The notes under the pieces: generated by a model
Told to the model about the DNA's origin: nothing
Databases searched by the model: none
Seen by the model: the letters and a program-made list of their open reading frames with translations, nothing else
Sequence record: OR757454.1
Length of the DNA: 64,000 bases
Direction: 5' to 3' (one strand)
Source of the DNA: Escherichia phage BYEP02
Shown: piece by piece, positions 1 through 64,000 of the stretch
Numbering within the stretch: the first letter of the stretch is position 1
How the letters are laid out: the number at the start of each line of letters is the position of its first letter
Translations under genes and position numbers: made by a program

Positions 1-109
1 TAGTAATTATTGGACACGTGAAGAAGCAATGATTATTGCAACTTACGCTGGACAAGTACGTATTGAACGTGGTGGTAATGAAAAAGAACTTTACTCTGAG
101 GACCTTTAC
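1..109 (+). CDS. 3' end of an early-region ORF (5' end outside window)
   Basis: open frame entering window, stop TAA 107-109; no motif recognised. Confidence 0.3.
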
Positions 110-111
110 TA

Positions 112-393
112 ATGAATCTTAAACAACTCCAGATTGATGCTATTGAAGCCCACATTAATCATATCAAACGCCTGAATGCTATGATGGAAGAAAATTATGG
201 TATGTATGCTAATCAGCCTGGTTGGGATGCTTTAGACCATCCTTATTTGGTTAATTTATGTAAAGGTGATACGTTAGCAATTATTCGTGATGGGTTAAAA
301 CCTTTCTTGCGCGACATGTATATTAAAATGAACGAAGAAATTATTAGCTCGTTTCAATATCAATTAAGGAAATTAGACGATGAGAATAATTGA
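112..393 (+). CDS. hypothetical small early protein (93 aa)
   Basis: ORF track 112..393; lies in the early cluster upstream of asiA by T4 synteny. Confidence 0.4.
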   Translation: MNLKQLQIDAIEAHINHIKRLNAMMEENYGMYANQPGWDALDHPYLVNLCKGDTLAIIRDGLKPFLRDMYIKMNEEIISSFQYQLRKLDDENN

Positions 394-604
394 TTCTAAA
401 GCAGATTATTTTAATTCTGTTAATGATAAGAATAAAGCTTTAATTCGTCACTTTATTACTGAGATGGGATATACTGACTCTAAAGATTTGAAAGAGCACA
501 TTATCGAATGTTCTGTGGCTAAAAAGTTTTCTTTCACAGACAAATGTTTAAATGAGGTTATAAATCATTATGAACAATCTTGTAGCAAAACACGATTTCA
601 ATAA
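380..604 (+). CDS. hypothetical small early protein (74 aa)
   Basis: ORF track; start overlaps previous ORF end. Confidence 0.35.
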   Translation: MRIIDSKADYFNSVNDKNKALIRHFITEMGYTDSKDLKEHIIECSVAKKFSFTDKCLNEVINHYEQSCSKTRFQ

Positions 605-678
605 GGCTTCTGTCCATAAGGACAAGAAGAAATCAGAACTTCAATCTAAACGCAAACAAAAACATAAGGGTAAAGACT

Positions 679-978
679 ATGCTTACTAAAATCAAAGAAA
701 ATCCTGCCACTGAACTTGTTATTCGATGTGAAGAACTTGCAGAGCTTTATCAGGTTAACCGAGAAGTGTGTCGTAGTGTTATCGTAGATATGGCAGACGA
801 AGTATGTTCTCGTATTCCTTTTAGTGTCGATTTCAATCACATGAAGCCTGGTGAAATCACTATCGTCTTTGGTTCTGACTATACTGAAGAACGGGCTCTT
901 AATGTCCTAGAATATGAAATGTCATTCTTCGACATACAGGACTACATTGATAGTTATAAGGAACAATATGAGTCATAA
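679..978 (+). CDS. hypothetical small early protein (99 aa), arn-region by synteny
   Basis: ORF track; position between motA side and asiA corresponds to T4 arn cluster; identity to Arn not verified. Confidence 0.4.
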   Translation: MLTKIKENPATELVIRCEELAELYQVNREVCRSVIVDMADEVCSRIPFSVDFNHMKPGEITIVFGSDYTEERALNVLEYEMSFFDIQDYIDSYKEQYES

Positions 979-1129
979 TCTTCAGAACGTAGTAGAGGCC
1001 GAACGTGAGCGTGAGGCTTTAGTCTATAATGAACTATTAGTTCCATTCTTGGCCTTACACTCGTATGAACAGGAAGACTACATTGATTACGTTAAAAGCG
1101 TAGAAAAAGCCGTTTACAATCAACACTGA
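968..1129 (+). CDS. hypothetical small early protein (53 aa)
   Basis: ATG 968 (MSHNLQ...) overlapping end of previous ORF. Confidence 0.35.
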   Translation: MSHNLQNVVEAEREREALVYNELLVPFLALHSYEQEDYIDYVKSVEKAVYNQH

Positions 1130-1175
1130 TAATGGTACTATATCCATATCAACTAAGTGGAATGAATAAAACGTT

Positions 1176-1448
1176 ATGAATAAAGACATTGAAATCGTAC
1201 GCGAAATTATTACTATTGCTTCTATTTTGATTAAATTCTCTAGGGAAGATATTGTTGAAGACCGAGCAAGTTTCATCGGATTCTTGAATGAGATTGGAAT
1301 TAAAAAAGATGGTCGGCAGCTAAATCAGAATTCGTTCAGAAAACTAATTACAAATTTAACTGCCGAAGAAAAGAAAACACTGATTAGTGAATTCAATGAA
1401 GGTTTTGAAAATATTTATCGTCATTTAGCGATGTATTCTAACAACTAA
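1176..1448 (+). CDS. asiA: AsiA anti-sigma70 factor / middle transcription co-activator
   Basis: 90 aa, MNKDIEIVREIITIASILIKFSREDIVE... matches T4 AsiA from memory; adjacent to holin t. Confidence 0.9.
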   Translation: MNKDIEIVREIITIASILIKFSREDIVEDRASFIGFLNEIGIKKDGRQLNQNSFRKLITNLTAEEKKTLISEFNEGFENIYRHLAMYSNN

Positions 1449-2108
1449 TTATTTAGCCCTTCCTAGTATTCGGACCGCTTGGTTGCATATAGCCGCTAAG
1501 CGATCTTCCTCAAGTATATTATTCCCCTTATACCAATACATCGTCACAGTTCCAGCATAGATGTTATCCAAATTAAAGTATGGACAACTATACATATAAG
1601 AAAGTTCGGCAGTCTTAGATTTTGTAGGCAAAAATGCAAATTCTGATTTAGATGAGAAATGACGGCCACTTAAATGAATTATATATTCATTAGCCGTTTT
1701 ATCCACCGGGAATCCACCAAGGGACTTTTCAGAAATTGTGCTAGGTAGTTTGCCTTCATAAGCTATAAGGTCGACAAAATAATTTAAGTTTTTAGGTCTG
1801 AAAGAATACACAGCACTAAAATCTGCACCAGATGAGATATGAACTATTTGCAGTTGTTCTAGAGCCGCAGATTCAAAACGTAAAGCTCGTTCTTTTTGGA
1901 TTATTTCAGTATAAGTATCATACTTAGCTCTTACATAATAATCCAGCAAAATACTTCCTTTGTACCATATTAGTGCCATTAGGAACAAAAGAATAATTAC
2001 CGCTACTCGGGACATTAAAACCTTTCCAGTAGCGTTATCTTTGAAAATACGATCTAGCAACCCAAATAGAATATCACTAGGCGAAAATGACACTTTTGGT
2101 GTTGCCAT
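1449..2108 (-). CDS. t: holin T
   Basis: 219 aa, ...SFSPSDILFG...RILGRAK matches T4 holin; synteny 38-t-asiA. Confidence 0.9.
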   Translation of the reverse strand: MATPKVSFSPSDILFGLLDRIFKDNATGKVLMSRVAVIILLFLMALIWYKGSILLDYYVRAKYDTYTEIIQKERALRFESAALEQLQIVHISSGADFSAVYSFRPKNLNYFVDLIAYEGKLPSTISEKSLGGFPVDKTANEYIIHLSGRHFSSKSEFAFLPTKSKTAELSYMYSCPYFNLDNIYAGTVTMYWYKGNNILEEDRLAAICNQAVRILGRAK

Positions 2109-2117
2109 AATACCTCC

Positions 2118-2669
2118 TTACTTAAAGATATTTATAATCGCTTTGATAATAGATTTGTTTTCAAGGTCAGGGAATTTAGGGAATTCGCCGCCAAGATGTT
2201 CATGTTTTTCTAAAAGGGCAAAGAATTTTTTGAGCTCTTTAAATTTTCGTTTTTCTTCTCTATTAGCAACCTCTGCGTCAATAAGAGAACTTAAAACACT
2301 GAATAATTTATAGAGTTCATGAATTTTCTTATCACGTTGAACTACGCGTTTATATGCTTCATCTTCCTTCCACCCGTCGTCGGTCCAAATGTCAAATTCA
2401 CCAGGTTCTTCTGTAGTAACATTTTGAAGAGCACCTGGAGTGTCAATAACAATTTTTTGCTTATCATAAGTCCATACTGTTTTTCCACGATGGTCTTCAA
2501 TATATACCCATTCTTGTTCACGTTCGTCAAATACAACAGCGTAACCTTCTTTAGGGTCTAAAGGTTTTTTTGGTGTTGAATGAGCCGGAAATCCTACGCC
2601 TTTTAATGGTTTATAATTTTCTTCTTTGTAAAATTCTTTAGTGTCAAAATAATAATGATAGAGTTTCAT
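2118..2669 (-). CDS. 38: gp38 long tail fibre assembly chaperone (T4-type)
   Basis: 183 aa, MKLYHYYFDTKEFYKEENYKP... as T4 gp38; directly downstream of gene 37. Confidence 0.85.
   Translation of the reverse strand: MKLYHYYFDTKEFYKEENYKPLKGVGFPAHSTPKKPLDPKEGYAVVFDEREQEWVYIEDHRGKTVWTYDKQKIVIDTPGALQNVTTEEPGEFDIWTDDGWKEDEAYKRVVQRDKKIHELYKLFSVLSSLIDAEVANREEKRKFKELKKFFALLEKHEHLGGEFPKFPDLENKSIIKAIINIFK
2129..2136 (-). promoter_or_regulatory. T4-type late promoter motif (TATAAATA) upstream of holin t
   Basis: TATTTATA on plus strand 21 nt upstream of t start codon. Confidence 0.4.
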
Positions 2670-2673
2670 ATTA

Positions 2674-2696
2674 TAAAAAGGGGCCGAAGCCCCTCT
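2674..2696 (-). terminator. rho-independent terminator after gene 37
   Basis: hairpin AGGGGCCGAAGCCCCT (2679-2694) followed on minus strand by T-run. Confidence 0.5.
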
Positions 2697-2698
2697 CC

Positions 2699-5600
2699 TT
2701 ATGCTAAACGAACGATATAGTTAAAAGCAATGTTTTTAACCGTGTTTTCTGTATTACCTGTACTATTTACAGTGATAGTATGTCCGTGCGAACCAATAGC
2801 TACCGTGTGGGTATGAGCACCAATACCGACCGAATGGCTATGGGCACCGATACCTACAGTATGCGCGTGGTTACCCGTAGAGCTAGTAGTACCAGACCAA
2901 GTATGGGTATGGTTACCTTCTGTTGACGACTTTGCAATATATTGGCTTGTACCAGGCACAACACCGTTGCTTAGGCCAAAACCAACAACCAGGGTTCCGC
3001 TAATTCGAGTAGATCCATTAGGATATATTCCTGTGGGTTGATTATTAGTACCCCTTGGACCGGTTTGTGAGTGTTGGTGCGCACCAGCGGAACTAGTATT
3101 ACCACTCACTGTATGGCTATGGTTACCAGTGGTATTACTGGTCTTAGTACCATAATCAAAGCTTGAAGTCGTTTTGCTACCGTAATCAAAACTAGAAGTG
3201 GTCTTAGTACCCAAATCTGTGCTTGATGCACTTGCACTATGGCTATGTGACTTAACACCGTCTGCTTCTGTACTCAATACAGCACGCCCGGATGGTTTAC
3301 CCTTGATAGTTTGACCACGCATATCAGGCAGAGTGCCGGAAGGATACACCGCAGCTAACTTAGGATACAAGTCAGCATCAAATGTTTGACCTTCCATTAT
3401 GGCATAACCTTCAGGAGGTGTATCAGTAGGCCAAGGAATCGGAGCACCAATAGGATAACTTGAGACAATATCCGTCTTAAGGTTATTTATTGTGGTATTC
3501 AAGTTAGCAAAATTACCAGAACCACCTGTGATGTTACCGTCAGTACCAATTCGAATATTATTAATTTTAAGAGGCTTAGTAATATCGACTGTATCAGCAT
3601 TCAATGCAATGCCGTGGGAGTAAGTGTAATTATGCATACGAACAACATTACCACCATCGCCAATACCTAAATACCATTTTGTTACATCTGCTTTACGTCC
3701 TTGAATAAAGTTAGATGATGCTTGAGATGATGCGTTGAGCACAATACCGTCAGAATCCATGTTAACACGAAGTCTAACATCAGTCTGAACGAATTTTGAT
3801 ACATTATCAATAGTAAGCAAATTTTTTCCAGCTTGTGTATGATTACCAATCATAACACTGCCATTTGCAAGATTGATGGTAAATGGGCGTAAATTACTTA
3901 TTCCACCACTTTTACCAGCGTCTTTAAGAGTAGGAATAATATAAAAGCTAGTTTCTGAACGACGGAAAATAGCGCCGTATTCAGCATTCCAAATTCTCAA
4001 CGCATCTGCTGTTCCACCGAATTTAGCCTGACCATTTACAGATAATCCATTATTTGCAACTAAACTTGATTCAGTAACAATAGAACCAGATGATGTAATA
4101 CCACCAGAAGTTAATAAACCACCATTAACTCGAAATTGAATAGGTCCGACGGTAGAACCTGATCCGGGAGCAACTCGTTGAGAATAAAAATGGTAACCTT
4201 GTCCATCTGATACTTGAAAAACTGTTTCACGAGCACGATTGCCAGATGCATTAAAGGCATTACCCCATGCTTTGATAGATAGATAACTTTTATTCTGACC
4301 TGGGCGAGTACCGGCGGCCCACAATATAGTTTTAGTGCCATCTGTTGTTGTAGGAGCGTCAAGTTGAATACCATCGGGTCTAGCACCAGTAAGAACTAAT
4401 CTATAGTTTTAGTGCCATCTGTTGTTGTAGGAGCGTCAAGTTGAATACCGTCGGGTCTAGCACCAGTAAGAACTAATCCGTTATCAAATTTAATTCTTTG
4501 TATTGAAGATACTGTTCCGTCGGCATAAAACTGTACGTTATTAGAGCCAGTTACCAATTTCAAAATACCCGGGTTAACTTCCATGCCTTCTTGAGTATTA
4601 ATATTAGTTTTGCCTTTACCACGGAAATAGTGGTTCATTTTTCCGCCTGAGTTATAGCCAATATGTGTCTGACCGTCTCCAGCAGTGTTTTCATCAGCTT
4701 GTGTTTGAACTGATAAAAATGCAGCGTTCGTTCCAGGCATAATCCATGTTGTACCTTGGTCTTCTGAGCGTCCAAATATTGCTTTACGAGTACTACGGAA
4801 ACTATCAGGTGTGATAGATGCCAAAGATAAACCAGAACCAACGAAATCAAATACACCAGTTTTTCTATAAACTAGACCAGTTCCATTATCGCCTAAAGCA
4901 AGAAATATATTTCCTAGTGCCCCAGCATTTCCATAATCGCTTGACGGAAACCCTTGCGTCACAGTACCAATGGCCAAGCTATTGCGAATAATCATTCTAC
5001 CGTCGTTACGAATACCATATAGTTTAAATAACGGTGTATTACCAGTCCACCATGACATTTCATCTGCCAGTCCAGTCTGAGCTGTACAAATTTCATGGTA
5101 AATAGTTCCACCTGATTTAGCACGAACTTTACGAAGATAGTTTACGCCATTTGTTTCACCTGTTCCAGGATAAACATACTGAACTAATGACTGTGAATCA
5201 TATTGTCCAAAGGCTTTAGAATCGTGATTAATTAAATTAACACTAATAGTTGGTGTACTAATAGAAGTTAAAGCAGTTAATTTGCGTGCCTGGAAGATAC
5301 CACCATCAGTAGAAATGAAATGAAATTCTGAATTTTGAGCTCCCGCAGCGGTTCCTTGACGAACACGCATTGTAATTACGCCTTCATTTTCAGACTGCGG
5401 TTTTGAATATAAAACGCCACGTTCTGAGCCATTTGTATTTTCAAACCAAAGATGGGCATTTGCAGTATCGTTTGTTGCTCTTGCATAAAATGAACCCTGT
5501 GTAGATCTGAAAACTTTTGCTGTTACGCCATCAGTAGAACCAATAGGTCCATTTACAGTCATTCCACCCGTTTGTACATAATCGCCATTTAATCTCAAAA

Positions 5601-5799
5601 GACCATTGATAGTTACATTTCCATCAATTTGACCGCCTTTAGCAATACCTAAATCAATGATATTTCCTGAATCATCTTTAGTAAAAATTGTTCTATCTTT
5701 TAAGTTTATAGCCAATTCACCTTCGGCTAATACTGAAGCAGCAGGACGTGCACCTGCGGTTTTGCTTCTTTTAAATTGTATTTGTTTTAAAGTAGCCAT
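2699..5799 (-). CDS. 37: gp37 long tail fibre distal subunit, reading frame broken by a 77-bp tandem duplication (4325-4478)
   Basis: N-term [22 protein letters not shown]...; C-terminal His-x-His repeats; two ORF pieces 4396..5799 and 2699..4324; 1007 codons after removing one repeat copy. Confidence 0.85.
4325..4478. repeat. 77-bp direct tandem duplication inside gene 37
   Basis: copies 4325-4401 and 4402-4478; 1 mismatch. Confidence 0.9.
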
Positions 5800-5807
5800 A
5801 AGTCCTC

Positions 5808-6473
5808 TTAATAATAGCCGAAATCTTGAACAGAATCCTTAATTACGATTTGGTCAAATCGTGGAACATGTGAAGGTTGAGATGCGGGATTCTGCGAGAA
5901 AAAGTTTGGCGCGGTTAAATTACCTGTCATAGTGTCGCCAGAACGCAACACTCTAGAGTTCGCATTTGCTGTAACAGTATTTATTGCTCCATCAACATAG
6001 TCCTTTCTAGTAAGGTCATTTGCTGATACAGGAGAAACTGCATTACTTCTTATTTGACCTACTGCTGTCACAACGCCTTTTGTACTAATATCACCATTAC
6101 GTGCATTAATTACAACATTTCGTTCCGCTGAACCTTGTGATGATTTAAAACCAATACCATTCCACGAAACAATATCAATATTTGCTACAGCAAAAGTAGC
6201 ATTATCACCGTTACCTGGATAAATACCGCATTGGTTTGTGTTGTTTATAGCATACGGAACTTGTACGCCACCGTTAAATGTTACCTTTGATGCATAAGTA
6301 CCACCATTAGCTTTAGAAACGAAATCGTTATCAGTTGCCTGTGGTTTATTATATTCTGAATATATTTTAAATGATTTATAGAGTACATCGTCACCGGCTG
6401 GATTCAATGGAAAATTTCCTTGATGCCAAATGACAGAGCCTCCGGTTGTTGAACCTACTTTTAAATCAGCCAT
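5808..6473 (-). CDS. 36: gp36 long tail fibre hinge/distal connector
   Basis: 221 aa, [21 protein letters not shown]... equals T4 gp36 length. Confidence 0.85.
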
Positions 6474-6496
6474 TGTATGCCCCTTTATTTTAATAG

Positions 6497-6504
6497 TATT
6501 TATA
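6497..6504 (-). promoter_or_regulatory. late promoter motif TATAAATA upstream of gene 36 (second copy at 6574-6581 inside duplication)
   Basis: TATTTATA on plus strand 24 nt upstream of gene 36 start. Confidence 0.5.
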
Positions 6505-6512
6505 AAGAAAAA

Positions 6513-6530
6513 GGGAGCCCGAAGGCTCCC
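6513..6530 (-). terminator. terminator hairpin after gene 35 (second, mutated copy at 6590-6607)
   Basis: GGGAGCCCGAAGGCTCCC followed on minus strand by T-run. Confidence 0.5.
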
Positions 6531-6612
6531 TCAATTTATACTTCTCTAAATTCTTGCCCCTTTATTTTAATAGTATTTATAAAGAAAAAGGGAACCCGAA
6601 GGCTCCCTCAAT

Positions 6613-7808
6613 TTATACTTCTCTAAATTCTTGCCCAAACACTTTACCAGTTTTAGACGATGCTTGTGTAGGAAGTACCATTATATCCGGAGGTGAAGCA
6701 GATTCGCAGATATAATTAACACGAATACCATTGACGCCAAATTCAGCAGGTTTTGAAATGCCGCCATTTCTTGATACTTCAGAAAAGCTTAAATTTCTCA
6801 TGCCACCTTGGCCAGCTTTAGCAGTTCTCTGTGCATATATCGTAAATCCTACTGCGTTTTCTGGAACAACTACATAATCTTCCTTTAATTCCCATGACCC
6901 AGCTTGCCCAGTAAATTCAGCTTGTGTCGAGGAAATATATCCATTTGATGCATTATAAAAACGGATAGATATATTTGTAGTTCCAAGAGCAAGTAAATCA
7001 GCATCGGCGTATAGCTGTGTTTTAAGATAAAGAACATCACCAGGAATTAAATTATAATCAGAGAGTTTACTTATTGCAGCCGAAGTTGGTAGACGCGCAA
7101 TTTCGTTATTAGTTCCACCAACCGCTGACATAAATTGCTCAACGCTTTCATACGTTCTTCTTGGAAAGCCGGTAGCTCCGACGTCTTCTAAACTGTCAAA
7201 TACAACATCTAAAATAGTTTGATAATCATCTGTGCTTTTTCTATTACTCAGTTTAACATGCTCTAATGCAATAGCTCTTTTAGAAGAAGTATAAAAAGCA
7301 GCATATGATACGTCGAATCTTGACAGTACAGAGTCAGATGGAAAAGCAGACGTTCCAGCGGTTCTTAGCCAAGATACTACCTCAGGAGGAAAATTAACCT
7401 TTCCACTGGTTAATATAGCAACAAGTCTGTTGTTTGAAAAAGAATTCATGAAACTAACAAAAGCAGCTGATGTAGTATCATTTGAAGTCGAAAAAGCATA
7501 TGACTTACTATCAACTAATGCTCCTGTAGAAGGGTCAAAAACTCTTAAATGAAGTCCTGCGCTAAATGTTTGACTTCCAACAGGATTATCCTGAAATTTA
7601 ACGTAGAAGGGTCAAAAACTCTTAAATGAAGTCCTGCGCTAAATGTTTGACTTCCAACAGGATTATCCTGAAATTTAACGTATGGTCCTTCTGCAGTAGA
7701 AAGCGGGCAAGAACCCGCTATACTTATTTTATATCTTACTGAATTGCTTTCCGATAAAAATGGCGTTTGGACATATCCTTGTCCAAACTCTGCCATAAAT
7801 TTTTCCAT
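6613..7808 (-). CDS. 35: gp35 long tail fibre hinge, frame broken by 77-bp duplication (7526-7679)
   Basis: MEKFMAEFGQGYVQTPFLSES... N-term and ...GQEFREV C-term; 372 aa after removing one repeat copy. Confidence 0.8.
7526..7679. repeat. 77-bp direct tandem duplication inside gene 35
   Basis: copies 7526-7602 and 7603-7679; identical. Confidence 0.9.
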
Positions 7809-7917
7809 AATACCTCTTATTCAACCCATTCAAATTTAACCGTTTGGACATATCCTTGTCCAAACTCTGCCATAAATTTTTCCATAATACCTCTTATTCA
7901 ACCCATTCAAATTTAAC
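7764..7917. repeat. 77-bp direct tandem duplication spanning gene 35 start and gene 34 stop
   Basis: copies 7764-7840 and 7841-7917; identical. Confidence 0.9.
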
Positions 7918-10900
7918 AGTTTTATTCACTGGGTCAGGAATAATGCGAACATTACCAATTCGTAAGAAATCACGAATAGTAAGATTTCCCATTGTAGCAT
8001 TATCAGATGGTAAAGCACCGATATCAGACGGTTGAGGAGGGTTACCTCCGTCAAATACCTGAACAAAACTTGACCAAGAGTTTTTGGTTTTCTGCCATGT
8101 ACGTGTCCAGCGAGTGGTACGCGCTTCTGGCGTCGTTGGATAAGTAATCCAATCTTGGTAAAGCGAATCAAGTGTGTTACCAAACTGAGTCAGTGTACCA
8201 GGAGATTTAACTTCTTCTCCACGTTCTAAGTATGGAAGCCCAGTCACTTCATTAGTTTTTTCAACCATTTTAAAATAACCCGGAAACTGGTTATAAGTGG
8301 CTGAATCGTTAATATCAATTGACCAGAATCCTACAGTATCAGATGTTGGTGCACGGGTGTATAAATCAGATGTTTTAGTACCCTGAGAACGAATTCTCGA
8401 GTTAACAGTCAAACCACCTGAATTTATAGTAGCACCTTTGGCAATGATTAAGCTTTCACCAATCGTTACTTGGCCAGATGCATTATTAATTGATAATGGA
8501 CGTAATCCATTAAATCCGCCAGTCTGATCACCAGATGCAGTAAGCATAAAATATGTGCTACCGCCATCATTCCTGATAAAGAATCCATAATCACCATTTA
8601 TTGCTCTGAAAGCATTTGCAGACTTGCTAATGAATTCACCATTGGCTGTAACTGAACGACCGAATGTTGCAACACCATTCACATTCATCAAACCGGAAGC
8701 ATTAATGTTTATTGGCATTACAGTACCATTAATGCTAAACGCTATATTCCCATCTTTATTACGTTGAGAATAAAAATGATTAGACGTTTCATCACCAACT
8801 TCAAATACAGTAGAACGTGTTGTATCTGATCCGCCACCAAACTGATTTCCCCATACTCTGATAGTCATCGTCTGTGCTGGGTTAGTTCCAGTCTGAGGTC
8901 CTTTCTCAAAAATCAGACGAGTTGCCGTTCCAGTATTAGAAATAGTTAATGTACTATTTGCCGAAACTGATCCACCAAACGTAGCAGTACTAAATGATAC
9001 AAGAGGGGCACTCAGATTCATTTGTTGGGTTAAGGTTAGTGAACCATTAACCGTCTGTGCAATATCCCTACGAATGAACTGAGATGAATCTAGACCATCC
9101 AATAAATTTGTATCAGCAGCTTTTGCTTTTAACGGCAAATAATTTGCTAATACACGGTTTAATTCATATGGTGATACCGCATAGCTATTTTTCCAGCTTT
9201 TGCTTTTAACGGCAAATAATTTGCTAATACACGGTTTAATTCATATGGTGATACTGCATAGCTATTTTTCTCATACAGTTCTAAATCTTGTGTAGAACCG
9301 ACTGTATCATTACCAACGAATGTAATTGAACCAGATGAAGTTTTAACAAAACCTCTTATCGCAGTAGTAGCTGCCCAAGTAGGTTCACTCTGCACAATCC
9401 ATTTTAAATTTTTTGGAGATACAGCAGTGTTCGCTGACGTTCCAGTCACAGTTTCAGACTGGGTTGCAACTTTAATAACACCTTCCTGTGCTTCAGTAGA
9501 TTTAGTACCTAAAAGCTTTTTAGGAGTTATTAAAACATTATCTAATGTTCCTGCAGCAGCTTCAACTTGTGTAGCTACACGAAGTGTACCGCGCTGTGTC
9601 TCATTTGCTTCAAGAATATTAAGTGTATAATGGTCCCAGAGAGTTCCTGATTCAACTAATCCAGATAGAGCAACAACAGAAGTACGATCAGTACTATTAA
9701 ATCTAGTTTTAATTTTTAATGGTGTAGAGATACGAGTATCGTCGACGCCTGCGTCGAATTCAACTTGTGTAGCAATTTCAGCTATACCACTTAAACTTTC
9801 AGTTGCTCTACGGTCATTTAAAGTTTTAGGAGTGACTGCACGAGTATAATCAGTCCCAGCATTAGTTTCTGCTTGCGTAGCAATTTCAATTAAACCAATT
9901 CTTCCATCAGTTGATGTCTTTTTATGTAACGTTTCTGGCGTTACAACAGCATTTGCCCATCCTTGCTGACTTTGTCCAGCAATTACTTCACTTTCAACTG
10001 CTAAAATTACTGCACCCTGTTGAGTAGGCGTAGCTTTATACTGATCCAAAGCTTTAGGCGAAACAACTAAATTATTAGTGTTTTTATTATAAACATTCGT
10101 ACCATTTAATTCACGGCTAGAAGCTGGAGTAGCACCTGCAGTAGATACAAAAGTTACAATACCAGATAATGATTCAGAACCTTGACGAGCTTGAAGCTTT
10201 TTAGGAGTGATGATTGTAGTATCATCAAAGTTACAATACCAGATAATGATTCAGAACCTTGACGAGCTTGAAGCTTTTTAGGAGTGATGATTGTAGTATC
10301 ATCGGTTCCTGTATTAGTTTCTTGCTGCGTAGCAATTTCAGCAACACCTCTGCGAGTTTCTGTAGCAGTTCTTTCATTCAGCTTTTTAGGAGTAATGATA
10401 AGGTCATCTGCAAAAGAGAATGTGGTGTTCTGATTCACTTGAGCAGTAGTTGCTATTCTTGCGATACCTCTACGAGTTTCTGTAGCAGTACGGTTAGCTA
10501 ATGTTTCTGGAGTAATTGCTAATTCTTTTTGTGGAGAATTTTCTAAATCGACGTTAGCTTGAGCTTGTGTAGCTAAAGCAATTACGCCTAATCTTGCTCT
10601 AGTAGAATCATTTAAAGAATCAACTCTTTCTACAGTTGGAACATTTTGTTGCACAACCCAGTATTTTCCATCAGAATCTTCTATATAAGCAAGTTGTAAA
10701 ACTGGAACATAATTAGTTTCACCATTAAAAACTAATTCTTGAACTGTTACCCATTCAGCCTCAGGCAGATATTCTGAGCGTTTTGGGAATTGCAGCAATT
10801 GAACTGAAGAAGCAATTTTATCTTCACCGGCAGCTTTGATTTTAACTGTTTGTCCTTTTCTCATGTAATTCATGGAAATTTTAACAGTATCACCAACAGA

Positions 10901-11917
10901 AATATTAGTTGGAAGCTGAAGTTCAATTGTCTGAGTTGTTCCGTTATTCGCACCAAATACCATGACTTCTTCATTTGGACGAATATTAGAATTAGTCGTT
11001 ATAATGCGTAAACGCGCTTTACTGTCACCGTCAAACAATCTCCACAATTTCTCATTATCATCAAACATCAAGAAACCGTCAATCGATGTACGGCCTTCAA
11101 TGGAATGAGTTCCAACTTCTTGTACTGAAGTCGTTTCATCGTATGTAGTAACAATTGTATGATAAAGTGGATTCAGTTTATCTAAATCGACGAAATTAAT
11201 AATATCGCCATGATTAGCAAATCTTGGAAGTTTAACATTAATTGGTGCAGCAGAAGTAAATCTACGCACGATAAAATCATTAGATTGCGCTTGATAAGTA
11301 TTCGCTGGTGTTACAACTACAGCTTCTCTACTATAATCAGCTACATACATTTGCCACAGACGATTACTAAAAATTAAAACTAGCTGTGACTTTGGATGAG
11401 TCATTAGTACTGAACGTACCTGTTCACCTCTAAAGTTTACAATACTTTGCACTGGAGCTACAATTAAAACTTGGTTAACTCCAGGTTTTCCTCCAATATC
11501 TTGGAGAACGATAGTATCACCGTCAATTGGGGTAGATGGTAAAGTAAATGTAATATCATTACCAGCTGCAGTGTTAACCGAAATAGCTTCACCGGATTTT
11601 AATTGATATGAACCAGATGAGACTGTAATCCAGTTAGCATCGGTACGTAATGCTCTCCAGCGTCCGCTATTAAAAGCTCCTGCCGGTTTTGGAATATCAT
11701 TTATAGCAGCCCAAAAGCGGTTATCATAAATGATTACAAAATCTTTTAAATATCCACGAGTTGGATCGTATTGTTGAACTGTGTTTTCTTGAATTAAGTA
11801 ATCAACGTTAACACCGTCAGTTCCTACGGTACGATCAGCTAAAGCTACGTTGATTATTTTATCACCACCTGCGTCCAGACCATCTTCTGCTCTGAACTTT
11901 CTTTTAATCTCGGCCAT
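7894..11917 (-). CDS. 34: gp34 long tail fibre proximal subunit, frame broken by two 77-bp duplications
   Basis: MAEIKRKFRAEDGLDAGGDK...; 4024 nt minus 154 = 3870 nt = 1289 aa + stop as in T4. Confidence 0.85.
9117..9270. repeat. 77-bp direct tandem duplication inside gene 34
   Basis: copies 9117-9193 and 9194-9270; 1 mismatch. Confidence 0.9.
10150..10303. repeat. 77-bp direct tandem duplication inside gene 34
   Basis: copies 10150-10226 and 10227-10303; identical. Confidence 0.9.
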
Positions 11918-11951
11918 TCTCCCGGGCTCCTATTGTGTTTTCAATAATAAG

Positions 11952-11959
11952 TATTTATA
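11952..11959 (-). promoter_or_regulatory. late promoter motif TATAAATA upstream of gene 34
   Basis: TATTTATA on plus strand about 35 nt upstream of gene 34 start. Confidence 0.5.
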
Positions 11960-12021
11960 CTTGTTTACTTTAAGATTTGGATGGTATATAATAGAAATCT
12001 CACTAATTGAACGAGGTTCAT

Positions 12022-12939
12022 ATGGATTTAGAAATGATGTTGGATGAAGATTACAAAGAAGGAATCTGCTTAATTGACTTTAGTCAAATTGCGCTTTCAA
12101 CTGCTCTGGTAAACTTCCCAGATAAAGAAAAAATTAATTTATCAATGGTTCGTCATTTGATATTGAACTCAATTAAGTTTAATGTCAAAAAAGCAAAAAC
12201 TCTTGGATACACTAAAATTGTATTGTGTATTGATAACGCGAAATCTGGATACTGGCGTCGTGATTTCGCTTATTACTATAAGAAAAACCGTGGAAAAGCA
12301 CGAGAAGAATCTACTTGGGACTGGGAAGGCTATTTTGAATCCAGCCATAAAGTTATAGATGAATTGAAAGCTTATATGCCATACATTGTTATGGATATTG
12401 ATAAGTATGAAGCAGATGACCACATTGCTGTTCTTGTTAAAAAGTTCTCTTTAGAAGGACATAAGATTTTAATCATTTCGTCGGATGGTGACTTTACTCA
12501 ACTTCACAAATACCCAAATGTTAAGCAATGGTCACCGATGCACAAGAAATGGGTTAAAATTAAAAGCGGTTCTGCTGAAATTGACTGTATGACTAAAATC
12601 CTTAAAGGCGATAAAAAAGATAACGTCGCTTCAGTTAAAGTACGATCTGACTTTTGGTTTACCAGAGTTGAAGGTGAACGAACTCCTTCAATGAAAACCT
12701 CTATTGTTGAAGCTATTGCTAATGACCGTGAGCAAGCTAAGGTGCTTCTCACAGAATCTGAATATAATCGTTATAAAGAAAATTTAGTTCTAATTGATTT
12801 TGATTATATTCCTGATAATATTGCTTCAAACATTGTGAATTACTATAATTCATATAAATTACCACCGCGTGGCAAAATTTATTCATATTTTGTAAAAGCG
12901 GGTCTTTCTAAATTAACTAATAGCATTAATGAATTTTGA
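12022..12939 (+). CDS. rnh: RNase H (5'-3' exonuclease / flap endonuclease)
   Basis: MDLEMMLDEDYKEGICLIDFSQIALS... 305 aa as T4 RNase H. Confidence 0.9.
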   Translation: MDLEMMLDEDYKEGICLIDFSQIALSTALVNFPDKEKINLSMVRHLILNSIKFNVKKAKTLGYTKIVLCIDNAKSGYWRRDFAYYYKKNRGKAREESTWDWEGYFESSHKVIDELKAYMPYIVMDIDKYEADDHIAVLVKKFSLEGHKILIISSDGDFTQLHKYPNVKQWSPMHKKWVKIKSGSAEIDCMTKILKGDKKDNVASVKVRSDFWFTRVEGERTPSMKTSIVEAIANDREQAKVLLTESEYNRYKENLVLIDFDYIPDNIASNIVNYYNSYKLPPRGKIYSYFVKAGLSKLTNSINEF

Positions 12940-12947
12940 GGTGAATA

Positions 12948-13217
12948 ATGGCTAAAAAAGAAATGGTTGAATTTGATGAAGCTATCCATGGCGAAGACTT
13001 GGCTAAATTTATTAAAGAAGCATCTGATCATAAACTGAAAATTTCCGGTTATAATGAACTGATTAAAGATATTCGAATTCGTGCCAAAGATGAACTTGGC
13101 GTTGATGGCAAGATGTTTAATCGTCTATTAGCTTTGTATCATAAAGATAACCGTGATGTGTTTGAAGCTGAAACTGAAGAGGTAGTTGAACTTTATGACA
13201 CAGTTTTCTCTAAATGA
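12948..13217 (+). CDS. dsbA: DsbA dsDNA-binding protein (late transcription)
   Basis: 89 aa, position rnh-dsbA-33-59-32. Confidence 0.8.
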   Translation: MAKKEMVEFDEAIHGEDLAKFIKEASDHKLKISGYNELIKDIRIRAKDELGVDGKMFNRLLALYHKDNRDVFEAETEEVVELYDTVFSK

Positions 13218-13533
13218 TATTCGTCCGGTCGATGAGACCGGTCTTTCAGAAAAAGAACTTTCAATTAAGAAAGAAAAGGATGAAATTGCAAAGCTTCTTG
13301 ACCGTCAAGAAAATGGATTTATTATTGAAAAAATGGTAGAAGAGTTTGGAATGAGTTATCTTGAAGCTACGACAGCATTCTTGGAAGAAAATTCTATTCC
13401 TGAAACTCAATTTGCTAAATTTATTCCTTCGGGTATAATTGAAAAAATTCAGTCAGAAGCTATCGACGAAAATCTTTTACGTCCTTCTGTTGTTCGTTGT
13501 GAAAAAACTAATACATTAGATTTTCTACTATGA
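13195..13533 (+). CDS. 33: gp33 late transcription co-activator
   Basis: MTQFSLNDIRPVDETGLSEKE..., 112 aa from ATG 13195. Confidence 0.75.
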   Translation: MTQFSLNDIRPVDETGLSEKELSIKKEKDEIAKLLDRQENGFIIEKMVEEFGMSYLEATTAFLEENSIPETQFAKFIPSGIIEKIQSEAIDENLLRPSVVRCEKTNTLDFLL

Positions 13534-14183
13534 TTAAACTCCGCATGCCTGCTGGTGGTGAAAGATACATTGATGGTAAATCAGTTTATAAATTATACTT
13601 AATGATAAAACAACATATGAATGGAAAGTATGATGTAATTAAGTATAATTGGTGCATGCGGGTGTCTGATGCCGCTTATCAAAAGCGAAGGGATAAGTAT
13701 TTTTTCCAGAAGTTATCAGAAAAATATAAATTAAAGGAACTTGCTTTAATCTTTATAAGCAATCTTGTTGCTAACCAAGATGCTTGGATTGGTGACATCT
13801 CTGACGCTGATGCACTTGTGTTTTATCGTGAATATATCGGACGCTTAAAGCAAATTAAATTTAAGTTTGAAGAAGATATTCGCAATATTTATTATTTTAG
13901 TAAAAAAGTTGAAGTTTCTGCTTTTAAAGAAATCTTTGAGTATAATCCAAAAGTTCAATCAAGTTATATTTTTAAACTACTTCAATCGAATATAATTTCG
14001 TTTGAGACGTTTATCTTGCTTGATTCGTTTTTAAATATAATTGATAAACATGATGAACAGACTGATAATTTAGTCTGGAATAATTATTCTATAAAGTTAA
14101 AGGCTTATAGAAAAATTTTAAATATTGATTCACAGAAAGCTAAAAATGTTTTCATTGAAACTGTGAAATCTTGTAAGTATTAA
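13530..14183 (+). CDS. 59: gp59 helicase loader
   Basis: 217 aa MIKLRMPAGGERYIDGKSVYKLY... as T4 gp59. Confidence 0.8.
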   Translation: MIKLRMPAGGERYIDGKSVYKLYLMIKQHMNGKYDVIKYNWCMRVSDAAYQKRRDKYFFQKLSEKYKLKELALIFISNLVANQDAWIGDISDADALVFYREYIGRLKQIKFKFEEDIRNIYYFSKKVEVSAFKEIFEYNPKVQSSYIFKLLQSNIISFETFILLDSFLNIIDKHDEQTDNLVWNNYSIKLKAYRKILNIDSQKAKNVFIETVKSCKY

Positions 14184-14208
14184 TTGCTTATTATAAATAG
14201 ATTATAAT
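14184..14208 (+). promoter_or_regulatory. MotA-box middle-promoter-like element (TTGCTTA, 12-bp spacer, TATAAT) overlapping a TATAAATA motif, upstream of gene 32
   Basis: sequence ATTGCTTATTATAAATAGATTATAAT; T4 middle promoter architecture from memory. Confidence 0.4.
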
Positions 14209-14216
14209 TATCTCAC

Positions 14217-14248
14217 TGACCAGCTATGAGGTCATACATCGTCATAGC
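14217..14248 (+). promoter_or_regulatory. gene 32 mRNA leader pseudoknot (translational autoregulation site)
   Basis: TGACC-AGCTATGA-GGTCA-TACATC-GTCATAGC: two interleaved stems, followed by A/U-rich tract to the ATG at 14283. Confidence 0.55.
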
Positions 14249-14282
14249 ACCAACTGTTAATTAAATTAAAAAGGAAATAAAA

Positions 14283-15268
14283 ATGTTTAAACGTAAATCT
14301 ACTGCTGAACTCGCTGCACAAATGGCTAAACTGGCTGGAAATAAAGGTGGTTTTTCTTCTGAAGATAAAGGCGAGTGGAAACTGAAACTCGACAATGCGG
14401 GTAACGGTCAAGCAGTAATTCGTTTTCTTCCGTCTAAAAATGATGAACAAGCACCATTCGCACTTCTTGTAAATCACGGTTTCAAGAAAAATGGTAAATG
14501 GTATATCGAAACATGCTCATCTACCTACGGTGATTACGATTCTTGTCCAGTATGTCAGTACATCAGTAAAAATGATTTGTACAACACTGACAATAAAGAG
14601 TACAGTCTTGTTAAACGTAAAACTTCTTACTGGGCTAACATTCTTGTAGTAAAAGACCCAGCTGCTCCAGAAAATGAAGGTAAAGTATTTAAATACCGTT
14701 TCGGTAAGAAAATCTGGGATAAAATCAATGCAATGATTGCAGTTGATGTTGAAATGGGTGAAACTCCAAATACCGTTTCGGTAAGAAAATCTGGGATAAA
14801 ATCAATGCAATGATTGCAGTTGATGTTGAAATGGGTGAAACTCCGGTTGATGTAACTTGTCCGTGGGAAGGTGCTAACTTTGTACTGAAAGTTAAACAAG
14901 TTTCTGGTTTTAGTAACTACGACGAATCTAAATTCCTGAATCAATCTGCGATTCCAAACATTGATGATGAATCTTTCCAAAAAGAACTGTTCGAACAAAT
15001 GGTTGACCTTTCTGAAATGACTTCTAAAGATAAATTCAAATCGTTTGAAGAACTGAGCACTAAGTTCAGTCAAGTTATGGGAACTGCTGCTATGGGTGGT
15101 GCCGCAGCAACTGCTGCTAAGAAAGCTGATAAAGTTGCTGATGATTTGGATGCATTCAATGTTGATGACTTCAAAACAAAAACTGAAGATGATTTTATGA
15201 GCTCAAGCTCTGGCAGTTCATCTAGTGCTGATGACACGGACCTGGATGACCTTTTGAATGACCTTTAA
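14283..15268 (+). CDS. 32: gp32 single-stranded DNA-binding protein, frame broken by 77-bp duplication (14691-14844)
   Basis: [45 protein letters not shown]...; acidic C-tail ...[12 protein letters not shown]. Confidence 0.9.
14691..14844. repeat. 77-bp direct tandem duplication inside gene 32
   Basis: copies 14691-14767 and 14768-14844; identical. Confidence 0.9.
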
Positions 15269-15382
15269 TAGATTATATTACTAATTAATTGGGGACCCTA
15301 GAGGTTGATGACACGGACCTGGATGACCTTTTGAATGACCTTTAATAGATTATATTACTAATTAATTGGGGACCCTAGAGGT
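15229..15382. repeat. 77-bp direct tandem duplication spanning gene 32 3' end and terminator stem
   Basis: copies 15229-15305 and 15306-15382; identical; first copy carries a truncated hairpin. Confidence 0.9.
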
Positions 15383-15392
15383 CCCCTTTTTT
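15368..15392 (+). terminator. rho-independent terminator after gene 32
   Basis: GGGGACCCTAGAGGTCCCC followed by TTTTTT. Confidence 0.6.
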
Positions 15393-15417
15393 ATTTCAAA
15401 AATTTTTTCACAAAACG

Positions 15418-15447
15418 GTTTACAAGCATAAAGCTTTATGGTACTAT
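15418..15447 (+). promoter_or_regulatory. early-type promoter (GTTTAC, 18 bp, TACTAT)
   Basis: GTTTACAAGCATAAAGCTTTATGGTACTAT upstream of ORF 15491. Confidence 0.35.
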
Positions 15448-15490
15448 ACAACTATCGGCAATACTGCTGATGATTAAAGAGGAAAACAAT

Positions 15491-15721
15491 ATGGCTAAAG
15501 TTGATATTGACATCGTTGATTTTGAATATATTGAAGAAATTATTCGTAATCGTTATCCTGAACTTAGTATCACAAGTATTCATGATGATCCCAATTATTG
15601 CAATTTTTCTATTGTTATTGAAGGTCCTTTAGAAGTTCTTGAACGATTTATGGCTAATGAATACTGTGATGGTATGGATGCTGAAGATGCAGAATTTTAC
15701 ATGGGATTGATTGAACAGTAA
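15491..15721 (+). CDS. hypothetical small early protein
   Basis: ATG 15491 with AAGAGGA SD; ORF track 15470..15721. Confidence 0.4.
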
Positions 15722-15765
15722 TTATCGAGGGGCTATCAAGCCCCTATTAAAATGAGGAAAACATA

Positions 15766-16128
15766 ATGTATATTGATAAAAAGTACGAACTTGTTCCAAG
15801 ACTTATTGATACATTTATTAATTATCGCCCGCGTTCTAATTCATTAATAGTTAAAGCTATTCAAGAAAATGGCGGATGGTTTGAAGTTAAAGAAGTTTTC
15901 TTTGCTGATGAATTTAAAGTAGTAAAACACGTAGAATGCGCCAATGGAAAGCATTTTTACTTCAACGTCTGCGAAGATGAATTTCATTGTTTTCGTGAGT
16001 ATAAAGAACCGACTTCTGAAGATGAAATAGAAGACAAGGTTTCTGGCGTAACAAAAATTCACTGCATTGTTGACGAAAACAATGTAGATGAAATCATTGA
16101 ACTTTTGCGAAAAACTTTCAAAAAGTAG
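15766..16128 (+). CDS. hypothetical early protein (120 aa)
   Basis: ORF track; no motif recognised. Confidence 0.4.
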   Translation: MYIDKKYELVPRLIDTFINYRPRSNSLIVKAIQENGGWFEVKEVFFADEFKVVKHVECANGKHFYFNVCEDEFHCFREYKEPTSEDEIEDKVSGVTKIHCIVDENNVDEIIELLRKTFKK

Positions 16129-16157
16129 TTTACAGAAGGGTAGTAGTGTGATACTAT
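16128..16157 (+). promoter_or_regulatory. early-type promoter (GTTTAC, 18 bp, TACTAT)
   Basis: GTTTACAGAAGGGTAGTAGTGTGATACTAT upstream of ORF 16267. Confidence 0.35.
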
Positions 16158-16266
16158 TACCCTATCAAAACTAATGGAGAAAAGAAAATGTTCGCACCTT
16201 ATATTATGGCAGCAGTTATGTTGGTCTGTTTATATCTTTTGATTAAAGCTTGCTAAGGAGAATAAA

Positions 16267-16509
16267 ATGAGATTACAACGCCAGAGCATCAAAGATTCAG
16301 AAGTTAGAGGTAAATGGTATTTTAATATCATCGGTAAAGATTCTGAGCTTGTTGAAAAAGCTGAACACCTTTTACGCGATATGGGGTGGGAAGATGAATG
16401 CGATGGATGTCCTCTTTATGAAGACGGAGAAAGCGCAGGATTTTGGATTTATCACTCTGACGTCGATCAGTTTAAAGCTGATTGGAAAATTGTGAAAAAG
16501 TCTATTTGA
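16267..16509 (+). CDS. hypothetical early protein (80 aa)
   Basis: ORF track. Confidence 0.4.
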   Translation: MRLQRQSIKDSEVRGKWYFNIIGKDSELVEKAEHLLRDMGWEDECDGCPLYEDGESAGFWIYHSDVDQFKADWKIVKKSI

Positions 16510-16519
16510 GGAAAATATT

Positions 16520-16852
16520 ATGTCTGACATTCATGTAACTGGAATTTCACAAGTAAATATTCGCTGCCAATTTAAAACTGTACCCGGGGTGACTCATATT
16601 ACTTTATCACACGACCCATATTCTCGTGGAAGACAGTTAACTGGTGTAATTAAGTTTTTCGGTGGAATTGGTGGTAATGAATTTACTATAGGCGATGACG
16701 AAATTGTTGGCTGTAAATTAAAAGTTCAGAAGGGCGTGTTAGAACTTTTTAGTGATGAAGTTTTTGATGAAATCTCACGAGCAGTTAACAAAGGAATGTT
16801 AACGTTAATTAAAATGATTAAAGCTAGCGGATATGTTCCTGATCCTTTTTAA
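16520..16852 (+). CDS. hypothetical early protein (110 aa)
   Basis: ORF track. Confidence 0.4.
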   Translation: MSDIHVTGISQVNIRCQFKTVPGVTHITLSHDPYSRGRQLTGVIKFFGGIGGNEFTIGDDEIVGCKLKVQKGVLELFSDEVFDEISRAVNKGMLTLIKMIKASGYVPDPF

Positions 16853-16863
16853 TAGGAGATAAT

Positions 16864-18137
<1,274 letters not shown>

Positions 18138-18182
18138 TTATTTAGCTTCATAAAATGTATTATAATTTATATAAGGTACTAA

Positions 18183-19043
18183 ATGAAACAATACCAAGAT
18201 TTAATTAAAGACATTTTTGAAAATGGCTATGAAACCGATGACCGAACAGGCACAGGAACAATTGCTTTGTTCGGTACTAAATTGCGTTGGGATTTAACAA
18301 AAGGTTTTCCTGCAGTAACAACTAAAAAGCTCGCCTGGAATGCATGCATTGCTGAGCTTCTATGGTTTATTTCCGGTTCTACCAATGTTAATGATTTACG
18401 TCTTCTTACTCACGGTAGTCTTATTCAAGGTAAAACTATCTGGGATGACAATTATGAAAACCAAGCTAAAGACCTAGGATATCATAGTGGTGAACTTGGT
18501 CCTATATACGGTAAACAATGGCGTGATTTCGGTGGTGTGGATCAATTAGTTGAAACTATTGATCGTATTAAAAAATTACCAACTGATCGACGTCAAATCG
18601 TTTCAGCATGGAATCCAGCTGAAATCAATCAAATGGCATTACCGCCCTGTCATATGTTCTATCAGTTTAATGTGCGTAATGGTTATCTTGATTTACAATG
18701 GTACCAAAGAAGTGTAGATGTTTTCTTGGGATTGCCATTCAACATTGCCTCGTACGCTGCCTTGACGCATATTGTGGCTAAGATGTGTAATCTTATCCCA
18801 GGAGATTTGATATTTTCTGGCGGTAATACTCACATCTATATGAATCATACTGCACAATGTAAAGAAATTTTACGTCGTGAGCCTAAAGAACTATGTGAAC
18901 TTAAAATTGATTGGCCTATAGAGTTTGGAAATTGTGACACCGAAACACAGCTTTACTGGTTAACTGAATACATGAAACCGAAAGATTTTATCCTTGAAAA
19001 TTATGAATCGCATCCAGCAATTAAAGGGAAAATGGCAATATGA
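18183..19043 (+). CDS. td: thymidylate synthase, intronless
   Basis: continuous 286-aa [29 protein letters not shown]...PPCHMFYQF...; no intron interruption. Confidence 0.9.
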
Positions 19044-19303
19044 TTTTACGATTTAAAGATACTTCTGGCGTTGTTCTTTTTACACTTCCTAACCCAAGCG
19101 AGTTAGAAGTTCCAGGACCAGAACAGCCTATTATCATTTATGGTAAAAAATACTATACTCATACAATGACTCGTGAATATTTTGACAATAAAATTTCCAC
19201 AGTTAAAACTTCTTCTGACTGTTACTACGATATTACTGTATTAACGGAAAAACAATATGCCGAATCATCACCGCGCTGGCCGTCTATGTCGGGTAGTGAA
19301 TAA
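19040..19303 (+). CDS. hypothetical protein (87 aa)
   Basis: ATG overlaps td stop (ATGA); no motif recognised. Confidence 0.4.
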
Positions 19304-19583
19304 ATACAAATCCGACTTTGATGTTAATATTCACCGCGGTACATTTTGGGGAAATTACGTCGGTAAAGATGCTGGCAGCCGGGAGGCTGCCATTGAATTA
19401 TTCAAAAAAGATTTTATACGTCGAATTAAATCCGGAGAAATAACTAAAGCACATTTAGAGCCTTTACGTGGAATGAGGCTAGGATGCACATGTAAACCAA
19501 AGCCGTGTCATGGTGATATAATAGCTCATATAGTTAACCGATTGTTTAAAGACGATTTTCAAGTTGAGGACTTATGCAATTAA
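19257..19583 (+). CDS. DUF4326-like small protein
   Basis: 108 aa with [13 protein letters not shown]... and C-terminal [12 protein letters not shown] motif resembling DUF4326 as recalled; not verified by search. Confidence 0.45.
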
Positions 19584-21992
19584 TTAATGTTATCAAAAGT
19601 AGTGGTGTTTCTCAGAGCTTTGACCCACAAAAAATTATTAAAGTTTTATCTTGGGCAGCTGAAGGAACATCTGTAGATCCTTATGAATTATATGAAAATA
19701 TTAAATCATATCTCCGTGATGGAATGACCACTGATGACATTCAGACTATTGTCATTAAGGCTGCTGCGAATTCTATTTCAGTTGAAGAGCCTGATTATCA
19801 ATACGTAGCTGCACGCTGTTTAATGTTTGCTCTTCGTAAACATGTTTACGGACAGTATGAACCACGTTCATTTATTGACCATATTTCTTACTGTGTAAAT
19901 GAAGGTAAATACGACCCTGAACTGTTGTCAAAATATTCAGCAGAAGAAATTACATTTTTAGAATCAAAAATTAAGCACGAGCGGGATATGGAATTTACTT
20001 ATTCCGGGGCGATGCAATTAAAAGAAAAATATCTAGTTAAAGATAAAACCACTGGTCAAATTTATGAAACTCCACAGTTTGCATTTATGTGCAATTAAAA
20101 GAAAAATATCTAGTTAAAGATAAAACCACTGGTCAAATTTATGAAACTCCACAGTTTGCATTTATGACTATTGGAATGGCATTGCATCAAGATGAACCTG
20201 TTGATAGATTAAAACATGTTATTCGTTTTTATGAAGCAGTATCTACTCGACAGATTTCATTGCCAACTCCTATTATGGCTGGTTGCCGTACTCCGACTCG
20301 ACAGTTTAGTTCATGCGTTGTTATTGAAGCTGGTGATTCATTGAAGTCAATTAATAAAGCTTCTGCTTCAATTGTTGAATATATTTCTAAACGCGCTGGA
20401 ATTGGAATTAACGTAGGTATGATTCGTGCTGAAGGTTCTAAGATTGGCATGGGTGAAGTACGCCATACTGGTGTTATTCCTTTTTGGAAACATTTTCAGA
20501 CTGCAGTTAAATCATGTTCACAGGGTGGAATTCGTGGCGGCGCTGCTACTGCTTATTATCCTATTTGGCATTTGGAAGTTGAAAATCTTCTCGTTTTGAA
20601 AAATAACAAAGGCGTAGAAGAAAACCGCATTCGTCATATGGATTATGGTGTTCAGCTGAATGATTTGATGATGGAACGATTCGGAAAGAACGATTACATT
20701 ACTTTGTTCAGTCCGCATGAAATGGGTGGCGAGCTTTATTATTCTTATTTTAAAGACCAAGACCGTTTCCGTGAATTATACGAAGCAGCAGAAAAAGACC
20801 CTAATATTCGTAAAAAGCGTATTAAAGCCCGTGAACTATTTGAATTGCTCATGACTGAACGTTCAGGAACAGCAAGGATTTATGTGCAGTTCATTGATAA
20901 TACGAATAACTATACTCCGTTTATTCGTGAAAAGGCACCTATTCGTCAGAGTAACTTGTGCTGTGAAATTGCTATTCCAACAAATGATGTGAATAGTCCT
21001 GATGCTGAAATTGGATTGTGTACTCTCTCTGCATTCGTACTGGATAATTTTGACTGGCAAGACCAAGATAAAATTAATGAATTGGCAGAAGTTCAAGTTC
21101 GTGCTCTTGATAATCTTTTGGATTACCAAGGATATCCAGTTCCTGAAGCAGAAAAAGCTAAAAAGCGTCGAAACCTTGGTGTAGGTGTTACTAACTATGC
21201 AGCTTGGCTGGCAAGTAACTTTGCTTCTTATGAAGATGCTAACGATTTAACACATGAACTATTTGAGAGATTACAGTATGGACTCATTAAAGCATCCATT
21301 AAGCTCGCCAAAGAAAAAGGACCTTGCGAATATTATTCAGACACTCGTTGGTCTCGAGGCGAATTACCTATCGACTGGTACAATAAAAAGATTGACCAAA
21401 TCGCAGCTCCAAAATACGTTTGTGACTGGTCGGCGCTGCGGGAAGACCTTAAGCTCTTTGGCATCCGTAATAGCACATTATCAGCACTTATGCCATGTGA
21501 GTCATCTTCCCAAGTTTCTAACAGTACAAACGGTATCGAGCCTCCACGTGGACCAGTCTCTGTTAAAGAGTCAAAAGAGGGTTCCTTTAATCAAGTCGTG
21601 CCCAATATTGAACATAACATAGACCTATATGATTATACATGGAAATTTCAAAAGAGGGCTCCTTTAATCAAGTCGTGCCCAATATTGAGCATAACATAGA
21701 CCTTTACGACTATACATGGAAATTAGCTAAGAAAGGTAATAAACCTTATCTTACGCAGGTAGCTATTATGCTGAAATGGGTTTGTCAATCAGCTTCGGCG
21801 AATACATACTATGACCCCCAAATCTTCCCTAAAGGCAAGGTTCCAATGTCAATAATGATTGATGACCTTTTGTATTTTTGGTATTTTGGCGGAAAAAATT
21901 TCTATTATCATAATACCCGCGATGGTTCTGGTACTGATGATTATGAAATAGAAACTCCTAAAGCTGAAGATTGTTCATCCTGTAAATTATGA
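19574..21992 (+). CDS. nrdA: ribonucleotide reductase large subunit NrdA, frame broken by two 77-bp duplications
   Basis: [22 protein letters not shown]...; 2419 nt minus 154 = 754 aa + stop as T4 NrdA. Confidence 0.9.
20013..20166. repeat. 77-bp direct tandem duplication inside nrdA
   Basis: copies 20013-20089 and 20090-20166; identical. Confidence 0.9.
21571..21724. repeat. 77-bp direct tandem duplication inside nrdA (divergent copies)
   Basis: copies 21571-21647 and 21648-21724; about 5 mismatches. Confidence 0.9.
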
Positions 21993-22043
21993 TATAATTT
22001 GACTCATGGACGAGTCACCAACTATTAACTAAGCGGAAAATTT

Positions 22044-23213
22044 ATGAGCACAGTTTTTAATACAAATCCAGTTGATGTTTTAAAAGAACCTATGTTCTTC
22101 GGTTCAGGTCTTGGTATTGCGCGTTATGATATTCAACGCCATAAAGTTTTTGAAGATTTGACTGAAAAGCAATTATCATTTTTCTGGCGTCCTGAAGAAG
22201 TAAACTTGATGATGGATGCTGCACAATTTAATAAACTTCCTCAGTATCAACAGAATATTTTTACTAATAACCTGAAGTATCAATCACTTTTGGATAGCAT
22301 TCAGGGTCGCGCGCCATCTGCTGTACTTATGTCATTAATTTCAGACCCAAGCCTTGATACATGGGTTGCTACGTGGACTTTTAGTGAAACTATTCACAGC
22401 CGTTCATATACACATATCATGCGAAATCTTTATACTGATCCATCGAAGGTGTTTGATGAGATTGTATTAGATGAAGCTATTATGAAACGTGCTGAGTCCA
22501 TTGGGCGATATTACGATGATGTCTTGGTTAAAACCCGTGAATGGGAAAACGCTAAAGAAGAATACGAAGGAATTTTGTCTGAAGGTTGGCGCAAAGATGA
22601 ACTTGGTAAAGTCGTTGAATACGCCAAACGAGAGCTAATGAAATCTCTTTACCTCTGTTTGCACGTTATTAATGCCTTAGAAGCTATTCGTTTTTATGTA
22701 TCTTTCGCATGTACCTTTAACTTCCATAAGAACATGGAAATCATGGAAGGTAATGCCAAGATTATGAAGTTCATTGCACGTGATGAGCAGCTTCACCTTA
22801 AAGGCACCCAATATATTATTCGTCAACTTCAATCCGGTACTGATGGCGATGAATGGGTTAAAATTGCTCAAGAGTGTGAACAAGAAGCAGTTGATATTTT
22901 CATGGAAGTTAACCGCCAAGAAAAAGATTGGGCAGTTCATTTATTTAAAGATGGCGATGTTCCTGGATTAAATACAAATAGCATGTGGAGCTTTATTGAT
23001 TACTTAACTGTATCTCGTATGAAACAGTGCGGTCTTCCATGCCCAATTACTGATGCTCCGGTTAAACATCCGTATCCTTGGATTCGTGAATATCTTAATT
23101 CTGATAATGTTCAATCTGCACCACAAGAAGTAGAACTGTCATCTTACCTTGTAGCACAGATTGATAATGATGTTGATGATAAAGTTATGATGAGTTTTAA
23201 AAAATATTTTTAA
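22044..23213 (+). CDS. nrdB: ribonucleotide reductase small subunit NrdB, intronless
   Basis: continuous 389-aa ORF MSTVFNTNPVDVLKEPMFFGSGLGIARYD... Confidence 0.9.
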   Translation: MSTVFNTNPVDVLKEPMFFGSGLGIARYDIQRHKVFEDLTEKQLSFFWRPEEVNLMMDAAQFNKLPQYQQNIFTNNLKYQSLLDSIQGRAPSAVLMSLISDPSLDTWVATWTFSETIHSRSYTHIMRNLYTDPSKVFDEIVLDEAIMKRAESIGRYYDDVLVKTREWENAKEEYEGILSEGWRKDELGKVVEYAKRELMKSLYLCLHVINALEAIRFYVSFACTFNFHKNMEIMEGNAKIMKFIARDEQLHLKGTQYIIRQLQSGTDGDEWVKIAQECEQEAVDIFMEVNRQEKDWAVHLFKDGDVPGLNTNSMWSFIDYLTVSRMKQCGLPCPITDAPVKHPYPWIREYLNSDNVQSAPQEVELSSYLVAQIDNDVDDKVMMSFKKYF

Positions 23214-23217
23214 GGAG

Positions 23218-23240
23218 TGGGCCGCAAGGCCCATTTTATT
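23218..23240 (+). terminator. terminator-like hairpin after nrdB
   Basis: TGGGCCGCAAGGCCCA followed by TTTTATT, immediately before denA start. Confidence 0.45.
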
Positions 23241-24828
<1,588 letters not shown>

Positions 24829-24831
24829 GCT

Positions 24832-24885
24832 GTTTACAAGTCCCTCGTGTTGTGTTATAGTAGTCTTACTGACATAACATGAGGA
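24832..24885 (+). promoter_or_regulatory. 54-bp early promoter cassette (copy A), upstream of alc
   Basis: GTTTAC-18 bp-TATAGT then conserved leader; identical to 38973-39026. Confidence 0.5.
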
Positions 24886-24892
24886 CTTTATG

Positions 24893-25396
24893 ATGGATTT
24901 ACAACTTATTACTACTGAAATGGTCGTTGAAGCATATGGTGATACTACAGATGGGATTTCTGTATTCAAAGGAAATCGTCGAGTTGGATATATCACCGAT
25001 CTTAAGAAAGATTTAGCTAAGCAAGTCAAGCGGAAAACGACCATTAAAGAATATCGAAATCGTCGTCTTGAGCAAGCCCGTGATATGCTTCCTGATGCGG
25101 TTGAAGAGATGAAAGTCTTTTTAGAAAATCAACTCGCTAAGTATGATTGTGATGTGTTCATTAATCAGACTCAACCTAATGTTCATATCAATAATTGTAA
25201 ATGCTACATCATCGTTAATCCTTTGACGGGAAAACATCGCCTTGGAATCAGTAATCCAAATCGTAGCGCATCAGATATGGCAGAAGATGTTGAGGCATGC
25301 TTTAAAATTTCTAAATCTCCTGCTGAACATCATATTTTAATTAACGGTCTTTCTCAAGACGATATTGTAGAGGTTATTAAAACTTTATGCAATTAA
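24893..25396 (+). CDS. alc: Alc, inhibitor of host transcription on cytosine DNA
   Basis: 167 aa from MDLQLITTEMVVEAYGD...; position rnlA-alc. Confidence 0.8.
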   Translation: MDLQLITTEMVVEAYGDTTDGISVFKGNRRVGYITDLKKDLAKQVKRKTTIKEYRNRRLEQARDMLPDAVEEMKVFLENQLAKYDCDVFINQTQPNVHINNCKCYIIVNPLTGKHRLGISNPNRSASDMAEDVEACFKISKSPAEHHILINGLSQDDIVEVIKTLCN

Positions 25397-25740
25397 GTAA
25401 TACGACAACAGGTTTGCTATTAATTGTAATTGCATTAGGCGGAACTTCTTTAATTTTAAAAAATAAAATTGAAAGATTAGAAACGTCTGTTGTAGAAATT
25501 ACAAAAACGGCCAATGAAAACGCCTTAGCATTAAATAATTTGCGAATTCAGTATAATTATATTGATGCGATGAATAATAAAAATCGTGAGGCAATTGCTG
25601 CTATTGAGCGTGAAAATGAAAAACTGCGCAAAGACGCAAAGAAGGCGGATGTGGTGGCTCATAAGCCAGGATTGGTTGAAAAACAAATCAACAACTCCTT
25701 CAACAAGTTCGCAGAAGACATCCAGGACCTTTCTAAATGA
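25387..25740 (+). CDS. i-spanin (Rz equivalent, pseT.3-like)
   Basis: 117 aa, N-terminal TM helix GLLLIVIALGGTSLIL then charged coiled-coil-like region; T4 spanins map to pseT.3/pseT.2. Confidence 0.55.
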   Translation: MQLSNTTTGLLLIVIALGGTSLILKNKIERLETSVVEITKTANENALALNNLRIQYNYIDAMNNKNREAIAAIERENEKLRKDAKKADVVAHKPGLVEKQINNSFNKFAEDIQDLSK

Positions 25741-26113
25741 TTAGACTATCAGCAGTAATATTATCTATTGGTCTTCTAGTTGGTTGTTCGACAAAGCCTC
25801 TAGAAGTAAAGAAAGAAACAGTTCATCCTAATTGGCCTGTTCTATTGGTCTTCTAGTTGGTTGTTCGACAAAGCCTCTAGAAGTAAAGAAAGAAACAGTT
25901 CATCCTAATTGGCCTGTACAAATAAAGTCATATGATGAAGCTAAACTATCTTGGCAAGTTAAAGTTATTGATGGTAAAGCTTGGGTCGGTATGCCATTTG
26001 AAGATTCCCAGGAATTTCGTATTTGGCTTAATGATGTAAAACGATATGTACATGACCAAAAAACTATGATATGTTATTATCGTCAAGAGCTAAAAGAGGA
26101 TAAATGCAAATGA
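25737..26113 (+). CDS. o-spanin lipoprotein (Rz1 equivalent, pseT.2-like), frame broken by 77-bp duplication (25764-25917)
   Basis: MIRLSAVILSIGLLVGC|STKP... signal peptide with lipobox LVGC; ATG overlaps stop of i-spanin. Confidence 0.5.
25764..25917. repeat. 77-bp direct tandem duplication inside o-spanin ORF
   Basis: copies 25764-25840 and 25841-25917; identical. Confidence 0.9.
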
Positions 26114-26334
26114 TTTCATGGCATCAATTTGAACATCTCAAAGGATTGATTTATGAATCCGAGATGGCTGCAATGATTTATGGACGCCAGATTCAACGGT
26201 TAGAATCTTTACCTCCAACTAATGATGTTTTATTAGCTCAATCTCGGGCTAATCTTAAAAATGAATACCAAAATAAGTGGGGTAAAGCATCTAAAGACCT
26301 GCATGATTATATTCAATCATTGGTTGAGAAATAA
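26104..26334 (+). CDS. hypothetical early protein (76 aa)
   Basis: ORF track. Confidence 0.4.
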   Translation: MQMISWHQFEHLKGLIYESEMAAMIYGRQIQRLESLPPTNDVLLAQSRANLKNEYQNKWGKASKDLHDYIQSLVEK

Positions 26335-26337
26335 TAA

Positions 26338-27562
<1,225 letters not shown>

Positions 27563-27563
<1 letters not shown>

Positions 27564-27760
27564 TGGCGTGGCATCATGAAACTTGGTCTATTGTTATTGT
27601 AAATAGTGGTTTAGTTGGTACTAGTAATGGGCAATTTTGTGTATTCACTAGTGAAATCAGAGCTTGGGAGGAATGCCTTAAATTAAGAGAAAAGAATCCT
27701 GATATTGAACTAACAGTAAAGAAAACTAAACTGCCTTTACCATGGAAAACTTATGAATAA
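27563..27760 (+). CDS. hypothetical small protein (65 aa)
   Basis: ORF track. Confidence 0.35.
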
Positions 27761-27953
27761 TATAGAAAAGATTTATCGTCTTTGTGATAAAATTGAAAAA
27801 GAAAAGAAATATCTATTTTGTTTATGGCCTATTGTTGACGGAAGAGTAGGCCTAGATGTTCTTGATTATGAAACAGAAGACAAAGTAGATGGTTCAACTT
27901 TTGATAACGCTTTGGATGTTATTGATTGGCTCGAAGAAAATTATGTGAGGTAA
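27753..27953 (+). CDS. hypothetical small protein (66 aa)
   Basis: ORF track. Confidence 0.35.
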   Translation: MNNIEKIYRLCDKIEKEKKYLFCLWPIVDGRVGLDVLDYETEDKVDGSTFDNALDVIDWLEENYVR

Positions 27954-28231
27954 ATATGTTTCCGACTTACTCTAAAATCGTAGAAGTAGTGTTTAGCCAA
28001 ATTATCGCTAATAATATGTTTGAAAAGCTTGATAACGCAGCCGAGCTTCGAATTCATGCTCAAGTGACTCATGTATTGAACGCTTTGCTTCCAGACCAGG
28101 TGGATTCTATTGCAATTACGCTGTATCCAGGTTCTGCTCATATTATTGTCGTATTCGGTCTTGATGCTGAGCTAGTCATCAAAGGCGATATTCGCTTTGA
28201 ATCACAGACATCAGAATTCAAAGCAATTTAA
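27926..28231 (+). CDS. hypothetical protein (101 aa)
   Basis: ORF track. Confidence 0.35.
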   Translation: MARRKLCEVNMFPTYSKIVEVVFSQIIANNMFEKLDNAAELRIHAQVTHVLNALLPDQVDSIAITLYPGSAHIIVVFGLDAELVIKGDIRFESQTSEFKAI

Positions 28232-28233
28232 TA

Positions 28234-28263
28234 GTTTACTTTACGGTAGAGTTGTGATATTAT
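28234..28263 (+). promoter_or_regulatory. early-type promoter (GTTTAC, 18 bp, TATTAT)
   Basis: GTTTACTTTACGGTAGAGTTGTGATATTAT upstream of ORF 28293. Confidence 0.35.
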
Positions 28264-28292
28264 AGCTCTACCAAACAAATGAGGAAATTGAA

Positions 28293-28606
28293 ATGCTAAG
28301 TGAAAAACCAATTACTGTTAAAGAATTCCAAGAAAAAGTTAAACTATTTGCTCAGGAATTGGTAAATAAGGTTTCTGAACGATTTCCAGAAACATCGGTT
28401 CGTGTCAAGAAAAAGTTAAACTATTTGCTCAGGAATTGGTAAATAAGGTTTCTGAACGATTTCCTGAAACATCGGTTCGTGTTATTACCGAAACTCCTCG
28501 TTCAGTATTAGTAATTGTGAATCCAGGCGATGGCGATCAAATAACACATCTCAAATTGGATTTTGATGGATTAGTTGAAGCACAAAGGGTGTATGGCGTA
28601 CTATGA
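28293..28606 (+). CDS. hypothetical small protein, frame broken by 77-bp duplication (28329-28482)
   Basis: ATG 28293 MLSEKPITVKEFQEKVKLFAQELVNKVSERFPETSVRV...; 78 codons after removing one repeat copy. Confidence 0.4.
28329..28482. repeat. 77-bp direct tandem duplication inside small ORF
   Basis: copies 28329-28405 and 28406-28482; 1 mismatch. Confidence 0.9.
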
Positions 28607-28941
28607 TGAATTTAACTGATATAATTGATAATTGTCTTGAAAATGATACTGGCGATCATAGAGCGCTTGACTCTGACACAGCACAGTTCATTAGAATAAC
28701 TTTAATGAATGATACTCTAGTGAATAGTATTCATCCTTCTGTATATGATGCTATTATTGTGACGAAGTATCCAGTTGAGCTTCACAAAAAGATGGTTGGT
28801 GCAATTTTTATTGATAAGAAAAACCGCTTTAAAGATGGGCAGAATATAATTAGTTCTGTTATTAAAAGTATAACTAAACTTCGTCACGAAATTTATCGTG
28901 TTGAAACTGCTAAATCTGCTTATCTGGTGATTATGAAATGA
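28603..28941 (+). CDS. hypothetical protein (112 aa)
   Basis: ORF track. Confidence 0.4.
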   Translation: MMNLTDIIDNCLENDTGDHRALDSDTAQFIRITLMNDTLVNSIHPSVYDAIIVTKYPVELHKKMVGAIFIDKKNRFKDGQNIISSVIKSITKLRHEIYRVETAKSAYLVIMK

Positions 28942-29519
28942 AAGCGAGTACAGTACTTCAAATTGCATATTTAGTATCACAAGAATCCAAATGTTGCTCC
29001 TGGAAGGTAGGAGCAGTAATTGAAAAGAATGGACGTATTATTTCTACCGGATATAATGGTTCACCTGCAGGTGGTGTGAACTGCTGTGATTATGCTGCTG
29101 AGCAAGGTTGGTTGCTGAATAAGCCTAAACATACTATCATTCAAGGTCATAAGCCTGAATGTGTATCGTTTGGTTCAACTGATCGTTTTGTTTTGGCGAA
29201 AGAACACCGTAGTGCTCACTCTGAATGGTCGTCTAAAAATGAAATTCATGCTGAACTAAATGCGATTTTGTTTGCTGCGCGAAATGGTTCTTCAATTGAA
29301 GGTGCTACTATGTATGTAACACTTTCTCCTTGCCCAGATTGTGCAAAAGCGATAGCTCAATCTGGAATTAAAAAGTTGGTTTATTGCGAAACATACGATA
29401 AAAATAAACCTGGCTGGGATGATATTCTGCGAAATGCGGGTATTGAAGTGTTTAATGTTCCTAAGAAAAACTTGAATAAGTTAAACTGGGAAAATATCAA
29501 CGAATTCTGTGGTGAATAA
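28938..29519 (+). CDS. cd: dCMP deaminase
   Basis: 193 aa with HAE and PCPDC zinc-binding motifs. Confidence 0.9.
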   Translation: MKASTVLQIAYLVSQESKCCSWKVGAVIEKNGRIISTGYNGSPAGGVNCCDYAAEQGWLLNKPKHTIIQGHKPECVSFGSTDRFVLAKEHRSAHSEWSSKNEIHAELNAILFAARNGSSIEGATMYVTLSPCPDCAKAIAQSGIKKLVYCETYDKNKPGWDDILRNAGIEVFNVPKKNLNKLNWENINEFCGE

Positions 29520-29755
29520 TGAAATTTCGTTTGGTACAGCTCACAGCAATTAGTTCTTATTCCAACGAGAATATTTCATTTGCTGTAGAGTATAAGAAGT
29601 ATTTTTTCTCTAAATGGAAGCAGTATTATAAGTCAAACTGGGTTTGTATTGATAGACCGCATAGTTGGAAATCTGATTTAGAAAAATGCCAAAAATTGCT
29701 TTCCACTCTTAAAGAACGTGGAACAACCCATATTAAAACTGTGATAGGTAAATAA
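29519..29755 (+). CDS. hypothetical protein (78 aa)
   Basis: ORF track. Confidence 0.4.
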   Translation: MKFRLVQLTAISSYSNENISFAVEYKKYFFSKWKQYYKSNWVCIDRPHSWKSDLEKCQKLLSTLKERGTTHIKTVIGK

Positions 29756-30064
29756 ATGAAACTGACGACTGAACAAAAAGTAGCAATTCGTGAAATTTTG
29801 AAAACTAAATTGTCCATGGGTATTTCAAACGTGGTTTTTGAAAAGTCTGATGGTACTATTCGTACCATGAAAGGCACTCGTGATGCAGACTTTATGCCAA
29901 CCATGCAAACTGGTAAATTGACTGAATCTACTCGGAAAGAATCTACTGATATGATTCCAGTATTTGATGTTGAGCTTGGTGCATGGCGAGGTTTTTCTAT
30001 TGACAAATTGATTTCCGTTAATGGTATGAAAGTTGAGCATTTGCTTCAATTTATTGGTAAATAA
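29756..30064 (+). CDS. hypothetical protein (102 aa)
   Basis: ORF track. Confidence 0.4.
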   Translation: MKLTTEQKVAIREILKTKLSMGISNVVFEKSDGTIRTMKGTRDADFMPTMQTGKLTESTRKESTDMIPVFDVELGAWRGFSIDKLISVNGMKVEHLLQFIGK

Positions 30065-30120
30065 ATGCTTTAAGAATTATTTGTTATTATTAATTTATCT
30101 GTTAACAAAAAGGAAAAACG

Positions 30121-30456
30121 ATGTCTGAAGTACAACAGCTACCAATTCGTGCTGTCGGTGAATATGTTATTTTAGTTTCTGAACCTGCACAAGCCGGTGA
30201 TGAAGAAGTTACAGAATCAGGACTTATTATCGGTAAACGCGTTCAAGGTGAAGTTCCTGAACTGTGTGTAATTCACTCTGTCGGTCCTGATGTTCCTGAA
30301 GGTTTTTGTGAAGTTGGTGATTTGACTTCTCTTCCAGTTGGTCAAATTCGAAATGTTCCGCATCCTTTTGTAGCTCTGGGTCTTAAGCAGCCAAAAGAAA
30401 TTAAACAAAAATTTGTTACCTGTCACTATAAAGCTATTCCGTGTCTTTATAAGTGA
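30121..30456 (+). CDS. 31: gp31 co-chaperonin (GroES analogue)
   Basis: 111 aa [30 protein letters not shown]... Confidence 0.9.
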
Positions 30457-30603
30457 TATAAATAATAATATGAATTGGGTGTCGGAATAATAAGTTAACC
30501 GAACAATTCTATGTGGTAGTCTACAACTGAGAGATCTGTCGAAAGAAGATGAAATTCAGAAGAACGTGACTACCGAGTTTTAATCTCTAACGAGAATTTT
30601 TAA

Positions 30604-30852
30604 ATGATTAAACAATTACAACACGCTCTTGAACTGCAACGAAACGCATGGAATAATGGTCACGAAAACTATGGCGCATCTATTGATGTTGAAGCCGAAG
30701 CTCTTGAAATCCTGCGTTATTTCAAACATCTGAATCCTGCTCAAACTGCATTAGCTGCTGAGCTTCAGGAAAAAGATGAACTTAAATATGCTAAGCCTTT
30801 GGCTTCTGCTGCACGAAAAGCAGTTCGTCACTTTGTGGTAACACTGAAGTAA
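30604..30852 (+). CDS. rIII: RIII lysis inhibition accessory protein
   Basis: 82 aa MIKQLQHALELQRNAWNNGHENYGAS... Confidence 0.85.
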   Translation: MIKQLQHALELQRNAWNNGHENYGASIDVEAEALEILRYFKHLNPAQTALAAELQEKDELKYAKPLASAARKAVRHFVVTLK

Positions 30853-31098
30853 TTTACTGGAGATTCACTGCCTTAGTGTGAGCTAAAATCGAGGAGCCGT
30901 CGAACTGTCTGATTAATGATTTGCGAATCATTATAGTTTTAAGACCCCGGCAGTTTTACGGTGTACCTCTTGAATGTGAATGATGACGGGTTTATGGTTA
31001 TCCTGGTCGTTAAATATCCAAAAACCTATGTTCCCCTTGAGGGCCTTGCGCAGGCAATGCCAATAAGTCCTGCATTTTCATTTAAAAGAGAATTTATA

Positions 31099-31275
31099 AT
31101 GGCAAAACAAGCTAAAGCAAAGAAAGCAGTTGAAAAGAAAGTTGGTGATTCTAAACGCGCTGGTTACAAGCGTGGGTCGAACTCTCGTATCAATCAAACT
31201 GTTGAGAAGATCATGCGCCGAGCACGTGCGGTTCTTCGAGATGATGCTTCTCGTTTTGGTAAGCAGAAAGCATAA
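31099..31275 (+). CDS. hypothetical small basic protein (58 aa)
   Basis: ATG 31099 MAKQAKAKKAVEKK... with AAGAGA SD; followed by terminator hairpin. Confidence 0.45.
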   Translation: MAKQAKAKKAVEKKVGDSKRAGYKRGSNSRINQTVEKIMRRARAVLRDDASRFGKQKA

Positions 31276-31280
31276 GTTGA

Positions 31281-31305
31281 GGACTCCTTCGGGAGTCCTT
31301 TTTTA
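31281..31305 (+). terminator. rho-independent terminator
   Basis: GGACTCCTTCGGGAGTCC followed by TTTTTTATTTT. Confidence 0.55.
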
Positions 31306-31327
31306 TTTTCCAAAGATTGCATAAAGT

Positions 31328-31358
31328 TGTTTACAGTATGGTTCCTTTGTGATAGTAT
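31328..31358 (+). promoter_or_regulatory. early-type promoter-like element (GTTTAC ... TAGTAT)
   Basis: GTTTACAGTATGGTTCCTTTGTGATAGTAT upstream of ORF 31386. Confidence 0.3.
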
Positions 31359-31385
31359 TATCTTACACAAACAAAGGAGAATAAA

Positions 31386-31718
31386 ATGAAAACGATTAAT
31401 CTGAACGCTACAGTTAAAACTAAATGCTTCAATGGTAAATATGATGAAACTATGTGGTTCTTAATGGCAGTTGAAGGTGATATTATTGAAGTAGAAACAA
31501 CAGAAGGTATGGGAACAGATTTCACCTTTACAATTCAAGTTCATAATTTCTTTACTGGTTGGATTTATGAATTGAATACAGTAATCGTTGGAAAAATTGA
31601 ACAAAATGAATTAGGCGAATGGTATTATGTTACAGCTCGCCAACGTGCCGAACGCTTAATTAAGAAGATGAAAAAAGTTGGTAAACTTGACATGCAGCAT
31701 TGGAAAGTAGTAAAATAA
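31386..31718 (+). CDS. hypothetical protein (110 aa)
   Basis: ORF track. Confidence 0.4.
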   Translation: MKTINLNATVKTKCFNGKYDETMWFLMAVEGDIIEVETTEGMGTDFTFTIQVHNFFTGWIYELNTVIVGKIEQNELGEWYYVTARQRAERLIKKMKKVGKLDMQHWKVVK

Positions 31719-31720
31719 TT

Positions 31721-31749
31721 GTTTACTTTGGTACAGGATATGATATTAT
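31721..31749 (+). promoter_or_regulatory. early-type promoter (GTTTAC, 17 bp, TATTAT)
   Basis: GTTTACTTTGGTACAGGATATGATATTAT upstream of ORF 31786. Confidence 0.35.
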
Positions 31750-31785
31750 ATACCTGTACCGCAATTAAACATCTTGGAGAATAAA

Positions 31786-32228
31786 ATGAACTACATTAAC
31801 TTTGAACGTAAATATGTTTCTAATGGTATTGCAGGTTCTATTGATACTATTTGCCTTTGGAAACATCAAAAATTAACTTTGAACGTAAATATGTTTCTAA
31901 TGGTATTGCAGGTTCTATTGATACCATCTGCCTTTGGAAACATCAAAATGGATCAGTATGCGAAATTGAACAGTATATGACTCCTAACTACGTTTATATG
32001 CGATTTGAAAATGGCATCACGGTTTCAATCACAATGGAAGGTTCCAACTTCAAAATTGCTTTGGATGATGATTTTCGTCAACGCGATTTAGGGACTCATC
32101 CTTGCTGGAATGGCGTTAATCGCAAGCTTCTGGTTAAAACTTGGATTCGTCATATTCTGAGTAACAGAGCTAAACCTGAGCATCTTGAAGCAATCTTTGA
32201 TGTAGTTCTTAACGAATTTGATATTTAA
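31786..32228 (+). CDS. hypothetical protein, frame broken by 77-bp duplication (31795-31948)
   Basis: ATG 31786 MNYINFERKYVSNGIAGSIDTICLWKHQ...; pieces 31774.. and 31851..32228. Confidence 0.4.
31795..31948. repeat. 77-bp direct tandem duplication inside small ORF
   Basis: copies 31795-31871 and 31872-31948; 2 mismatches. Confidence 0.9.
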
Positions 32229-32269
32229 AATAAAAATGAGGGGCTTCGGCCCCTATTGAGGAAAATATT

Positions 32270-32557
32270 ATGTTTATGACTACTTATTTTGATACCCGCA
32301 AAAATTTCTGTGAAGTTGTTTTCTCTAAGGCGCCTAAAGACCTTCCTGCACATTTGCAACCTACTAGCGAATCGATTAAAAACTACGTTGATGTGGTTTG
32401 TCCTTTAGAGTTTCGTACTGTAAATGGGCGCGATACTTTAGCTATCACTAAACTCAATCGTGAAATTGACATTGACCCTTCAATTGCGCGCGAAATTAAT
32501 ATCTCTGATATTGGTGGCGGTAATGTTAAATCGCACGGTTTTCAGATGAGGTTCTAA
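32270..32557 (+). CDS. hypothetical protein (95 aa)
   Basis: ORF track. Confidence 0.4.
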   Translation: MFMTTYFDTRKNFCEVVFSKAPKDLPAHLQPTSESIKNYVDVVCPLEFRTVNGRDTLAITKLNREIDIDPSIAREINISDIGGGNVKSHGFQMRF

Positions 32558-32754
32558 TGAAATTCTTTTTAGGTCAAACTGTTGAATTAAAGGGAGTTGG
32601 TATACCTGGATTAATTTCTAAGGTTCTACCTCCATTTAAATGGAGTGGTATTCAAATAAAAGAGGCTTATATTGTTTCCTGGGTAGATGGAAATGAAGAC
32701 CTTCGTATGGGTGATGAATTATCTCCTATCTACGGATTAAAGGAATTAGTATGA
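32557..32754 (+). CDS. hypothetical protein (65 aa)
   Basis: ORF track. Confidence 0.35.
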   Translation: MKFFLGQTVELKGVGIPGLISKVLPPFKWSGIQIKEAYIVSWVDGNEDLRMGDELSPIYGLKELV

Positions 32755-32957
32755 ATATAATTAATAAGATTTTTGGAATTCAGTACATTAAGGTCACATA
32801 TAAAGTAACAGATAAAAATCCATATACTGATGAACATGAAGAACCACGAGTTGAGTCTATTATATTAGAAAAGGACCCTAACTGGCCAGTTGAATTTCGT
32901 CTTCCTTGCTATGGTCATTGGGCTGATGTTGAAATTATAAGCATTGAAAATGTCTGA
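32751..32957 (+). CDS. hypothetical protein (68 aa)
   Basis: ORF track. Confidence 0.35.
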   Translation: MNIINKIFGIQYIKVTYKVTDKNPYTDEHEEPRVESIILEKDPNWPVEFRLPCYGHWADVEIISIENV

Positions 32958-33485
32958 GTTAGAGATTAGAAGCAATTTTAGGTGGCCATCATGTGCATTA
33001 AGTAATTTCGCCCAATGGCCTTTCGTTATGGATGGTATTCAATTTGGAGGTCTTGAAGGATTCCTCCAAGGATGCAAGGTGAAAAACGTTGAACAACAAC
33101 GTCGTATATTTGGGTTATCTGGGCTTGCCGCTCAACAAGCTGGAAGGTCTTATGCTAGAGCTCAGGACCGTGGGACCCTCTTCTGGCTTGGAGTTCCGTT
33201 TTCAAGATACTCCCCGGCGTGGAAAGAATTATACACAAATGCATATTTTGAAGCAGCGTTCCAAAACAAGGGTTTTCGCGATGCATTACAAGCCTCGAAA
33301 GGAAAAGTTTTGAAGCACAGCATGGCTAGTGGTCTAACAAAAGATGATACTTTCGTGATGCATTACAAGCCTCGAAAGGAAAAGTTTTGAAGCACAGCAT
33401 GGCTAGTGGTCTAACAAAAGATGATACAATACTAACCGAAGCTGAATTTATTGATGTGTTAAACCTATTAAGAGACTCTCTATGA
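32944..33485 (+). CDS. NADAR/YbiA-like (DUF1768-like) protein, frame broken by 77-bp duplication (33274-33427)
   Basis: motif WPSCALSNFAQWPFVMDGIQFGGLEGFLQGCKV resembles NADAR core (SNF...F..DG..F...E.F.Q..K) as recalled; 154 aa after removing one repeat copy. Confidence 0.45.
33274..33427. repeat. 77-bp direct tandem duplication inside NADAR-like ORF
   Basis: copies 33274-33350 and 33351-33427; 1 mismatch. Confidence 0.9.
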
Positions 33486-34321
33486 AGCCTACTATTTTAA
33501 CTGATATTGATGGAGTGTGTTTAAGCTGGCAATCAGGCCTTCCTTATTTTGCTCAGAAATATAATCTTCCGTTGGAACATATTTTAAAAATGATCCAAGA
33601 TGAAAAATTTATTTCTCCTGGTAAACTTTTTAATTGTGATGAAGAACTTGGTGTCAAGTTAATTGAAAAATACAATCGTTCAGATTTTATTCGTTACTTG
33701 TCTCCATATAAAGATGCTCTGTGTGTAATTAACAAATTAAAAGAAGATTATAATTTTGTAGCTGTTACAGCGCTGGGTGATTCTATTGACGCTCTGCTGA
33801 ATCGTCAATTTAATTTGAATGCTCTTTTTCCTGGTGCCTTCTCAGAAGTACTGATGTGTGGTCATGATTCTTCAAAAGAAGAGTTGTTCAAAAAGGCAAA
33901 AGAGAAATATAACGTAATTTGTTATATTGACGATCTCGCTCACCACTGCGATCACGCGAGTGAAATATTAAGTGTTCCTGTTTATTGGATGGCTCGAGGG
34001 GAACGTGACAGTATTCCAAAAACTGCTCAGCGAGTTTATACATGGAACGATGTAGAGAATAAGCTTTTTTCACCAAAGGAAAATAAAGAAAGTTTTGATA
34101 GTGAAAAAGCTATAAAAGATGTAATTGAAAAGATGATTAAAAACGATTCTTTTCGTTGGAACACTACCTGGAGAACTCCTGGATTTAATCCTTATAATCA
34201 TCTATATCATCCATATCAGACACATCCGTTTCAGACATGGAACTATATTAAACCCGGCGGTATAGAGTATTTGTATAATAGACTTACTAGTGGTGATAAT
34301 ATTTTCCAAGGAGCATTCTAA
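33482..34321 (+). CDS. HAD-superfamily hydrolase-like protein (279 aa)
   Basis: N-terminal DIDGV (HAD motif I-like) and later YIDD; function not assigned. Confidence 0.4.
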   Translation: MKPTILTDIDGVCLSWQSGLPYFAQKYNLPLEHILKMIQDEKFISPGKLFNCDEELGVKLIEKYNRSDFIRYLSPYKDALCVINKLKEDYNFVAVTALGDSIDALLNRQFNLNALFPGAFSEVLMCGHDSSKEELFKKAKEKYNVICYIDDLAHHCDHASEILSVPVYWMARGERDSIPKTAQRVYTWNDVENKLFSPKENKESFDSEKAIKDVIEKMIKNDSFRWNTTWRTPGFNPYNHLYHPYQTHPFQTWNYIKPGGIEYLYNRLTSGDNIFQGAF

Positions 34322-34587
34322 TGTTTGTCGTTCACACTATTTATGAAAATGAAGGTAATACTACACGTGATTACGGTCACGTAAATCAATTTTTTAGATG
34401 CAATCCAGAATTCCGAGCTCAAAAAGACGAACGAATTTTTAAAAAATGTGTAGAGCAAGGTTTCATTTACGTCAAGCACTGGATGCAAGGAAATAAAGTT
34501 AGAACTACATATCATAAGTCTTTGCCTGAGCTTAATGATGAATTGATTTATAATAGAGCTGTAAACCAAACTCTGAAGGATGAATAA
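34321..34587 (+). CDS. hypothetical protein (88 aa)
   Basis: ORF track. Confidence 0.4.
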   Translation: MFVVHTIYENEGNTTRDYGHVNQFFRCNPEFRAQKDERIFKKCVEQGFIYVKHWMQGNKVRTTYHKSLPELNDELIYNRAVNQTLKDE

Positions 34588-36050
34588 TGATTCTTAAAAT
34601 TCTGAATGAAATAGCATCTATTGGTTCAACTAAGCAGAAGCAAGCAATTCTTGAAAAGAATAAAGATAATGAATTGCTTAAACGAGTATATCGTCTGACT
34701 TATTCTCGTGGGTTGCAGTATTATATCAAGAAATGGCCTAAACCTGGTATTGCTACCCAGAGTTTTGGAATGCTGACCATTACCGATATGCTTGACTTCA
34801 TTGAATTCACGTTAGCTACTCGGAAATTGACTGGAAATGCTGCAATTGAGGAATTGACTGGATATATCACCGATGGTAAAAAGGATGATGTTGAAGTTTT
34901 GCGTCGAGTTATGATGCGAGACCTTGAATGCGGTGCTTCAGTATCTATTGCAAACAAAGTTTGGCCAGGTTTAATTCCTGAACAACCTCAAATGCTGGCA
35001 AGTTCTTATGATGAAAAAGGCATTAGTAAGAATATCAAGTTTCCAGCTTTTGCACAGTTAAAAGCAGATGGAGCTCGGTGTTTTGCTGAAGTCCGAGGTG
35101 ATGAATTAGATGATGTTCGTCTTTTATCACGAGCTGGTAATGAATATCTAGGATTAGATCTTCTTAAGGAAGAATTAATCAAAATGACTGCTGAAGCCCG
35201 CCAGATTCATCCAGAAGGTGTGTTAATTGATGGCGAATTGGTATACCATGAGCAAGTTAAAAAGGAACCAGAAGGACTAGATTTTCTTTTTGATGCTTAT
35301 CCTGAAATTAGTAAAGCTAAAGAATTCGCCGAAGTAGCGGAATCTCGTACTACTTCTAATGGAATCGCCAATAAATCCTTAAAAGGAACCATTTCTGAAA
35401 AAGAAGCTCAATGTATGAAGTTTCAGGTCTGGGATTATGTCCCGTTGGTAGAAATATACGGTCTTCCGGCGTTTCGTTTAAAATATGATGTACGTTTTTC
35501 TAAACTAGAACAAATGACATCAGGATATGATAAAGTAATTTTAATTGAAAACCAGGTAGTAAATAACCTAGATGAAGCTAAGGTAATTTATAAAAAGTAT
35601 ATTGACCAAGGTCTTGAAGGTATTATTCTCAAAAATATCGATGGATTATGGGAAAATGCTCGTTCAAAAAATCTCTATAAATTTAAAGAAGTAATTGATG
35701 TTGATTTAAAAATTGTAGGAATTTATCCTCACCGTAAAGACCCTACTAAAGCAGGTGGATTTATTCTTGAGTCAGAGTGTGGAAAAATTAAGGTAAATGC
35801 TGGTTCAGGCTTAAAAGATAAAGCCGGTGTAAAATCGCATGAACTTGACCGTACTCGCATTATGGAAAACCAAAATTATTATATTGGAAAAATTCTAGAG
35901 TGCGAATGCAATGGTTGGTTAAAATCTGATGGCCGCACTGATTACGTTAAATTATTTCTTCCGATTGCGATTCGTTTACGTGAAGATAAAACTAAAGCTA
36001 ATACGTTCGAAGATGTATTTGGCGATTTTCATGAGGTAACTGGTCTATGA
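34587..36050 (+). CDS. 30: ATP-dependent DNA ligase
   Basis: 487 aa MILKILNEIASIGSTKQKQAILEK... with KADG adenylation motif. Confidence 0.9.
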   Translation: MILKILNEIASIGSTKQKQAILEKNKDNELLKRVYRLTYSRGLQYYIKKWPKPGIATQSFGMLTITDMLDFIEFTLATRKLTGNAAIEELTGYITDGKKDDVEVLRRVMMRDLECGASVSIANKVWPGLIPEQPQMLASSYDEKGISKNIKFPAFAQLKADGARCFAEVRGDELDDVRLLSRAGNEYLGLDLLKEELIKMTAEARQIHPEGVLIDGELVYHEQVKKEPEGLDFLFDAYPEISKAKEFAEVAESRTTSNGIANKSLKGTISEKEAQCMKFQVWDYVPLVEIYGLPAFRLKYDVRFSKLEQMTSGYDKVILIENQVVNNLDEAKVIYKKYIDQGLEGIILKNIDGLWENARSKNLYKFKEVIDVDLKIVGIYPHRKDPTKAGGFILESECGKIKVNAGSGLKDKAGVKSHELDRTRIMENQNYYIGKILECECNGWLKSDGRTDYVKLFLPIAIRLREDKTKANTFEDVFGDFHEVTGL

Positions 36051-36235
36051 AAGCTTACTTAGAAACAATTGTCGTGGCTCAAAAAGAAGGTGGAGATGTT
36101 TCTACTTCTGTATCACAAGTCATTCTCGAATTTGTAGATGCATACGCTTATAATAAATTTACAGAAACATTTGATGCTTATGAAAAAGGTCCAAAGTTTG
36201 AAATATATCGTACTCTCTTACCTATAGATTATTAA
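36047..36235 (+). CDS. hypothetical small protein (62 aa)
   Basis: ORF track; followed by hairpin. Confidence 0.4.
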   Translation: MKAYLETIVVAQKEGGDVSTSVSQVILEFVDAYAYNKFTETFDAYEKGPKFEIYRTLLPIDY

Positions 36236-36257
36236 AGGCCTTCGGGCCTTTAATTTT
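36233..36257 (+). terminator. terminator-like hairpin
   Basis: AAAGGCCTTCGGGCCTTT followed by AATTTTAT. Confidence 0.4.
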
Positions 36258-36287
36258 ATAAATAGAATAAACACTAGAGAGGATATG

Positions 36288-38612
36288 ATGGAACTAATTA
36301 CAGAATTATTTGACGAAGATACTACTCTTCCGATTACAAACTTAAATCCAAAGAAGAAAATACCACAAATTTTTTCAGTTCATGTTGATGACGCAATTGA
36401 ACAACCAGGCTTTCGTTTATGTACCTATACATCTGGAGGTGATACTAATCGTGATTTAAAGATGGGCGATAAAATGATGCACATTGTTCCTTTTACATTA
36501 ACTGCTAAAGGTTCAATTGCTAAATTGAAAGGTCTTGGTCCAAGCCCAATTAATTATATCAATTCAGTTTTTACTGTTGCAATGCAAACAATGCGTCAGT
36601 ATAAAATTGATGCCTGCATGCTTCGTATTCTTAAGTCTAAAACCGCTGGTCAAGCTCGACAAATTCAAGTTATTGCTGATAGACTTATCCGTAGTCGTTC
36701 AGGTGGCAGATACGTCCTTCTTAAGGAACTCTGGGATTATGATAAAAAGTATGCATATATTCTTATACATCGCAAAAATGTATCACTAGAAGACATTCCA
36801 GGAGTTCCGGAAATTAGTACCGAGCTCTTTACTAAAGTTGAATCGAAGGTCGGTGATGTTTATATCAATAAAGATACTGGAGCTCAAGTAACTAAAAATG
36901 AGGCAATTGCAGCATCTATTGCAAGGTCGGTGATGTTTATATCAATAAAGATACTGGAGCTCAAGTAACTAAAAATGAGGCAATTGCAGCATCTATTGCA
37001 CAAGAAAACGATAAACGTTCTGACCAAGCTGTAATCGTTAAAGTTAAAATTTCCCGTAGAGCAATTGCACAAAGTCAATCATTAGAGTCTTCTAGATTTG
37101 AAAGTGAATTATTCCAGAAGTATGAATCTACAGCAGCTAATTTTAATAAACCAGCTACTGCACCTTTAATTCCCGAAGCAGAAGAAATGAAAATTGGAAT
37201 TAATTCATTAGCTTCTAAAACTAAGGCAGCAAAAATCATTGCCGAAGGAACTGCAGATGAACTTCATTATGACTATAAATTCTTTTCAAAAAGTGAGGTT
37301 AATGAAGTTTCTGAAAAAATTAAAGATGTAATTCTTAATGCGATTAAAAATGAACCAACCACTTCAATAAAATGTTTAGAGAAATACGCAGCAGCTGTTA
37401 ATCAATTCTTTGAAGAATATAAAGATAATTGGCTTGATAAACATAATAAAACACGTAAAGGACAGCCAGATGAAGTCTGGGAAGAAATAACTAAAAATTC
37501 CTGGAACGCGACAAAAACTAAATTCCTCAAAAGAATGATTTATAGTTTCTCTGGAATTGGTGCAGGTCCAATGATTGATATTACTATTGCCCGTGATGGT
37601 TCTAAATATACTCCATCACAAAAGCGCGGCATTAGAGAGTATTGCGGTTCAGGATATACTGACATCAATAATCTTCTTTTAGGACGCTACAATCCAGAAC
37701 GATATGATGTAATGAGTGAAAAAGAAATTGAATCTGCTATAAATAACTTAGATTCAGCTTTTGAAAATGGTGACCGCATACCGGAAGGCATCACAGTTTA
37801 TCGTGCTCAAAGCATGACTGCTCCTATATACGAAGCATTAGTTAAAAATAAAGTATTCTATTTCAGAAATTTTGTATCTACTTCTTTAACTCCTATCATT
37901 TTTGGACGTTTTGGATAGTTAAAAATAAAGTATTCTATTTCAGAAATTTTGTATCTACTTCTTTAACTCCTATCATTTTTGGACGTTTTGGAATTACACA
38001 TGCTGGTATTGGTCTTTTAGAACCAGAAGCTCGCAATGAATTAACAGTTGATAAAAATGAAGAAGGAATAACTATTAATCCAAACGAAATAAGAGCGTAT
38101 AAAGAAAATCCTGAATACGTTAAAGTTCAAATAGGATGGGCAATTGATGGAGCAATCCAAACGAAATAAGAGCGTATAAAGAAAATCCTGAATACGTTAA
38201 AGTTCAAATAGGATGGGCAATTGATGGAGCTCATAAAGTTAATGTTGTATATCCAGGAAGTCTCGGAATAGCAACAGAAGCTGAAGTTATTCTACCGCGT
38301 GGATTGATGGTCAAAGTTAATAAAATAACTGATGCTTCTAATAATGACGGAACAACATCTAATAATACAAAACTCATTCAAGCTGAAGTTATGACCACGG
38401 AAGAGCTCACCGAATCGGTAATCTATGATGGAGACCATTTAATGGAAACTGGTGAATTGGTTGCAATGACAGGTGATATTGAAATAGAAGACAGAGTTGA
38501 CTTTGCATCATTTGTTTCATCAAATGTTAAACAGAAAGTAGAATCATCTCTTGGAATTATTGCGTCTTGCATAGATATTGCAAACATGCCTTACAAGTTC
38601 GTTCAAGGATAA
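36288..38612 (+). CDS. alt: Alt ADP-ribosyltransferase (packaged), frame broken by three 77-bp duplications
   Basis: MELITELFDEDTTLPITNLNPKKKIPQIF... through ...IANMPYKFVQG; pieces 36285.., 37187.., 38304..38612. Confidence 0.85.
36846..36999. repeat. 77-bp direct tandem duplication inside alt
   Basis: copies 36846-36922 and 36923-36999; identical. Confidence 0.9.
37839..37992. repeat. 77-bp direct tandem duplication inside alt
   Basis: copies 37839-37915 and 37916-37992; identical. Confidence 0.9.
38077..38230. repeat. 77-bp direct tandem duplication inside alt
   Basis: copies 38077-38153 and 38154-38230; identical. Confidence 0.9.
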
Positions 38613-38615
38613 ATC

Positions 38616-38972
38616 ATGGAACTTATTACATAATTATTTGACGGCGCTTCGGCGCCGGTTGTTAACTTAAATCCTAAGCATAAAATACCACAAATTTTTG
38701 CTATTCAAGCCGGCGAAGAAAGCGTGCTTCCTGGATTTAGATTTTGTACATACACCTCTGGCGGTGATACAGATAAAACGTTAAACCAGGCGACAAAATG
38801 ATGCATATCGTAATGATAGGTGTTAATGAGAAACTATCATTAGTTAAGCTTAAAAACTTGGGTGGAAATCCAATTGGTGTCATTAATGCTGTTTTTGATA
38901 CTGCTCTTCAAACAATGAAACAGTATAAAATCGACGCATGCCTATTACGCGTACTAAAAAGTTCAAAATGTA
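38616..38972 (+). pseudogene. decayed partial paralogue of alt N-terminal region
   Basis: translation MELIT*LFDGASAPVVNLNPKHKIPQIF...FCTYTSGGDTDK... parallels Alt residues 1-115 but has an in-frame stop at codon 6 and a frameshift. Confidence 0.5.
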
Positions 38973-39026
38973 GTTTACAAGTCCCTCGTGTTGTGTTATA
39001 GTAGTCTTACTGACATAACATGAGGA
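38973..39026 (+). promoter_or_regulatory. 54-bp early promoter cassette (copy B), upstream of ORF 39034
   Basis: identical to 24832-24885. Confidence 0.5.
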
Positions 39027-39033
39027 ACACAAA

Positions 39034-39324
39034 ATGAAATCTTCTTTACGCTTTTTAGGTCAAGAACTTGTAGTTGAAGGCGTTATTCCTGCTGATAATG
39101 CTTTTAATGAAGCAGTTTATGATGAATTTATCAAAATTTTCGGAACAGATAAAAAGTTTGGAATTTTTCCTTCTGAAAATTTTTCAAAGCCAGAACAGAC
39201 TGAAAGTATTTTTCAGGGTGTAGTAACAGGTAAATTTGAGTCAGAAGCTCCGGTAAAAATTGAAGTTTATATTGAAGACAGTTTAGTTGCTTCAGTTGCT
39301 GCTTTCATTTCATTCCGTAAATAA
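39034..39324 (+). CDS. hypothetical protein (96 aa)
   Basis: ORF directly downstream of 54-bp promoter repeat; ends before bidirectional terminator. Confidence 0.45.
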   Translation: MKSSLRFLGQELVVEGVIPADNAFNEAVYDEFIKIFGTDKKFGIFPSENFSKPEQTESIFQGVVTGKFESEAPVKIEVYIEDSLVASVAAFISFRK

Positions 39325-39330
39325 AAATAT

Positions 39331-39348
39331 GGGGACCGAAAGGTCCCC
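39331..39348. terminator. bidirectional terminator hairpin between ORF 39034-39324 and gene 54
   Basis: GGGGACCGAAAGGTCCCC; T-run on the minus-strand side. Confidence 0.5.
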
Positions 39349-39396
39349 GTTGTTATATTGCTCCTAATATTTTACTCTGCGAATTGACAATCCCTG

Positions 39397-40320
39397 TCAT
39401 AGTATACTAATATTTGAAATGCTTCCTGAGGTTCCTCCTAGTCTACTAAGTCGTGAAAGCGAATTAGATAGTCCAGTAACACCTCCACTATTTCCGAGAA
39501 CGCTTTGAATACCATTTATAGCAGCAGATTCAAGCCATTCAAGCGCAGCTTGCCTATCAACTGCTCCAGCCTGCATCACTCTGTACGCAAAAGTAACATC
39601 AAATGTAGTTATTTGGTTATCTCCATCATATGATAACTCAGGAGCGCTCACTGATATTGGAATGCATCCGGTGAACATCACAGCAGTATGAGGTAATCCA
39701 TTGCGAGAATGAAGATTAACCTGAATGTCTGCCTCGACATCTTGTGGCAAAGCGCGTAATCCAGTTACTGGGTCTTGAACGGAGTTAACCCAGTCTTGCA
39801 TTGCACGATAGTTACAAGCTTCTGAATCCATTCTAAATGAAATAACCAAAGGGTCTAATTCTCTCCCAGTTATACGAATATTAGGAGAATTATAGTTCCA
39901 GTCAGTTTCATAGGATAATCTATTCTCTGGCATTTTTACAGAATATATCATCAATCCAGATGAGTTATATGCCATGTTAAAGAAGTCAATTAAATATGTA
40001 CCAACTGTAAATGAGCCCAATAAACTTTGAACTGTACGTTGACTCATGGCACCAATAAGATATTTACTAACCCCTGATTTTCTTATCAGTTTTTGTGTGC
40101 CAGCTGTAATTAGCGTGGTAATTCCCTGATTAATATCACCTTGAGTTAATCCTAACCAATTTGAATTTAGGCCCAAGTTATTATAAGAAAAGTTGCTAAT
40201 TGAACTTATCAACGAAGAGCTTTTAGTTGATGGAGTTGTTGCAAAAACGCAGCTAAACATATTATTACGTTGGAAATCTGCGTTTATTGCTTGATTATTA
40301 AATTCCTCTAAAGAATACAT
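39397..40320 (-). CDS. 54: gp54 baseplate tail-tube initiator
   Basis: 307 aa MYSLEEFNNQAINADFQRNNMFSCVF...; start overlaps gp48 stop (TAATG). Confidence 0.8.
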   Translation of the reverse strand: MYSLEEFNNQAINADFQRNNMFSCVFATTPSTKSSSLISSISNFSYNNLGLNSNWLGLTQGDINQGITTLITAGTQKLIRKSGVSKYLIGAMSQRTVQSLLGSFTVGTYLIDFFNMAYNSSGLMIYSVKMPENRLSYETDWNYNSPNIRITGRELDPLVISFRMDSEACNYRAMQDWVNSVQDPVTGLRALPQDVEADIQVNLHSRNGLPHTAVMFTGCIPISVSAPELSYDGDNQITTFDVTFAYRVMQAGAVDRQAALEWLESAAINGIQSVLGNSGGVTGLSNSLSRLSRLGGTSGSISNISIL

Positions 40321-41414
40321 TAAAAAGTCCCCGCATATAAAGAAGCACGGTTTAACGTGATAATTTCTCTCATAGTAATCTCGAGAGTAAATGTACTAGG
40401 GAGGTTTGGAGCAATAGCTAATCCGTTAAAGTTACCATTAGGTGTTTTATCAAATCTAATGCTCTGTATTTGGCATGGACCAAATATTTCCGTTTTTCCA
40501 TCAAACTTAGATGTTGCACCAAAGTTTTTCACCATCCAAACTGTCGGGTTTGAAACTACAAGAACGTTCGTTAAACTTGCTGTCATTTTCTCAAATAGTG
40601 TTTTATTTTTAGCTGCGTCTTCCGGAGATAAAGGTTCAATTAACGTAGAACGATACCAATCATCCAAATACCCCTTTATTTCAGCAGCGTATTGAGATTT
40701 ACCTGTTTCGCCATAAGAAAAATAGTTAAAATATTGATAGATATTAATAATAGCCATTAAATCTTCTGTTGAACGTGGAGTCAAATCCCATGTAAACACT
40801 TTAGTTCTATTTTCAGCACCACCATACATACTTCTGGCTGTCGTATAAATCTGTTCATTATTATCAGCCATTATACCTTGTGTTATACTTTCCAGTGCCC
40901 CAAATACTGCGGTTGAAGCAATATTACTTAGCACACCAGTAGCAGTACCTCCGCCTCTACTGATAAGGCTTTCTTGAACATCATTAAATCTATGTGTTGA
41001 TGTATCAACATCAGATTTAGATCTCGGTAAAAGAATGTTTGCGACAGGAGCTTTACTTATTGTTCCTGAATTATTATTTGATATTAATCCATTTGATAGT
41101 TTTGATACTGTACTACTAATAGTGTTTCTAGCTGTACTTAAAATACTCGAAGATGAAGAAGAGTAGTTAGATCTCATCGATCTAAGACTTCCAGAATCCC
41201 TAGATGACATATTGTATGCAGTAAATAATAATCCATTCTTATATAGATCTGTTACCTGGAAGTCCCCTGTAGTGTCATTACCACTAGCACGCCCAGTTGG
41301 AAACTGGGCAGTGTATGTTTTAGTTACTACTTCTGATTTAGTGCTCTGTCCGGCTGAAATTTTCTCACCGGACTTTTTAATTAAATCAGTAGTTATTTCT
41401 TTAACAATTGCCAT
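40320..41414 (-). CDS. 48: gp48 baseplate tail-tube cap
   Basis: 364 aa as T4 gp48. Confidence 0.8.
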   Translation of the reverse strand: MAIVKEITTDLIKKSGEKISAGQSTKSEVVTKTYTAQFPTGRASGNDTTGDFQVTDLYKNGLLFTAYNMSSRDSGSLRSMRSNYSSSSSSILSTARNTISSTVSKLSNGLISNNNSGTISKAPVANILLPRSKSDVDTSTHRFNDVQESLISRGGGTATGVLSNIASTAVFGALESITQGIMADNNEQIYTTARSMYGGAENRTKVFTWDLTPRSTEDLMAIINIYQYFNYFSYGETGKSQYAAEIKGYLDDWYRSTLIEPLSPEDAAKNKTLFEKMTASLTNVLVVSNPTVWMVKNFGATSKFDGKTEIFGPCQIQSIRFDKTPNGNFNGLAIAPNLPSTFTLEITMREIITLNRASLYAGTF

Positions 41415-41422
41415 ATTATTCC

Positions 41423-43272
41423 TTAATTAACTCCAGTCGCATCAAATACACCAGGAGCAGTTGTGCTTGTGACAGGTGTCATATTATGAACGACAGTATT
41501 TTTCTTAATAACATTATTAGTATTATTGATTGAAGGAGATGCTTGCTGAACAGGAGCTTGCTGTGCTTTGTTCTTTTCAATAACCTGGACCTGTTTCGCT
41601 TCTGGCGATTTAGCAGAAGTTTCAGGTTTGGCATTAGGCTGATTTTTCTTGAGCTCTTGATAAGTAGCATCAATTTTAGAAAATCTAGCAGCAAGTTCTT
41701 TTTTAACTGCCGGTGAATTGTTTAAATCCGGGTCATCCATCCGTTTTTTAAGGTCTTCATAGGCAGATTCAACAGATTTAACCGTTGAGTCTTTACTCAT
41801 ATCAGCTGAATCAGCATATTTTTCAAAACGAATCATCGCGGCACGTGCTTCATTAGCCTTCATTAAAGCATTTTTTCTTTCTTCAGGTGAAAGCTGCTTT
41901 AATTTTTCTTCTTCTGCTGCACGTTCTTCGTCGGTAGTTAGTGCTTCTTTATTATCAACACCGCGAATCCAATTAGATGCACGAGTTTTCCAATTAGCAA
42001 TTTTATCTAATCCTTTTGCTATCGGACCAAGGTCTCCGTTCATTCGTTTATCTTGATAATTTGCAACTTTTTCTTGGTCTTCTTTATTGAGAGATGCTCC
42101 AGTAGAATTTTGGAAATTTTCCAATGCTCTTCCTTCTACTTCATCAGCAGTATCCTTCATACCAGGAATGACTCGAAGAATTGCTGCAGATAATTTAGCC
42201 ATACCTAATTGAATAAGCTCTCCTAAATTAAAAAGAACACTTCCAAGTCCTTCTATGATAGCTGTTGTCAATCCACCCCAATCTCCCGCTTCCCAAAGTT
42301 GTTTAATTTTATCAATAGAATCAAAGATGCTCTGTAATAAAGGACCCCACCACCCCAATCTCCCGCTTCCCAAAGTTGTTTAATTTTATCAATAGAATCA
42401 AAGATGCTCTGTAATAAAGGACCCCATGTTCCGGTTTCGCTAGAGAATTTAGTAAAATCAGTACTATATAAATCCCAGGCTTTTGAAAATTTATCTGACC
42501 AGTATTTAAAATGAACCATCAACAGGTCTATTCCAACAACAACAGCCAATATCATTGCAGTCATTTTAGCAGCTTCAATAGCAGCACTAACGGTATACTT
42601 AAATAGCATGCTTGATATTTTATCAGTAATTGAAATAGATTTCTTAAATCCAAAATCAACTGTCTTTGTTAATTTATCTAAAGCTTGAGATAATTTTAAG
42701 TTAAATGCTTCTTTTTTCTGTTTTTCTTCTGGTGATTCTTGTTTGGGTTCAACTGGTTGAGGGGTAGGGAAAAAATCAGCGTCAGGATCATTATTAACTG
42801 CTTCGGGAGCTGGTAATAAAGGACCCACAGATTCGGCAGTATCATCCTCAACGACTTTAACAGGAATAGCGCTTTCAACCGTGGCTAAACTAGTTCCCGT
42901 CTGTTGAATTCCAGCTGTCTGAATTTTTTGCTCTAGTAAACTTGTTAATTTATCTAATTTGCTTCCGAGTGATTCACCGATTTCTTTATTAATATTGTTG
43001 CCAATTTCGACAGTTTCAGCAATTAACTCAGAACCAGCAGTAGTATCACTCACTGCGCTTTCTACGTTATCAATTGCTCCAATTATTTCATTCGATTTTT
43101 CTTCGACAGTTTGAGCTATTAATTCAGAAGCAGCTTGAGCATCATCCAATTTCGTAGAAATGTCATTAAGCCCAGATAAAGTATTAGAAGCGGATTTAGC
43201 CGCTTCCTGTGTTGGTTTATTATCTGAAATAACTTTTCTACGCATCGTTTGCATTTCTTGTGGCTTTTTCAT
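41423..43272 (-). CDS. 29: gp29 baseplate hub / tail length determinator, frame broken by 77-bp duplication (42273-42426)
   Basis: 1850 nt minus 77 = 590 aa + stop as T4 gp29. Confidence 0.8.
42273..42426. repeat. 77-bp direct tandem duplication inside gene 29
   Basis: copies 42273-42349 and 42350-42426; identical. Confidence 0.9.
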
Positions 43273-43802
43273 TCAAATAATCCAATAATATTGCCAATTC
43301 CAGTTATTGGACCATTAGGGCCAGGAATTGCTAAAGTTGTAAAAATATCATTTGCCCATTTTAAAACGAATGCTGGCATCTCAAGAAAATTAATTTCTTT
43401 AACTTCATCATTGACCTTAAGCAAGCATTTGGATAACATATCGCTCACAGTTAAAAATTGTTCAAATTTTCCAGGCGGTCTAAAATAAAATGTATTTCCT
43501 TGGTATTGAAATTCTAATCTTTGGCATACATAAACATCATTAATGTCATAAGTATAACCATCTATTTCTTTACGAGATTTAATCTTTCCATTAAATTCCA
43601 ATAAATGAATAGAAACGAAATCAACTTCTGCTGGTGATAAATTCGGACAAATAGAATCGATCAAAAGTTTTAAATTTTCATCAGGACCTTTAACATCTTT
43701 TAAAATGTTATAATGTTTAAGACCCATTTTAGGAATAGAAACTTCTTTATTGCTTATTGGAAGAACTACTTTCTTCAGTGGTAGTATCAGATTTAAATTC
43801 AT
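43269..43802 (-). CDS. 28: gp28 baseplate hub distal subunit
   Basis: 177 aa as T4 gp28. Confidence 0.8.
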
Positions 43803-44999
43803 TTTTAACCTTAACTGGGTCTATTGTTTCCAGTTTCGTTGCATTAGTGAACATATATAGATGAGTTACTGAATTATTATTGGATAATTCATGGATAACT
43901 TCATCAACGTAAAATTCTGTTTTAAATTGGTTTTTACTATCATTAAAAATAATTTTAACGATAATTCATGGATAACTTCATCAACGTAAAATTCTGTTTT
44001 AAATTGGTTTTTACTATCATTAAAAATAATTTTAACACCAGGAGTCAAGTTAAAATTACCGACAGTAGAACATTTAGCATAGCCATCATATTGCGCCATA
44101 GTTTGAAGACGAATAGCTTCTTCATATCCATTCCTATAAGTCATTTCAGAATAAGCACCTGACCTTGACACTACAATAGAGTTTTCTCCCTTTCCTGTAG
44201 TAATCATTGGCAATGAAGAATCTAAAAATGAATGAGCATAGATAGTAGCGTTTTTCATTGGGTCACGTTTGTGAGGATTCGATTTAGTCAACCAAACGAA
44301 ATCATATGCTAATGGATATTTTAATTCTTGGATGAATTGACCTATTAAAGATGGCTCACCGACAATCATTGGATACGGTTCTTGATTTATCATCATATCA
44401 TAGTCCATCATGTTAACTCCCATGATGTCTTGCCACACAAATACAAATTTGTCACTTCCTACAGCTAGAGCAACTTCTCTAACATACGACAAATAGTTTT
44501 CAAATGTGCTAGTCCATGGAATATCAGGAACATAAGCATTTATAGCATTTATTGCTGGAGTTAATAATGTACGGTCTTGATAAATGACGCCAAGCATTTC
44601 TTTTATAGATTCACCTGCATCAGGGAAAAATGGTCTACCAAATTTAAGATTTTCTATAGAATGAATAGTTCCCAATTCAATAGCAATGATGTTATCGCCT
44701 TTTGAATCGACTGACACGGAAAAATGCTTACATCCATAAATTCGTGTTTTAACATTATTAATATCATTTGCATTAGCTACAGAAATCTGAATTATTTCAT
44801 TTCCATCCATTTTTGTATGGATGTTTTTAGAATCATAAAACTGCAGCATTCCTTCATTTCGGCCATAAAGAGAATCCCGCATAGTTAATGTGGTAATAGT
44901 AGCAGCTAATTCAACAAATCTATTATTACTCCAAGCGTCGTAGCTATCAAATAATTTAACGCTGAGATTTGGATATCCGGGGCGTTGCAACATACTCAT
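43747..44999 (-). CDS. 27: gp27 baseplate hub subunit, frame broken by 77-bp duplication (43883-44036)
   Basis: [21 protein letters not shown]...; after removing one copy the frame ends at TAA 43747-43749 giving 391 aa as T4 gp27. Confidence 0.8.
43883..44036. repeat. 77-bp direct tandem duplication inside gene 27
   Basis: copies 43883-43959 and 43960-44036; identical. Confidence 0.9.
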
Positions 45000-45748
45000 T
45001 ATTGTTTATCCTTCTCAATCAGTTTTAATACGAATCCGCGCTCAGCAGGAATCATTTTCATTATTGAATTTAAGCTATAATTACTTTTTACGAGTGTGTG
45101 ATTAATTTGATAAAAAGTAAATATCTCATCTGGGTTAACTAATAGCTTAAACACGTCTACTATATCAGTGTATTTTTTAATGTACTTATTACAGCATGAC
45201 ATATGTAGAGTTAAATTAATAGGATTCATTGCATCGAGAATTTTTTCTAATGTTTCTATCTCGATGGCGTCAACGAGTTCTATTTGACTGGACTCGCTAA
45301 TTTCCTTCCAATCATACCAAGTTTCATCTACTTGAACAGAATGAATATTTTCAGTAATCATCTTTGCTTTATTTTCATAAAACTCAGAAGGAAACTTTAA
45401 TTTAATTTTAACATTAGCTACATCAAAAACAGGTTCCTTTAATTCTTTTTGATATATTTCAAATGGAACTGTCTTTTCTTTTTTACATTTTGGACATACG
45501 AATGTGACTGGTACTTTTGTTTTACCTATCGACCCTACAAATACCTGCAAAAATATAAATGGTTGCCAAGTCTTCGGATAGTCTCCAAAATAATCATCAA
45601 TTAAATCAGTAATTATTTCTTTTTGTTCTTGTGGTGACCGATGTTCTATATCGTTTCGAACTAACAAAAAATCTCGATAATCTTCTACCGTAAATGGTTT
45701 AAAACGATGAACACCATCTGGTAATTTACAACGAATAATGTTTGCCAT
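44999..45748 (-). CDS. 51: gp51 baseplate hub assembly catalyst
   Basis: 249 aa as T4 gp51. Confidence 0.8.
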
Positions 45749-45765
45749 AGATGCTCCTTTTATTC

Positions 45766-45777
45766 TATTTATAAATA
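45766..45777. promoter_or_regulatory. overlapping divergent late promoter motifs between genes 51 (minus) and 26 (plus)
   Basis: TATTTATAAATA contains TATAAATA on both strands. Confidence 0.45.
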
Positions 45778-45798
45778 TGATAAATAAAGGAGCTAAAT

Positions 45799-46425
45799 AT
45801 GTATGAATACAAATTTGATGTGAGAGTTGGTTCTAAAATAATCAATTGTCGCGCATTCACGCTTAAAGAATATCTAGAACTTATTACTGCCAAAAATAAT
45901 GGTTCTGTAGAAGTAATTGTTAAAAAGCTAATCAAAGACTGCACAAATGCAAAAGATTTAAACCGCCAAGAATCAGAACTATTATTGATTCATTTATGGG
46001 CACATTCTCTCGGCGAAGTTAATCACGAAAACTCCTGGAAGTGCACCTGTGGAACTGAAATACCAACCCATATAAATCTATTACATACACAAATAGATGC
46101 ACCAGAAGACCTCTGGTATACACTGGGTGACATTAAAATTAAATTCCGATACCCTAAAATTTTTGATGATAAAAATATAGCCCACATGATAGTATCATGC
46201 ATAGAAACGATTCATGCTAACGGGGAAAGCATTCCAGTTGAAGACTTAAATGAAAAGGAACTAGAAGATTTATATTCTATCATCACAGAGTCAGATATTG
46301 TAGCTATAAAAGATATGCTTTTAAAACCTACCGTTTATTTGGCTGTTCCAATTAAGTGTCCAGAGTGTGGAAAAACCCATGCTCACGTAATAAGAGGCCT
46401 CAAAGAGTTCTTTGAGTTACTATAA
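45799..46425 (+). CDS. 26: gp26 baseplate hub subunit
   Basis: 208 aa [25 protein letters not shown]... Confidence 0.8.
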
Positions 46426-46823
46426 TGGCAAATATTAATAAGCTTTATTCTGATATTGACCCGGAAATGAAAATGGATTGGAACAAAGATGTTTCCAGAT
46501 CACTTGGATTAAGGTCAATTAAAAACAGTCTTTTGGGAATTATTACAACAAGAAAAGGTTCAAGACCGTTTGACCCTGAATTTGGATGTGATTTGTCCGA
46601 CCAGCTTTTTGAAAATATGACTCCTCTTACTGCTGACACAGTTGAGCGCAATATCGAAAGCGCAGTAAGAAACTATGAGCCACGTATTGATAAATTATCA
46701 GTTAATGTAATACCAGTTTATGATGATTATACTCTGATAGTAGAAATACGCTTTTCGGTCATCGATAACCCCGATGATATTGAGCAGATAAAACTGCAAC
46801 TGGCTTCCAGTAATAGAGTATAA
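46425..46823 (+). CDS. 25: gp25 baseplate wedge protein
   Basis: 132 aa [29 protein letters not shown]... Confidence 0.85.
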   Translation: MANINKLYSDIDPEMKMDWNKDVSRSLGLRSIKNSLLGIITTRKGSRPFDPEFGCDLSDQLFENMTPLTADTVERNIESAVRNYEPRIDKLSVNVIPVYDDYTLIVEIRFSVIDNPDDIEQIKLQLASSNRV

Positions 46824-46889
46824 TGCTTCACGTTAAAACGTGGTATAATGAATCTAAGTCCATCCAATAACAATTGAATAGAGAACAAT

Positions 46890-47303
46890 ATGAGATTAGA
46901 AGATCTTCAAGAAGAATTGAAGAAAGATGTGTTTATAGATTCGACTAAATTGCAGTATGAAGCAGCTAATAATGTGATGTTATATAGTAAATGGCTTAAT
47001 AAGCATTCAAGTATTAAAAAGGAAATGCTTAGAATTGATGCACAGAAAAAAGTTGCTCTTAAAGCTAAATTAGACTACTACTCGGGACGAGGAGATGGTG
47101 ATGAATTTAGTATGGATCGTTACGAGAAATCAGAAATGAAGACAGTTCTATCAGCTGATAAGGATGTTTTAAAGGTTGATACCTCGCTGCAGTATTGGGG
47201 GATTTTATTGGATTTCTGTAGCGGAGCTCTTGATGCTATCAAATCACGTGGATTTGCTATTAAGCATATTCAAGACATGCGGGCATTTGAGGCTGGAAAA
47301 TAA
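46890..47303 (+). CDS. uvsY: UvsY recombination mediator
   Basis: 137 aa MRLEDLQEELKKDVFIDSTKLQYEAANNV... Confidence 0.9.
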   Translation: MRLEDLQEELKKDVFIDSTKLQYEAANNVMLYSKWLNKHSSIKKEMLRIDAQKKVALKAKLDYYSGRGDGDEFSMDRYEKSEMKTVLSADKDVLKVDTSLQYWGILLDFCSGALDAIKSRGFAIKHIQDMRAFEAGK

Positions 47304-47527
47304 TGAGATATAGCATTGATGATGCTTTTAATTATGAAGAAGAATTTGAAACGGAAATTCAATTCTTAATGAAAAAGCATAATCTTAAGCGTCAGGATAT
47401 TCGTATCCTGGCCGATCACCCGTGTGGTGAAGATGTCCTTTATATTAAAGGAAAATTTGCCGGATATCTTGATGAATATTTTTATTCTAAAGATATGGGC
47501 ATTGATATGCATATGAGAGTTGTATAA
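47303..47527 (+). CDS. hypothetical small protein (74 aa)
   Basis: ORF track; 3' end and downstream late promoter lie inside duplicated unit 47462-47615. Confidence 0.45.
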   Translation: MRYSIDDAFNYEEEFETEIQFLMKKHNLKRQDIRILADHPCGEDVLYIKGKFAGYLDEYFYSKDMGIDMHMRVV

Positions 47528-47615
47528 ATAGATATATAGGATATCTTGATGAATATTTTTATTCTAAAGATATGGGCATTGATATGCATATGAGAGTTGT
47601 ATAAATAGATATATA
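47462..47615. repeat. 77-bp direct tandem duplication spanning small ORF 3' end and a TATAAATA late-promoter motif
   Basis: copies 47462-47538 and 47539-47615; identical. Confidence 0.9.
47523..47530 (+). promoter_or_regulatory. late promoter motif TATAAATA (duplicated copy at 47600-47607)
   Basis: upstream of ORF 47633. Confidence 0.4.
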
Positions 47616-47632
47616 ATTCAGAGGAGACAATC

Positions 47633-47800
47633 ATGTCAGATAAGATTTGTGTTGTCTGTAAAACTCCAATCGATTCTGCATTGGTTGTTGAAACAGACAA
47701 AGGTCCTGTACATCCTGGGCCTTGCTATAATTACATTAAAGAACTACCAGTTTCAGAAAGTTCGGAAGAACAATTAAATGAAACACAACTTTTGCTATAG
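47633..47800 (+). CDS. hypothetical small Cys-containing protein (55 aa)
   Basis: MSDKICVVCKTPIDS...GPCYNY...; CxxC plus distal Cys; preceded by TATAAATA. Confidence 0.4.
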   Translation: MSDKICVVCKTPIDSALVVETDKGPVHPGPCYNYIKELPVSESSEEQLNETQLLL

Positions 47801-47823
47801 TGTGACCTTTAGTCTATAGTTTT

Positions 47824-47852
47824 GGCCCTTCCTTTTTGGTTGGGCCTTTTTT
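47824..47852. terminator. bidirectional terminator between convergent ORFs
   Basis: GGCCC-loop-GGGCC followed by TTTTTT. Confidence 0.45.
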
Positions 47853-47855
47853 AAT

Positions 47856-48163
47856 TTAAAAGCTTTCTTCTACTTCATCGTCTGAATCTTCTAATTCAGC
47901 TCTTTTTCCTGCCAAAGCATCTCTCACAGAGATGTCATCAGTATCTTTTAATTCAGTTTCTTTGACTCTTTTCTTGTAATAAGCTTCAAGTTCTTCTAAA
48001 CCTTCTAATGTTTGACAAGAGGCAATTTTACCCATAAATTCATCAATAGAAGCTTCATAAAGAAATTGTTTAAATTACCTTCTAATGTTTGACAAGAGGC
48101 AATTTTACCCATAAATTCATCAATAGAAGCTTCATAAAGAAATTGTTTAAATCCTAGTAACAT
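47856..48163 (-). CDS. UvsW.1-like small protein, frame broken by 77-bp duplication (48000-48153)
   Basis: MLLGFKQFLYEASIDEFMGKIASCQTLEGL...; 76 aa after removing one repeat copy. Confidence 0.5.
48000..48153. repeat. 77-bp direct tandem duplication inside uvsW.1-like ORF
   Basis: copies 48000-48076 and 48077-48153; 1 mismatch. Confidence 0.9.
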
Positions 48164-48188
48164 CTTTTTCTCCAAAGGGCCGAAGCCC

Positions 48189-49854
48189 TTATAAATTAAC
48201 TGTTTTCATTACGTAATTAAATTTTTCATCTGCGTAGCGCTGAATACGATCAATGCCGTGTTTTAAAAGATAGTTCAAATGAACATATTTCTTTTTCGTA
48301 TTAGCAGATTTTGGCTTAACACCACAATCATCTATGAGGTCCCAGACTGTTGCGACTGTTTTAGAACCATGCTTACGTAATACACGACCGATTGTTTGTA
48401 ATACAATGATTTTTGATTTAACGCCGTGCGCTATGTCTTAGAACCATGCTTACGTAATACACGACCGATTGTTTGTAATACAATGATTTTTGATTTAACA
48501 CCGTGCGCTAAAACAACATGATGCAGATTTTTAACTGAAATACCAGTAGAAAATACACCATAACTCGCTACTATAATTATTCCTTTACCATTTTCAGCTA
48601 AGGTTTTCATTACGTTGCGGGTTTCGGTATCAACTTCCCCTGATACGTAATAAACTTTATCGTATTCATTTTTAATTAAATCGAAAATAGCTTTACCATG
48701 CGATACATGTTTAAACATGACAAAAGCGTTTTCATCTTTTTGTCATTTTTAATTAAATCGAAAATAGCTTTACCATGCGATACATGTTTAAACATGACAA
48801 AAGCGTTTTCATCTTTTTGTGCAAGCTTAATAGCTAATTTAGCGATCCATTTATTTCTTTTACTGAGCCCAGTAATAATTTTTATTTCTTCTTGGTAAGT
48901 TTTTCCCTTTAATTTAGTAGTGAACTCATCGGGATAGCGAAGAAAAATACTATTAATTTTTAACTCAGTTACTTGTCCATCTTCCATTAATTTAGAGGTC
49001 GTTACTGGCTTAAATATTTCACCAAACATTCCAACATACTGCATGATATTGGCTTTGCCGTCACGTAATGAACCAGACAAACCAAATTTAAACATGCAGT
49101 TATTTAAACCTGATATGATAGATGAAATACTTTTTCCTGTAGCAAGATGGCATTCATCATTCATCATCATTCCAAACTGTGAGAACCATTCTTTCGGTTG
49201 TTTAACTACAGTTTGCCATGTACCAACGACGACTGGTGCATCATTTTTATATTTATCATCTTTTGATGCTCCGCCACCAATTTTCTTTATCATTGCATGA
49301 CTGAATAAACGATAGTCAACAAAGTCATCAGCCATCTGAGTTGTCAGAGCAGTTGTTGGAACAATGATAAGAATTTTACCTTCATAATTTTCCAAATAAT
49401 ATCGCGCAAGCAAAGCTTGAATTAAAGATTTACCAGCAGATGTTGGAAGATTAAGAATTCTACGACGATTAACTAATCCTTCGAACACTGCATCTTTTTG
49501 ATACCAGTGCGGTTCAATTCTTTTATTTCCTGAATAGATTTCTAATTTAGAAAGCCATTCATCAAAATCTTTTCTTGATAATTCTTCTTTTTCGTTAATT
49601 TGTGGGTCAATCCAGGCTTTATAGCCAAAGTTATCACAGAACTTTTTAATTTGCCCGACTAAGCCGAATGGAAGAAGACGATTATAATCTAAAAGACGGA
49701 TTCGTCCATCCCAGTGGCCATATCTGTACTTCGGATTAAAACGATACCCATCAGCTTCAAAGCTAAAGAAATCACGGAGTTCATGAAATGTACTTTCTTC
49801 GCAATCAATTCTCACGTGACTAAAATCATAAAAATGTACTTTAATGTCAGTCAT
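48189..49854 (-). CDS. uvsW: UvsW DNA/RNA helicase, frame broken by two 77-bp duplications
   Basis: MTDIKVHFYDFSHVRIDCEESTFHEL...; 1666 nt minus 154 = 503 aa + stop. Confidence 0.85.
48361..48514. repeat. 77-bp direct tandem duplication inside uvsW (divergent copies)
   Basis: copies 48361-48437 and 48438-48514; about 4 mismatches. Confidence 0.85.
48666..48819. repeat. 77-bp direct tandem duplication inside uvsW
   Basis: copies 48666-48742 and 48743-48819; identical. Confidence 0.9.
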
Positions 49855-49883
49855 GTCTAAATACCATGTAATAAATATATCTA

Positions 49884-49891
49884 TATTTATA
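49884..49891 (-). promoter_or_regulatory. late promoter motif TATAAATA upstream of uvsW
   Basis: TATTTATA on plus strand 30 nt upstream of uvsW start. Confidence 0.4.
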
Positions 49892-49904
49892 CTGAGGAAA
49901 TATT

Positions 49905-50662
49905 ATGATAGATAAAGATTATATTGCAGAGCTGAAGGCTCTTGATGATAATAAAGAAGCTAAGGCTAAATTAGCTGAATATGCTGAACAGTTTGGTATA
50001 AAGGTCAAAAAGAATAAATCTTTTGATAATATCGTTATTGATATTGAAGAAGCCCTCCAGAAGCTCGCTAGTGAACCTATGCCAGAGACTGATGGGTTAT
50101 CTATTAAAGACTTAATTGATGCTGCTGATGCCGCAGAGGGATTAAAATATGACGATGAAGAAGTCAATCCAGAAGCAGCACTTCTGATTGATTCTCCGGT
50201 TAAATCTGACATTAAAATTGAAGTAGTAGAAATGGATAAAATTCCCGAAAATACCGATGTTTTGATTGAAGATACTCCTTTTGTTGAAGAAAAATTTGAA
50301 CAGGCTGTAGCTGAGATTATTGAATCTGAAAAGCCGTCTGTATTTACTCTTCCGGAAAACTTTAGTCCGAATCTTCAGCTGATTGGAAAAAATCCAGGAT
50401 TCTGCACTGTTCCTTGGTGGATTTATCAATGGATAGCTGAAACTCCGGATTGGAAATCTCACCCAACTAGTTTTGAACATGCACTGTTCCTTGGTGGATT
50501 TATCAATGGATAGCTGAAACTCCGGATTGGAAATCTCACCCAACAAGTTTTGAGCATGCGTCAGCACACCAAACTTTATTTAGCTTAATTTATTACATTA
50601 ACCGTGACGGATCAGTTTTAATTCGTGAAACACGCAATTCTTCTTTCGTAACATTAAAATAA
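49905..50662 (+). CDS. inh: Inh, inhibitor of prohead protease, frame broken by 77-bp duplication (50403-50556)
   Basis: after removing one copy frame ends at TAA 50660-50662 = 226 aa. Confidence 0.7.
50403..50556. repeat. 77-bp direct tandem duplication inside inh
   Basis: copies 50403-50479 and 50480-50556; 2 mismatches. Confidence 0.9.
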
Positions 50663-50671
50663 GGATAACTT

Positions 50672-52167
50672 ATGACTTTTACAGTTGATATAACTCCTAA
50701 AACACCTACTGGAGTTATAGATGAGACTAAGCAGTTTACTGCTACGCCCAGTGGTCAAACTGGAGATGGACCTATTACCTATGCTTGGACTGTTGATGAT
50801 GCACCGCAGGAAGAAACGTCTGCAACTTTTAGTTATGTACTAAAAGGTCCTGCTGGACAAAAGACTATTAAGGTAGTTGCAACAAATCCAGTTCCTGATT
50901 CTGAAGCTGAAACAGCTGAAATTAGTACAACTATCACAGTTCAAAATAAGACACAAACAACTACTTTAGCTGTAACTCCTGGTAGCCCTGATGCTGGAGT
51001 GATTGGAACTCCAATTGAATTTACCGCTGCCTTAGCTTCACAGCCATCAGGTGCAAACGCTACATATCAATGGTACGTTGACGGTTCTCCTGTGGGCGAA
51101 GCAACTGGCACTACATTCAATTACACTCCTGACGCAAGCGGAGTTAAAACAATTAAGTGTGTAGCTCAAGTAACCGCGACAGATTATGATGCAAAGGAAG
51201 TTACTTCTAATGAAGTGTCACTGACTGTTAATAAGAAAACACAGACAACTACGTTAGCCGTAACTCCTGCTAATCCTCCAGCAGGAGTTATTGGAACCCC
51301 AGTTCAATTTACTGCTACCTTGGCTTCACAGCCACCAGGAGCGTCTGCTACGTATCAGTGGTATGTTGACGGTTCTCTGGTCGATGGAGAAACTACTACT
51401 ACATTTAACTATACTCCTACCACAGTTGGAGCTAAAACAGTTAAGTGTGTAGCGCAAGTAACTGCAGAAAATTACAATGAAAAGGAAGTTACTTCTAATG
51501 AAGTATCATTGACTGTTAATAAGAAAACAATGAATCCACGGGTTACATTGACTCCTCCTTCTATTAACGTTCAGCAAGATGCTTCGGCTACATTTACTGC
51601 TAATGTTACGGATGCTCCAGAAGAAGCACAAATCGAATATTCATGGAAGAAAGATTCTTCTCCAGTAGAAGGGTCAACTAATGTATACACTGTTGATACA
51701 TCATCTATTGGAAGTCAAACTATTGAAGTTACTGCAACTATTACTGCAACTGATTACGATAGCAAAACTATTACAGCAGAAGGTCAAGTTCAGGTAACTG
51801 ATAAAGTTGCTCCGGAACCAGAAGGTGAATTACCTTATGTTCATCCTCTTCCACATCGCACTTCAGCTTATATCTTGATAAAGTTGCTCCAGAACCAGAA
51901 GGTGAATTGCCTTATGTTCATCCTCTTCCACATCGCACTTCAGCTTACATCTGGTGCGGTTGGTGGGTTATGGATGAAATCCAAAAAATGACCGAAGAAG
52001 GTAAAGATTGGAAAACTGAAGATCCAGATAGTAAGTACTACTTGCATCGTTACACTCTTCAGAAGATGATGAAAGACTATCCAGAAGTTGATGTCCAAGA
52101 ATCGCGTAATGGATACATCATTCATAAAACTGCTTTAGAAACTGGTATCATCTATACCTATCCATAA
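50672..52167 (+). CDS. hoc: Hoc outer capsid decoration protein with four tandem Ig-like domains, frame broken by 77-bp duplication (51799-51952)
   Basis: MTFTVDITPKTPTGVIDETKQFTATPSG...; ORF pieces 50672..51991 and 51907..52167 join to 472 aa after removing one repeat copy. Confidence 0.85.
50946..51527 (+). repeat. intragenic tandem repeat of about 290 bp encoding Ig-like domains 2 and 3 of Hoc
   Basis: two in-frame units starting near 50946 and 51231, roughly 85 percent identical by eye (TQTTTLAVTPGSPDAGVIGTP... vs TQTTTLAVTPANPPAGVIGTP...). Confidence 0.7.
51799..51952. repeat. 77-bp direct tandem duplication inside hoc
   Basis: copies 51799-51875 and 51876-51952; 3 mismatches. Confidence 0.9.
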
Positions 52168-52171
52168 TCAT

Positions 52172-52200
52172 AAGGGGCTTCGGCCCCTTTCTTCATTTTG
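52172..52200 (+). terminator. rho-independent terminator after hoc
   Basis: AAGGGGCTTCGGCCCCTT followed by T-rich tract. Confidence 0.5.
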
Positions 52201-52256
52201 AAAGCACACAAAACACAATCAGAAAATGATGTATATAATGGCACCAACTCGATAAC

Positions 52257-52472
52257 ATGAGATTGATTATGAGAACTGAGGTTGTGGTGTTTACTCTTCA
52301 TGAGTCTGGAAAGTCATTCATTGAAATTGCTCGTGAATTAAACTTACAGGCAAAAGAAGTGGCTGTATTATGGGCTCGAGCTATGACTGCTAAGAATAAA
52401 TTTGAAACTCGAGAAAAAGTTGTCTATAGAAAAAGACATATTAATAAAAAGGTGAAAAATGGAACAGTATGA
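52257..52472 (+). CDS. hypothetical protein (71 aa)
   Basis: ORF track. Confidence 0.35.
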   Translation: MRLIMRTEVVVFTLHESGKSFIEIARELNLQAKEVAVLWARAMTAKNKFETREKVVYRKRHINKKVKNGTV

Positions 52473-52737
52473 TCTTTATGAAAATGAATCTTTTGCTAAT
52501 CAATTACGCGAAAAAGCATTCAAAAGTAAACAGTTTAAGCTAGAGTGTTTTATTAAAGATTTTTCGGAACTTGCTAATAAAGCAGCTGAACAAGGTAAAA
52601 CACATTTTAATTATTATTGTATTGCTCGTGATAAATTGATTACTGAAGAAATTGGTGATTGGCTGAGAAAAGAAGGATTCAGCTTTAAAGTCAATAGTGA
52701 TCAGCGTGATGGTGATTGGTTAGAAATTACATTTTGA
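52459..52737 (+). CDS. hypothetical protein (92 aa)
   Basis: ORF track. Confidence 0.4.
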   Translation: MEQYDLYENESFANQLREKAFKSKQFKLECFIKDFSELANKAAEQGKTHFNYYCIARDKLITEEIGDWLRKEGFSFKVNSDQRDGDWLEITF

Positions 52738-52746
52738 GGATTAATT

Positions 52747-53828
52747 ATGTTTAAAAAGTATAGCAGTCTTGAAAATCATTACAATTCTAAATTCATTGAA
52801 AAACTTTATAGTTTAGGATTGACTGGCGGCGAATGGGTAGCTCGTGAAAAGATTCATGGTACAAATTTCTCGTTGATTATTGAGCGCGATAAAGCAACTT
52901 GTGCTAAACGTACTGGACCGATTCTTCCTGCTGAAGATTTCTTTGGGTATTGATTATTGAGCGTGATAAAGTAACTTGCGCTAAACGTACTGGACCAATT
53001 CTTCCTGCTGAAGATTTCTTCGGTTATGAAATTATTTTAAAGAATTACGAAGATTCTATTAAAGCTGTCCAAGAAATTATGGAAACTTCAGCTGTTGTGA
53101 CTTATCAAGTTTTTGGCGAATTCGCTGGACCTGGCATTCAGAAGAATGTCGATTATGGCGATAAAGATTTTTATGTATTTGACATTATTGTTACTACCGA
53201 AAGTGGTGATGTAACTTATGTTGATGATTACATGATGGAATCGTTTTGTAATTCATTTGGGTTTAAAATCGCTCCACTTTTGGGTCGTGGTAAATTTGAA
53301 GATCTTATTAAACTTCCAAATGATTTGGATTCTGTTGTTCCGTCTTATAATTTTACCGTAGATAATGCAGGTTTAATTGACGCTAACAAATGTGTTTGGA
53401 AAGCTGAAGCCAAAGGCGAAGTATTTACCGCTGAAGGATATGTATTGAAACCTTGTTATCCTTCTTGGCTGCCTAATCGCAATCGTGTAGCCATCAAATG
53501 CAAGAATTCTAAATTTAGTGAAAAGAAAAAGTCTGATAAGCCTATTAAAGCTAAAGTTGAACTGTCAGAAGCTGATAACAAATTGGTGGGGATTTTAGCT
53601 TGTTACGTTACACTAAACCGAGTAAATAACGTTATTTCTAAAATTGGCGAAATTGGTCCAAAAGATTTTGGAAAGGTGATGGGACTAACTGTTCAAGATA
53701 TTTTGGAAGAAACTTCTCGTGAAGGTATTACTCTAACTCAAGCGGATAATCCTTCTTTGATTAAAAAGGAATTAGTTAAAATGGTACAAGATGTACTTCG
53801 TCCGGCTTGGATTGAATTGGTAAGTTAA
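52747..53828 (+). CDS. rnlB: RNA ligase 2, frame broken by 77-bp duplication (52873-53026)
   Basis: [42 protein letters not shown]... KxHGxN motif; 334 aa after removing one repeat copy. Confidence 0.9.
52873..53026. repeat. 77-bp direct tandem duplication inside rnlB (most divergent pair)
   Basis: copies 52873-52949 and 52950-53026; about 6 mismatches. Confidence 0.9.
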
Positions 53829-53832
53829 ATAA

Positions 53833-53854
53833 AAAGGGACCGAAAGGTCCCTTT
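53833..53854. terminator. bidirectional terminator between rnlB and gene 24
   Basis: GGGACCGAAAGGTCCC flanked by A-run and T-run. Confidence 0.5.
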
Positions 53855-53857
53855 GTT

Positions 53858-55218
53858 TTATTCATCAATGATAATTTTTGGTAGCTTAACACCTAATAAA
53901 ACAGACAAATCTGAACGACCCGCCATTTTATCCATGTCTCCACCATCAATTACTCTTGCTTCTTTTTCATCTTTTGCTACGGTGTAAGGATTTGCTGATA
54001 AAGCATATCTAACTAATAAACCGATAGATGGCTGCAAACTTTCTGGGTCAACTACAACTTTAAATGCACCTACATGTTCAGGGTCATCTAAGTCAAGACC
54101 TTCTGTATACGGAGCATAGAAAATTGATCCAACAATTTCTTTTTCACCGATATTTTCTACTACGCCAACGATTACATAATCTAATGGGCTGTTAGTATCG
54201 CAATAAAGCGGTAAACCATTAGCTAAGAACCCGTAGGCATTTTGTGAAAGATATTTGTCATCTTCTGGTTTATGTTTTAACCAACCTGATGCAGCAAGAA
54301 TCGCAGCGGCACGAGCTTTTGTGAAAGATATTTGTCATCTTCTGGTTTATGTTTTAACCAACCTGATGCAGCAAGAATCGCAGCGGCACGAGCTGAAGCA
54401 ACACAGAACGTTGCCGTATAAGTTGATTCTTTTTGGATATGCGAAACCATTTCACATACCATTCGGTATAATGAACGACCAGCTTCAGGAGCAGATGCAT
54501 AACTCAAATCGATGAATCCAGTATCAGTAATTCCTGTAACTTTATAGCGTTTTGACACTGTAATCAAAGACTGCAGAATGTCTTTATTGATTTCATCTGC
54601 CATTTCAGTTGCAAGCAAATCTTCCAAGAAATTAGGAGCATCGAATCCATTTGCTTCTAAATCTTGTGCTAATTCAACTGTGATGCCAGTTTTAAGTTTA
54701 CGAGATTTAACTGCGGTTTGCCATTTATTAATCTGGAATCTAGCATCCGCAATTTCACTATCAGAGCTTTCAAATTTGCTTGTTGACGCTGCATCAGAAA
54801 ATAGACGAACCTTTAAAAGAACAATTGCAATCTGAAGAGCTAACTCTAAGTCGCTTTCTTCAATATCAGCAAATGGTGTATCTTCTAATACTTTATAAAC
54901 GATATTATTATATTTGAATAAATCGCCTTTATTGAGAGTTAATTTAGACTCTTCTGTTAATTCTGTGATTTGTTCTCGGTCTACATATCCAGCTTCGCCA
55001 GCGTAAGTAGCACCCGTTTTAAACGTAAATTCGTTATCTGGGTTAAGGTATTTGATACCATAAAAAGCAGCAACAGGTTGATTAGTTCTTTGCGTTGCTA
55101 CAATGTCAGAATATATTAATTTAGTGGTAGCGCGAGTCAAAGCAACGAGATTTGGGCGACCGATTGAGTTGCTATTCGTTGTGGTTGATTCGCGCAGAAG
55201 TTCGTTGATTTTAGCCAT
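53858..55218 (-). CDS. 24: gp24 capsid vertex protein, frame broken by 77-bp duplication (54240-54393)
   Basis: MAKINELLRESTTTNSNSIGRPNL...; 427 aa after removing one repeat copy. Confidence 0.85.
54240..54393. repeat. 77-bp direct tandem duplication inside gene 24
   Basis: copies 54240-54316 and 54317-54393; identical. Confidence 0.9.
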
Positions 55219-55244
55219 TGCGCTTTCCTTTTGGTTTATATGAT

Positions 55245-55252
55245 TTATTTAT
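55245..55252 (-). promoter_or_regulatory. late promoter motif TATAAATA upstream of gene 24
   Basis: TATTTATA on plus strand 27 nt upstream of gene 24 start. Confidence 0.45.
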
Positions 55253-55269
55253 ACCATAAAAACAACTAA

Positions 55270-55288
55270 AGGGACCCGAAGGTCCCTT
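55270..55288 (-). terminator. terminator hairpin after gene 23
   Basis: AGGGACCCGAAGGTCCCT followed on minus strand by T-rich tract. Confidence 0.5.
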
Positions 55289-55301
55289 AAATCGTCAAAG
55301 A

Positions 55302-56867
55302 TTAGATACCTTTAACATATACACGGCGGAAGTAAGCGTTTTTACCAAGGCTATTCAGAATAGAAGGCATACCGCTCTGGATGCGAGAAGCCGGAGCCTG
55401 AGCAGCGGATTCTGCAAATGGGTTGATACCGATACCGTAACGAGTTTTGAATCCCATTACTGGTTGGAAGTTCTTCGGATCGGAACCACGCAGCGGAGTC
55501 AGAGCTACATATGGAGCATAGTAAATACCAGCATCCATTTCGTTCGGACCTTTATAACCTACAGTGAAATAATCCTGTTTAGCATACTGGTCGATATATA
55601 CACGGTATTTACCACCCAGAACACCAGCAAATACTGACTTGGTAGTATCAGTGTTAAAGCCAGTAGCCAGACCCTGTGCAGCATAAGAAATGCCAGTATC
55701 AACTGAAGCCAGAACGTTAACTACGTTACGGGAAGCGATAATGAAGTTACCTTCGCCGCGACCAGTCTGACGAGCAATTTCAACTGCTTCTTTGTCAATC
55801 TGGAACAACAGAGCTTTAAAGGATTCACCCGCCCAGCGAGCACCACGAATATCAATCGGATCCTGGAAGTCAAATACACCAGCTTTAGAACCCGGAGTCA
55901 GGGTCATACCAGATTTACCAACCTGAGCCGAGTAGTTAATCCAATCAACAACTTCACGGTTAATTTCCAGCATGATTTCGGTAGCCAGAATACCAGACAG
56001 TTCAGCATCAGCATCCATACCGTGAACAGCGCGGAGGTCTTGTGCTAATTCGATAGAGTAAGCAGCTTTCAGCTGGCGAGATTTAGCTTCGATAACTTGT
56101 TTATCGATACGGAAGCCCATTTCATTCCATGGGTTATCGGTAGAACCGTTGAAACTTTCCTGAAGTTCAGCGATAGAAGTAGCCATACCTTCAGCGATTT
56201 CTACCAGTACACCAGCTTCCATTTGTTTCTTAATTTCAGCATCTAATTTAGCTGCGTCAGTTGCACTAGTATCAATTTGCTTAACTTCTGTAGCTTGCAG
56301 ATACACAGTACCAGTGTCCTGGAAGAAGTGGGTGTAAATAGTTCCAACTTCAAGAGTATCACTTGCTTTCAAAGCAGCGAATTTCTTAGCAGCACCCTGA
56401 CCAGAGAACATTGCATCTGGACCATACATTGGGTGGAATGCTTCTTTAGCGCCGGAAGCGATTGGGTCTTTACCATATACTGCACGCAGTGCGAATATCT
56501 GGCCAGTCGGGCTGTTCATCGGCTGAACACCACAAATATCGAAAGCAATCAGGTTAGGAATAGCACGACGTACCATACCCATAACAGCTGGGCCAATCTG
56601 AGTTACTGCGCCAGAAGTCTGACCTGCAGCGATGTTGGTAGCATTGTAACCGTGGTCACCACCGATTTCAGCTTCTGTTAAGAAAGAACCGAATGCCTGA
56701 GCAATTTTTTCGTCTTTATATTCCGGAGCTGTCTGGAAATCTTTTTCCTGGTTTTCAAAGATTTTAGCGATAATCGCTTGTTTGCTATTAGCAATTTCCG
56801 GTAAACCTTCACCTTCCAGTAATGGCTTCCATTTGTTCAAAAGTTCAGCTTTAGTTTTGATAGTCAT
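55302..56867 (-). CDS. 23: gp23 major capsid protein
   Basis: 521 aa MTIKTKAELLNKWKPLLEGEGLPEIANSKQAIIAKIF... Confidence 0.95.
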   Translation of the reverse strand: MTIKTKAELLNKWKPLLEGEGLPEIANSKQAIIAKIFENQEKDFQTAPEYKDEKIAQAFGSFLTEAEIGGDHGYNATNIAAGQTSGAVTQIGPAVMGMVRRAIPNLIAFDICGVQPMNSPTGQIFALRAVYGKDPIASGAKEAFHPMYGPDAMFSGQGAAKKFAALKASDTLEVGTIYTHFFQDTGTVYLQATEVKQIDTSATDAAKLDAEIKKQMEAGVLVEIAEGMATSIAELQESFNGSTDNPWNEMGFRIDKQVIEAKSRQLKAAYSIELAQDLRAVHGMDADAELSGILATEIMLEINREVVDWINYSAQVGKSGMTLTPGSKAGVFDFQDPIDIRGARWAGESFKALLFQIDKEAVEIARQTGRGEGNFIIASRNVVNVLASVDTGISYAAQGLATGFNTDTTKSVFAGVLGGKYRVYIDQYAKQDYFTVGYKGPNEMDAGIYYAPYVALTPLRGSDPKNFQPVMGFKTRYGIGINPFAESAAQAPASRIQSGMPSILNSLGKNAYFRRVYVKGI

Positions 56868-56885
56868 TTGTGTTAACCTTTAAAA

Positions 56886-57695
56886 TTAGAAACGAGATGC
56901 GACTTTCGCATATACACTTACAATATCTTCTGCACCCTGTGCAGCTTTATCTTCTACAGCTTCAGTGACGAAATTCAGTCCGGCTGCTTCAGTATCAGGA
57001 GTATTTATACTCTCAGTAATAGTGCTTTCATCTTTATTAGATTTCTTCACCATTTCTACGATTGCACTCAATTTACTTGAGAATGCATCTGAATAATCCA
57101 TACCTTCGACCAGAGCAGAGACTTTTTCTTTTTGAGACTCAGTCAGATCTTTAGTACTTTCGCTCAATGCCACTTCACGCTGCACATAATTGATATATGC
57201 GTCACGCTTATTGAGTTCTTCGAACAGACGAGCTGATTCTTCTTTATGTTCTTGCAGCTCTTCTTCCATTTCAGCTACAATATCAACTGATTCTTCTGGA
57301 ACAACAACGTTGTGTTCAACAAAGAGCTCTTTTAATCCACCAAGCATGGATTCAAACAGTTCGGCTTTGATGCCTTTATCAACTGCTAATTTATTTTCAG
57401 CGAGCCATTCTTTTGCAAGATGGTCAATGAATTTAGAAGCTTGCTCAGCGATTTTCTTCTCAGCTTTTTCTTCGGCTTCTTCTTTATTTTTTTCTACTTC
57501 TTCTTCTGCTTTTTCAGCAATTTTAGCGATATGAGATTCAGCTAATTTAACGGCGTGCTGCTTGACGGTAGCTTCGAATACAGTGCCGAAAGTTTCTTTT
57601 GCTTCCGGAGAAATATTAACTGATTCGAAAATACTATCAAGAGCAACGGAAGCATCAATTTTTTGCGCTTCAGCAATCAGTTGTTCTTTAAGCAT
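56886..57695 (-). CDS. 22: gp22 prohead core scaffold protein
   Basis: 269 aa acidic, MLKEQLIAEAQKIDASVALDS... Confidence 0.85.
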   Translation of the reverse strand: MLKEQLIAEAQKIDASVALDSIFESVNISPEAKETFGTVFEATVKQHAVKLAESHIAKIAEKAEEEVEKNKEEAEEKAEKKIAEQASKFIDHLAKEWLAENKLAVDKGIKAELFESMLGGLKELFVEHNVVVPEESVDIVAEMEEELQEHKEESARLFEELNKRDAYINYVQREVALSESTKDLTESQKEKVSALVEGMDYSDAFSSKLSAIVEMVKKSNKDESTITESINTPDTEAAGLNFVTEAVEDKAAQGAEDIVSVYAKVASRF

Positions 57696-57725
57696 TTTGT
57701 AGTCCTGTTGTTTAGATAATAATAT

Positions 57726-58364
57726 TTATAACGCTTTTTTCATGGCCTCTGCGAGAGCCATATAGGCGTCATCGGCACTTGTATCGGCTTCCGCCGTCTG
57801 TGATTCGGTAATTTCCTTAGGAGTTACCCATGCATCTGGAGCACTTGGACCCCATACTGCATCAACACCTACAGTTAATTTGAATCCTTCGTTTACGATA
57901 CGATAACCTTTATTTGTGTCAGTCAATGAACCTAATCCACGAGAAGAAACTCCTGGAATCCATCCGGCACGAATATTAGCTGCTAATTTATCTCCAGGAC
58001 CGTGGTCACCTTCAATAACACGAGCTCGTCCGTATACGTCATTTCCTTTCCACCACATATCTTCTATAATGATAGCGGCTTGCATCGGGTCAACATTAGC
58101 GCGTGGAGGATGATTTAATTCTCCGAGAGCTTGTTTAGTTAAAACTTGCTCATTAATATAGTCTTTTACCGCTTTTTCTAATATGCGTTTTGGATAAAGA
58201 CGTTTATTTCTATTGACGACTTCTGCTTGCATGAATATTCCTTCGATGTATAAACCCGGTTTTAAACCTAAGTCTTTTCCATCATGGGATTCAAGCATTG
58301 GCACACCATCAATAATTTCGCCAGGTTGACCCCAAGTTTCAATTAGTAATTGGGGTTCATTCAT
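57726..58364 (-). CDS. 21: gp21 prohead core protease
   Basis: 212 aa [29 protein letters not shown]... Confidence 0.85.
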   Translation of the reverse strand: MNEPQLLIETWGQPGEIIDGVPMLESHDGKDLGLKPGLYIEGIFMQAEVVNRNKRLYPKRILEKAVKDYINEQVLTKQALGELNHPPRANVDPMQAAIIIEDMWWKGNDVYGRARVIEGDHGPGDKLAANIRAGWIPGVSSRGLGSLTDTNKGYRIVNEGFKLTVGVDAVWGPSAPDAWVTPKEITESQTAEADTSADDAYMALAEAMKKAL

Positions 58365-58789
58365 TAGCTTAATCCTAATGCTTTACGGCGTTTAAGAGCT
58401 TTTTTACGCTTACGCTGAGCACGAGATTGACCTGCTGGATTGGCAATCTTCGTTTTGGTAGCTTTGCGAGCAATTTGTCTACGTTTTGCTTTAGACAGCC
58501 CAGTGGTTTGAAATGCATTACGTTCGCGTGTTTTGCGGTCTTTAGTACGTGTAATTTCACCACGAGCTGAAACATGCTTAACAATGAATTCATTTAACGG
58601 CATATTTTCATTAATAGAAGCTAATGCAACTGCTAAATCAGTTTCATCATCAAGCATATTCTCGACAATTGTATTTATATCGTCTTTATTTAAAGCAGAA
58701 GACAATTCGTCAAAGCGACCCTGTGCTTCAGGAATAAGTGCTTCGACATTCTCGAGAACTAATTCATGAGTTTCAGGGATCAGAAGCAT
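58364..58789 (-). CDS. 68: gp68 prohead core protein
   Basis: 141 aa; position between 21 and 67. Confidence 0.7.
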
Positions 58790-59030
58790 TATTCATCATC
58801 CTCGTCTTCGTCATCTTCGTCAGAGTCTTTGTCTTTTTTGTCGTCTTTATCATCACCATCTTCGTCATCATCCTCGTCTTCAGGTTCTTCACCTTCGATT
58901 AAGAAATTACGAGCGATAGCGATTTTTTCTTCTTTAATTAAATCAATCGTTCTTGCAGCCATGGCTTCAGCAAATAATTTACGAGCGGCTACGAGGTCGT
59001 TTGATTTAATAGCTTCAATTAAACCTTCCA

Positions 59031-59031
<1 letters not shown>
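58789..59031 (-). CDS. 67: gp67 prohead core protein (acidic)
   Basis: 80 aa ending in Asp/Glu-rich tail. Confidence 0.7.
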
Positions 59032-60733
<1,702 letters not shown>

Positions 60734-60765
60734 TTAAGCAGGATGGGGATTTCTCCCCATTCATT

Positions 60766-61257
60766 TTATTCCCAATAATCGAGAGCGAGAGTTACTTCAA
60801 AGGTTTGGATTTCATTGTTTGAATCCCAATCTAATTGAAGTTCACCCACGTTGGTAGGCCACAGACCTTTAATTTCAATTTCTTTTGTTACTGTTTTAGC
60901 GTCACGAGCATATTGACGAACGATAGCGCTCTTTTTATACTCTGCAGGTTTTCCACCAGTAATTTCGTTTCCTTGCCCCGCAGCAATGCTTTGCCAATCA
61001 ACGAACTTCTGACGAGCATCATGAGCTTCATCGTTCATTACTGTAACAGTCCAGTCATCGAATGTACGATCGCCTGCTACATTAATTTTACGGTTCATAA
61101 ATCCGACTGGAATTTTTTCTACAATACCAGCTGGTAAAGCAGTGGCTTTACACTGAAACGTAAAATTTTGTCCAAGATAAGAAATTTCTACTTGGAATAA
61201 GTTAGGTCGAGCAAAATCACCAGATTCAAACGCTCGTGTTACATCATCTACAAACAT
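60766..61257 (-). CDS. 19: gp19 tail tube protein
   Basis: 163 aa MFVDDVTRAFESGDFARPNLFQVEISYLGQNF... Confidence 0.85.
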   Translation of the reverse strand: MFVDDVTRAFESGDFARPNLFQVEISYLGQNFTFQCKATALPAGIVEKIPVGFMNRKINVAGDRTFDDWTVTVMNDEAHDARQKFVDWQSIAAGQGNEITGGKPAEYKKSAIVRQYARDAKTVTKEIEIKGLWPTNVGELQLDWDSNNEIQTFEVTLALDYWE

Positions 61258-61271
61258 ATTAGCCTCTGTAG

Positions 61272-61279
61272 TATTTATA
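61272..61279 (-). promoter_or_regulatory. late promoter motif TATAAATA upstream of gene 19 (second motif at 61331-61338)
   Basis: TATTTATA on plus strand 15 nt upstream of gene 19 start. Confidence 0.4.
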
Positions 61280-61373
61280 TCCCTATGTTTAACCTAGGGC
61301 ATATAGAATTAAAGAATTAAGGATATAGTGTATTTATATGGCCTGCCGAAACAGGCCTTTAGAATGCACCGTA

Positions 61374-63507
61374 TTAACCTGCAAGACCAGTTAACTCGTC
61401 GAAATCTGCACCAGTAGCAGTTGCGACGAAATTAAGTTGGATATAATTTATACTTCTAGCCGGTTGGATGTAGAATGTTGCAACAAACTCATTTCTATCA
61501 ATTACTGACGGAGTGTTATTTGTTGTATCGCAAACTACACGATATTCATAAATTCCACCGAGAGCTTTAATTCCCTGTAAGTATTGGGCAGTTTCTGTGC
61601 GGAACGATGAACGGGTAAACGCGTTGTTTAATTCGAACAAACGATATTTTGAACTACGTCCGATATTCGTTTTCAACATATTAAACAGACGACGAACGTT
61701 AATACGATCAAATGGAGAAGGAACAGAAGTAGCTGTTTTATCACCATACAATACGTAACCATCACCACCTGTACCGGTTACCGGGTTGATAGCTTCTTGG
61801 TATAAACGGTCGCGCTGAGCCTGGCGAGTTTCAATAGCAAGTTTAATAACGTTAAGAATCTGACCACGATTATAACCAGCTGGAGACATCCAAGTCTGAG
61901 ATACGTTATCAGTTCTTGCGCATAAACCAGCAATATCAGCTGCTAATGGAACCCAGCGATTGACATCATTATATTTGTCATACTGATATTTGTAGTTACC
62001 ATCAATTGCTGCATAGGTTGAACTGATATTAAAGTTATTATCAGTGTATGAACCTGTTGCGGTTCTCCAATTGACTAAGTTATCAACAGCGCGAGTTACA
62101 GGAATTCCAACTACAGTTTCGCGCGGTGGTGAGCACAATACTAAGCAATCCTGGCGAGCATCCCCGATTGAAACGACGTGTTTTTGGACAGTAGATGCTG
62201 TTTCTAAAGATTCACCGGCACAAGAACCCGCAATAAACAACTGAACGTCAACAGATTCACGGTCAGCAAAGAAGTCCCAGGCTTCCATTAAATCTCCTGC
62301 TGTTACTTCAGCATTTGATGATAATCCACCAGACAGAGTTAAAATTCCAGAGAAGCCTTCTGGCCAGTTTTGTGCAGTTGCAAAAATATATTCTGAACCA
62401 CCTTTTGCGAAAAAGTCATCGATATAGATGTTACTATCGTAAATATCTTTTTCACCGCGCTTTGTTGAAAGAACAACGCTTTGAACAATAGCATCATTAC
62501 GACGAACTATAATAGCGTACTGTGAATCAGTTTGTGGTCCATATCCAAACACAGTTTTAGCAGTAGATGCACGAGTACCACCGCCTGGATAAATTGGGAG
62601 TAATGCAGAAGCACCTTTTGCATAGTCAGCTTTAGATACTATTTCAATTTCAATTTTATCGCCTAATTCGCCTGGATAAAGCGCTACTACTCCTGGAATT
62701 CCGTATTTTTCGAGATTTGCTTGAAAGCCAACCTCTGTCATAGCAGCTTCAGCATTTTCAATTTCAGCTAATAAAATACCAGAATCAGTAATAATTTTTC
62801 CAAGAGTTATTACTGCAGCTAAACCAGAGCATTTTCAATTTCAGCTAATAAAATACCAGAATCAGTAATAATTTTTCCAAGAGTTATTACTGCAGCTAAA
62901 CCAGAGGAAGATGAAGAAATTTCCGCAGTCCAGTTAGAACCTAATTCCGGATATTCACCGACTTCTTTAGCTTTAGCGATAATTTTTGCAGTAGGAATAT
63001 TAATTTTCTTAATTTTTCCATCTACGTCTACTTCAGTAATTTTACCTTCAGTTTCAATAGCATCTGAAACATATTTGACCGTGATTTTATCTCCAACTGC
63101 GTAGTTACTACCTGGGGTAGAAATTGTGTATTCAATATTACCGGCAATCGGAGATGAGTTTTTAGCGGTATCTCTATCGACAGCACGCACAACTCGCAAA
63201 TCATTTCCATATTGTAAGAAATTCATTGCAGACATAAAATAGTCAGCAGTTTCAGCTGTAGGTTGACCAAAAGTATTAACTAAATCTACTTCATTTGTAA
63301 CCTGTTTGATCTGAAAAGCAGGACCCCACTGGAATTTACCGGCCAAAGCTGCTGTACCAGTAGAGTTATTAACCACGGTGCTTTGAACTGAAAAGCAGGA
63401 CCCCACTGGAATTTACCGGCCAAAGCTGCTGTACCAGTAGAGTTATTAACCACGGTGCTTTGAACCGTAGTTTCTTTGAGCTCAATGCCCGGAGATAATA
63501 AAGTCAT
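61374..63507 (-). CDS. 18: gp18 tail sheath protein, frame broken by two 77-bp duplications
   Basis: MTLLSPGIELKETTVQSTVVNNSTGTAALAGKF...; 2134 nt minus 154 = 659 aa + stop. Confidence 0.85.
62751..62904. repeat. 77-bp direct tandem duplication inside gene 18
   Basis: copies 62751-62827 and 62828-62904; identical. Confidence 0.9.
63311..63464. repeat. 77-bp direct tandem duplication inside gene 18
   Basis: copies 63311-63387 and 63388-63464; identical. Confidence 0.9.
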
Positions 63508-63535
63508 TTTTAATCCTCTTTAATATGCTTTAATA

Positions 63536-64000
<465 letters not shown>

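What the first reader, a model, noticed from the sequence alone, without database searches (positions are those of the whole stretch)
19040..19583. Two ORFs between td and nrdA, one with a DUF4326-like Cys/His motif
An 87-aa ORF overlapping the td stop is followed by a 108-aa ORF whose motifs ([12 protein letters not shown] and [12 protein letters not shown]) resemble DUF4326-family proteins as I remember them. The two ORFs overlap by 47 nt, which might also indicate a frameshift splitting one gene. I do not recall any gene between td and nrdA in T4, so this looks like an insertion.
Basis: partly seen in the sequence, partly recalled or inferred. Interest (0 to 1): 0.55.

Follow-up and report, generated by a model that had tools for sequence, protein, structure and literature searches.

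The report
T4 genes nrdA.2 and nrdA.1
The two small ORFs between td and nrdA are the long-annotated phage T4 genes nrdA.2 and nrdA.1, not an insertion or a broken gene; nrdA.1 really is a DUF4326 protein, a widespread viral domain whose function has been predicted but never tested.

Summary
The DUF4326 guess is right (PF14216, E=5.5e-22, 78.7 bits against a cut-off of 25). The 87-aa ORF is a full-length DUF5496 / phrog_2458 protein (E=6e-55).

T4 (NC_000866) annotates exactly this pair, nrdA.2 (87 aa) and nrdA.1 (108 aa), between td and nrdA with the same 47-nt overlap. The window proteins are 91% and 95% identical to T4's, and 514 phage records carry the segment.

It is not a split gene. Each ORF fills its own family model. 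No fused homologue appeared. In other T4-like phages the two genes are separate: a 4-nt overlap, or another gene between them.

The overlap is needed, because the ATG at 19257 is the only in-frame start that keeps strand beta1 of the domain.

Function is inferred only. DUF4326 has invariant R27, G32-N33 and C77-x-C79-x-P-x2-C84-H85-G-D. Relatives are fused to SLOG, NADAR and Macro domains. The best, weak, fold match is RapZ-C. This fits the published prediction of an enzyme acting on phosphorylated ribose of ADP-ribose-derived molecules or nucleic-acid ends.

Verdict: already known, ordinary.

The parts
18183..19043 (+). td (thymidylate synthase), 286 aa, uninterrupted (no td intron); context gene upstream
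   Evidence: ORF list. Annotated as td in the matching phage records. T4's td is split in two pieces around I-TevI.
19040..19303 (+). nrdA.2, 87 aa, DUF5496 / phrog_2458; conserved core about residues 1-70 plus a variable C-terminal tail
   Evidence: PF17600 E=6.1e-55, 183.7 bits, model positions 1-87 of 87. phrog_2458 E=4.4e-38. 91% identical to T4 NP_049847. Only 12 clusters in 5.8 billion proteins, all at least 85% identical, none fused. The tail is variable.
19257..19303 (+). 47-nt overlap of nrdA.2 (tail) and nrdA.1 (head), read in two frames; the most variable stretch of the locus
   Evidence: The same overlap is annotated in T4. 8 of 47 columns vary among window, T4, NR1 and L012, against 4 substitutions in 144 flanking columns. 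The differences from the T4 proteins cluster here.
19257..19583 (+). nrdA.1, 108 aa, stand-alone DUF4326 protein
   Evidence: PF14216 E=5.5e-22. phrog_464 E=5.1e-49. 95% identical to T4 NP_049846. AF2 model pLDDT 88.6, pTM 0.81.
19287..19526 (+). DUF4326 domain proper (residues 11-90)
   Evidence: Pfam match limits. Predicted elements: E12-15, H42-59, H64-70, E74-77, H85-96.
19317..19355 (+). motif [13 protein letters not shown] (residues 21-33), holding the near-invariant D22, R27, G32 and N33
   Evidence: Among 148 representatives no more than 50% identical to each other: R27 144/146, G32 140/148, N33 148/148, D22 131/145.
19482..19517 (+). motif [12 protein letters not shown] (residues 76-87): C77 ends strand beta3, then loop 78-84, and H85 opens a helix; the predicted active or metal site
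   Evidence: C77 148/148, C79 147/147, P81 147/148, C84 147/147, H85 147/147, G86 141/147, D87 136/147. Secondary structure.
19373..19392 (+). perfect 8-bp G+C-rich hairpin with a GGGA loop inside nrdA.1 (codons for A-G-S-R-E-A-A)
   Evidence: Inverted repeat I4. Fold of -16.9 kcal/mol, z=-2.3. The loop is reverse-complemented in a related contig.
19574..19583 (+). 10-nt overlap of the nrdA.1 stop region with the nrdA start
   Evidence: ORF list. The same 10-nt overlap is annotated in T4.

Best explanation
The segment holds two ordinary, conserved early-region genes of T4-type phages (genus Tequatrovirus): nrdA.2 (87 aa, DUF5496/phrog_2458) and nrdA.1 (108 aa, DUF4326). They sit in the frd-td-nrdA-nrdB nucleotide-metabolism cluster and read in the same direction as their neighbours. 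That much is shown.

They are two separate genes. The 47-nt overlap exists because the T4-type NrdA.2 has a poorly conserved tail of about 18 residues beyond its conserved core, which runs over the short, poorly conserved head of NrdA.1. The ATG at 19257 is the only in-frame start upstream of strand beta1 (R12-V-V-N15) of the DUF4326 domain.

How NrdA.1 works is inferred, and I put it at about 0.35-0.4. It is a minimal one-domain enzyme of the RapZ-C/DUF488/DUF4326 branch of the rhodanese-phosphatase superfamily. Its site lies at the C-terminal end of strand beta3, formed by C77, the loop T-C79-K-P-K-P-C84, and H85-G-D at the helix start. The loop R27...W-G32-N33 that follows beta1 completes it. 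On this reading it binds, and probably hydrolyses or transfers, a phosphate on a ribose of an ADP-ribose-derived or nucleotide-derived molecule, or of a nucleic-acid end. That would serve either phage nucleotide economy or counter-defence against NAD+/ADP-ribose-based host immunity.

NrdA.2 is a small, lineage-restricted protein of unknown role. It or a paralogue sits immediately upstream of nrdA.1 in enterobacterial T4-like phages, so it may be a co-translated partner (weak inference). The confidence given (0.9) is for the identity and gene structure, not for the mechanism.
For: Identity:
- The T4 record lists nrdA.2 and nrdA.1 between td and nrdA with the same lengths and the same 47-nt overlap.
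- The window proteins are 95% and 91% identical to them.
- 514 phage records match the segment, 488 of them at 95-99% identity.
- One record names the two genes NrdA.2 and NrdA.1.

Families:
- PF14216 at E=5.5e-22 and PF17600 at E=6.1e-55.
- phrog_464 and phrog_2458.

Separate genes:
- AV117 has td-DUF5496-73aa-DUF4326-nrdA. Muldoon and L010 have td-65/68aa-DUF4326 with 4-nt overlaps.
- Those small ORFs are phrog_2458, at E=2e-15 to 1e-19.

Start codon:
- V13, V14 and N15 are conserved in 122-129 of about 138 representatives and lie in strand E12-15.
- No ATG, GTG or TTG lies in frame between 19257 and V14.

Mechanism:
- C77, C79, C84 and H85 are invariant in 147-148 of 148 divergent representatives, as are R27 and N33.
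- The strand-Cys-loop-helix arrangement is seen in a confident model.
- Of 38 multi-domain relatives, 6 also carry YAcAr (SLOG), 5 mSLOG, 4 DprA-like SLOG, 3 NADAR, 1 NADAR-DarT1 and 1 Macro.
- Published predictions agree: PMC9503650 and PMC7824862.
Against: No experiment on NrdA.1, NrdA.2 or any DUF4326 protein turned up in the literature searches.

The classical CX5R phosphate-binding signature, present in RapZ as CTGGKHR, is not kept. DUF4326 has a longer loop and no arginine.

Three invariant Cys and a His within nine residues fit a zinc site as well as a catalytic loop, and I could not read model coordinates to tell these apart.

The gene context in T4-like phages (td, nrdA, nrdB, rnlA) is inherited synteny and says little about function.
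Confidence: 0.9

Rival explanations
1. The two ORFs are an insertion into the td-nrdA junction, absent from T4.
For: None from tools.
Against: T4 NC_000866 annotates both genes at this site. Identity to the T4 proteins is 91% and 95%. 514 phage records carry the segment. DUF4326 lies next to td or nrdA/nrdB even in Acinetobacter, Aeromonas, Pantoea and Serratia T4-like phages.
Confidence: 0.01
2. The two ORFs are one gene, either split by a frameshift error or normally joined by a programmed +1 frameshift within the 47-nt overlap into an NrdA.2-NrdA.1 fusion protein.
For: The ORFs overlap by 47 nt, with nrdA.1 in the +1 frame. A phrog_2458 gene sits directly upstream of DUF4326 in several phages.
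Against: Each ORF covers its own family model end to end. No fused homologue exists among the 12 NrdA.2 clusters or the listed close NrdA.1 homologues. In AV117 a 73-aa gene separates the two. In Muldoon and L010 the upstream stop overlaps the nrdA.1 ATG by 4 nt. The overlap ATGCCGAATCATCACCGCGCTGGCCGTCTATGTCGGGTAGTGAATAA contains no homopolymer run or slippery heptamer. It is the least conserved part of the locus, the opposite of what a recoding signal would show.
Confidence: 0.03
3. NrdA.1 is not an enzyme. It is a small zinc-binding module in which C77, C79, C84 and H85 chelate a structural metal, and it binds a protein or nucleic acid, for example as an adaptor as RapZ is for RNase E.
For: Three invariant Cys and a His lie within nine residues. 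The CX5R arginine is lost. The closest fold, RapZ, is an adaptor protein. Some relatives are fused to DNA polymerase A, RNase H and RNA polymerase.
Against: The other invariant polar residues (R27, N33, D22, N15, D87) are not metal ligands; on a Rossmann-like topology they would sit at the same strand-end face (inferred, coordinates not read), which suggests a ligand pocket. Adjacent C84 and H85 rarely bind the same ion (general knowledge). Repeated fusions to SLOG, NADAR and Macro domains, which bind or cleave nucleotide and ADP-ribose derivatives, point to small-molecule chemistry (PMC9503650). A zinc site and catalysis are not mutually exclusive.
Confidence: 0.2
4. NrdA.1 is an accessory factor of the phage ribonucleotide reductase, for instance a thiol/redox or assembly factor using its CxC motif, as its name and position beside nrdA suggest.
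For: It lies directly upstream of nrdA with a 10-nt overlap in the window and in T4, and likewise in the Acinetobacter, Serratia and AV117 phages. There is a weak hit to phrog_24867, 'ribonucleotide reductase NrdA-like', at E=1.4e-6. Rhodanese-type folds can perform redox and thiol transfer (general knowledge).
Against: In Aeromonas phage Ah1 the gene sits between a HAD-like gene and a GIY-YIG-like ORF followed by rnlA, with no nrdA nearby. In Pantoea phage Phynn it follows nrdB. The family has 15,635 representatives at 50% identity, reaching haloarchaeal and giant viruses. None of the fusion partners found is a ribonucleotide reductase. The phrog_24867 hit covers only residues 37-100, and the family name may be a mislabel.
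Confidence: 0.08

Closest known systems
Phage T4 nrdA.1 (NP_049846; the '12.4 kDa protein in the td-nrdA intergenic region')
   Same: 108 aa, 95% identical. Same position, same 47-nt overlap with nrdA.2 and same 10-nt overlap with nrdA.
   Different: Five substitutions, all in residues 2-8, the overlapped head (MPNHHRAG against MTNYSSVG).
Phage T4 nrdA.2 (NP_049847; Pfam DUF5496, phrog_2458)
   Same: 87 aa, 91% identical, same position.
   Different: Six of the eight substitutions are in the C-terminal tail. In the window its ATG overlaps the td stop by 4 nt, whereas T4 has a 20-nt spacer.
[quoted passage not shown]
   Same: Full-length domain match. All family-invariant residues are present (R27, G32, N33, C77, C79, P81, C84, H85, G86, D87). 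The predicted fold matches other viral DUF4326 models at E down to 6e-13.
   Different: The T4 subfamily has WGNY instead of WGNP, NIHRG instead of YIGRG, and an extra Cys11 that most of the family lacks. It is a stand-alone domain, not fused to SLOG, NADAR or Macro.
RapZ C-terminal domain (PDB 5o5q, 5o5s)
   Different: RapZ keeps the CX5R signature. DUF4326 has a longer loop with two extra invariant Cys and no Arg. Identity is 12%, and the profile comparison is not significant.
NADAR / YbiA domain (PDB 2b3w, 8bau, 8bat)
   Different: No Pfam NADAR match at E up to 1. NADAR and DUF4326 occur as separate domains within the same proteins, so they are different modules.

Membership tests
Pfam DUF4326 (PF14216) | Profile score above the curated gathering score, over the whole domain | tested here: met
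   78.7 bits against a cut-off of 25, E=5.5e-22, residues 11-90 on model positions 1-81 of 82.
Pfam DUF4326 (PF14216) | Family-invariant residues R...WGN and C-x-C-x-P-x2-C-H-G-D | tested here: met
   All are present in the window protein. Their invariance was measured over 148 representatives no more than 50% identical to each other.
Pfam DUF4326 (PF14216) | Shared predicted fold with other family members | tested here: met
   The model (pLDDT 88.6) matches BFVD models of DUF4326 proteins, with 15 hits at E<=1e-3 and TM up to 0.85.
T4 nrdA.1 / nrdA.2 orthologues | High identity to the T4 proteins and the same place between td and nrdA | tested here: met
   95% and 91% identity. Same gene order and overlaps as in NC_000866.
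Pfam DUF5496 (PF17600) / phrog_2458 | Profile score above the curated cut-off, full length | tested here: met
   183.7 bits against a cut-off of 27, model positions 1-87 of 87. phrog_2458 at E=4.4e-38.
Rhodanese-phosphatase superfamily (RapZ-C/DUF488/DUF4326 clade) | Conserved Cys at the C-terminal end of a core strand, followed by a loop and a helix N-terminus that forms the anion-binding cradle | tested here: met
   In the AF2 model: strand 74-77 ending in invariant C77, loop 78-84, helix 85-96. This rests on a predicted structure only.
Rhodanese-phosphatase superfamily (RapZ-C/DUF488/DUF4326 clade) | CX5R (or CX4-5[RK]) active-site signature | tested here: not met
   DUF4326 reads C77-T-C-K-P-K-P-C-H85-G-D, with no Arg after the loop. 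RapZ has C-T-G-G-K-H-R.
Rhodanese-phosphatase superfamily (RapZ-C/DUF488/DUF4326 clade) | Significant structural or profile similarity to solved members | tested here: inconclusive
Rhodanese-phosphatase superfamily (RapZ-C/DUF488/DUF4326 clade) | Cys-dependent phosphate or sulfur transfer activity | not testable with these tools
   This needs biochemistry.
NADAR (PF08719) | Profile match to the NADAR model | tested here: not met
Programmed-frameshift or split gene | Fused single-ORF homologues, or a conserved slippery site in the overlap | tested here: not met
   No fused homologues. The genes are separate in relatives. The overlap is the most variable stretch and has no slippery run.
Known anti-phage defence or named NCBI families | Match to PADLOC or NCBIfam models | tested here: not met
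   No hits for either protein at E up to 1.

The most novel reading that the evidence does not exclude
NrdA.1 is the minimal stand-alone form of a virus-wide enzyme that removes or transfers a phosphate on the ribose of ADP-ribose-derived immune signals or of ADP-ribosylated or phosphoribosylated nucleic-acid ends. That would make it an unrecognised T4 counter-defence gene. The small NrdA.2-type protein encoded just upstream would be its co-translated partner or regulator.
Probability: 0.2. Interest if true: 0.55.

Novelty: already known. Interest (0 to 1): 0.15.

Why it matters
As a finding it matters little. Both genes have been in the T4 annotation for decades, and databases already label nrdA.1-type proteins as 'DUF4326 domain-containing'.

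The residual value is that T4, the most tractable phage, carries the smallest one-domain version of a family with at least 15,635 clusters at 50% identity. That family spans phages, archaeal viruses and giant viruses. It has been predicted, but never shown, to process ADP-ribose-related phosphates. A T4 nrdA.1 knockout and the purified 12-kDa protein would be a cheap way to test that prediction.

Tried and rejected
1. Sequence search of PDB chains with NrdA.1, with NrdA.2 and with the family profile: only chance-level hits.
2. Foldseek against the PDB: nothing.
3. The afdb50 library was not available.
4. hhalign of the family profile against the RapZ C-domain: not significant, and with a single target sequence it had little power.
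5. AF2 of NrdA.2 with its shallow alignment of 11 sequences at least 85% identical: best model pLDDT 68, the other four 33-41. I judged it unreliable and did not fold-search it.
6. PADLOC and NCBIfam: no hits.
7. Literature: no paper on nrdA.1 or nrdA.2 function, and none mentioning DUF5496. The 2023 Burroughs and Aravind paper on the rhodanese-phosphatase superfamily is not held. What I say about its clade name comes from my memory of the abstract.
8. The alternative GTG start at 19296, used in the NR1 record (95 aa): rejected, because it would remove R12 and V13 of strand beta1 and the subfamily-invariant C11.
9. Promoter and terminator scan of 18000-20000: no more sites than in shuffled sequence.
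10. The 70-aa ORF upstream of DUF4326 in the Acinetobacter phage is not an NrdA.2 relative: no phrog or Pfam hit, and it is hydrophobic.

Full report
OBSERVATION

- The first begins with an ATGA that overlaps the stop of td (18183-19043).
- The second ends 10 nt inside nrdA (start 19574).
- The two overlap by 47 nt, with the second in the +1 frame relative to the first.
- Both quoted motifs are present ([13 protein letters not shown], residues 21-33; [12 protein letters not shown], residues 76-87).
- Minus-strand ORFs here are 44 aa or shorter and match nothing.

WHAT THE TWO ORFS ARE

Against Pfam, the 108-aa protein matches DUF4326 (PF14216) at E=5.5e-22, 78.7 bits against a gathering score of 25, covering model positions 1-81 of 82. 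The 87-aa protein matches DUF5496 (PF17600) end to end at E=6.1e-55. PHROGs gives phrog_464 and phrog_2458, both of unknown function.

Megablast of 18900-19700 finds 514 phage records, 488 of them at 95-99% identity. Nearly all are Tequatrovirus phages of Escherichia, Shigella, Yersinia and Salmonella. The closest are slur03, slur08 and slur14 at 99.8%. One record names the genes NrdA.2 and NrdA.1.

The T4 reference record itself lists nrdA.2 (264 nt) and nrdA.1 (327 nt) between td and nrdA, overlapping by the same 47 nt. The window proteins are 91% and 95% identical to T4's.

ONE GENE OR TWO

The evidence points to two genes.
- Each ORF fills its own family model.
- NrdA.2 has only 12 clusters among 5.8 billion proteins. 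All are at least 85% identical, 55-91 aa long (the full-length ones 82-91 aa), and none carries DUF4326.
- The listed NrdA.1 homologues are single-domain proteins of about 90-130 aa.
- In Escherichia phage AV117 the order is td, DUF5496 (82 aa), a 73-aa ORF, DUF4326 (101 aa), nrdA.
- In Serratia phage Muldoon and in contig L010 a 65- or 68-aa ORF ends 4 nt inside the DUF4326 start.
- Those 65-73-aa ORFs belong to phrog_2458 like NrdA.2 (E=2e-15, 4e-12, 1e-19). Their core ends at ...CWFEVDVT, equivalent to ...CYYDITVLT in the window.

The T4-type NrdA.2 therefore carries an extra tail of about 18 residues, and that tail is what overlaps nrdA.1.

The overlap is the least conserved stretch of the locus. 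8 of 47 columns vary among the window, T4, NR1 and contig L012, against 4 substitutions in 144 flanking columns. The protein differences from T4 cluster in it. It has no slippery run. This is the opposite of what a recoding site would show.

WHICH START CODON

One record (NR1) starts nrdA.1 at the GTG at 19296, giving 95 aa. That would remove C11, invariant in the T4-like subfamily, and R12-V13 of strand beta1. V13, V14 and N15 are conserved in 122-129 of about 138 divergent representatives, and the strand spans residues 12-15 in the model. No other ATG, GTG or TTG lies in frame between 19257 and that GTG. So the ATG at 19257 is the credible start and the 47-nt overlap is real.

THE DUF4326 DOMAIN

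A profile of 75 homologues finds 15,635 representatives (clusters at 50% identity) at E<=1e-3.

Over the 148 best of these, the invariant or nearly invariant residues are:
- R27 (144/146), G32 (140/148), N33 (148/148)
- C77 (148/148), C79 (147/147), P81 (147/148), C84 (147/147), H85 (147/147)
- G86 (141/147), D87 (136/147)

C11 is specific to the T4-like branch (23/108; most of the family has Thr).

AlphaFold2 with the 75-sequence alignment gives a confident model, pLDDT 88.6 and pTM 0.81. Its elements are strand 12-15, helices 42-59 and 64-70, strand 74-77 ending in C77, loop 78-84, and helix 85-96 starting at H85.

Fold comparison:
- Foldseek finds nothing in the PDB.
- In BFVD it finds only other DUF4326 proteins, from phages, haloarchaeal viruses, pandoraviruses, pithoviruses and marseilleviruses.

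RapZ's C-domain reads ...IGCTGGKHRSV..., a CX5R signature. DUF4326 reads ...[13 protein letters not shown].... The G-C-T and the helix-opening His are shared, but the loop is longer, there are two extra Cys, and the Arg is missing. hhalign against the single RapZ sequence is not significant.

DOMAIN PARTNERS

Of 38 longer family members scanned against Pfam, the co-occurring domains are:
- YAcAr (a SLOG family): 6
- mSLOG: 5
- DprA-like SLOG: 4
- NADAR: 3, plus 1 NADAR-DarT1
- Macro: 1
- Single cases of DNA polymerase A, RNase H and RNA polymerase

This reproduces what Aravind's group reported. [quoted passage not shown] An earlier paper predicts a link between NAD+-based signalling and DNA modification (PMC7824862). 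A 2025 preprint notes DUF4326 at the C-terminus of amoeba-virus homologues of the anti-Avs protein ORF83.

MOST LIKELY MECHANISM (INFERRED)

NrdA.1 is a one-domain enzyme. Its pocket would be formed at the C-terminal ends of strands beta1 and beta3 by N15, D22, R27, G32-N33, C77, C79, C84, H85 and D87. That placement is inferred from the secondary structure, since I could not read the model coordinates. It would act on a phosphorylated ribose of an ADP-ribose-derived or nucleotide-derived molecule, or of a nucleic-acid end.

I give this about 0.35-0.4. The main rival, at about 0.2, is a structural zinc site made of the C-x-C-x4-C-H cluster in a binding module. A dedicated role with ribonucleotide reductase is less likely:
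- In Aeromonas phage Ah1 the gene is not next to nrdA.
- In Pantoea phage Phynn it follows nrdB.
- No relative is fused to reductase domains.

No experiment bears on any of this.

NrdA.2 remains of unknown function. Its model is unreliable, and it is confined to close T4 relatives. Its paralogues sit upstream of nrdA.1 with translational-coupling-type 4-nt overlaps.

VERDICT

The 'insertion' and 'split gene' readings are wrong. This is the known T4 nrdA.2-nrdA.1 pair: already known, low interest. The only open question is the biochemical function of DUF4326, which this window does not make more testable than T4 itself already does.

SIDE OBSERVATIONS

77-nt tandem duplications. The window carries 31 tandem duplications, all of exactly 77 nt. 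Three of them break frd and nrdA into pieces. Reference phages have a single copy: a 401-nt query maps to 324 nt in them. This is the signature of k=77 assembly-graph segments joined without trimming their overlap, so it is an artefact, not biology.

Hairpin inside nrdA.1. A perfect 8-bp G+C-rich hairpin with a GGGA loop lies at 19373-19392. In contig L012, whose protein cluster has 184 member sequences, the 4-nt loop is exactly reverse-complemented (GGGA to TCCC), changing S-R-E to S-L-P. Several database variants are frameshifted around it.

Differences from T4. The window has no td intron, no mobE or nrdB.1, and no nrdB intron. It has an extra phrog_1928 ORF between frd and td.

Noticed in passing
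window, 31 sites: 4325, 6478, 7526, 7764, 9117, 10150, 14691, 15229, 17610, 20013, 21571, 25764, 28329, 31795, 33274, 36846, 37839, 38077, 42273, 43883, 47462, 47999, 48357, 48666, 50403, 51799, 52873, 54240, 59889, 62751, 63311: Tandem duplications of exactly 77 nt (71-77 of 77 identical) and of no other period between 20 and 300. Because 77 is not a multiple of 3, each one frameshifts its gene: frd at 17610, and nrdA at 20013 and 21571, which is why nrdA appears as three ORFs. Reference phages have one copy. This is almost certainly k=77 de Bruijn graph segments concatenated without trimming the overlap. The imperfect copies suggest junctions between variants in a mixed population.
   Followed up: partly
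window 19373-19392 (inside nrdA.1); L012 717-736: A perfect 8-bp G+C-rich hairpin, TGGCAGCC-GGGA-GGCTGCCA, in an A+T-rich genome. In a related contig the 4-nt loop is exactly reverse-complemented (TCCC), changing SRE to SLP in a protein cluster of 184 member sequences. That looks like a loop inversion by template switching at a palindrome. Database variants P0028, P0046 and P0072 are frameshifted around this spot.
   Followed up: partly
window 17766-18137 (+): An ORF of 115-123 aa (phrog_1928, unknown function, no Pfam hit) lies between frd and td. T4 has no gene there, since its frd and td overlap. This, not the td-nrdA interval, is a real difference from T4.
   Followed up: partly
window 18183-19043, 21992-22044, 22044-23213: td is uninterrupted (no group I intron or I-TevI). 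nrdA is followed directly by nrdB, without mobE or nrdB.1. nrdB is a single 389-aa ORF (no intron), unlike T4.
   Followed up: no
L005 4282-4719 (Aeromonas phage Ah1); L007 4276-4671 (Pantoea phage Phynn): In both phages the gene just downstream of DUF4326 is a 131-145-aa ORF with a GIY-YIG-like motif (..YIGKT..W.R...YRNS..), followed by RNA ligase 1. It may be a homing-endonuclease-like insertion. The motif was judged by eye only.
   Followed up: no
L008 2035-2504 (Escherichia phage AV117): Two tandem phrog_2458 paralogues (82 aa and 73 aa) lie upstream of the DUF4326 gene. Only the first reaches the Pfam DUF5496 threshold, so Pfam under-detects this small family.
   Followed up: yes

Follow-up and report, generated by a model that had tools for sequence, protein, structure and literature searches.

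Assembly origin of the non-identical 77-nt tandem duplications in the record of Escherichia phage BYEP02

Reference-guided scaffolding and contig-patched backbone pipelines impute gaps from a reference. We compared this practice with the pattern of tandem duplications in the window, a 64,000-nt stretch of Escherichia phage BYEP02 (OR757454.1). The window is very probably an assembly of a T4-like coliphage (Tequatrovirus) that was stitched together by computer from two sources.

Duplications of a single period and their effect on genes

The window was scanned for tandem duplications at all periods from 15 to 999 nt with a cut-off of at least 90% identity, followed by a gap-free comparison after which three pair registers were corrected. 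We observed 31 tandem duplications, all with a period of 77 nt (31/31), and no other period among tandem duplications anywhere in the window at these settings; TRF gave the same result. A tandem repeat of this length cannot arise by chance. The duplications extend over 4325-63465 (Table 1), and the range of 21571-53026 given in the original prediction holds for the more divergent pairs but not as the full extent. With the registers corrected, 17 of the 31 pairs are exact and 14 are inexact, the latter carrying 27 substitutions and one 2-nt indel in total. This confirmed the earlier claim that the pairs differ in divergence and are not all identical on exact comparison. The pair count of 31 also stood, the identical number (about 18) did not, and the mismatch counts were right for the pairs at 52873, 21571, 51799, 31795, 50403 and 6478; the pair placed at 48361-48514 with about 4 mismatches had been both misplaced and overcounted.

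Table 1 The 31 joins in the window. All are arranged 77+77 nt unless stated.
Coordinates	Location	Differences between copies
4325..4478	gp37 (distal tail fibre)	1 substitution: copy 1 GAT, slur03 GAC, synonymous; copy 2 = slur03
6478..6631	gp36/gp35 intergenic terminator	1 substitution; copy 2 = slur03
7526..7679	gp35	exact
7764..7917	gp35/gp34 boundary	exact
9117..9270	gp34	1 substitution, synonymous; copy-1 allele found in ESh33
10150..10303	gp34	exact
14691..14844	gp32	exact
15229..15382	3' end of gp32	exact
17614..17769	frd	copy 1 17614-17690 (77 nt), copy 2 17691-17769 (79 nt); 2-nt indel, AAA vs AAAAA; copy 1 TATAAATGA = slur04 state, copy 2 TATAAAAATGA = slur03 state
20013..20166	nrdA	exact
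21571..21724	nrdA	5 substitutions, all synonymous third-position; copy 2 = slur03; three copy-1 alleles present in vB_Eco_BGP
25764..25917		exact
28329..28482		1 substitution, synonymous; allele in slur04 and ESh33
31795..31948		2 substitutions, both synonymous; alleles in slur04 and ESh33
33274..33427		1 substitution
36846..36999	alt	exact; divergent sequence back 10 nt past copy 2
37839..37992	alt	exact
38077..38230	alt	exact
42273..42426	gp29	exact
43883..44036	gp27	exact
47462..47615	end of uvsY.-1	exact
48000..48153	uvsW.1	1 substitution, last base of copy 1: T as slur04; copy 2 C as slur03
48357..48510	uvsW	2 substitutions, both synonymous; slur03-type sequence = copy 2 plus at most 7 nt
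48666..48819	uvsW	exact
50403..50556	inh	2 substitutions
51799..51952	hoc	3 substitutions, all synonymous
52873..53026	rnlB	6 substitutions
54240..54393	gp24	exact
59889..60042	gp20 (portal)	1 substitution
62751..62904	gp18 (sheath)	exact
63312..63465	gp18	exact; variant at base just before copy 1

When consecutive pieces, the stretches between joins, were aligned to Escherichia phage slur03 (LN881728), their coordinates overlapped by exactly 77 nt, so slur03 is single-copy at all 31 sites. At the rnlB join, none of the seven aligned genomes (slur03, slur04, SG1, slur07, JEP6, T4_ev240 and RB32) carries a duplication. Twenty-six of the 31 sites lie wholly within genes, for example gp34, gp37, nrdA, gp20 and gp18. 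As 77 is not a multiple of 3, the uniform insertions frameshift the genes that contain a join, and 20 of 22 tested slur03 proteins overlapping a join are cut to 44-97% in the window. Many of the truncated genes are essential (gp18, gp20, gp24, gp27, gp29, gp32, gp34, gp37 and nrdA). Deleting copy 1 at every join brought 20/20 truncated proteins to 100% coverage; deleting copy 2 instead rescued all except frd, in which the natural 2-nt variant shortens the C-terminus.

Genuine tandem duplications in the phage genome, later diverged by mutation, are scarcely credible given these results. Their only support is that the record contains the repeats, and against them stand the identical length at 31/31 sites, the damage to 20 genes, the single-copy state in slur03 and at the rnlB join of the other genomes, and copy differences that are one-sided, synonymous and matched by alleles of other phages. 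We therefore rejected biological tandem duplication, a uniform 77-nt event that frameshifts genes and is not seen in the genomes compared. In conclusion, the duplications are assembly artefacts and a data-quality problem, with no biology in them.

One-sided differences and polarity of the pieces

The original prediction had proposed to determine which copy matches T4-like relatives. The second copy is slur03 in 31/31 pairs, with 0 differences over 2,389 nt, and copy 1 holds all 27 substitutions and the indel. Under a coin flip, such one-sidedness in 14/14 inexact pairs has p = 6e-5. In every case copy 1 carries on the haplotype of the left-hand piece, and copy 2 together with the sequence to its right is slur03; among the options raised earlier, joins between strain-variant contigs are thus the one supported. 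The differences also look natural, with 24 of 26 coding substitutions synonymous at third positions, 17 of 27 copy-1 alleles present in slur04, BGP or ESh33, and at least 20 of 27 carried by other T4-like phages. At the rnlB join, all six copy-1 alleles occur in SG1, JEP6, T4_ev240 and RB32 as one coherent haplotype, and copy 2 plus the next 1367 nt are 100% slur03. In the 358 nt after this repeat, 41-46 sites separate slur03 from the phages that have the copy-1 haplotype, and none separates it from the window. The copy mismatches are neither mutations nor errors: mutation after duplication, another of the options raised, was rejected along with sequencing error, because the differences are non-random for copy, codon position and known alleles. 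The earlier reading had overlooked a regularity, namely that the second copy is always slur03 and that each piece runs from slur03-type to divergent.

It is improbable that exact k-mer duplication was followed by polishing over a polymorphic population that flipped alleles in one copy. Such polishing would fit the naturally polymorphic, mostly synonymous sites of the mismatches and the phase of each copy with its own adjacent flank. Random or majority flips would hit either copy, but in each of the 28 differences it is copy 1 that departs from slur03; the six alleles at 52873 form one haplotype, the indel pair still measures 77 nt on its left side and 79 nt on its right, and the polarity reaches hundreds of nucleotides past the repeat. 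Consensus calling over a mixed population, as had been suggested, may be a contributing step but by itself leaves the strict one-sidedness and the indel case unexplained. At frd, the left piece contributes 77 nt to the overlap and slur03 79 nt; the splice would therefore be anchored on the final 77 nt of the left piece, which were placed by alignment.

The mismatch at 6478-6631 had been said to weaken the terminator stem in the second copy. This is so on the + strand only and does not hold in that form for the transcribed (-) strand, where copy 2 has a G-U wobble (-16.9 vs -19.3 kcal/mol) and the hairpin is still formed. The weaker allele is the one that slur03 naturally has, and the copy 1 stem is perfect.

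The polarity of the copies extends into the pieces, which start identical to slur03 and end about 2% divergent. The first difference from slur03 is never less than 85 nt from a piece start, and to the right of a join the next difference lies at a median of 610 nt, compared to 127 nt at random positions (p = 3.5e-4); left of the joins, the distance looks random (96 vs 105 nt). We scored allele polarity at 734 slur03-private sites and counted 37 slur03 alleles to 1 other in the first 300 nt of pieces, and 25 to 13 in the last 300 nt. The slur03-identical heads of the pieces total about 25 kb with 0 differences. They fall in regions of higher divergence between slur03 and slur04 (5.6% plus 10% unalignable, vs 2.9%), which indicates that they are lineage-specific rather than conserved sequence. 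With divergence from slur04 as a proxy, no rise was seen directly after the joins, and this counts against the explanation that we favour below. The tails of the pieces retain blocks of slur03-private alleles, which also tells against it; the mosaic of slur03-type and other sequence would therefore be in part a natural one or in part a product of strains mixed within contigs.

Probable stitching of two haplotypes

These data very probably reflect a stitching artefact that joined two haplotypes, with the second copy of slur03 type. One source would be de novo contigs of a new slur03-related strain outside the collections searched, with a tail-fibre module in common with slur03 and about 2% divergence in patches; the other would be sequence identical to Escherichia phage slur03/slur08/slur14. 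At the end of a piece from the first source, slur03-type sequence appears to restart at the homologue of the base that opens the final 77 nt, rather than at the base that follows them, and the 77-nt locus would therefore be written twice, in the sample version and then in the slur03 version. The return from slur03-type to sample-type sequence would be seamless. Copies would be identical where both genomes agree over 77 nt (17 sites) and otherwise differ by natural inter-strain polymorphisms (14 sites), so that the spread of 0 to 6 mismatches would be the local divergence between slur03 and the sample. The share of exact pairs (55%) is in line with that of 77-mers free of slur03 differences (60% window-wide, 37% in tails). 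We infer a splice rule with an anchor off by one (k = 77) and pieces that are k = 77 de Bruijn contigs.

The sample strain itself is real and distinct. It carries deletions of 518 bp and 155 bp, its hoc gene is 576 bp shorter than that of slur03, and the closest known matches reach just 98-98.9% identity. Both the junction k-mers and the sample-specific k-mers were absent from every sequence collection searched.

Which software was used and where the slur03-type sequence came from are likewise inferred. Supply in silico as a reference or backbone is somewhat favoured over assembly from slur03-type DNA in the same sample, to which we give an appreciable but lesser chance. A specific form of the latter, which we hold only tentatively, is that slur03-type DNA and a sibling strain were sequenced together (e.g. 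from a mixed plaque or slurry) and went into a single de Bruijn graph with k = 77, from which a path was written out with the 77-nt overlaps left untrimmed; these would have become non-identical through merged non-identical vertices or separate haplotype-biased polishing of contigs. In keeping with this, 77 is a standard SPAdes k, and slur03 is itself a SPAdes assembly, from a slurry sample that gave eight T4-like isolates of three types. Counted from the ends of pieces, differences peak sharply at offset 78 exactly, and the 77-mers are conserved. Within pieces, the sequence passes seamlessly between slur03 type and other, and heads of 100.00% slur03 identity are expected if the same phage stock was sequenced. 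A slur03 difference sits at the base right before copy 1 in 6/31 joins (p = 8.6e-5) and the repeat 77-mers are about 2.3-fold depleted in slur03 differences. This is the signature of a de Bruijn vertex and could mean that k-mers of slur03 type entered the same graph, which counts against the explanation that we prefer.

Several features are at odds with the single graph. Adjacent de Bruijn edges share their k-mer exactly, yet 14/31 pairs differ (by up to 6 substitutions or the indel), which bears out the original prediction that exact k-mer overlap does not explain the pairs. Closure of a bubble between slur03 and other sequence requires the last variant at offset 78, which is found in just 2/17 exact joins. 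Graph algorithms are strand-symmetric and would predict neither a copy 2 that is only ever slur03 nor the polarity from slur03 to divergent, and the genome holds no repeat of at least 55 nt to make vertices. Two pieces of only 238 nt are a point in favour of the graph: they resemble graph edges rather than contigs placed by a scaffolder, and so count against the two-source stitching that we prefer. There is also a modest chance that a single sample really contained two phages, slur03 together with a recombinant sibling that has the same tail fibres; the seamless switches within pieces would then be real recombination tracts between co-circulating T4-like phages, and only the 77-nt duplicates artefactual.

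Consequences and comparison with known assembly behaviours

The importance of these findings is limited to data hygiene. The record holds 31 spurious insertions of 77 nt, by which at least 20 genes are frameshifted, and as much as about 25 kb out of the 64 kb may belong to slur03 and not to the sampled phage. Gene calls, ANI and taxonomy, recombination analyses and tail-fibre host-range inference from the record would all be misleading. The rule that the second copy is the backbone genome offers a simple diagnostic and suggests repair by deleting one copy per join.

Strain-chimeric consensus contigs of mixed phage populations resemble the window in their haplotype switches between close T4-like genomes and in alleles that are all natural. 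Ordinary switches are silent, whereas here each of the 31 returns to slur03 type leaves a 77-nt duplicate. Untrimmed de Bruijn overlaps, as in concatenated SPAdes-type contigs or edges or at the ends of circular contigs, share with these joins a constant standard k (77), a strictly tandem layout, absence from relatives, restoration of genes on removal of one copy and, in several joins, a variant at offset k+1. True overlaps are identical; here 14/31 are not, slur03 always supplies one of the copies, and the effect runs in one direction. Scaffolding guided by a reference, or a backbone patched with contigs, would yield novel sample sequence in a mosaic with stretches 100.00% identical to one public genome, with reference-type stretches in hypervariable regions and a contig-end anchor aligned with tolerance for mismatches and an indel. 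A correct implementation leaves no duplication, whereas here the anchor is written twice and on one side of every splice only; we identified no tool that behaves in exactly this way. As in a two-source stitched assembly, the window carries the same locus in two haplotypes, each continuous with its own flank, and one source is identical over long stretches to a public genome including its private alleles.

Tandem pairs in the window and in slur03

We searched the whole window for tandem duplications of any period between 15 and 999 nt with at least 90% identity and found 31, every one with a period of exactly 77; TRF returned the same 31 arrays. The two copies of each pair were compared without gaps, with three ambiguous registers settled against Escherichia phages slur03 (LN881728, our main comparison genome) and slur04. 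This left 17 identical and 14 non-identical pairs, which upholds, on exact comparison of each pair, the original observation that copies differ. Its mismatch counts were essentially right with one exception, a pair placed at 48361 with about four mismatches, which starts at 48357 and carries two. No specific description of a 77-bp overlap artefact came up in a literature search.

Non-identical pairs, joins with a difference from slur03 at offset 78 from the piece end, short pieces and deletions in the window
Feature	Window position	Difference between copies, or description	Difference at offset 78
77-nt pair	4325	1 substitution
77-nt pair	6478	1 substitution
77-nt pair	9117	1 substitution
77-nt pair	17614	2-nt indel
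77-nt pair	21571	5 substitutions	yes
77-nt pair	28329	1 substitution
77-nt pair	31795	2 substitutions
77-nt pair	33274	1 substitution	yes
77-nt pair	37839		yes
77-nt pair	48000	1 substitution
77-nt pair	48357	2 substitutions	yes
77-nt pair	50403	2 substitutions
77-nt pair	51799	3 substitutions
77-nt pair	52873	6 substitutions	yes
77-nt pair	59889	1 substitution
77-nt pair	63312		yes
Short piece	7603-7840	238 nt exactly, 100% slur03, exact joins either side
Short piece	37916-38153	238 nt exactly, 100% slur03, exact joins either side
Deletion vs slur03	~28295	518 bp, slur03 CDS 38317-38844, small hypothetical gene
Deletion vs slur03	~30978	155 bp, intergenic

The window was then cut at the 31 pairs, here called joins and named by their start coordinates, and each resulting piece was aligned to slur03. 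On slur03, the alignments of neighbouring pieces share exactly 77 nt, which means that slur03 holds a single copy at every site. Most sites (26 of 31) lie wholly within protein-coding genes, four run across the end of a gene and the last is mostly intergenic. As 77 does not divide by 3, every insertion causes a frameshift. Among 22 join-overlapping slur03 proteins tested, 20 are truncated in the window, with best stop-free frames covering 44-97%; they include gp37, gp35, gp34, gp32, nrdA, alt, gp29, gp27, uvsW, gp24, gp20 and gp18. Of the others, uvsY.-1 is unaffected by its join and hoc is naturally shorter in the window strain. Deleting copy 1 (the left copy) at every join returned all 20 proteins to 100% coverage. 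Deleting copy 2 (the right copy) instead rescued all except frd, whose C-terminus is then shortened by a natural 2-nt variant. With all of these genes disrupted, no phage could be viable. In conclusion, the 31 duplications are no genomic feature but an artefact of assembly stitching. Searches elsewhere gave no match for the junction 40-mers in viral, metagenome or genome contigs, for a 4-kb window stretch in E. coli complete genomes or plasmids, or for two frameshifted window proteins in a gene-position index.

Origin of the differences between copies

Copy 2 equals slur03 in all 31 pairs, and all 27 substitutions and the indel are departures of copy 1 from slur03. Within coding sequence, 24 of 26 substitutions are synonymous third-position changes and two are conservative non-synonymous changes; one further substitution is intergenic. 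Seventeen of the 27 copy-1 alleles also occur in slur04, vB_Eco_BGP (BGP) or ESh33, all T4-like comparison phages. At 52873, the six copy-1 alleles form one haplotype common to SG1, JEP6, T4_ev240 and RB32, and the copy-1 indel allele at 17614 and last-base allele at 48000 are those of slur04. The copy differences are natural polymorphisms and neither errors nor fresh mutations. Each pair of "copies" thus shows one locus as it stands in two different genomes. Among the causes originally offered, joins between strain-variant contigs are therefore supported, in the sharper form that copy 2 is always slur03, while mutation after duplication is rejected because the differences are one-sided, natural alleles and mostly synonymous.

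At 6478-6631, the mismatch had been read as weakening a terminator stem in the second copy. The copy-2 G-to-A change is slur03's own allele. A stem pair is indeed lost in copy 2, but only on the non-transcribed strand; on the transcribed (-) strand the hairpin still forms, with a G-C pair becoming a G-U wobble (-16.9 vs -19.3 kcal/mol).

A probable splice of two sources

Pieces are identical to slur03 at their start (the head) and divergent towards their end (the tail). The first slur03 difference lies at least 85 nt from the piece start in every piece. Rightwards from a join, the nearest difference lies at a median of 610 nt, compared to 127 nt at random positions (p = 3.5e-4); leftwards, the distance is ordinary (96 vs 105 nt). 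Using 734 slur03-private sites, at which slur04, BGP and ESh33 concur on another base, we counted slur03 to other alleles at 37:1 in the first 300 nt of pieces, 25:13 in the last 300 nt and 191:137 over the whole. The heads sum to ~25 kb with zero differences. Divergence between slur03 and slur04 is 5.6%, plus 10% unalignable, in heads, compared to 2.9% in tails. Since heads fall preferentially where this divergence is unusually high, they are slur03-lineage sequence and not merely conserved. In the 358 nt to the right of join 52873, phages with the copy-1 haplotype show 41-46 differences from slur03, and the window itself shows 0 over 1367 nt from the same point. That pieces end where divergence from slur03 climbs sharply holds at 52873 but not in general, with slur04 as proxy.

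We infer that the record is a splice of sample-type and slur03-type sequence. At the end of a sample-type piece, slur03-type sequence would restart at the slur03 position matching the first base of that piece's last 77 nt, and the 77-nt anchor would thereby be written twice; the return to sample-type sequence would be seamless. At the indel pair the anchor spans 77 nt on the left piece but 79 nt on slur03. Its length was therefore set on the left piece and its position found by alignment, not by exact k-mer identity. Exact pairs make up 55%, and difference-free 77-mers against slur03 make up 60% window-wide and 37% in tails. This share fits a randomly placed 77-mer, and the variable divergence of the pairs is thus local inter-genome divergence. 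The slur03-type insert at three joins extends beyond the 77-mer by 7-9 nt at most.

The base before copy 1 differs from slur03 in six of 31 joins, where ~0.7 would be expected (p = 8.6e-5); four of the six have non-identical 77-mers. At offset 78, this excess is the k+1 signature expected from a k = 77 de Bruijn graph, which accounts for it only in part. The 77-mers at joins carry ~2.3-fold fewer slur03 differences. Contigs are seldom as short as the two 238-nt pieces, which may instead be short edges of the graph; that both have the same length may be coincidence. Together, these three features suggest a k = 77 graph whose vertices mark the ends of pieces. Closure of slur03-versus-other bubbles in such a graph fits only 2 of 17 exact joins, and a pure graph explanation was rejected; breakpoints from genomic repeats were likewise rejected, with no repeat of at least 55 nt in the region.

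The slur03-type DNA might have been co-assembled from the same sample, which we consider the less likely origin. A mixed lysate is plausible, given that slur03 came from a slurry sample yielding eight T4-like isolates and was SPAdes-assembled. However, a strand-symmetric graph gives no reason for the differences to fall on one copy only. For this reason, and given the few bubble-closure fits and the lack of such repeats, we lean towards slur03 as an external backbone or reference.

Identity of the window and of the second source

The window is Tequatrovirus (T4-like coliphage) sequence. Bases 1-20000 are 99.2% identical to Escherichia phages slur03, slur08 and slur14 (next best genome 94%), bases 20000-40000 are 98.4% identical to slur03 and bases 40000-64000 are ~97-98% identical to several phages; no phage record matches the window at 100% identity. 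The three slur genomes (LN881728, LN881733, LN881736) gave identical match statistics and are all 167,467 bp long. These "independent" isolates are in effect a single genome, permuted so that each record begins at another point.

Window 1-4401 holds asiA (anti-sigma factor), several small hypothetical genes, the holin gene t, a short tail-fibre gene and distal gp37. It differs from slur03 by one base in 4.4 kb, and slur04 is barely alignable there. This stretch could be entirely backbone or reference sequence, which makes host-range inference from OR757454.1 unsafe. At 6100-6340 (gp37/gp36), a dense patch shows 16 slur03 differences in 44 nt and a 3-nt insertion, in a tail-fibre region otherwise nearly identical to slur03, which gives it the look of a small imported recombination tract.

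The second source is a real, distinct phage. Compared to slur03 it lacks two segments, one of them a small gene, and both deletions sit in divergent tails, so it has its own gene content. Best GenBank phage matches to the divergent stretches are only 98.0-98.9% identical, and slur02, slur04 and slur07 were each rejected as the second source. Two sample-specific 44-mers had no match in viral contigs, and one also had none in metagenome and genome contigs. The tails are not free of slur03-private alleles. Blocks of these are present, which makes the second strain itself a mosaic relative of slur03, unless contigs mix strains. Within hoc, window 50951-51529 carries a 288-nt tandem repeat of two copies with ~80% identity, corresponding to Ig-like domains. 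This hoc is 576 bp (two Ig-like repeats) shorter than that of slur03 and the same length as that of slur04; the length difference is natural domain-number variation.

What the first reader, a model, noticed from the sequence alone, without database searches (positions are those of the whole stretch)
24832..39026. Identical 54-bp early-promoter cassette at two loci 14 kb apart
GTTTACAAGTCCCTCGTGTTGTGTTATAGTAGTCTTACTGACATAACATGAGGA occurs at 24832-24885 (upstream of alc) and 38973-39026 (upstream of ORF 39034, right after the alt remnant). Each is a GTTTAC, 18-bp spacer, TATAGT promoter plus leader. Repeated promoter cassettes of this kind have been proposed to mediate modular gene shuffling in T4-type phages, and these two copies could support recombination or deletion between them.
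Basis: partly seen in the sequence, partly recalled or inferred. Interest (0 to 1): 0.5.

Follow-up and report, generated by a model that had tools for sequence, protein, structure and literature searches.

The report
Duplicated T4 early promoter with RBS-masking hairpin
The two identical 54-bp stretches are real: they are one T4-type early promoter plus leader placed in front of two early genes (alc and alt.-3). The pair occurs in essentially every T4-genus phage. It folds, in read-through RNA only, into a hairpin predicted to hide the ribosome-binding site, so it is a modest regulatory variant and not a driver of genome shuffling.

Summary
The 54-mer occurs exactly twice, at 24832-24885 and 38973-39026, with 0 chance matches in shuffles.

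The window is a Tequatrovirus (T4-genus) genome. Copy 1 fills the rnlA-alc gap and copy 2 sits just upstream of alt.-3. Both copies are present in about 499 of 499 Tequatrovirus records, including T4 itself (1 mismatch between its copies), so nothing here is peculiar to this window.

Each copy is a TTTACA-17-TGnTATAGT promoter. Its spacer and -10 region form the 5' arm of an 18-bp hairpin (-22 kcal/mol, z -5.4), and the 3' arm contains the Shine-Dalgarno GAGG. The predicted start site lies at the first base of the 3' arm, so only transcripts arriving from upstream can mask the ribosome-binding site.

At alc this anti-SD-in-spacer design recurs in several other Tevenvirinae genera with different stem sequences, which is covariation. 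At alt.-3 the other genera carry a different promoter cassette. The Tequatrovirus alt.-3 copy is therefore best read as an old ectopic copy of the alc cassette.

Published T4 omics class both genes as early.

No rearrangement bounded by the copies was seen, and essential genes 30 and 31 lie between them.

Verdict: a PeSL-like cassette combined with the known T4 logic of a promoter inside an RBS-masking hairpin, here with an early promoter. Interest is modest.

The window also carries 17 exact 77-nt tandem duplications, most likely assembly artefacts.

The parts
24832..24885 (+). Cassette copy 1 (rnlA-alc intergenic). -35 TTTACA 24833-24838; TG 24853-24854; -10 TATAGT 24856-24861; predicted +1 at A24868; hairpin 5' arm 24843-24862; 3' arm 24867-24884; SD GAGGA 24881-24885.
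   Evidence: Exact match. Promoter scan gives 10/12 hexamer matches with an extended -10. Fold is -22 kcal/mol, z -5.4. At this locus the helix extends further, AAGUCC/GGACUU, to -24.4 kcal/mol.
38973..39026 (+). Cassette copy 2 (upstream of alt.-3). -35 38974-38979; -10 38997-39002; predicted +1 at A39009; hairpin 5' arm 38984-39003; 3' arm 39008-39025; SD 39022-39026.
   Evidence: Exact match. Promoter scan. Fold is -23 kcal/mol, z -4.0. Covariance model R1 scores it 59.5 bits, against 33 bits or less for other early promoters in the window.
23704..24828 (+). rnlA (RNA ligase 1, gene 63). Its stop codon TAA ends 3 nt before copy 1. It is the source of read-through transcripts into alc.
   Evidence: Annotation of relatives; ORF list; sequence.
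24890..25396 (+). alc (inhibitor of host transcription), the gene served by copy 1. T4 annotates the second ATG at 24893 as the start.
   Evidence: Pfam PF17527 E 1.4e-91; PHROG 1253; T4 annotation.
36257..36264 (+). Late promoter TATAAATA upstream of alt, just after a GC hairpin. Late alt transcripts must run through copy 2.
   Evidence: alt is classed as a late gene in T4 omics. The same site is annotated as a late promoter in phage SA20RB.
36285..38612 (+). alt (ADP-ribosyltransferase). It is broken into three ORFs in this window by 77-nt tandem duplications at 36846, 37839 and 38077.
   Evidence: the relatives have an intact alt.
38798..39001 (+). alt.-2, a remnant of a second alt paralogue. 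Its stop codon TAG is bases 27-29 of copy 2, inside the -10 hexamer.
   Evidence: ORF list; PHROG 15247 and PHROG 802 (Alt-like, residues 64-120); T4 note calling it an 'old duplication of the first part of gene alt'.
39034..39324 (+). alt.-3 (DUF5498, 96 aa, function unknown), the gene served by copy 2.
   Evidence: Pfam PF17602 E 1.4e-64; T4 annotation. It is non-essential, and C-terminal extensions escape the CmdTAC defence system (PMC11618068).
39329..39350 (.). Bidirectional intrinsic terminator between alt.-3 and gene 54. It is the first terminator-like site downstream of the alt late promoter on the + strand.

Best explanation
The two 54-bp copies are one regulatory cassette: a T4-type sigma-70 early promoter, its leader and a Shine-Dalgarno sequence. 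The cassette drives immediate-early expression of alc and of alt.-3. Its special feature is that the promoter spacer and -10 region (positions 12-31) are complementary to the leader and SD (positions 36-53). RNA polymerase starting at this promoter begins at about position 37, so its transcripts carry only the 3' arm and have a free ribosome-binding site. Transcripts that enter from upstream carry both arms, form an 18-bp hairpin and bury the SD. These are rnlA read-through at copy 1 and late alt read-through at copy 2. The cassette therefore ties translation to the transcript's origin, and so to early time. This is the mirror image of the T4 e/soc/49/I-TevI arrangement, where a late promoter sits in the 5' arm. 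The design is ancestral at alc. The alt.-3 copy arose in the Tequatrovirus ancestor when an ectopic conversion replaced a different early-promoter cassette, bounded by the GTTTACAA and CATGAGGA motifs that both cassettes shared. Occasional later conversion, together with selection on the hairpin, keeps the copies nearly identical. Shown here: the repeat, its distribution, promoter quality, hairpin thermodynamics, covariation, and published early expression. Inferred: the start site, SD masking in vivo, and the direction and mechanism of copying.
For: - Exact two-copy repeat, present twice per genome in 499 Tequatrovirus records including T4.
- Promoter is TTTACA-17-TGnTATAGT.
- T4 omics class alc and alt.-3 as early RNA and early protein, while rnlA is late protein, alt is late and alt.-1/-2 are middle.
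- Hairpin is -22 kcal/mol, z -5.4, 0/200 shuffles as stable. RNA starting near position 35 folds no better than shuffles, at -1.8 and -2.8 kcal/mol.
- SD unpaired probability at alc is 0.00 in read-through RNA versus 0.64 in own-promoter RNA.
- Among 33 distinct rnlA-alc cassettes from 45 loci in several Tevenvirinae genera and unclassified IMG/VR contigs, 23 pair the whole SD (1 more pairs 3 of 4 bases) with spacer positions 9-15. They use different stem sequences, for example CCATTTGGTT/AACCAAATGG, CTCATCAG/CTGATGAG and CTCTCATTTT/AAAATGAGAG.
- Swap test: cognate arms average -17.5 kcal/mol versus -9.6 +/- 3.3 for non-cognate arms.
- On 20 non-Tequatrovirus cassettes, 82% of cells are paired and 7 of 13 pairs change on both sides. 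There are 33 double-change cells versus 15.5 +/- 3.5 in shuffles (0/500), and the covariation score is 0.294 versus 0.172 (0/500), with slid controls at 0.145 or less.
- Within Tequatrovirus, 13 natural variant haplotypes keep -19 to -23.7 kcal/mol (mean -21.3), versus -18.4 +/- 0.8 for random substitution sets of equal size (0/1000). C15T with G50A is a compensatory pair at the alt.-3 copy.
- alt.-3 upstream regions in 5 other genera have a different cassette, with a small hairpin inside the spacer and a free SD.
- Alleles G16A, T27C, G29A and G32A occur at both loci, and UFV10 carries G29A+G32A in both copies.
- A late promoter upstream of alt, with no terminator before 39329, forces read-through of copy 2.
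Against: - No start-site or translation data for these two promoters could be found, so +1 at position 37 is only the standard 7-nt rule.
- At alt.-3 the promoter-initiated leader is itself predicted to pair the SD weakly with codons 3-5. That is only about -3 kcal/mol and no better than shuffles, but P(unpaired) is 0.10.
- In this window and in T4 the alt.-2 ORF reads into the 5' arm up to position 29. If alt.-2 is translated, ribosomes would open the hairpin.
- About a quarter of alc cassettes in other lineages lack SD pairing, including Mosigvirus, L046, L051 and L059-L062, so masking is not indispensable.
- Other genera manage alt.-3 without masking.
- Evidence for concerted evolution is weak: within-genome differences average 2.0 versus 2.4 between genomes, permutation p about 0.05, n = 13, and the sample is biased towards divergent genomes.
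- The covariation alignments were fitted to the model structure.
Confidence: 0.6

Rival explanations
1. The hairpin acts as a PeSL-type insulator. It attenuates, terminates or 3'-stabilises transcripts arriving from upstream, as shown for RB49 PeSL stem-loops, and SD pairing is incidental.
For: Other early promoters in the window (28234, 31721) also have strong hairpins straddling the -10 that do not touch the SD. RB49 PeSL stem-loops terminated transcription in reporter assays (PMC2839356). The annotators of phage SA20RB labelled this very hairpin a rho-independent terminator. Some alc cassettes (L046, L051, L059) keep a hairpin but leave the SD free.
Against: No U-tract follows the stem at either locus or in other genera, and neither site passes the terminator scan. 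In 23 of 33 distinct alc cassettes the 3' arm is precisely the SD region, and the arm covaries with it. Genes downstream of alc (pseT.3 to pseT) have no further promoter nearby and need through-transcription.
Confidence: 0.2
2. The hairpin is a translational-coupling device. In read-through mRNA the SD is opened only when a ribosome finishing the upstream ORF (rnlA, alt paralogue or alt.-2) melts the 5' arm, so downstream translation is coupled to upstream translation and is not blocked.
For: Upstream stop codons lie 0-5 nt before the -35 in all genera, often as TAG overlapping GTTTAC. In this window and T4 the alt.-2 ORF ends inside the 5' arm at cassette positions 27-29.
Against: With the stop codon at or before position 1, a terminating ribosome reaches only about positions 6-12. 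That leaves most of an 18-bp helix intact (an inference from known ribosome footprint sizes). Alt.-1 and Alt.-2 proteins were not detected in T4 proteomics. Alc and Alt.-3 proteins are early while RnlA and Alt accumulate late, which is the opposite of coupled expression.
Confidence: 0.1
3. One reading: the repeat matters mainly as a substrate for homologous recombination, mediating deletion, duplication or modular shuffling of the genes between or beside the copies.
For: T4 recombination needs less than 50 bp of homology, and PeSL pairs form mini-circles in RB49/phi1 (PMC2839356). The cassette itself has evidently moved between loci.
Against: Both copies are retained at the same loci in about 499 of 499 genomes, with the same gene order in the 13 inspected. 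The interval contains essential genes 30 and 31. The flanking genes rnlA, alc and alt.-3 are conserved, and the neighbouring alt-paralogue polymorphism does not end at the cassette (flanks).
Confidence: 0.05
4. The identity is trivial: either generic similarity of strong T4 early promoters or an assembly artefact of this window.
For: T4-type early cassettes share about 65-75% identity in general. The window does contain assembly artefacts.
Against: Identity is 54/54, while other early promoters in the window score 33 bits or less against 54-59 bits, and BLAST finds only two places per genome. The pair is present in the T4 reference and hundreds of isolates. The copies are not near the 77-nt junctions.
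Confidence: 0.02

Closest known systems
PeSL (promoter-early stem-loop) cassettes of T4-type phages (Arbiol et al. 2010, PMC2839356; Comeau et al. 2014, PMC4122927)
   Same: It is a compact intergenic unit made of a sigma-70-like early promoter, a stem-loop overlapping the promoter, an SD and a start codon. It is repeated within a genome. The T4/PST consensus TTTACW-N17-TAYWAT fits. The cassette has evidently been exchanged between loci.
   Different: The family has only two copies, sitting in conserved gene neighbourhoods and not in hyperplastic ORFan regions. No indels or swaps are bounded by it across the genus. The stem's 3' arm is the SD itself, whereas the PeSL papers discuss the stem only as a terminator or attenuator and never mention translation. 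No U-tract follows the stem.
RBS-sequestering hairpins with an internal promoter in T4 genes e, soc, 49 and I-TevI (reviewed in PMC3014915)
   Same: In long read-through transcripts the SD or AUG is buried in a helix. A promoter located in or before the 5' arm yields transcripts that lack that arm and are translatable. The effect is to restrict translation to one temporal class.
   Different: In the known cases the internal promoter is a late (gp55) promoter and the masked transcripts are early or middle. Here the internal promoter is an early sigma-70 promoter, the anti-SD lies in its spacer, and the masked transcripts would be read-through, middle or late ones. alc and alt.-3 are not among the cases listed in that review. 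No experimental test exists here.
Canonical T4 early promoters (GTTTAC ... TGnTATAAT with UP-like A/T tracts; Hinton 2010, PMC2988021)
   Same: It has the -35 GTTTACA, a 17-bp spacer, an extended -10 TG, an A start 7 nt downstream, and early expression of the downstream genes in T4.
   Different: The -10 is TATAGT (TACAGT or TATAAT in some relatives). The spacer sequence is constrained by complementarity to the SD, which is not a general property of T4 early promoters. Other early promoters in the window lack it.
Ectopic gene conversion or regulatory-region swapping between dispersed repeats in T-even phages (Repoila et al. 1994, cited in PMC4122927)
   Same: Short conserved regulatory motifs at gene borders serve as exchange points. 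The identical cassette lies between unrelated flanks.
   Different: What moved here is the regulatory segment itself, about 40 bp between two shared motifs, and not the genes it flanks. An apparently reciprocal case exists in Mosigvirus, where alc carries the alt.-3-type cassette.

Membership tests
T4-type early (sigma-70) promoter | -35 GTTTAC(A), a 17-bp spacer and an extended -10 TGnTAnnnT | tested here: met
   TTTACA-17-TATAGT with TG, 10/12 hexamer matches, at both copies.
T4-type early (sigma-70) promoter | The downstream gene is expressed immediately after infection | tested here: met
   In T4, alc and alt.-3 are classed early-RNA/early-protein (PMC9697503 supplement). This is gene-level data, not promoter-level.
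T4-type early (sigma-70) promoter | A mapped transcription start about 7 nt after the -10 | not testable with these tools
   A T4 dRNA-seq start-site table exists (bioRxiv 10.1101/2024.04.04.588121), but its table is not held. Predicted starts are T4 136300 and 123057, minus strand.
PeSL cassette | Composite of early promoter, stable stem-loop, SD and start codon in one intergenic unit | tested here: met
   The stem overlaps the -10, as in the commonest RB49 arrangement.
PeSL cassette | Many copies per genome, concentrated in hyperplastic regions next to variable ORFans | tested here: not met
   There are two places per genome. The loci are flanked by conserved rnlA/alc and alt/alt.-3/gene 54.
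PeSL cassette | Association with indels, replacements or mini-circles bounded by the cassettes | tested here: not met
   The same order and about 13-15.5 kb spacing hold in 13 genomes, and no junction variants were seen. Mini-circles are not testable here.
PeSL cassette | The stem-loop terminates or attenuates upstream transcription | not testable with these tools
   There is no U-tract and the site is not called by the terminator scan. It was annotated as a terminator by WebGeSTer in SA20RB.
T4 RBS-sequestration with internal promoter (e, soc, 49, I-TevI class) | The SD and/or AUG is inside a stable helix in read-through transcripts | tested here: met
   SD positions 50-53 are paired, -22 to -24 kcal/mol, and P(unpaired) is 0.00. 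The helix is supported by covariation at alc across genera.
T4 RBS-sequestration with internal promoter (e, soc, 49, I-TevI class) | The promoter is positioned so that its own transcripts lack the 5' arm | tested here: met
   The 5' arm is positions 12-31, covering the spacer and -10. The predicted +1 is position 37. This rests on prediction only.
T4 RBS-sequestration with internal promoter (e, soc, 49, I-TevI class) | The internal promoter is a late (TATAAATA) promoter and translation is delayed to late times | tested here: not met
   The internal promoter is the early sigma-70 type and no TATAAATA lies in the cassette. It works like the class but with reversed timing.
T4 RBS-sequestration with internal promoter (e, soc, 49, I-TevI class) | Demonstrated inhibition of translation from long transcripts | not testable with these tools
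   This needs reporter fusions or toeprinting.
Intrinsic (rho-independent) terminator | A GC-rich stem followed directly by a U-tract | tested here: not met
   The stem is followed by CUUUAUGAUGG (copy 1) and AACACAAAAUG (copy 2). Neither is listed among the 15 terminator-like sites.
Known Rfam RNA family | A match to a curated covariance model | tested here: not met
   No hit at either cassette at E up to 1.

The most novel reading that the evidence does not exclude
T4-like phages have a conserved, portable 'transcript-origin gate'. An early sigma-70 promoter carries, in its own spacer, the anti-Shine-Dalgarno strand for the gene it serves. Only RNAs born at that promoter are translated, and read-through middle or late RNAs are silenced. 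This early-time mirror image of the e/soc/49/I-TevI late switch has guarded alc across several Tevenvirinae genera. In the T4 genus it was copied as a unit onto alt.-3, putting an uncharacterised counter-defence-linked gene under the same early-only regime as the host-transcription terminator Alc.
Probability: 0.45. Interest if true: 0.5.

Novelty: new variant of a known kind. Interest (0 to 1): 0.35.

Why it matters
If the gate works as proposed, it adds a simple cis-encoded way for T4-type phages to confine a protein to the first minutes of infection, even though its coding sequence keeps being transcribed as part of longer middle and late RNAs. That would explain why Alc and Alt.-3 proteins are early while the genes just upstream yield late proteins.

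It would also extend the textbook T4 lysozyme-type switch to the opposite temporal direction. And it would show that the unit exchanged between loci can be the regulatory cassette itself and not the genes it flanks.

Practically, annotation pipelines should not call these hairpins terminators. Engineers who insert genes downstream of rnlA or alt should expect the native cassette to silence read-through translation. For the scan itself, the repeat is a conserved, already-sequenced feature of phage T4 and not a peculiarity of this sample.

Tried and rejected
- An exact-pattern scan of IMG/VR for the first 21 nt gave only 7 loci from 5 contigs, too few for a population survey.
- A metagenome scan anchored on the alt.-3 start gave 5 real copies and 2 chance matches, L072 and L076.
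- The plain MAFFT alignment with RNAalifold recovered only the 4 SD/anti-SD pairs, because stems of different length were mis-registered. I replaced it with an arm-swap duplex test and a covariance-model alignment. Even then the Tequatrovirus sequences stayed 3 nt out of register, so they were left out of the cleaner count.
- The test for recent concerted evolution was borderline (p about 0.05, n = 13), so I do not claim ongoing homogenisation, only occasional transfer of alleles between the loci.
- Literature searches for a mapped alc or alt.-3 promoter or start site found nothing usable. Miller 2003 and Koch 1995 are not held. The PeSL paper's list of PST/T4 PeSLs is in a figure or supplement that is not held, so I cannot say whether this pair was already listed there.
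- Rfam had no match.
- RegB (GGAG) control is not applicable in Tequatrovirus, where the SD is GAGGA.
- Rejected: intrinsic terminator (no U-tract), assembly artefact, and generic promoter similarity.

Full report
**Observation**

The 54-mer occurs exactly twice in the window, at 24832-24885 and 38973-39026 on the + strand. There are no further matches at up to three mismatches and none in 100 dinucleotide-preserving shuffles. The flanks are unrelated on both sides. The repeat therefore runs precisely from the G of GTTTAC to the A of GAGGA, that is, from the -35 element to the Shine-Dalgarno sequence.

**Context**

The window is a Tequatrovirus (T4-genus) genome, and the + strand is the early-gene strand.
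- Copy 1 fills the 61-bp gap between the rnlA stop codon and the alc start. The downstream ORF is Alc (PF17527, E 1e-91).
- Copy 2 lies between alt.-2 and alt.-3. alt.-2 is a remnant of a second alt paralogue that is full-length in T6-like relatives. alt.-3 is a 96-aa DUF5498 protein.
- alt.-3 is non-essential and of unknown function. C-terminal extensions of it let T4 escape the CmdTAC defence system (PMC11618068).

**Distribution**

A BLAST of the 54-mer finds 997 places in 499 phage records, two per genome, all Tequatrovirus-like, and all at 94% identity or more. In the T4 reference the alc copy is identical to the window's and the alt.-3 copy differs by one base, G40A. The feature is thus a conserved property of the whole genus, present in one of the best-studied genomes there is. 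It is not special to this sample.

**Anatomy**

The promoter scan calls both copies as TTTACA-17-TATAGT with a TG extended -10, matching 10 of 12 hexamer positions.

The 54-mer folds into a hairpin of 18 base pairs at -22.0 kcal/mol, with z = -5.4 and 0 of 200 shuffles as stable.
- The 5' arm is cassette positions 12-31, which is the promoter spacer plus the -10 hexamer.
- The 3' arm is positions 36-53 and includes the SD GAGG.
- At alc the helix extends by AAGUCC/GGACUU, reaching -24.4 kcal/mol.

By the usual 7-nt rule transcription should start at A37, the first base of the 3' arm. RNAs starting there fold no better than shuffles, at -1.8 and -2.8 kcal/mol. At alc the SD is never unpaired in read-through RNA and is 64% unpaired in promoter-length RNA. 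At alt.-3 the promoter-length RNA has a weak local SD-codon 3-5 helix of about -3 kcal/mol. That helix lowers the computed accessibility but is energetically trivial next to -22 kcal/mol.

No U-tract follows the stem and the terminator scan does not call it. Rfam has no match.

**Is the hairpin real? Comparative evidence at alc**

I collected rnlA-alc intergenic regions from six other genera in GenBank phages and from 39 IMG/VR loci. This gave 33 distinct cassettes. All but four loci keep GTTTAC(A) a few bases after the rnlA stop.

In 23 of the 33, all four SD bases pair with spacer positions 9-15 immediately after the -35; one more (L064) pairs three of four. The stem sequences differ between lineages, for example:
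- TCTCCATTTGGTT/AACCAAATGGAGA
- TCCTCATCAG/CTGATGAGGA
- CCTCTCATTTT/AAAATGAGAGG
- CCTCGTTTGTT/AACAAACGAGG

Three tests support the helix:
- **Arm swapping.** Cognate arms average -17.5 kcal/mol, against -9.6 +/- 3.3 for arms from different stem classes.
- **Covariance-model alignment of 20 non-Tequatrovirus cassettes.** 82% of cells are paired and 7 of 13 pairs change on both sides. There are 33 double-change cells against 15.5 +/- 3.5 in shuffles (0/500). The covariation score is 0.294 against 0.172 (0/500), and at most 0.145 when the partners are slid. The alignment was fitted to the model, which favours the structure. The slid controls and the swap test argue that this is not the whole story.
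- **Variation inside Tequatrovirus.** Thirteen natural variant haplotypes keep -19 to -23.7 kcal/mol (mean -21.3), against -18.4 +/- 0.8 for random substitution sets of equal size (0/1000). The alt.-3 copy of phage GBLB0003 carries C15T together with G50A, a compensatory pair. G50A alone would cost about 6 kcal/mol.

**Exceptions**

About a quarter of alc cassettes do not mask the SD. Some keep a big hairpin across the -10 that stops short of the SD (L046, L051, L059). Mosigvirus and a few others have only a small hairpin inside the spacer. Other early promoters in this window, at 28234 and 31721, also have -10-straddling hairpins that leave the SD free. Hairpins over early promoters are therefore general in these phages, as the PeSL papers describe. 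SD masking is a special, though widespread, elaboration at alc.

**History of the second copy**

Upstream of alt.-3 in Dhakavirus, Mosigvirus, Marfavirus, Kanagawavirus and Kagamiyamavirus there is also an early promoter, TAG-GTTTACAA...TACTAT...CATGAGGA, of the same length. It has a different spacer containing a small internal hairpin, and no SD pairing.

The alc-type design is thus ancestral at alc, and the alt.-3 copy is specific to Tequatrovirus. The simplest reading is a single ectopic conversion in the genus ancestor that replaced about 40 bp between GTTTACAA and CATGAGGA. Both ancestral cassettes shared those motifs, which explains the sharp ends of the repeat.

Within the genus the two copies are identical in 4 of 13 genomes (including this window) and differ at 1-5 positions in the rest. 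The same derived alleles (G16A, T27C, G29A, G32A) occur at both loci, and UFV10 carries G29A+G32A in both. Within-genome similarity is only marginally higher than between-genome similarity, 2.0 against 2.4 differences, p about 0.05. I conclude that there is occasional inter-locus transfer, not strong ongoing homogenisation.

Mosigvirus shows the converse. Its alc cassette is 80-82% identical to alt.-3-type cassettes and only 62-72% identical to other alc cassettes. That type occurs three times per Mosigvirus genome.

**Function**

In T4, alc and alt.-3 are both early-RNA/early-protein genes. rnlA is early-RNA/late-protein, alt is late, and alt.-1/-2 are middle (PMC9697503).

A late promoter, TATAAATA, sits at 36257 in front of alt. 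The first terminator-like site on that strand is at 39329, beyond alt.-3. Late alt transcripts must therefore cross copy 2. Likewise there is nothing but the cassette between rnlA and alc.

I therefore propose that the cassette both supplies early transcripts with an open RBS and silences translation from read-through RNAs. This is the established T4 logic for e, soc, 49 and I-TevI (PMC3014915), but with an early promoter instead of a late one inside the 5' arm. That review does not list alc or alt.-3, and the PeSL paper never discusses translation.

The masking step and the start site are inferred, not shown.

**Rival explanations**
- **Attenuator or insulator role, as proposed for PeSLs.** This is possible and not exclusive. 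It is weakened by the missing U-tract and by the SD-specific covariation.
- **Translational coupling.** Upstream stops lie next to the -35, and alt.-2 ends inside the 5' arm. However, the opposite timing of the upstream and downstream proteins argues against it.
It is not supported. Both copies persist at fixed loci in about 499 of 499 genomes, essential genes 30 and 31 lie between them, and no junction variants were seen.
- **Chance or artefact.** This is excluded.

**Verdict**

This is a real, conserved, two-copy early promoter/leader cassette. It is best classed as PeSL-like in build and as an early-promoter variant of the T4 switch in which a promoter sits inside an RBS-masking hairpin. 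The repeat itself is already present in the T4 reference genome and the general ideas are published. [quoted passage not shown] Interest is modest (0.35).

**Data quality of the window**

The window contains 17 exact tandem duplications of exactly 77 nt. They are absent from close relatives where checked, and most likely come from unitigs joined without trimming k = 77 overlaps. They frameshift alt and other genes.

Noticed in passing
window 7526, 7764, 10150, 14691, 15229, 20013, 25764, 36846, 37839, 38077, 42273, 43883, 47462, 48666, 54240, 62751, 63311 (start of each 154-nt block): There are 17 exact tandem duplications of exactly 77 nt, two copies each, with no other period found. The one at 25764 is absent from BYEP01 and T4. 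They are almost certainly assembly artefacts from k=77 unitigs concatenated without trimming the overlap. They frameshift genes, for example splitting alt into three ORFs, and imply that the window may be a chimeric path through a strain mixture.
   Followed up: partly
L019 245-306 (Mosigvirus alc upstream); L023 342-403 and L022 343-403 (alt.-3 upstream): In Mosigvirus the alc promoter cassette is of the alt.-3 type. It is 80-82% identical to the Mosigvirus and Dhakavirus alt.-3 cassettes and 62-72% identical to other alc cassettes, with no SD masking. BLAST finds that type at three places per Mosigvirus genome. This suggests an independent cassette swap between the same two loci in the opposite direction. 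The third copy was not located.
   Followed up: partly
window 28234-28295 and 31721-31788 (+): Two other GTTTAC-type early promoters have strong hairpins (-16 and -19 kcal/mol) straddling the -10 hexamer and ending just before a free SD. This is PeSL-like promoter/stem-loop architecture and appears to be general for early promoters here.
   Followed up: partly
window 36330-36445 vs 38655-38770: A 116-nt direct repeat at 72% identity links the 5' part of alt and the alt.-1/alt.-2 region. This is the old partial duplication of alt noted in the T4 annotation. T6-like relatives carry a full-length second alt paralogue (2058 nt) at this place.
   Followed up: yes
L069 31792-31841 (phage SA20RB, OL960581.1): The depositors annotated the alt.-3 cassette hairpin as a rho-independent terminator (WebGeSTer) and annotated no promoter there or at alc. 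Elsewhere in that record several early promoters overlap 'terminator' features. It is an example of how these composite elements are mis-annotated.
   Followed up: no
window 36235-36264 (+) and 39329-39350: A GC hairpin (aaaggccttcgggccttt) is followed directly by the late promoter TATAAATA in front of alt. A bidirectional terminator, ATGGGGACCGAAAGGTCCCCGT, lies between the convergent alt.-3 and gene 54.
   Followed up: partly
window 50936-51511: A tandem repeat of two 288-nt units at 78% identity, presumably a duplicated protein domain inside a structural gene. It was not examined.
   Followed up: no
window 9463-10516: Four copies of a ~68-nt unit at 65-71% identity with irregular spacing (306, 560, 120). 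This is probably a repeated motif in a long minus-strand structural gene. It was not examined.
   Followed up: no
window 58793-58890: A cluster of overlapping 26-nt repeats (TCATCATCCTCGTCTTC...) with 9-nt periodicity. On the minus strand it would encode an acidic Asp/Glu-rich tract. It was not examined.
   Followed up: no
window 23630-23680 (+): Upstream of rnlA, the sequence ATGCTTCCA-N13-TACTAT looks like a MotA-box middle promoter, judged by eye only. It would add middle-mode transcripts reading through rnlA into the alc cassette.
   Followed up: no

Follow-up and report, generated by a model that had tools for sequence, protein, structure and literature searches.

Gene 30.3 and Its Surroundings

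The locus lies in a 64-kb stretch of Escherichia phage BYEP02 DNA (OR757454.1), the whole of which we refer to as the window. As assembled, it appears in the ORF listing as two + strand reading frames: one of 148 aa with a TTG start (32944..33390), followed by one of 32 aa (33387..33485). Two repeat finders located a head-to-tail tandem duplication of 77 nt in the same interval (Table 1). Removing one copy, whichever of the two is chosen, leaves a single ORF, 32950..33485 minus 77 nt, of 459 nt and 152 aa that ends in ...KDDTILTEAEFIDVLNLLRDSL. Because 77 is not divisible by three, the assembled frame is lost after T134, and the literal protein ends instead in ...KDDTFVMHYKPRKEKF. A full-length protein with its C-terminal helix is thus present once the presumed artifactual copy is taken out, and absent if the assembly is read literally.

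An earlier, sequence-only reading of this DNA had also discarded one copy, and correctly so: the repeat is one of 29 probable assembly artifacts in the window. The 154-aa length which that reading gave holds when residues are counted from the TTG at 32944, but the annotations of T4 and its relatives start the orthologs at the equivalent of the ATG at 32950, a codon that shares bases with the preceding gene's stop, and the protein is then 152 aa long. The NADAR-like motif that it quoted, WPSCALSNFAQWPFVMDGIQFGGLEGFLQGCKV, is present at residues 12-44, numbering from this ATG.

Table 1. Positions of the features of the 30.3 locus and of the duplicated blocks in the window
Feature	Position	Strand	Remarks
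Gene 30.3 / adfN as assembled	32950..33485	+	536 nt, including one 77-nt copy judged spurious
Probable true CDS of 30.3 / adfN	32950-33350 joined to 33428-33485	+	459 nt, 152 aa
E36 codon GAA	33055..33057	+	catalytic glutamate (NADAR core); no variation among the 89 aligned sequences
K43 codon AAG	33076..33078	+	catalytic lysine; at least 90% conserved
H123 codon CAC	33316..33318	+	invariant; inside the duplicated segment, with a second occurrence at 33393-33395
C-terminal helix, residues 135-152, ILTEAEFIDVLNLLRDSL	33428..33485	+	out of frame as assembled; helix at 138-151 in the model
Second 77-nt copy, judged spurious	33351..33427	.	first copy 33274-33350; read as a k=77 contig overlap left untrimmed
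Nested +1-frame ORF 30.3'	33089..33313	+	74 aa, with TTG as its start here; separate from the enzyme
154-nt duplicated blocks, approximate starts	4325, 6478, 7525, 7763, 9117, 10149, 14690, 15227, 17610, 20012, 25763, 28329, 31793, 33274, 36845, 37838, 38076, 42272, 43882, 47461, 47999, 48356, 48665, 50402, 51799, 54239, 59889, 62750, 63305		

The de-duplicated protein matched the Pfam family PF08010 (Bacteriophage protein GP30.3, Phage_30_3) over the entire profile (1-138 of 138; E 8.6e-70, 233 bits against a cut-off of 36) and also phrog_652 (E 1.9e-51). The gene is carried by 735 phage records, nearly all from Tevenvirinae, and 104 homologs were found for the protein; together with the profile match, these figures place the predicted ORF far beyond chance. 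The de-duplicated coding sequence is identical at 459 of 459 nt to that of Escherichia phage BYEP01, so that this very allele is already in GenBank. Against T4 gp30.3 (NP_049816), likewise 152 aa long, 150 of the 152 residues are identical (98.7%), the differences being I104F and I125M.

The order of ORFs in the window, 30.4-30.3-30.2-30.1-gene 30 (DNA ligase, 487 aa)-alt, is the one annotated in both Shigella phage vB_SsoM_113 and T4 (NC_000866), and the T4 gene, now named adfN, occupies the same position between 30.4 and 30.2. E36, K43, H123 and the C-terminal helix of T4 AdfN are all found in the window protein after de-duplication; what distinguishes the window from T4 is the pair of substitutions and, as assembled, the spurious 77-nt repeat. 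To judge from these comparisons, the window has at this locus an intact 30.3, an early gene of Tequatrovirus. With 30.4 and 30.2 as its neighbors, the gene has no darT beside it and lies outside any DarTG1 toxin-antitoxin operon; it is an orphan antitoxin-like gene rather than a member of such an operon. Farther downstream, past the ligase and about 3 kb from the NADAR gene, lies alt (36103 onward, + strand), which encodes the phage's own ADP-ribosyltransferase; vB_SsoM_113 has two tandem alt paralogs.

A second reading frame, 30.3', is nested within the gene. It matches PF11097 (DUF2883; E 3.9e-48) and is described in the T4 annotation as 'internal translation, in a different reading frame, within gene 30.3'. 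T4, vB_SsoM_113, Bp7, and VR20 have this frame open, whereas in JS09 an internal stop interrupts it; the start codon also varies, being TTG in the window and ATG in T4. PF11097 may be a shadow cast by adfN and not a family of real proteins.

Family Membership and Predicted Fold

The sequence-only reading had assigned the protein to the NADAR (DUF1768/YbiA) group, an assignment now backed by the family profile, the predicted fold, and the conservation of catalytic residues. The window protein by itself did not reach the NADAR profile PF08719 in a Pfam hmmscan at E<=10, in which PF08010 was the sole match, and a phmmer search of PDB sequences with this protein alone returned no NADAR, its only hit being a chance match to 3rjz (E 0.82). 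The similarity to PF08719 that had been anticipated was therefore not found directly, but it did emerge at the level of the family and of structure. When 89 full-length homologs out of the 104 found were aligned, all 89 matched PF08010 and 13 of them also matched PF08719, with a best E of 1.5e-07; several homologs bear the JGI name 'YbiA (DUF1768 family)'. A profile built from the family matched E. coli YbiA (PDB 2b3w) with E 0.0059 over the SNF...EGF..K core. In this alignment the phage SNF..EGF..K pairs with SNF..SEHY..QK of YbiA, and E36 and K43 stand opposite the Glu and Lys of YbiA. The NADAR connection of the window protein would accordingly be transitive rather than direct, appearing only through its family and its modeled structure.

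The 89-sequence alignment shows no variation at P13, A16, L17, S18, N19, F20, F25, E36, G37, F38, Q40, Q50, A61, H123, L136, and T137, and K43 is at least 90% conserved, which bears out the expected conservation of catalytic positions. A few metagenomic homologs (P0030 and P0032) are 201 aa long.

Structural comparison was made with an AlphaFold2 model of the homolog P0003, which stands in for the window protein (152 aa, 87% identical, same numbering) and was computed from 88 sequences. The model has a mean pLDDT of 93.4 and a pTM of 0.89; in it, H123 directly follows a strand at residues 120-122, and the C-terminal helix spans residues 138-151. When the model was compared with the PDB using Foldseek, the best match was YbiA (2b3w; E 8.3e-05, TM 0.69), joined by the Phytophthora nicotianae NADAR with ADP-ribose (8bau; probability 1.00) and the Geobacter lovleyi NADAR (8bat; probability 0.97). 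All remaining PDB matches had probabilities of at most 0.03, leaving the three solved NADARs as the only confident ones, in line with the earlier suggestion that such a model be set against NADAR structures.

Within this fold, the phage proteins form a type of their own. Phage NADARs have a His in the last strand where YbiA-type enzymes have Glu and DarT-associated ones have Asp (PMC11125620), and the invariant H123 corresponds to this distinguishing His of the gp30.3-type proteins. YbiA, although the best structural match to the phage model and within reach of the family profile (E 0.006), shares only 18% identity, and its last strand carries Glu; its gene belongs to the host, in an operon under LexA control, and a link to the hydrolysis of riboflavin intermediates has been described. 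The DarG1-type NADAR antitoxins (8bat; BC4488 family) are reported to be the nearest relatives of the phage clade (PMC11257639). They share with AdfN the NADAR fold and the hydrolysis of guanine-linked ADP-ribose on DNA, but sequence identity is about 16%, AdfN has His123 where DarT-associated NADARs have Asp, and AdfN is an orphan, with no adjoining darT, that fails to neutralize DarT1 in uninfected cells.

Probable Role in Escape from DarTG1

For the T4 ortholog, work that appeared from 2023 to 2025 has already described the gene and its fold, the catalytic residues, the activity, and the role against DarTG1. Schuller et al. 2023 (Mol Cell 83:2303) are credited, in a passage of PMC11257639, with the first bioinformatic call of T4 30.3 as a NADAR. 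Cihlova 2024 showed that T4 gp30.3 hydrolyzes guanine-linked ADP-ribose in vitro (PMC11125620). Johannesman, Carlson & LeRoux 2024 placed the DarTG1 resistance of T-even phages in gene 30.3 by phage crosses and renamed it adfN; the gene proved both necessary and sufficient for escape of T4 and T2 from DarTG1, and T4 and T2 lacking it plaqued four logs less efficiently on DarTG1 (PMC11257639). The same study found that DarT1-modified DNA loses its ADP-ribose with purified AdfN, that AdfN neither binds DarT1 nor counters DarTG2, and that it appears adapted to hydroxymethylcytosine DNA (PMC11257639). RB69, whose natural allele carries a one-base (T) insertion that leaves the protein 15 residues short and without its terminal helix, and goes with sensitivity to DarTG1, was rescued by T4 AdfN in trans, and either E36A or K43A abolished this rescue (PMC11257639). 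The construct used in PMC11125620 is given in its Methods as 'residues 1-208' of T4 gp30.3, against 152 aa in the T4 annotation.

The reversal of DarT-type guanine ADP-ribosylation that the sequence-only reading had proposed as a counter-defense is, in other words, published for an ortholog 98.7% identical to the window protein (PMC11257639, PMC11125620). By analogy with T4, the window protein would have the same enzymatic activity and the same anti-DarTG1 role. Neither I104F nor I125M falls on a conserved catalytic position, and a deposited phage has this very allele; we therefore infer that it should be fully active. In the mechanism established for the ortholog, which would hold for this allele too, the DarT1 toxin of a DarTG1 host ADP-ribosylates guanine in phage DNA and so blocks replication. 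AdfN, made early in infection, hydrolyzes the N-glycosidic bond between ADP-ribose and guanine by means of E36, K43, and the phage-specific H123, and replication is restored. The window protein would thus behave as an 'orphan antitoxin' of a type-IV-like kind, supplied by the phage and acting without binding the toxin.

We also considered that the protein, while a NADAR, might serve mainly in something other than countering DarT1, either as a YbiA-like hydrolase of riboflavin intermediates or as a reverser of the marks made by Alt, ModA, or ModB. The rank of YbiA as best structural match and the proximity of alt could be taken in that sense, as could the finding that neither T4 gp30.3 nor YbiA shields uninfected E. 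coli against DarT1 (PMC11125620, PMC11257639); this failure, however, has been ascribed to a preference for hydroxymethylated phage DNA (PMC11257639). Against such a main role stand the four-log cost that adfN deletion imposes on T4 and T2 under DarTG1 and the lack of rescue by catalytic mutants (PMC11257639), as well as the His that replaces the Glu of the YbiA family throughout the phage clade and the clustering of this clade nearest to the DarG1-type NADARs (PMC11125620, PMC11257639). We therefore consider a different main role very unlikely. A YbiA-like or Alt/Mod-reversing function may be a secondary role. That AdfN-type NADARs have a second substrate, which may be Alt-type ADP-ribose or RNAylation marks or the adducts of other guanine-targeting toxins, strikes us as unlikely.

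Broken alleles of adfN occur in public assemblies. In P0014 and P0016 the adfN frame is joined in a hybrid with that of 30.3', while P0015 fuses the N-terminus of gp30.7 to the C-terminus of AdfN, which implies a deletion of 30.6-30.4; 5'-truncated adfN calls are also present among the database homologs P0014, P0015, P0016, P0007, and P0017. Such alleles fit an accessory counter-defense gene that is often lost, and some of them may be sequencing errors.

The 77-nt Duplications across the Window

Screening the entire window for tandem duplications turned up 29, every one of exactly 77 nt, while the other periods tested (60-99, 21, 33, 55, and 127) gave none; a stricter scan allowing at most one mismatch retained 25 of the 29. 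The genes that hold them include 32 (single-strand DNA-binding protein), nrdA, frd, 29, 27 (baseplate hub), uvsW, hoc, and alt, which has three (at 36845, 37838, and 38076), among others. For the duplications covered by a 40-kb stretch fetched from vB_SsoM_113, the de-duplicated sequence aligned with that phage end to end, in most cases gaplessly, at 89-99% identity; given these gapless alignments, vB_SsoM_113 is therefore single-copy each time. At the 30.3 site, the junction between the copies (33350/33351) reads GATGATAC abutting TTTCGTGATG, also given as ...AAAGATGATAC abutting TTTCGTGATGC..., and was not found in any phage record. The duplication itself is absent from all phage records among the matches listed, each of which spans 77 nt less than the query.

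The value of 77 is a standard maximum k-mer length for assemblers that use de Bruijn graphs, SPAdes among them. Adjoining contigs in such a graph overlap by exactly k, and joining them without trimming produces a 77-nt tandem pattern. From T4 genetics, a frameshift of +77 in genes 32, 27, or 29 is incompatible with a viable phage. Because there are 29 duplications of one length, no other period is represented, and essential genes are affected, we infer that the duplications are untrimmed k=77 contig overlaps and not phage DNA.

In seven of the 25 strictly scored duplications the two copies differ by one mismatch. Pairs with a single-base difference are seen, for example, at 4325-4478, 6478-6631, 9117-9270, 17610-17763, 28329-28482, 33274-33427, 47999-48152, and 59889-60042. 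The sole mismatch at 30.3 is C at 33279 versus T at 33356, and each allele has a counterpart among relatives, with T in T4 and C in vB_SsoM_113. These one-base differences suggest that closely related Tequatrovirus strains were mixed in the material assembled, and the record may be a chimera of them; contig breaks at the polymorphic sites of a mixed sample would fit the mismatched copies.

If the duplication in 30.3 were real, the frame would shift after T134, the C-terminal helix would become FVMHYKPRKEKF, and the gene would be an RB69-like null that could revert by recombination between the repeats. This is how the given sequence literally reads; the copies do differ at one base, whereas an exact k-mer overlap would be identical, and broken adfN alleles exist, in RB69 (a frameshift) and in P0014, P0016, and P0015. 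Yet 28 more duplications of the same length occur within 64 kb, several of them in the essential genes 32, 27, and 29, a carrier of all 29 could not be viable, and their length is that of a standard assembler k-mer. The junction, moreover, is known from no phage record, and the de-duplicated gene is 100% identical to that of a deposited phage. We regard a real duplication as extremely unlikely, and likewise its acting as a recombination-reversible off switch for the gene. The literal reading mimics the truncation of RB69 gp30.3 in its loss of the C-terminal helix, but in RB69 the truncation comes from one inserted T in a real genome, whereas the lesion in the window is most probably an assembly artifact. 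Interpretation of the duplication as a real null mutation like that of RB69 was rejected on account of the 29 equal-length duplications, some in essential genes. That the T4 reference might itself be duplicated, with 30.3' as the second piece, was likewise rejected: T4 30.3 is single-copy at 459 nt and 30.3' is a nested +1 frame.

One repeat in the window is of another kind. In hoc (50672..51991, + strand), which encodes the head-decoration protein Hoc, a 288-nt tandem repeat at 50936-51511 (78% identity) corresponds to two successive Ig-like domains and is, unlike the 77-mers, a genuine ancient duplication. The 3' end of the same ORF is disrupted by a 77-nt artifact at 51799-51952.

Implications

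Together, these results indicate that the locus is almost certainly an intact adfN, encoding a 152-aa, stand-alone NADAR-fold DNA ADP-ribosylglycohydrolase directed against DarTG1, and that the 77-nt duplication within it is a contig overlap of k-mer length. Every gene in the window that holds a 77-nt duplication reads as frameshifted or split, and calls of truncated, split, or duplicated genes made from this window are suspect until compared with the blocks in Table 1. Anyone taking the sequence literally would mistake adfN for a null allele and wrongly expect a phage sensitive to DarTG1.

Follow-up and report, generated by a model that had tools for sequence, protein, structure and literature searches.

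A probable pseudogene next to alt of Escherichia phage BYEP02: the 5' stump of a second alt-type gene in tandem

Introduction

Alt of phage T4 is a mono-ADP-ribosyltransferase that is expressed late, packaged in the phage head and injected; enzymes of this type comprise 682–697 aa. In the T4 genome (NC_000866), alt is followed by two small genes, alt.-1 (T4p199, 61 aa) and alt.-2 (T4p198, 67 aa). According to the GenBank note of this record, the two together go back to an old event in which the first part of alt was duplicated, a stop codon and a new start being present in the copy; Nolan et al. (2006, PMC1524935) likewise described them as an alt duplication. Alt.-3, the product of the next gene, is early at both the RNA and the protein level in T4 (PMC9697503), and C-terminal extensions of Alt.-3 enable T4 to escape CmdTAC (PMC11618068). 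For T4-type phages, the concept of the promoter-early stem-loop (PeSL) has furthermore been established (PMC4122927, PMC2839356).

Here we compare these systems with the corresponding locus of Escherichia phage BYEP02 (OR757454.1), a T4-like Tequatrovirus. The stretch of DNA analysed, called the window in the following, has a length of 64,000 nt and is oriented opposite to the T4 GenBank record. A first-pass annotation of the window had pointed out what appeared to be a decayed partial copy of alt immediately downstream of alt. Our analysis leads us to conclude with high confidence that positions 38616–39001 (plus strand) represent a pseudogene, namely the 5' stump that a 1,699-bp deletion left of a second alt paralogue in tandem, and that this stump has decayed further since.

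Results and Discussion

The gene order in this part of the window is the same as in T4. The genes for DNA ligase gp30 (lig, 34587–36050) and alt.1 (36047–36235) are followed by alt (36288–38612, plus strand), the functional paralogue encoding the Alt ADP-ribosyltransferase, which was assigned from its ORFs and whose RB14 orthologue has the PF03496 ADP-ribosyltransferase domain. The stop codon of alt occupies 38610–38612, and the ATG of the remnant (38616) starts 3 nt beyond it. Next comes alt.-3 (39034–39324, plus strand), an intact gene of 96 aa with DUF5498 (Pfam PF17602, E=1.4e-64), and beyond it genes 54, 48 and 29 on the opposite strand, the gap between alt.-3 and gene 54 holding a bidirectional terminator hairpin (39329–39350) matched on both strands in a terminator scan. 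The closest database match for 38560–39340 is Escherichia phage BYEP01 with 100 % identity, and 502 phage records are at least 90 % identical over the same interval.

The alt gene of the window is interrupted by three 77-bp duplications with second copies at 36923–36999, 37916–37992 and 38154–38230, and a single 697-aa alt ORF is obtained once these second copies are removed. Such repeats, with two tandem copies and a period of 77, are not peculiar to alt, as there are about 31 of them across the window, and the 77-bp duplications are absent from the best-matching phage records. They resemble k=77 overlaps that were left untrimmed between the edges of an assembly graph, and given their roughly 31 occurrences across the whole window we rejected them as biology. 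None was found within the remnant, just as the first-pass annotation had stated, and none touches 38231–42272.

Read from its ATG at 38616, the remnant gives MELIT and then runs into TAA at 38631–38633, its codon 6, so that the stop described earlier directly after the end of alt is indeed present. Past this stop, the same frame reads LFDGASAP... (LFDGASAPVVNLNPKHKIPQIFAIQAGEESVLPGFRFCTYTSGGDTDKTLNQATK / GGDTDKTLNQATK) and closes at TGA 38799–38801; the section equivalent to alt.-1 (38616–38801, plus strand) holds codons 1–61 of the lost gene. The next frame reads ...GDKMMHIV...KIDACLLRVLK... (GDKMMHIVMIGVNEKLSLVKLKNLGGNPIGVINAVFDTALQTMKQYKIDACLLRVLKSSKCSLQVPRVVL) and closes at TAG 38999–39001. 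It contains the ORF equivalent to alt.-2 (38798–39001, plus strand), whose 67 codons comprise codons 62–116 of the lost gene and an out-of-frame tail of 12 codons, whose ATG overlaps the TGA of the alt.-1 frame (ATGA) and which has a weak AGG 7 nt upstream of its start. The frameshift that had also been claimed for this stretch is a −1 slip at 38775–38778 (plus strand), where one A was lost from an ancestral A5 and AAAA is left; in the alignment, AAAAA stands at this site in SG1, N2, SYGD1, FL23 and AV121 as well as in all five full-length genes introduced below. Reading the three forward frames confirms both lesions, which disposes of the possibility that an intact frame had been mistranslated. 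With the TAA at codon 6, the −1 frameshift and an out-of-frame deletion, there is no uninterrupted frame, the 67-aa alt.-2 ORF being open in the window and the 61-aa alt.-1 ORF being closed. Since the natural isolate BYEP01 is 100 % identical over 38560–39340, the stop and the frameshift are genuine and not assembly errors.

Between 38616 and 38962, the remnant is colinear with Alt residues 1–117. Nucleotide alignment to the 5' end of alt is colinear from the ATG to codon 116 with one 3-nt indel and one 1-nt gap, and 231 of 352 nt (ca. 66 %) are identical to the window's own alt. When the remnant was searched against the rest of the window by blastn, the 5' end of alt was the only long match (36288–36487, 70.5 % over 200 nt, E=2.4e-20), a second segment falling on alt at 36558–36617; the similarity is thus far beyond chance. 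The lesion-repaired translation shows 61.5 % identity to Alt residues 1–117 over 117 aa (pairwise blastp, E=1.8e-53), which bears out the proposed colinearity with the N-terminus of Alt. Of the extent first given for the copy, 38616–38972, the start can be kept, while the end cannot, as Alt homology stops at 38962 and the ORF tail reaches 39001.

Profile searches agree with this assignment. The repaired translation matches PHROG 802 ("Alt-like RNA polymerase ADP-ribosyltransferase") at profile positions 2–120 of 674 (E=6e-50), with the 67-aa ORF matching positions 64–120. PHROG 23015, the alt.-1 family, covers residues 1–56 of the repaired protein (E=1.4e-40), and PHROG 15247 matches the 67-aa alt.-2-equivalent ORF (E=8.8e-50). 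A Pfam scan of the repaired 128-aa product and the 67-aa ORF returned no family, PF03496 being absent; this domain spans residues 378–627 of RB14 Alt and 416–620 of RB14 Alt.-2, and the corresponding region is deleted in the remnant. As far as its sequence tells, the remnant is a member of the Alt family by descent only, having neither the ADP-ribosyltransferase domain nor an intact ORF.

The small ORFs adjacent to alt in T4, which had been put forward as possible equivalents, are positional orthologues of the remnant. Their DNA is about 98 % identical to it and sits in the same place, starting 3 nt beyond alt and preceding alt.-3 and gene 54. Deletion junction, −1 frameshift and the 67-aa alt.-2 ORF are common to both, whereas codon 6 is GAA in T4 and TAA in the window, in BYEP01 and in 43 other records. 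As TAA replaces GAA here, the 61-aa alt.-1 ORF of T4 is closed in the window, and no alt.-1 CDS is annotated in BYEP01 and ACG-C40, which have the same TAA. Further substitutions are N17T in T4 and N53D in the window. The T4 ORFs can therefore be called differently decayed, since they have the frameshift in common with the remnant but GAA, not TAA, at codon 6. Because the T4 copy is described in the GenBank note and by Nolan et al., the finding is real and its core is already on record: judged by sequence, the remnant is the known alt.-1/alt.-2 relic of T4 plus one extra nonsense mutation.

A tblastn search with the repaired 128-aa product showed that T4-group records fall into two kinds. In the smaller kind the whole 128-aa query is matched, as in the window, while in the larger kind residues 1–116 are matched at 98–99 % identity within a long gene annotated as Alt-like ADP-ribosyltransferase. 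This gene has 2,058 bp (685 aa) in RB14, T2, ZN18, ZCEC15 and PYps32T, begins 3 nt beyond alt and has alt.-3 as its downstream neighbour; it is named alt.-2 in RB14 and T2_202 in T2, and it is also found in PST and RB6/7/33. Over the first 348 nt, the full-length genes are identical to the remnant at 333–337 positions (95.7–96.8 %). The product of the long gene has PF03496 and, aligned with Alt from end to end, shows 42 % identity and matching YR.., STS and EAEVILPRG motifs, whereas the remnant is without codons 117–682. The last 11 nt of the full-length paralogue and the promoter downstream of it are kept in the remnant as well. A PDB sequence search with the full-length paralogue gave no match. 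As the RB14 annotators named the long gene alt.-2, the orthology has apparently been seen already.

The idea of a decayed remnant of an alt duplication is thereby supported by an orthologous full-length paralogue at the same locus in relatives, and the search for intact versions in other phages, suggested at the outset, was successful twice over, yielding an intact 128-aa ORF in five phages and the 685-aa gene in about 400 records. More distant genera have 2–3 alt-like places per genome. We also observed that KAW1E185 has a single 685-aa gene, which is alt-type to about residue 595 and alt.-2-type beyond the common EAEVILPRG motif.

How the long form gave way to the short one can be read from the junction. 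The 9-bp sequence CTAAAAAGT occurs at gene positions 340–348 and 2039–2047 in RB14, T2, ZCEC15 and PYps32T, that is in four of the five full-length genes, while ZN18 differs in having CTAAAGAGT at position 340. In the remnant, a single CTAAAAAGT copy (38954–38962, plus strand) is followed by TCAAAATGTAG (38963–38973, plus strand), which represents the last 11 nt of the lost full-length gene (...F K M stop) including its old TAG, now out of frame, and then by the intergenic promoter. TCAAAATGTAG is identical to the 3' end of alt.-2 in RB14, T2 and PYps32T. An in silico deletion of the 1,699 bp between the repeats of RB14 leaves 428 nt from the alt stop to the alt.-3 start, which is the exact length in N2, SYGD1, FL23, AV121 and SG1, and the deletion product has the 128-codon ORF structure of N2, SYGD1, FL23 and AV121. 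As 1,699 is not a multiple of 3, the ORF ends in an alien tail, SSKCSLQVPRVVL, which is partly read from the alt.-3 promoter. The repeat-flanked junction together with the retained gene end gives the direction from long to short, and the partial state of the copy goes back to the later loss of 1,699 bp from a full-length paralogue and not to a partial duplication. Deletion between short direct repeats is a classical route for T4 deletions, as for example in rII.

From these observations the history of the locus is best pictured as follows. The ancestor had two full-length genes side by side, alt and its paralogue, each with an N-terminal region and an ADP-ribosyltransferase domain. A 1,699-bp deletion between the CTAAAAAGT repeats, presumably by slippage or recombination between these 9-bp direct repeats, removed codons 117–682 of the paralogue including the catalytic domain. 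Being out of frame, it left a 128-codon ORF, the last 12 codons of which are supplied by the former 3' end of the gene together with the early promoter of alt.-3. Two later lesions then followed and became fixed in this lineage: a −1 slip in the A5 run, common with T4, that split the stump into "alt.-1" and "alt.-2", and a change from GAA to TAA at codon 6 that is absent from T4. The stump is likely to be devoid of protein function. Read-through probably keeps it transcribed, and the one part of it that would still be of use is the 3' end with the promoter cassette of alt.-3, which predates the deletion.

To survey the two forms, IMG/VR was scanned for an exact 29-nt remnant pattern, which was present at only 2 loci; as this yield was too small, the GenBank phage collection was used. 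There, 402 records contain at least 80 % of the deleted 3' part and 90 have the truncated junction, both counts including RefSeq/GenBank duplicates as well as about 15 laboratory records of T4. The literature we searched contains no paper setting out the deletion junction or this 4:1 ratio of long to short forms, both of which are refinements and no new kind of thing. Lesions were assigned by a 45-nt query centred on codon 6, with exact-match seeding only, combined with one- or two-piece tblastn matches. The TAA variant of codon 6 was found in 44 phage records, 44/44 being of the truncated type. Among the truncated records, five have an intact 128-aa ORF (N2, SYGD1, AV121, FL23 and FL44), about 12 only the stop (e.g. 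SG1, fPS-2, fPS-90 and AV119/120), about 41 only the frameshift (T4, RB55, RB59, G8, F25 and others) and about 32 both lesions (the window, BYEP01, Lutter, slur03, ACG-C40 and others). Since all four combinations of two lesions lying 144 nt apart exist, recombination or recurrent slippage in the A run must have occurred. The nonsense and frameshift lesions are confined to truncated copies.

Codons 1–116 of the five full-length genes contain 23 polymorphic sites, 22 of which are synonymous. Changes private to nine truncated sequences are non-synonymous or disabling in six cases (E6-to-stop, N17T, N53D, the frameshift, F111L and a 1-nt deletion in F25) and synonymous in seven (Fisher p=0.005 vs 1:22), where private alleles were judged against the five full-length sequences, a small sample giving a rough polarisation. 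Divergence between the truncated copies and the full-length genes amounts to only a few per cent, which gives this test little power; the substitution pattern fits a presumed relaxation of constraint after the deletion. The truncated copies sit on different 5' haplotypes, T2-like in FL23 and AV121 and ZN18/ZCEC15-like in N2 and SYGD1, which is why recurrent deletion at the 9-bp repeat was considered; the haplotypes are accounted for equally well if the deletion happened once and recombination ensued, F111L being a later change in one sub-lineage. That the remnant has been kept and not fully removed in about 90 records could be due to recency or to some cis function.

A cis function is also the alternative that survives best, although we regard it as unlikely; it is compatible with the pseudogene reading. 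According to this explanation, the remnant persists because a UUCG hairpin protects or terminates the alt mRNA and because the tail is the early promoter of alt.-3. The C(UUCG)G tetraloop hairpin CGGCGC-UUCG-GCGCCG (38642–38657, plus strand) begins 30 nt after the alt stop codon, has a folding energy of −12.8 kcal/mol (z=−2.6) and is invariant in 14/14 aligned truncated and full-length sequences, and the homologous stretch of alt is without a comparable hairpin (−3.8 kcal/mol). As such, it could affect the 3' end of the alt mRNA. However, no U-run follows the hairpin and the terminator scan did not call it, and conservation throughout the stretch simply mirrors the close kinship of the phages. 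An Rfam search of 38400–39500 at E<=1 gave only two sub-threshold chance matches. The hairpin is moreover neither created by nor specific to the remnant, as it is also located within the coding region of the intact full-length gene.

The second element of this explanation is a PeSL-like cassette for alt.-3 composed of early promoter, stem-loop and Shine-Dalgarno sequence (38973–39026, plus strand). Its −35 box TTTACA (38974–38979) and −10 box TATAGT (38997–39002) score 10/12 with TG in the promoter scan, its stem-loop reaches −23 kcal/mol (z=−4.4), and an exact 54-nt second copy is found at 24832–24885 of the window. The record of phage Lutter has a promoter annotated at the cassette position, and alt.-3 is expressed early in T4. 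The cassette encodes the tail of the remnant ORF and is older than the deletion, yet the promoter is pre-existing intergenic DNA from outside the old gene, and 290 nt between hairpin and junction are left unexplained by a cis action. Given that the hairpin is present in the intact long gene and is not followed by a U-run, an effect of the hairpin on the alt mRNA stays a minor rival of the pseudogene reading.

An improbable further option is that the stump has been domesticated, either with the hairpin forming the 3' end of the late alt mRNA or stabilising this mRNA, or with a 67- or 128-aa peptide that acts via the N-terminal region of Alt and could, for example, have an effect on the prohead loading of Alt. 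If either role were true, the remnant would have been put to a new use and would not be junk.

We consider it quite improbable that the remnant encodes a working small protein, be it the 67-aa Alt.-2, a split Alt.-1 plus Alt.-2 or the 128-aa form, for instance as an N-terminal fragment that might enter the prohead or modulate Alt. Its ATGA overlap start and the weak AGG 7 nt upstream make translation of the alt.-2 ORF possible; such an overlap is typical of translational coupling, and the ORF is open in the window, in T4 and in most truncated copies examined. The 128-aa ORF is intact in five phages, and alt.-1 and alt.-2 RNAs of the class "middle" were detected in the T4 time course of Wolfram-Schauerte et al. 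(PMC9697503, Table S2). The Alt.-1 and Alt.-2 proteins, however, were undetected in a T4 proteome covering about 85 % of T4 proteins (PMC9697503), mass spectrometry being a method that easily misses small proteins. Furthermore, about 94 % of the truncated records have at least one lesion that disables the 128-aa ORF, the alt.-2 start is internal in frameshift-free phages, the tail is altered in F25 and F1/FN, no Pfam domain was found, and disabling and non-synonymous changes are in excess. As alt.-1 is closed at codon 6 in the window, translational coupling is lost there. A PHROG search with the minus-strand ORFs that lie within the remnant (33, 48 and 49 aa) gave no family.

It is highly improbable that only the first ca. 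350 nt of alt were ever duplicated and that the stump was never part of a full-length gene. The T4 GenBank note, in which alt.-1 and alt.-2 "appear to be a duplication of the first part of gene alt", and the end of Alt homology at codon 116 speak for such a partial duplication. Against it, the identity of the stump to the 5' end of the full-length gene that about 400 relatives have at this locus is about 96 %, as opposed to about 66 % to its own alt, and the last 11 nt and stop of that gene are retained right after the repeat that is present at both deletion end-points. Finally, sequencing or assembly errors behind the stop and the frameshift, or their bypass by programmed recoding, can practically be dismissed, for although the window has many assembly-type 77-bp duplications and the frameshift sits in a homopolymer, 44 independent phage records have the same TAA, the A4 run is common to T4 and dozens of others, BYEP01 is 100 % identical over 781 nt in a region (38231–42272) free of such duplications, and recoding, of which no signal was found, would require two separate events for the codon-6 stop and the frameshift.

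Conclusion

With the remnant read as the pseudogene of a second alt paralogue, the reference phage T4 turns out to be in the minority: about four fifths of the Tequatrovirus records, T2 included, hold a second, apparently intact Alt-type ADP-ribosyltransferase that T4 lost. Work on phage ADP-ribosylation that uses T4 only therefore misses one enzyme, and in the literature searched we found no study of the targets of this second Alt-type enzyme. For annotation, T4-type "alt.-1" and "alt.-2" are fragments of a single broken gene and ought to be labelled together as a pseudogene; the current labels of these ORFs vary between "hypothetical protein" and "ADP-ribosyltransferase". The locus furthermore provides a clean natural example of tandem-paralogue resolution in T-even phages by two routes, internal deletion at a 9-bp repeat in T4 and the window versus fusion at a conserved motif in KAW1E185.

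Tandem alt paralogues beside alt are also known as the full-length ORF187c of 44RR and the partial ORF188c of 44RR and ORF183c of RB49 (PMC1524935); these belong to other genera, are only about 40 % identical and are likened to the remnant by description, not by deletion junctions. The 54-nt tail is a candidate for a cassette of the PeSL type, as its layout combines a putative early promoter with a stem-loop and it is present in two identical copies in the window; the cassette has no demonstrated role in the deletion, the end-points of which are the 9-bp repeats. In their end-points, the classical rII deletions of T4 are a parallel, as these lie in a short direct repeat of which one copy is kept, just as with the 9 bp of the remnant; in contrast to those laboratory deletions, the event described here was inferred by comparative genomics and is fixed in natural lineages. 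With Alt of T4 itself, the remnant has in common the MELITELFD start and 116 homologous N-terminal residues, while differing from this enzyme in having neither the catalytic domain nor an intact frame.

Results and Discussion

In most sequenced Tequatrovirus phages, T2 included, alt is accompanied by a gene for another full-length ADP-ribosyltransferase of the Alt type, which is absent from T4; this second gene lies at 6001-8058 in RB14 and at 3153-5210 in T2, and about 400 other records carry it as well. The encoded protein is 42% identical to Alt, carries PF03496 and shares the N-terminus MELITELFD with it. A literature search on this second enzyme found no paper dealing with its activity or targets.

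At the sequence level, the remnant, the 5' stump of this second gene, shows additional independent decay in other phages. The phage F25 version (6239-6463) has lost 1 nt within the junction repeat, the 9-bp direct repeat at which the bulk of the gene was deleted, which alters the tail of alt.-2, while only 772 nt of the F1 and FN records match the 781-nt query spanning the remnant, corresponding to a deletion of about 9 nt. Escherichia phage vB_EcoM_KAW1E185 (NC_054922.1) carries a single 685-aa alt gene at 3501-5558, between alt.1 and alt.-3, which up to approximately residue 595 is alt-type and near-identical to RB14 Alt; the remainder, starting with the EAEVILPRG motif that both paralogues share, is alt.-2-type. 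Judged from this arrangement, unequal recombination appears to have fused the two tandem paralogues into one gene, and if so, this would represent a second route by which the tandem alt pair is resolved.

The remnant also contains a CGGCGC-UUCG-GCGCCG hairpin with a C(UUCG)G tetraloop (38642-38657, -12.8 kcal/mol), which starts 30 nt past the alt stop. It is unchanged in every aligned second-alt sequence, truncated as well as full-length, whereas the corresponding stretch of alt itself lacks it. As a candidate function, the hairpin might possibly act at the 3' end of the alt mRNA or dampen translation of the second gene.

A scan of the 64 kb revealed around 31 two-copy tandem duplications, each of exactly 77 bp and mostly 97-100% identical, spaced at about one per 2 kb at both genic and intergenic sites. 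Examples lie at 4325-4478, 6478-6636, 36846-37000, 37839-37992, 38077-38230, 42273-42426 and 63305-63465. The three duplications in alt were found in none of the best-matching phage records, and once they are taken out, an intact 697-aa Alt is regained. The pattern looks like an assembly artefact in which edges of a k=77 de Bruijn graph were joined with the overlap left untrimmed; a small number of the copies are imperfect, which points to the joining of strain variants. Wherever a frameshift or 'broken gene' is met in the window, it should be compared with this pattern.

Downstream, the remnant adjoins the intact alt.-3 (39034-39324; DUF5498, E=1.4e-64), whose promoter is formed by the tail of the remnant ORF. 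T4 escapes the CmdTAC defence system through C-terminal extensions of Alt.-3 (PMC11618068). An exact 54-nt repeat, GTTTACAAGTCCCTCGTGTTGTGTTATAGTAGTCTTACTGACATAACATGAGGA, lies 5' of alt.-3 (38973-39026) and, as the other window copy (24832-24885), 5' of a 168-aa ORF (24890-25396) that is probably alc. It comprises the -35 and -10 elements of an early promoter, a stem-loop that folds strongly (-23 kcal/mol, z=-4.4) and a GAGGA Shine-Dalgarno sequence, and resembles the PeSL cassettes of T4-type phages, which are said to mediate shuffling in these phages (PMC2839356, PMC4122927).

Follow-up and report, generated by a model that had tools for sequence, protein, structure and literature searches.

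The question raised by this locus is whether a single 12-bp palindrome, lying in the short spacer between genes 51 and 26, can be two late promoters at once, each directing transcription away from the other. It was addressed in a 64,000-nucleotide stretch of the genome of Escherichia phage BYEP02 (OR757454.1), which is called the window hereafter and to which all positions refer unless stated otherwise. The 12-mer, TATTTATAAATA, is perfectly palindromic, i.e. its own reverse complement, and contains on each strand a copy of the T4 late-promoter consensus, TATAAATA, the two copies sharing the central TATA (4 bp, 45770-45773). Because the box of the - strand lies on the left and that of the + strand on the right, the two are back-to-back and point apart, within a spacer of 50 bp (45749-45798; 78% A+T) that separates the divergent genes 51 (-) and 26 (+). 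The initial annotation had claimed a late-promoter consensus on both strands and a back-to-back placement between these two genes, both of which are confirmed; the gene names that it gave are also correct, the flanking ORFs being gp51 and gp26 of a Tequatrovirus and the spacer being identical to that of T4. The coordinates of all these features are collected in the table.

The answer for which we argue here, with high confidence, is that the site is a bidirectional T4 late promoter, in which two consensus gp55-dependent promoters stand back-to-back and share their upstream 4 bp. T4 late promoters are characterized, among other things, by an 8-bp box with at most one deviation from the consensus, by an AT-rich segment directly downstream of it with no conserved -35 element, and by a suitably oriented position a short way upstream of a late gene. 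At 51/26, the consensus is perfect on both strands, the box is followed by the five nucleotides TGATA (+ strand) or GAATA (- strand), four-fifths A/T in either case, with no conserved -35, and each box lies just upstream of a correctly oriented late gene, the distance from the end of the box to the ATG being 17 nt for gene 51 and 21 nt for gene 26.

Features of the gene 51-gene 26 region and related sequence features (window positions unless a phage or other sequence is named)
Feature	Position	Strand	Remarks
Gene 51	44999..45748	-	Baseplate hub assembly catalyst, 249 aa; heads leftward late operon
Predicted gene 51 late start (A)	45760	-	Placed by the -13 to -6 rule; 12-nt leader AAAGGAGCAUCU before AUG
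12-bp palindrome TATTTATAAATA	45766..45777	.	Two overlapping late-promoter boxes; unique in the window and in the whole T4 genome
Late promoter box TATAAATA	45766..45773	-	-13 at 45773, -6 at 45766; gene 51 and downstream 27-28-29-48-54
Late promoter box TATAAATA	45770..45777	+	-13 to -6; gene 26 and, by read-through, gene 25, probably uvsY
One-mismatch box GATAAATA	45779..45786	+	Possible secondary gene 26 promoter, activity doubtful; M77695.1 781-788
Predicted gene 26 late start (A)	45783	+	Placed by the -13 to -6 rule; 16-nt leader, SD AAGGAG 45787-45792
Gene 26	45799..46425	+	Baseplate hub subunit, 208 aa; heads rightward late unit, then gene 25
One-mismatch box TATGAATA	45802..45809	+	In codons 2-4 of gene 26, activity doubtful; M77695.1 804-811
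77-bp duplications, examples	4325-4478, 6478-6636, 42273-42426, 43883-44036, 47462-47615, 48000-48152, 48357-48510, 48666-48820, 63305-63465		
Spacers with variant palindrome TATTTAAATA	Aeromonas phage 25, L014 1141-1188; avDM9-HANS, L017 1140-1182		

The presence of the 12-bp palindrome at 51/26 is not due to chance. Its single copy in the window compares with 0.043 copies expected under a dinucleotide model, and among composition-matched shuffles of the spacer a fraction of only 3.8e-4 hold the 12-mer and 6.6e-4 hold boxes on both strands, while at least one TATAAATA box is found in 4% of them. The box itself is over-represented in the window, where it occurs 22 times against an expected 8.3 +/- 3.2, a count that none of 100 shuffles reached, although two of these 22 copies are artefactual duplicates so that the unique boxes truly number 20. 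Counting all 22, 13 lie at most 60 nt upstream of a start codon on the same strand and 14 are wholly non-coding, in a window of which approximately 12% is non-coding. The whole genome of T4 has a single copy of the 12-mer (AF158101 116450-116461) and 32 perfect TATAAATA boxes. Since 32 perfect-consensus sites are likewise included in a curated compilation of some 50 late promoters of T4 (Geiduschek and Kassavetis, PMC2988020), both boxes of 51/26 are very probably on that list. The same review cautions that activity has not been proven for every listed site and that primer extension does not tell initiation apart from RNA processing. The 32 boxes of T4 are unevenly spread, with only one in the first 45 kb, which is an early-gene region, whereas the three remaining chunks have 11, 14 and 6; the chance level, scaled from the window shuffles, is roughly six per 45 kb, which suggests that the box is avoided in the early regions of T4.

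Scarlato et al. reportedly described in 1989 (Virology 171:475) overlapping promoters that direct divergent transcription of this baseplate cluster. The 51/26 divergent late promoter pair is a textbook element, annotated in T4 since 1991. A tblastn search with gp26 retrieved M77695.1, a 2.8-kb T4 GenBank deposit of that year entitled 'base plate protein (25 and 26) and DNA repair protein (uvsY)', a title that fits the subject of Gruidl et al. 1991, Virology 184:359 (citation given in PMC2988022). In this record, a TATA_box for 'protein 51' is marked at 768-774 and another for 'protein 26' at 772-779, which with an offset of 44,998 correspond to positions 45766-45772 and 45770-45777 of the window, respectively; two further TATA_box features are assigned to 'protein 26' (781-788 and 804-811). 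No other small T4 deposits that include gene 51 came to light, and no genome-wide data set of T4 transcription start sites was found in the literature searched.

The phage studied here is a close relative of T4. A stretch of 1.6 kb around the site gave matches to 501 phage records, the best of which were phiC600P9 (99.8%) and RB3 (99.4%), with T4 at 98.9%, and the T4 reference and phiC600P9 have the same gene order (27, 51, 26, 25, uvsY, uvsY.-1 and uvsY.-2). The spacer with its flanks is identical to T4 (AF158101 116429-116478) in all 109 shared alignment columns. The element is thus the P51/P26 pair of T4 (AF158101 116450-116461), with the same genes, orientation and boxes and an identical 50-bp spacer, in a relative that is roughly 99% identical; the site itself shows no difference from T4, while the genome around it is closest to phiC600P9 and RB3 rather than to T4. 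Time-resolved dual RNA-seq combined with proteomics in T4 has placed genes 25, 26, 51, 27, 28 and 29 in the class 'late-RNA_late-Protein', whereas uvsY and uvsY.-1, which lie further downstream, have early RNA (PMC9697503, Supplementary Tables S2 and S4). That both genes flanking the site are late-only is what would be expected if late promoters alone serve genes 51 and 26.

When the gene 26 region was compared with that of 14 more distant phages, the divergent 51/26 arrangement was found in 12 of them, with spacers of 43-70 bp, the exceptions being Aeh1 and cyanophage S-WAM1, in which gene 51 is not adjacent and a + strand TATAAATA is nevertheless still present upstream of gene 26. The 12-mer is invariant in ten genera, the window's own included (Tequatro-, Mosig-, Karam-, Moon-, Jiaoda-, Marfa-, Dhaka-, Gapriver-, Muldoon- and Lazarusvirus), and the identity of gp26 to that of the window falls to about 39-41% among its carriers. 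Across these ten genera, all 12 columns of the palindrome are invariant, versus none of the 62 other columns of the spacer alignment, and regions upstream of the box are not conserved. From box to ATG there are 15-24 nt towards gene 51 and 16-21 nt towards gene 26, with a single case of 33 nt, in Acinetobacter phage KARL-1. The outer halves of the palindrome belong to one box each (TATT, 45766-45769, and AATA, 45774-45777), and the invariance of both halves while the flanks drift requires selection on the boxes of both strands, a pattern of sequence conservation which argues that both promoters are used. Together with the TATA boxes of M77695.1 and the late classes of the two genes, the conserved 12-mer supports the further proposal of the initial annotation that the boxes are placed to drive gene 51 leftward and gene 26 rightward.

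The exact arrangement is not universal, as is clear from two variants. In Krischvirus KFS-EC only the gene 51-side box is present (TATTTATAAAATA) and the + strand box has been lost. In two Aeromonas phages the 12-mer is replaced by a shorter palindrome of 10 bp, TATTTAAATA, which contains a one-mismatch box, TTTAAATA, on each strand, with an overlap of 6 bp; TATTTAAATA possibly serves as a bidirectional late promoter of a variant type, in which position -12 is a T.

How would two promoters sharing 4 bp operate? The late box spans -13 to -6 (PMC1524935; PMC2988020) and is read by gp55 as unwound non-template strand, with the bases at -12, -9 and -8 flipped out, while gp33 touches the duplex further upstream and the ring of gp45 surrounds that duplex at the upstream end of the complex (PMC7892883). 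The primary transcript of a T4 late promoter has its 5' end about 6 nt downstream of the box and depends on gene 55 and on replication. Late in infection, the gp45 sliding clamp would bring the E. coli RNA polymerase core, with the sigma-like gp55 and the co-activator gp33, along the DNA to the site. On the + strand, gp55 would read the box at 45770-45777 as non-template and the DNA would open rightward, with transcription starting near 45783, while on the - strand the same machinery would read the box from 45773 to 45766, open the DNA leftward and start near 45760, so that the two predicted starts are 23 bp apart. The -12 adenines that each promoter would flip out belong to adjacent base pairs, 45771 (+) and 45772 (-), from which the two bubbles would open in opposite directions. 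Since each complex would have as its start region the duplex that gp33 and gp45 hold upstream in the opposite complex, there would be room for a single polymerase at a time, and by analogy with the structures solved on a different promoter, P23, the two complexes probably exclude each other. The polarity of the transcription that is activated is set by the orientation of the clamp, i.e. by which strand has the nick or primer end (PMC2988020), and the same P23-based reasoning suggests that the clamp, by the orientation in which it arrives, probably determines the direction of firing at 51/26. On a coordinate estimate, the window corresponds to approximately 99-161 kb of T4, which would take in gene 33 (T4 149193-149531) and neither gene 55 nor gene 45; the genes for gp55, gp33 and gp45 are all expected in this phage because its closest relatives are complete Tequatrovirus genomes.

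Three other readings of the spacer have to be weighed against the bidirectional promoter. A very improbable one is that only one box works, the other arising from the self-complementary TATA and the AT-rich spacer, and that the second gene is served from GATAAATA or TATGAATA or by read-through. These are two one-mismatch boxes just downstream of the palindrome that were missing from the initial annotation. The composition of the spacer (78% A+T, with 4% of shuffles holding at least one box), the retention of the gene 51-side box alone in Krischvirus and the two extra gene 26 boxes marked in the T4 record M77695.1 are all in line with this reading, as is the caution, expressed in a review, that not all listed late sites are of proven activity (PMC2988020). 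However, TATT and AATA alike are kept without change in the ten genera, unlike the flanks, and there is no other consensus box upstream of genes 51 and 26, both of which head late-only operons. The candidates for serving the second gene fare no better, since one-mismatch boxes occur in the window at chance frequency (196 found versus 183 expected), GATAAATA showed no conservation outside Tequatrovirus in the spacer comparison, and TATGAATA showed none among the phages compared; moreover, a start driven by GATAAATA, 6 nt downstream of it, would land inside the Shine-Dalgarno sequence. Because of their chance frequency and lack of conservation, the activity of both is doubtful, and they were rejected as supported promoters.

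The two remaining readings assign the symmetry of the spacer to something other than a pair of promoters. A reading in which a dimeric protein that binds DNA, such as the T4 dsDNA-binding protein DsbA or an as yet unknown regulator, uses the palindrome chiefly as its operator, promoter activity being secondary, seems extremely improbable. Perfect 12-bp palindromes are typical of the binding sites of dimeric proteins, and DsbA is described in a review as binding, with low affinity, A/T-rich sites that overlap two late promoters; yet the palindrome is forced by two TATAAATA boxes that overlap at a self-complementary TATA, which leaves no extra symmetry to explain and makes the operator unnecessary. 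The flanks show no symmetry about the same centre (the Shine-Dalgarno arms are centred 2 bp away), dsbA is non-essential and the affinity of its product is micromolar according to the same review, and the T4 annotation has no such operator. Those Shine-Dalgarno arms underlie the other reading, for which we see hardly more of a case, in which the spacer forms an RNA hairpin by pairing of GCUCCUUU (45753-45760) with AAAGGAGC (45787-45794) and hides the ribosome-binding site of gene 26 in early read-through transcripts, the late promoter in the loop freeing that site as in the T4 lysozyme gene e. There is thus a precedent (PMC3014915), and the spacer shared by the window and T4 does fold better than its shuffles (-11.8 kcal/mol and z = -3.2 as RNA; z = -3.3 as DNA). 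The stem, however, consists of just two opposed Shine-Dalgarno sequences, GCTCCTTT and AAAGGAGC, folding across 13 phages is not consistently above that of shuffles (z from -3.2 to +0.4), and the RNA of gene 26 is late only by RNA-seq, which implies little early read-through to silence. Such a hairpin would in any event add to the promoter reading rather than replace it. As a conserved element of the spacer, whether in RNA or in DNA, the hairpin was rejected, being significant in Tequatrovirus and Mosigvirus only. Neither a sigma-70 promoter nor an intrinsic terminator was found overlapping the site, the count of promoter-like sequences being that expected from shuffles.

The bidirectional late promoter can be set against two kinds of divergent promoters. 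The other divergent late spacer of T4 is the 47-bp one between genes 4 and 53 (AF158101 77338-77384; L019 32438-32484), which lies outside the window and in which two opposed TATAAATA boxes likewise stand between divergent late structural genes. There, the + strand box lies to the left of the - strand box, so that the two face each other at a distance of 7 bp without overlapping, and the predicted transcripts would cross, their 5' ends overlapping by a few bases, whereas the 51/26 boxes stand back-to-back with 4 bp in common, a layout that is unique to this locus in T4. Outside the late system, the 51/26 pair resembles in general concept the bidirectional sigma-70 promoters, whose overlapping symmetric -10 elements can be read on both strands and are flanked by divergent starts (Warman et al., bioRxiv 10.1101/2020.01.31.928960). 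They are defined by an overlap of the elements on opposite strands and by divergent starts 7-29 bp apart, with 18 bp as the commonest spacing for sigma-70 and 23 bp among the other enriched ones (Warman et al.). The elements at 51/26 overlap by 4 bp, and 23 bp is also the spacing predicted for their starts. The 51/26 pair differs from the sigma-70 pairs in using the phage-encoded gp55 as sigma factor, in having an 8-mer box with no -35 and in being activated by a sliding clamp.

The finding, which confirms that a standard Tequatrovirus has its baseplate-hub genes under the classical divergent late pair, has little import beyond annotation. The comparative addition is modest, namely that no block of the 51-26 spacer other than the 12-bp palindrome stays invariant in all ten of the T4-like genera, while the 4/53 spacer of T4 meets the same problem by a different, crossing geometry. 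One can speculate that the 4-bp overlap is a toggle, which only a single late complex fits at a time and in which the clamp would activate only the promoter that matches its orientation, so that the direction of the replication forks passing this locus close to oriF, or the choice of the strand that is nicked, would set the ratio of 51-27-28-29-48-54 to 26-25 transcripts. We consider this unlikely, and if true it would couple the stoichiometry of hub proteins to the geometry of replication. The locus could also offer a clean, natural system in which to study how the orientation of the clamp selects one of two opposed late promoters.

Tandem duplications of exactly 77 bp (2.0-2.1 copies, 92-100% identity) are scattered throughout the window at 31 sites, none of which touches the 51-26 spacer. 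They are almost certainly an artefact of assembly rather than biology, with a pattern that looks like assembly-graph segments joined without trimming an overlap of k = 77, and the one site that was checked directly, inside gene 27, is an exact extra copy relative to phiC600P9. Gene 27 (43866-44999) encodes 377 aa with an aberrant C-terminus, versus 391 aa in T4 and phiC600P9, and gene 29 (41423-43272) and uvsW (48431-49854) are each apparently split into two ORFs. Since duplications of this length, which is not divisible by 3, occur in all three regions, the disruptions are probably artefactual, the direct check having been made for gene 27 only. Two pairs of TATAAATA boxes exactly 77 bp apart and with identical flanks, 47523-47530/47600-47607 (+) and 6497-6504/6574-6581 (-), are copies produced by such a duplication, and it is one of these repeats that duplicates the late promoter of uvsY.-2; the gap between uvsY.-1 and uvsY.-2 is 105 bp in the window versus 26-28 bp in T4 and phiC600P9. 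A further repeat, at 50951-51529, consists of a 288-bp unit present twice with 80% identity, in frame (96 codons) within an ORF of 439 aa (50672-51991). Unlike the 77-bp repeats, it is a real feature, and by synteny with T4 it probably corresponds to the Ig-like domains that are repeated in hoc, the gene for head decoration.
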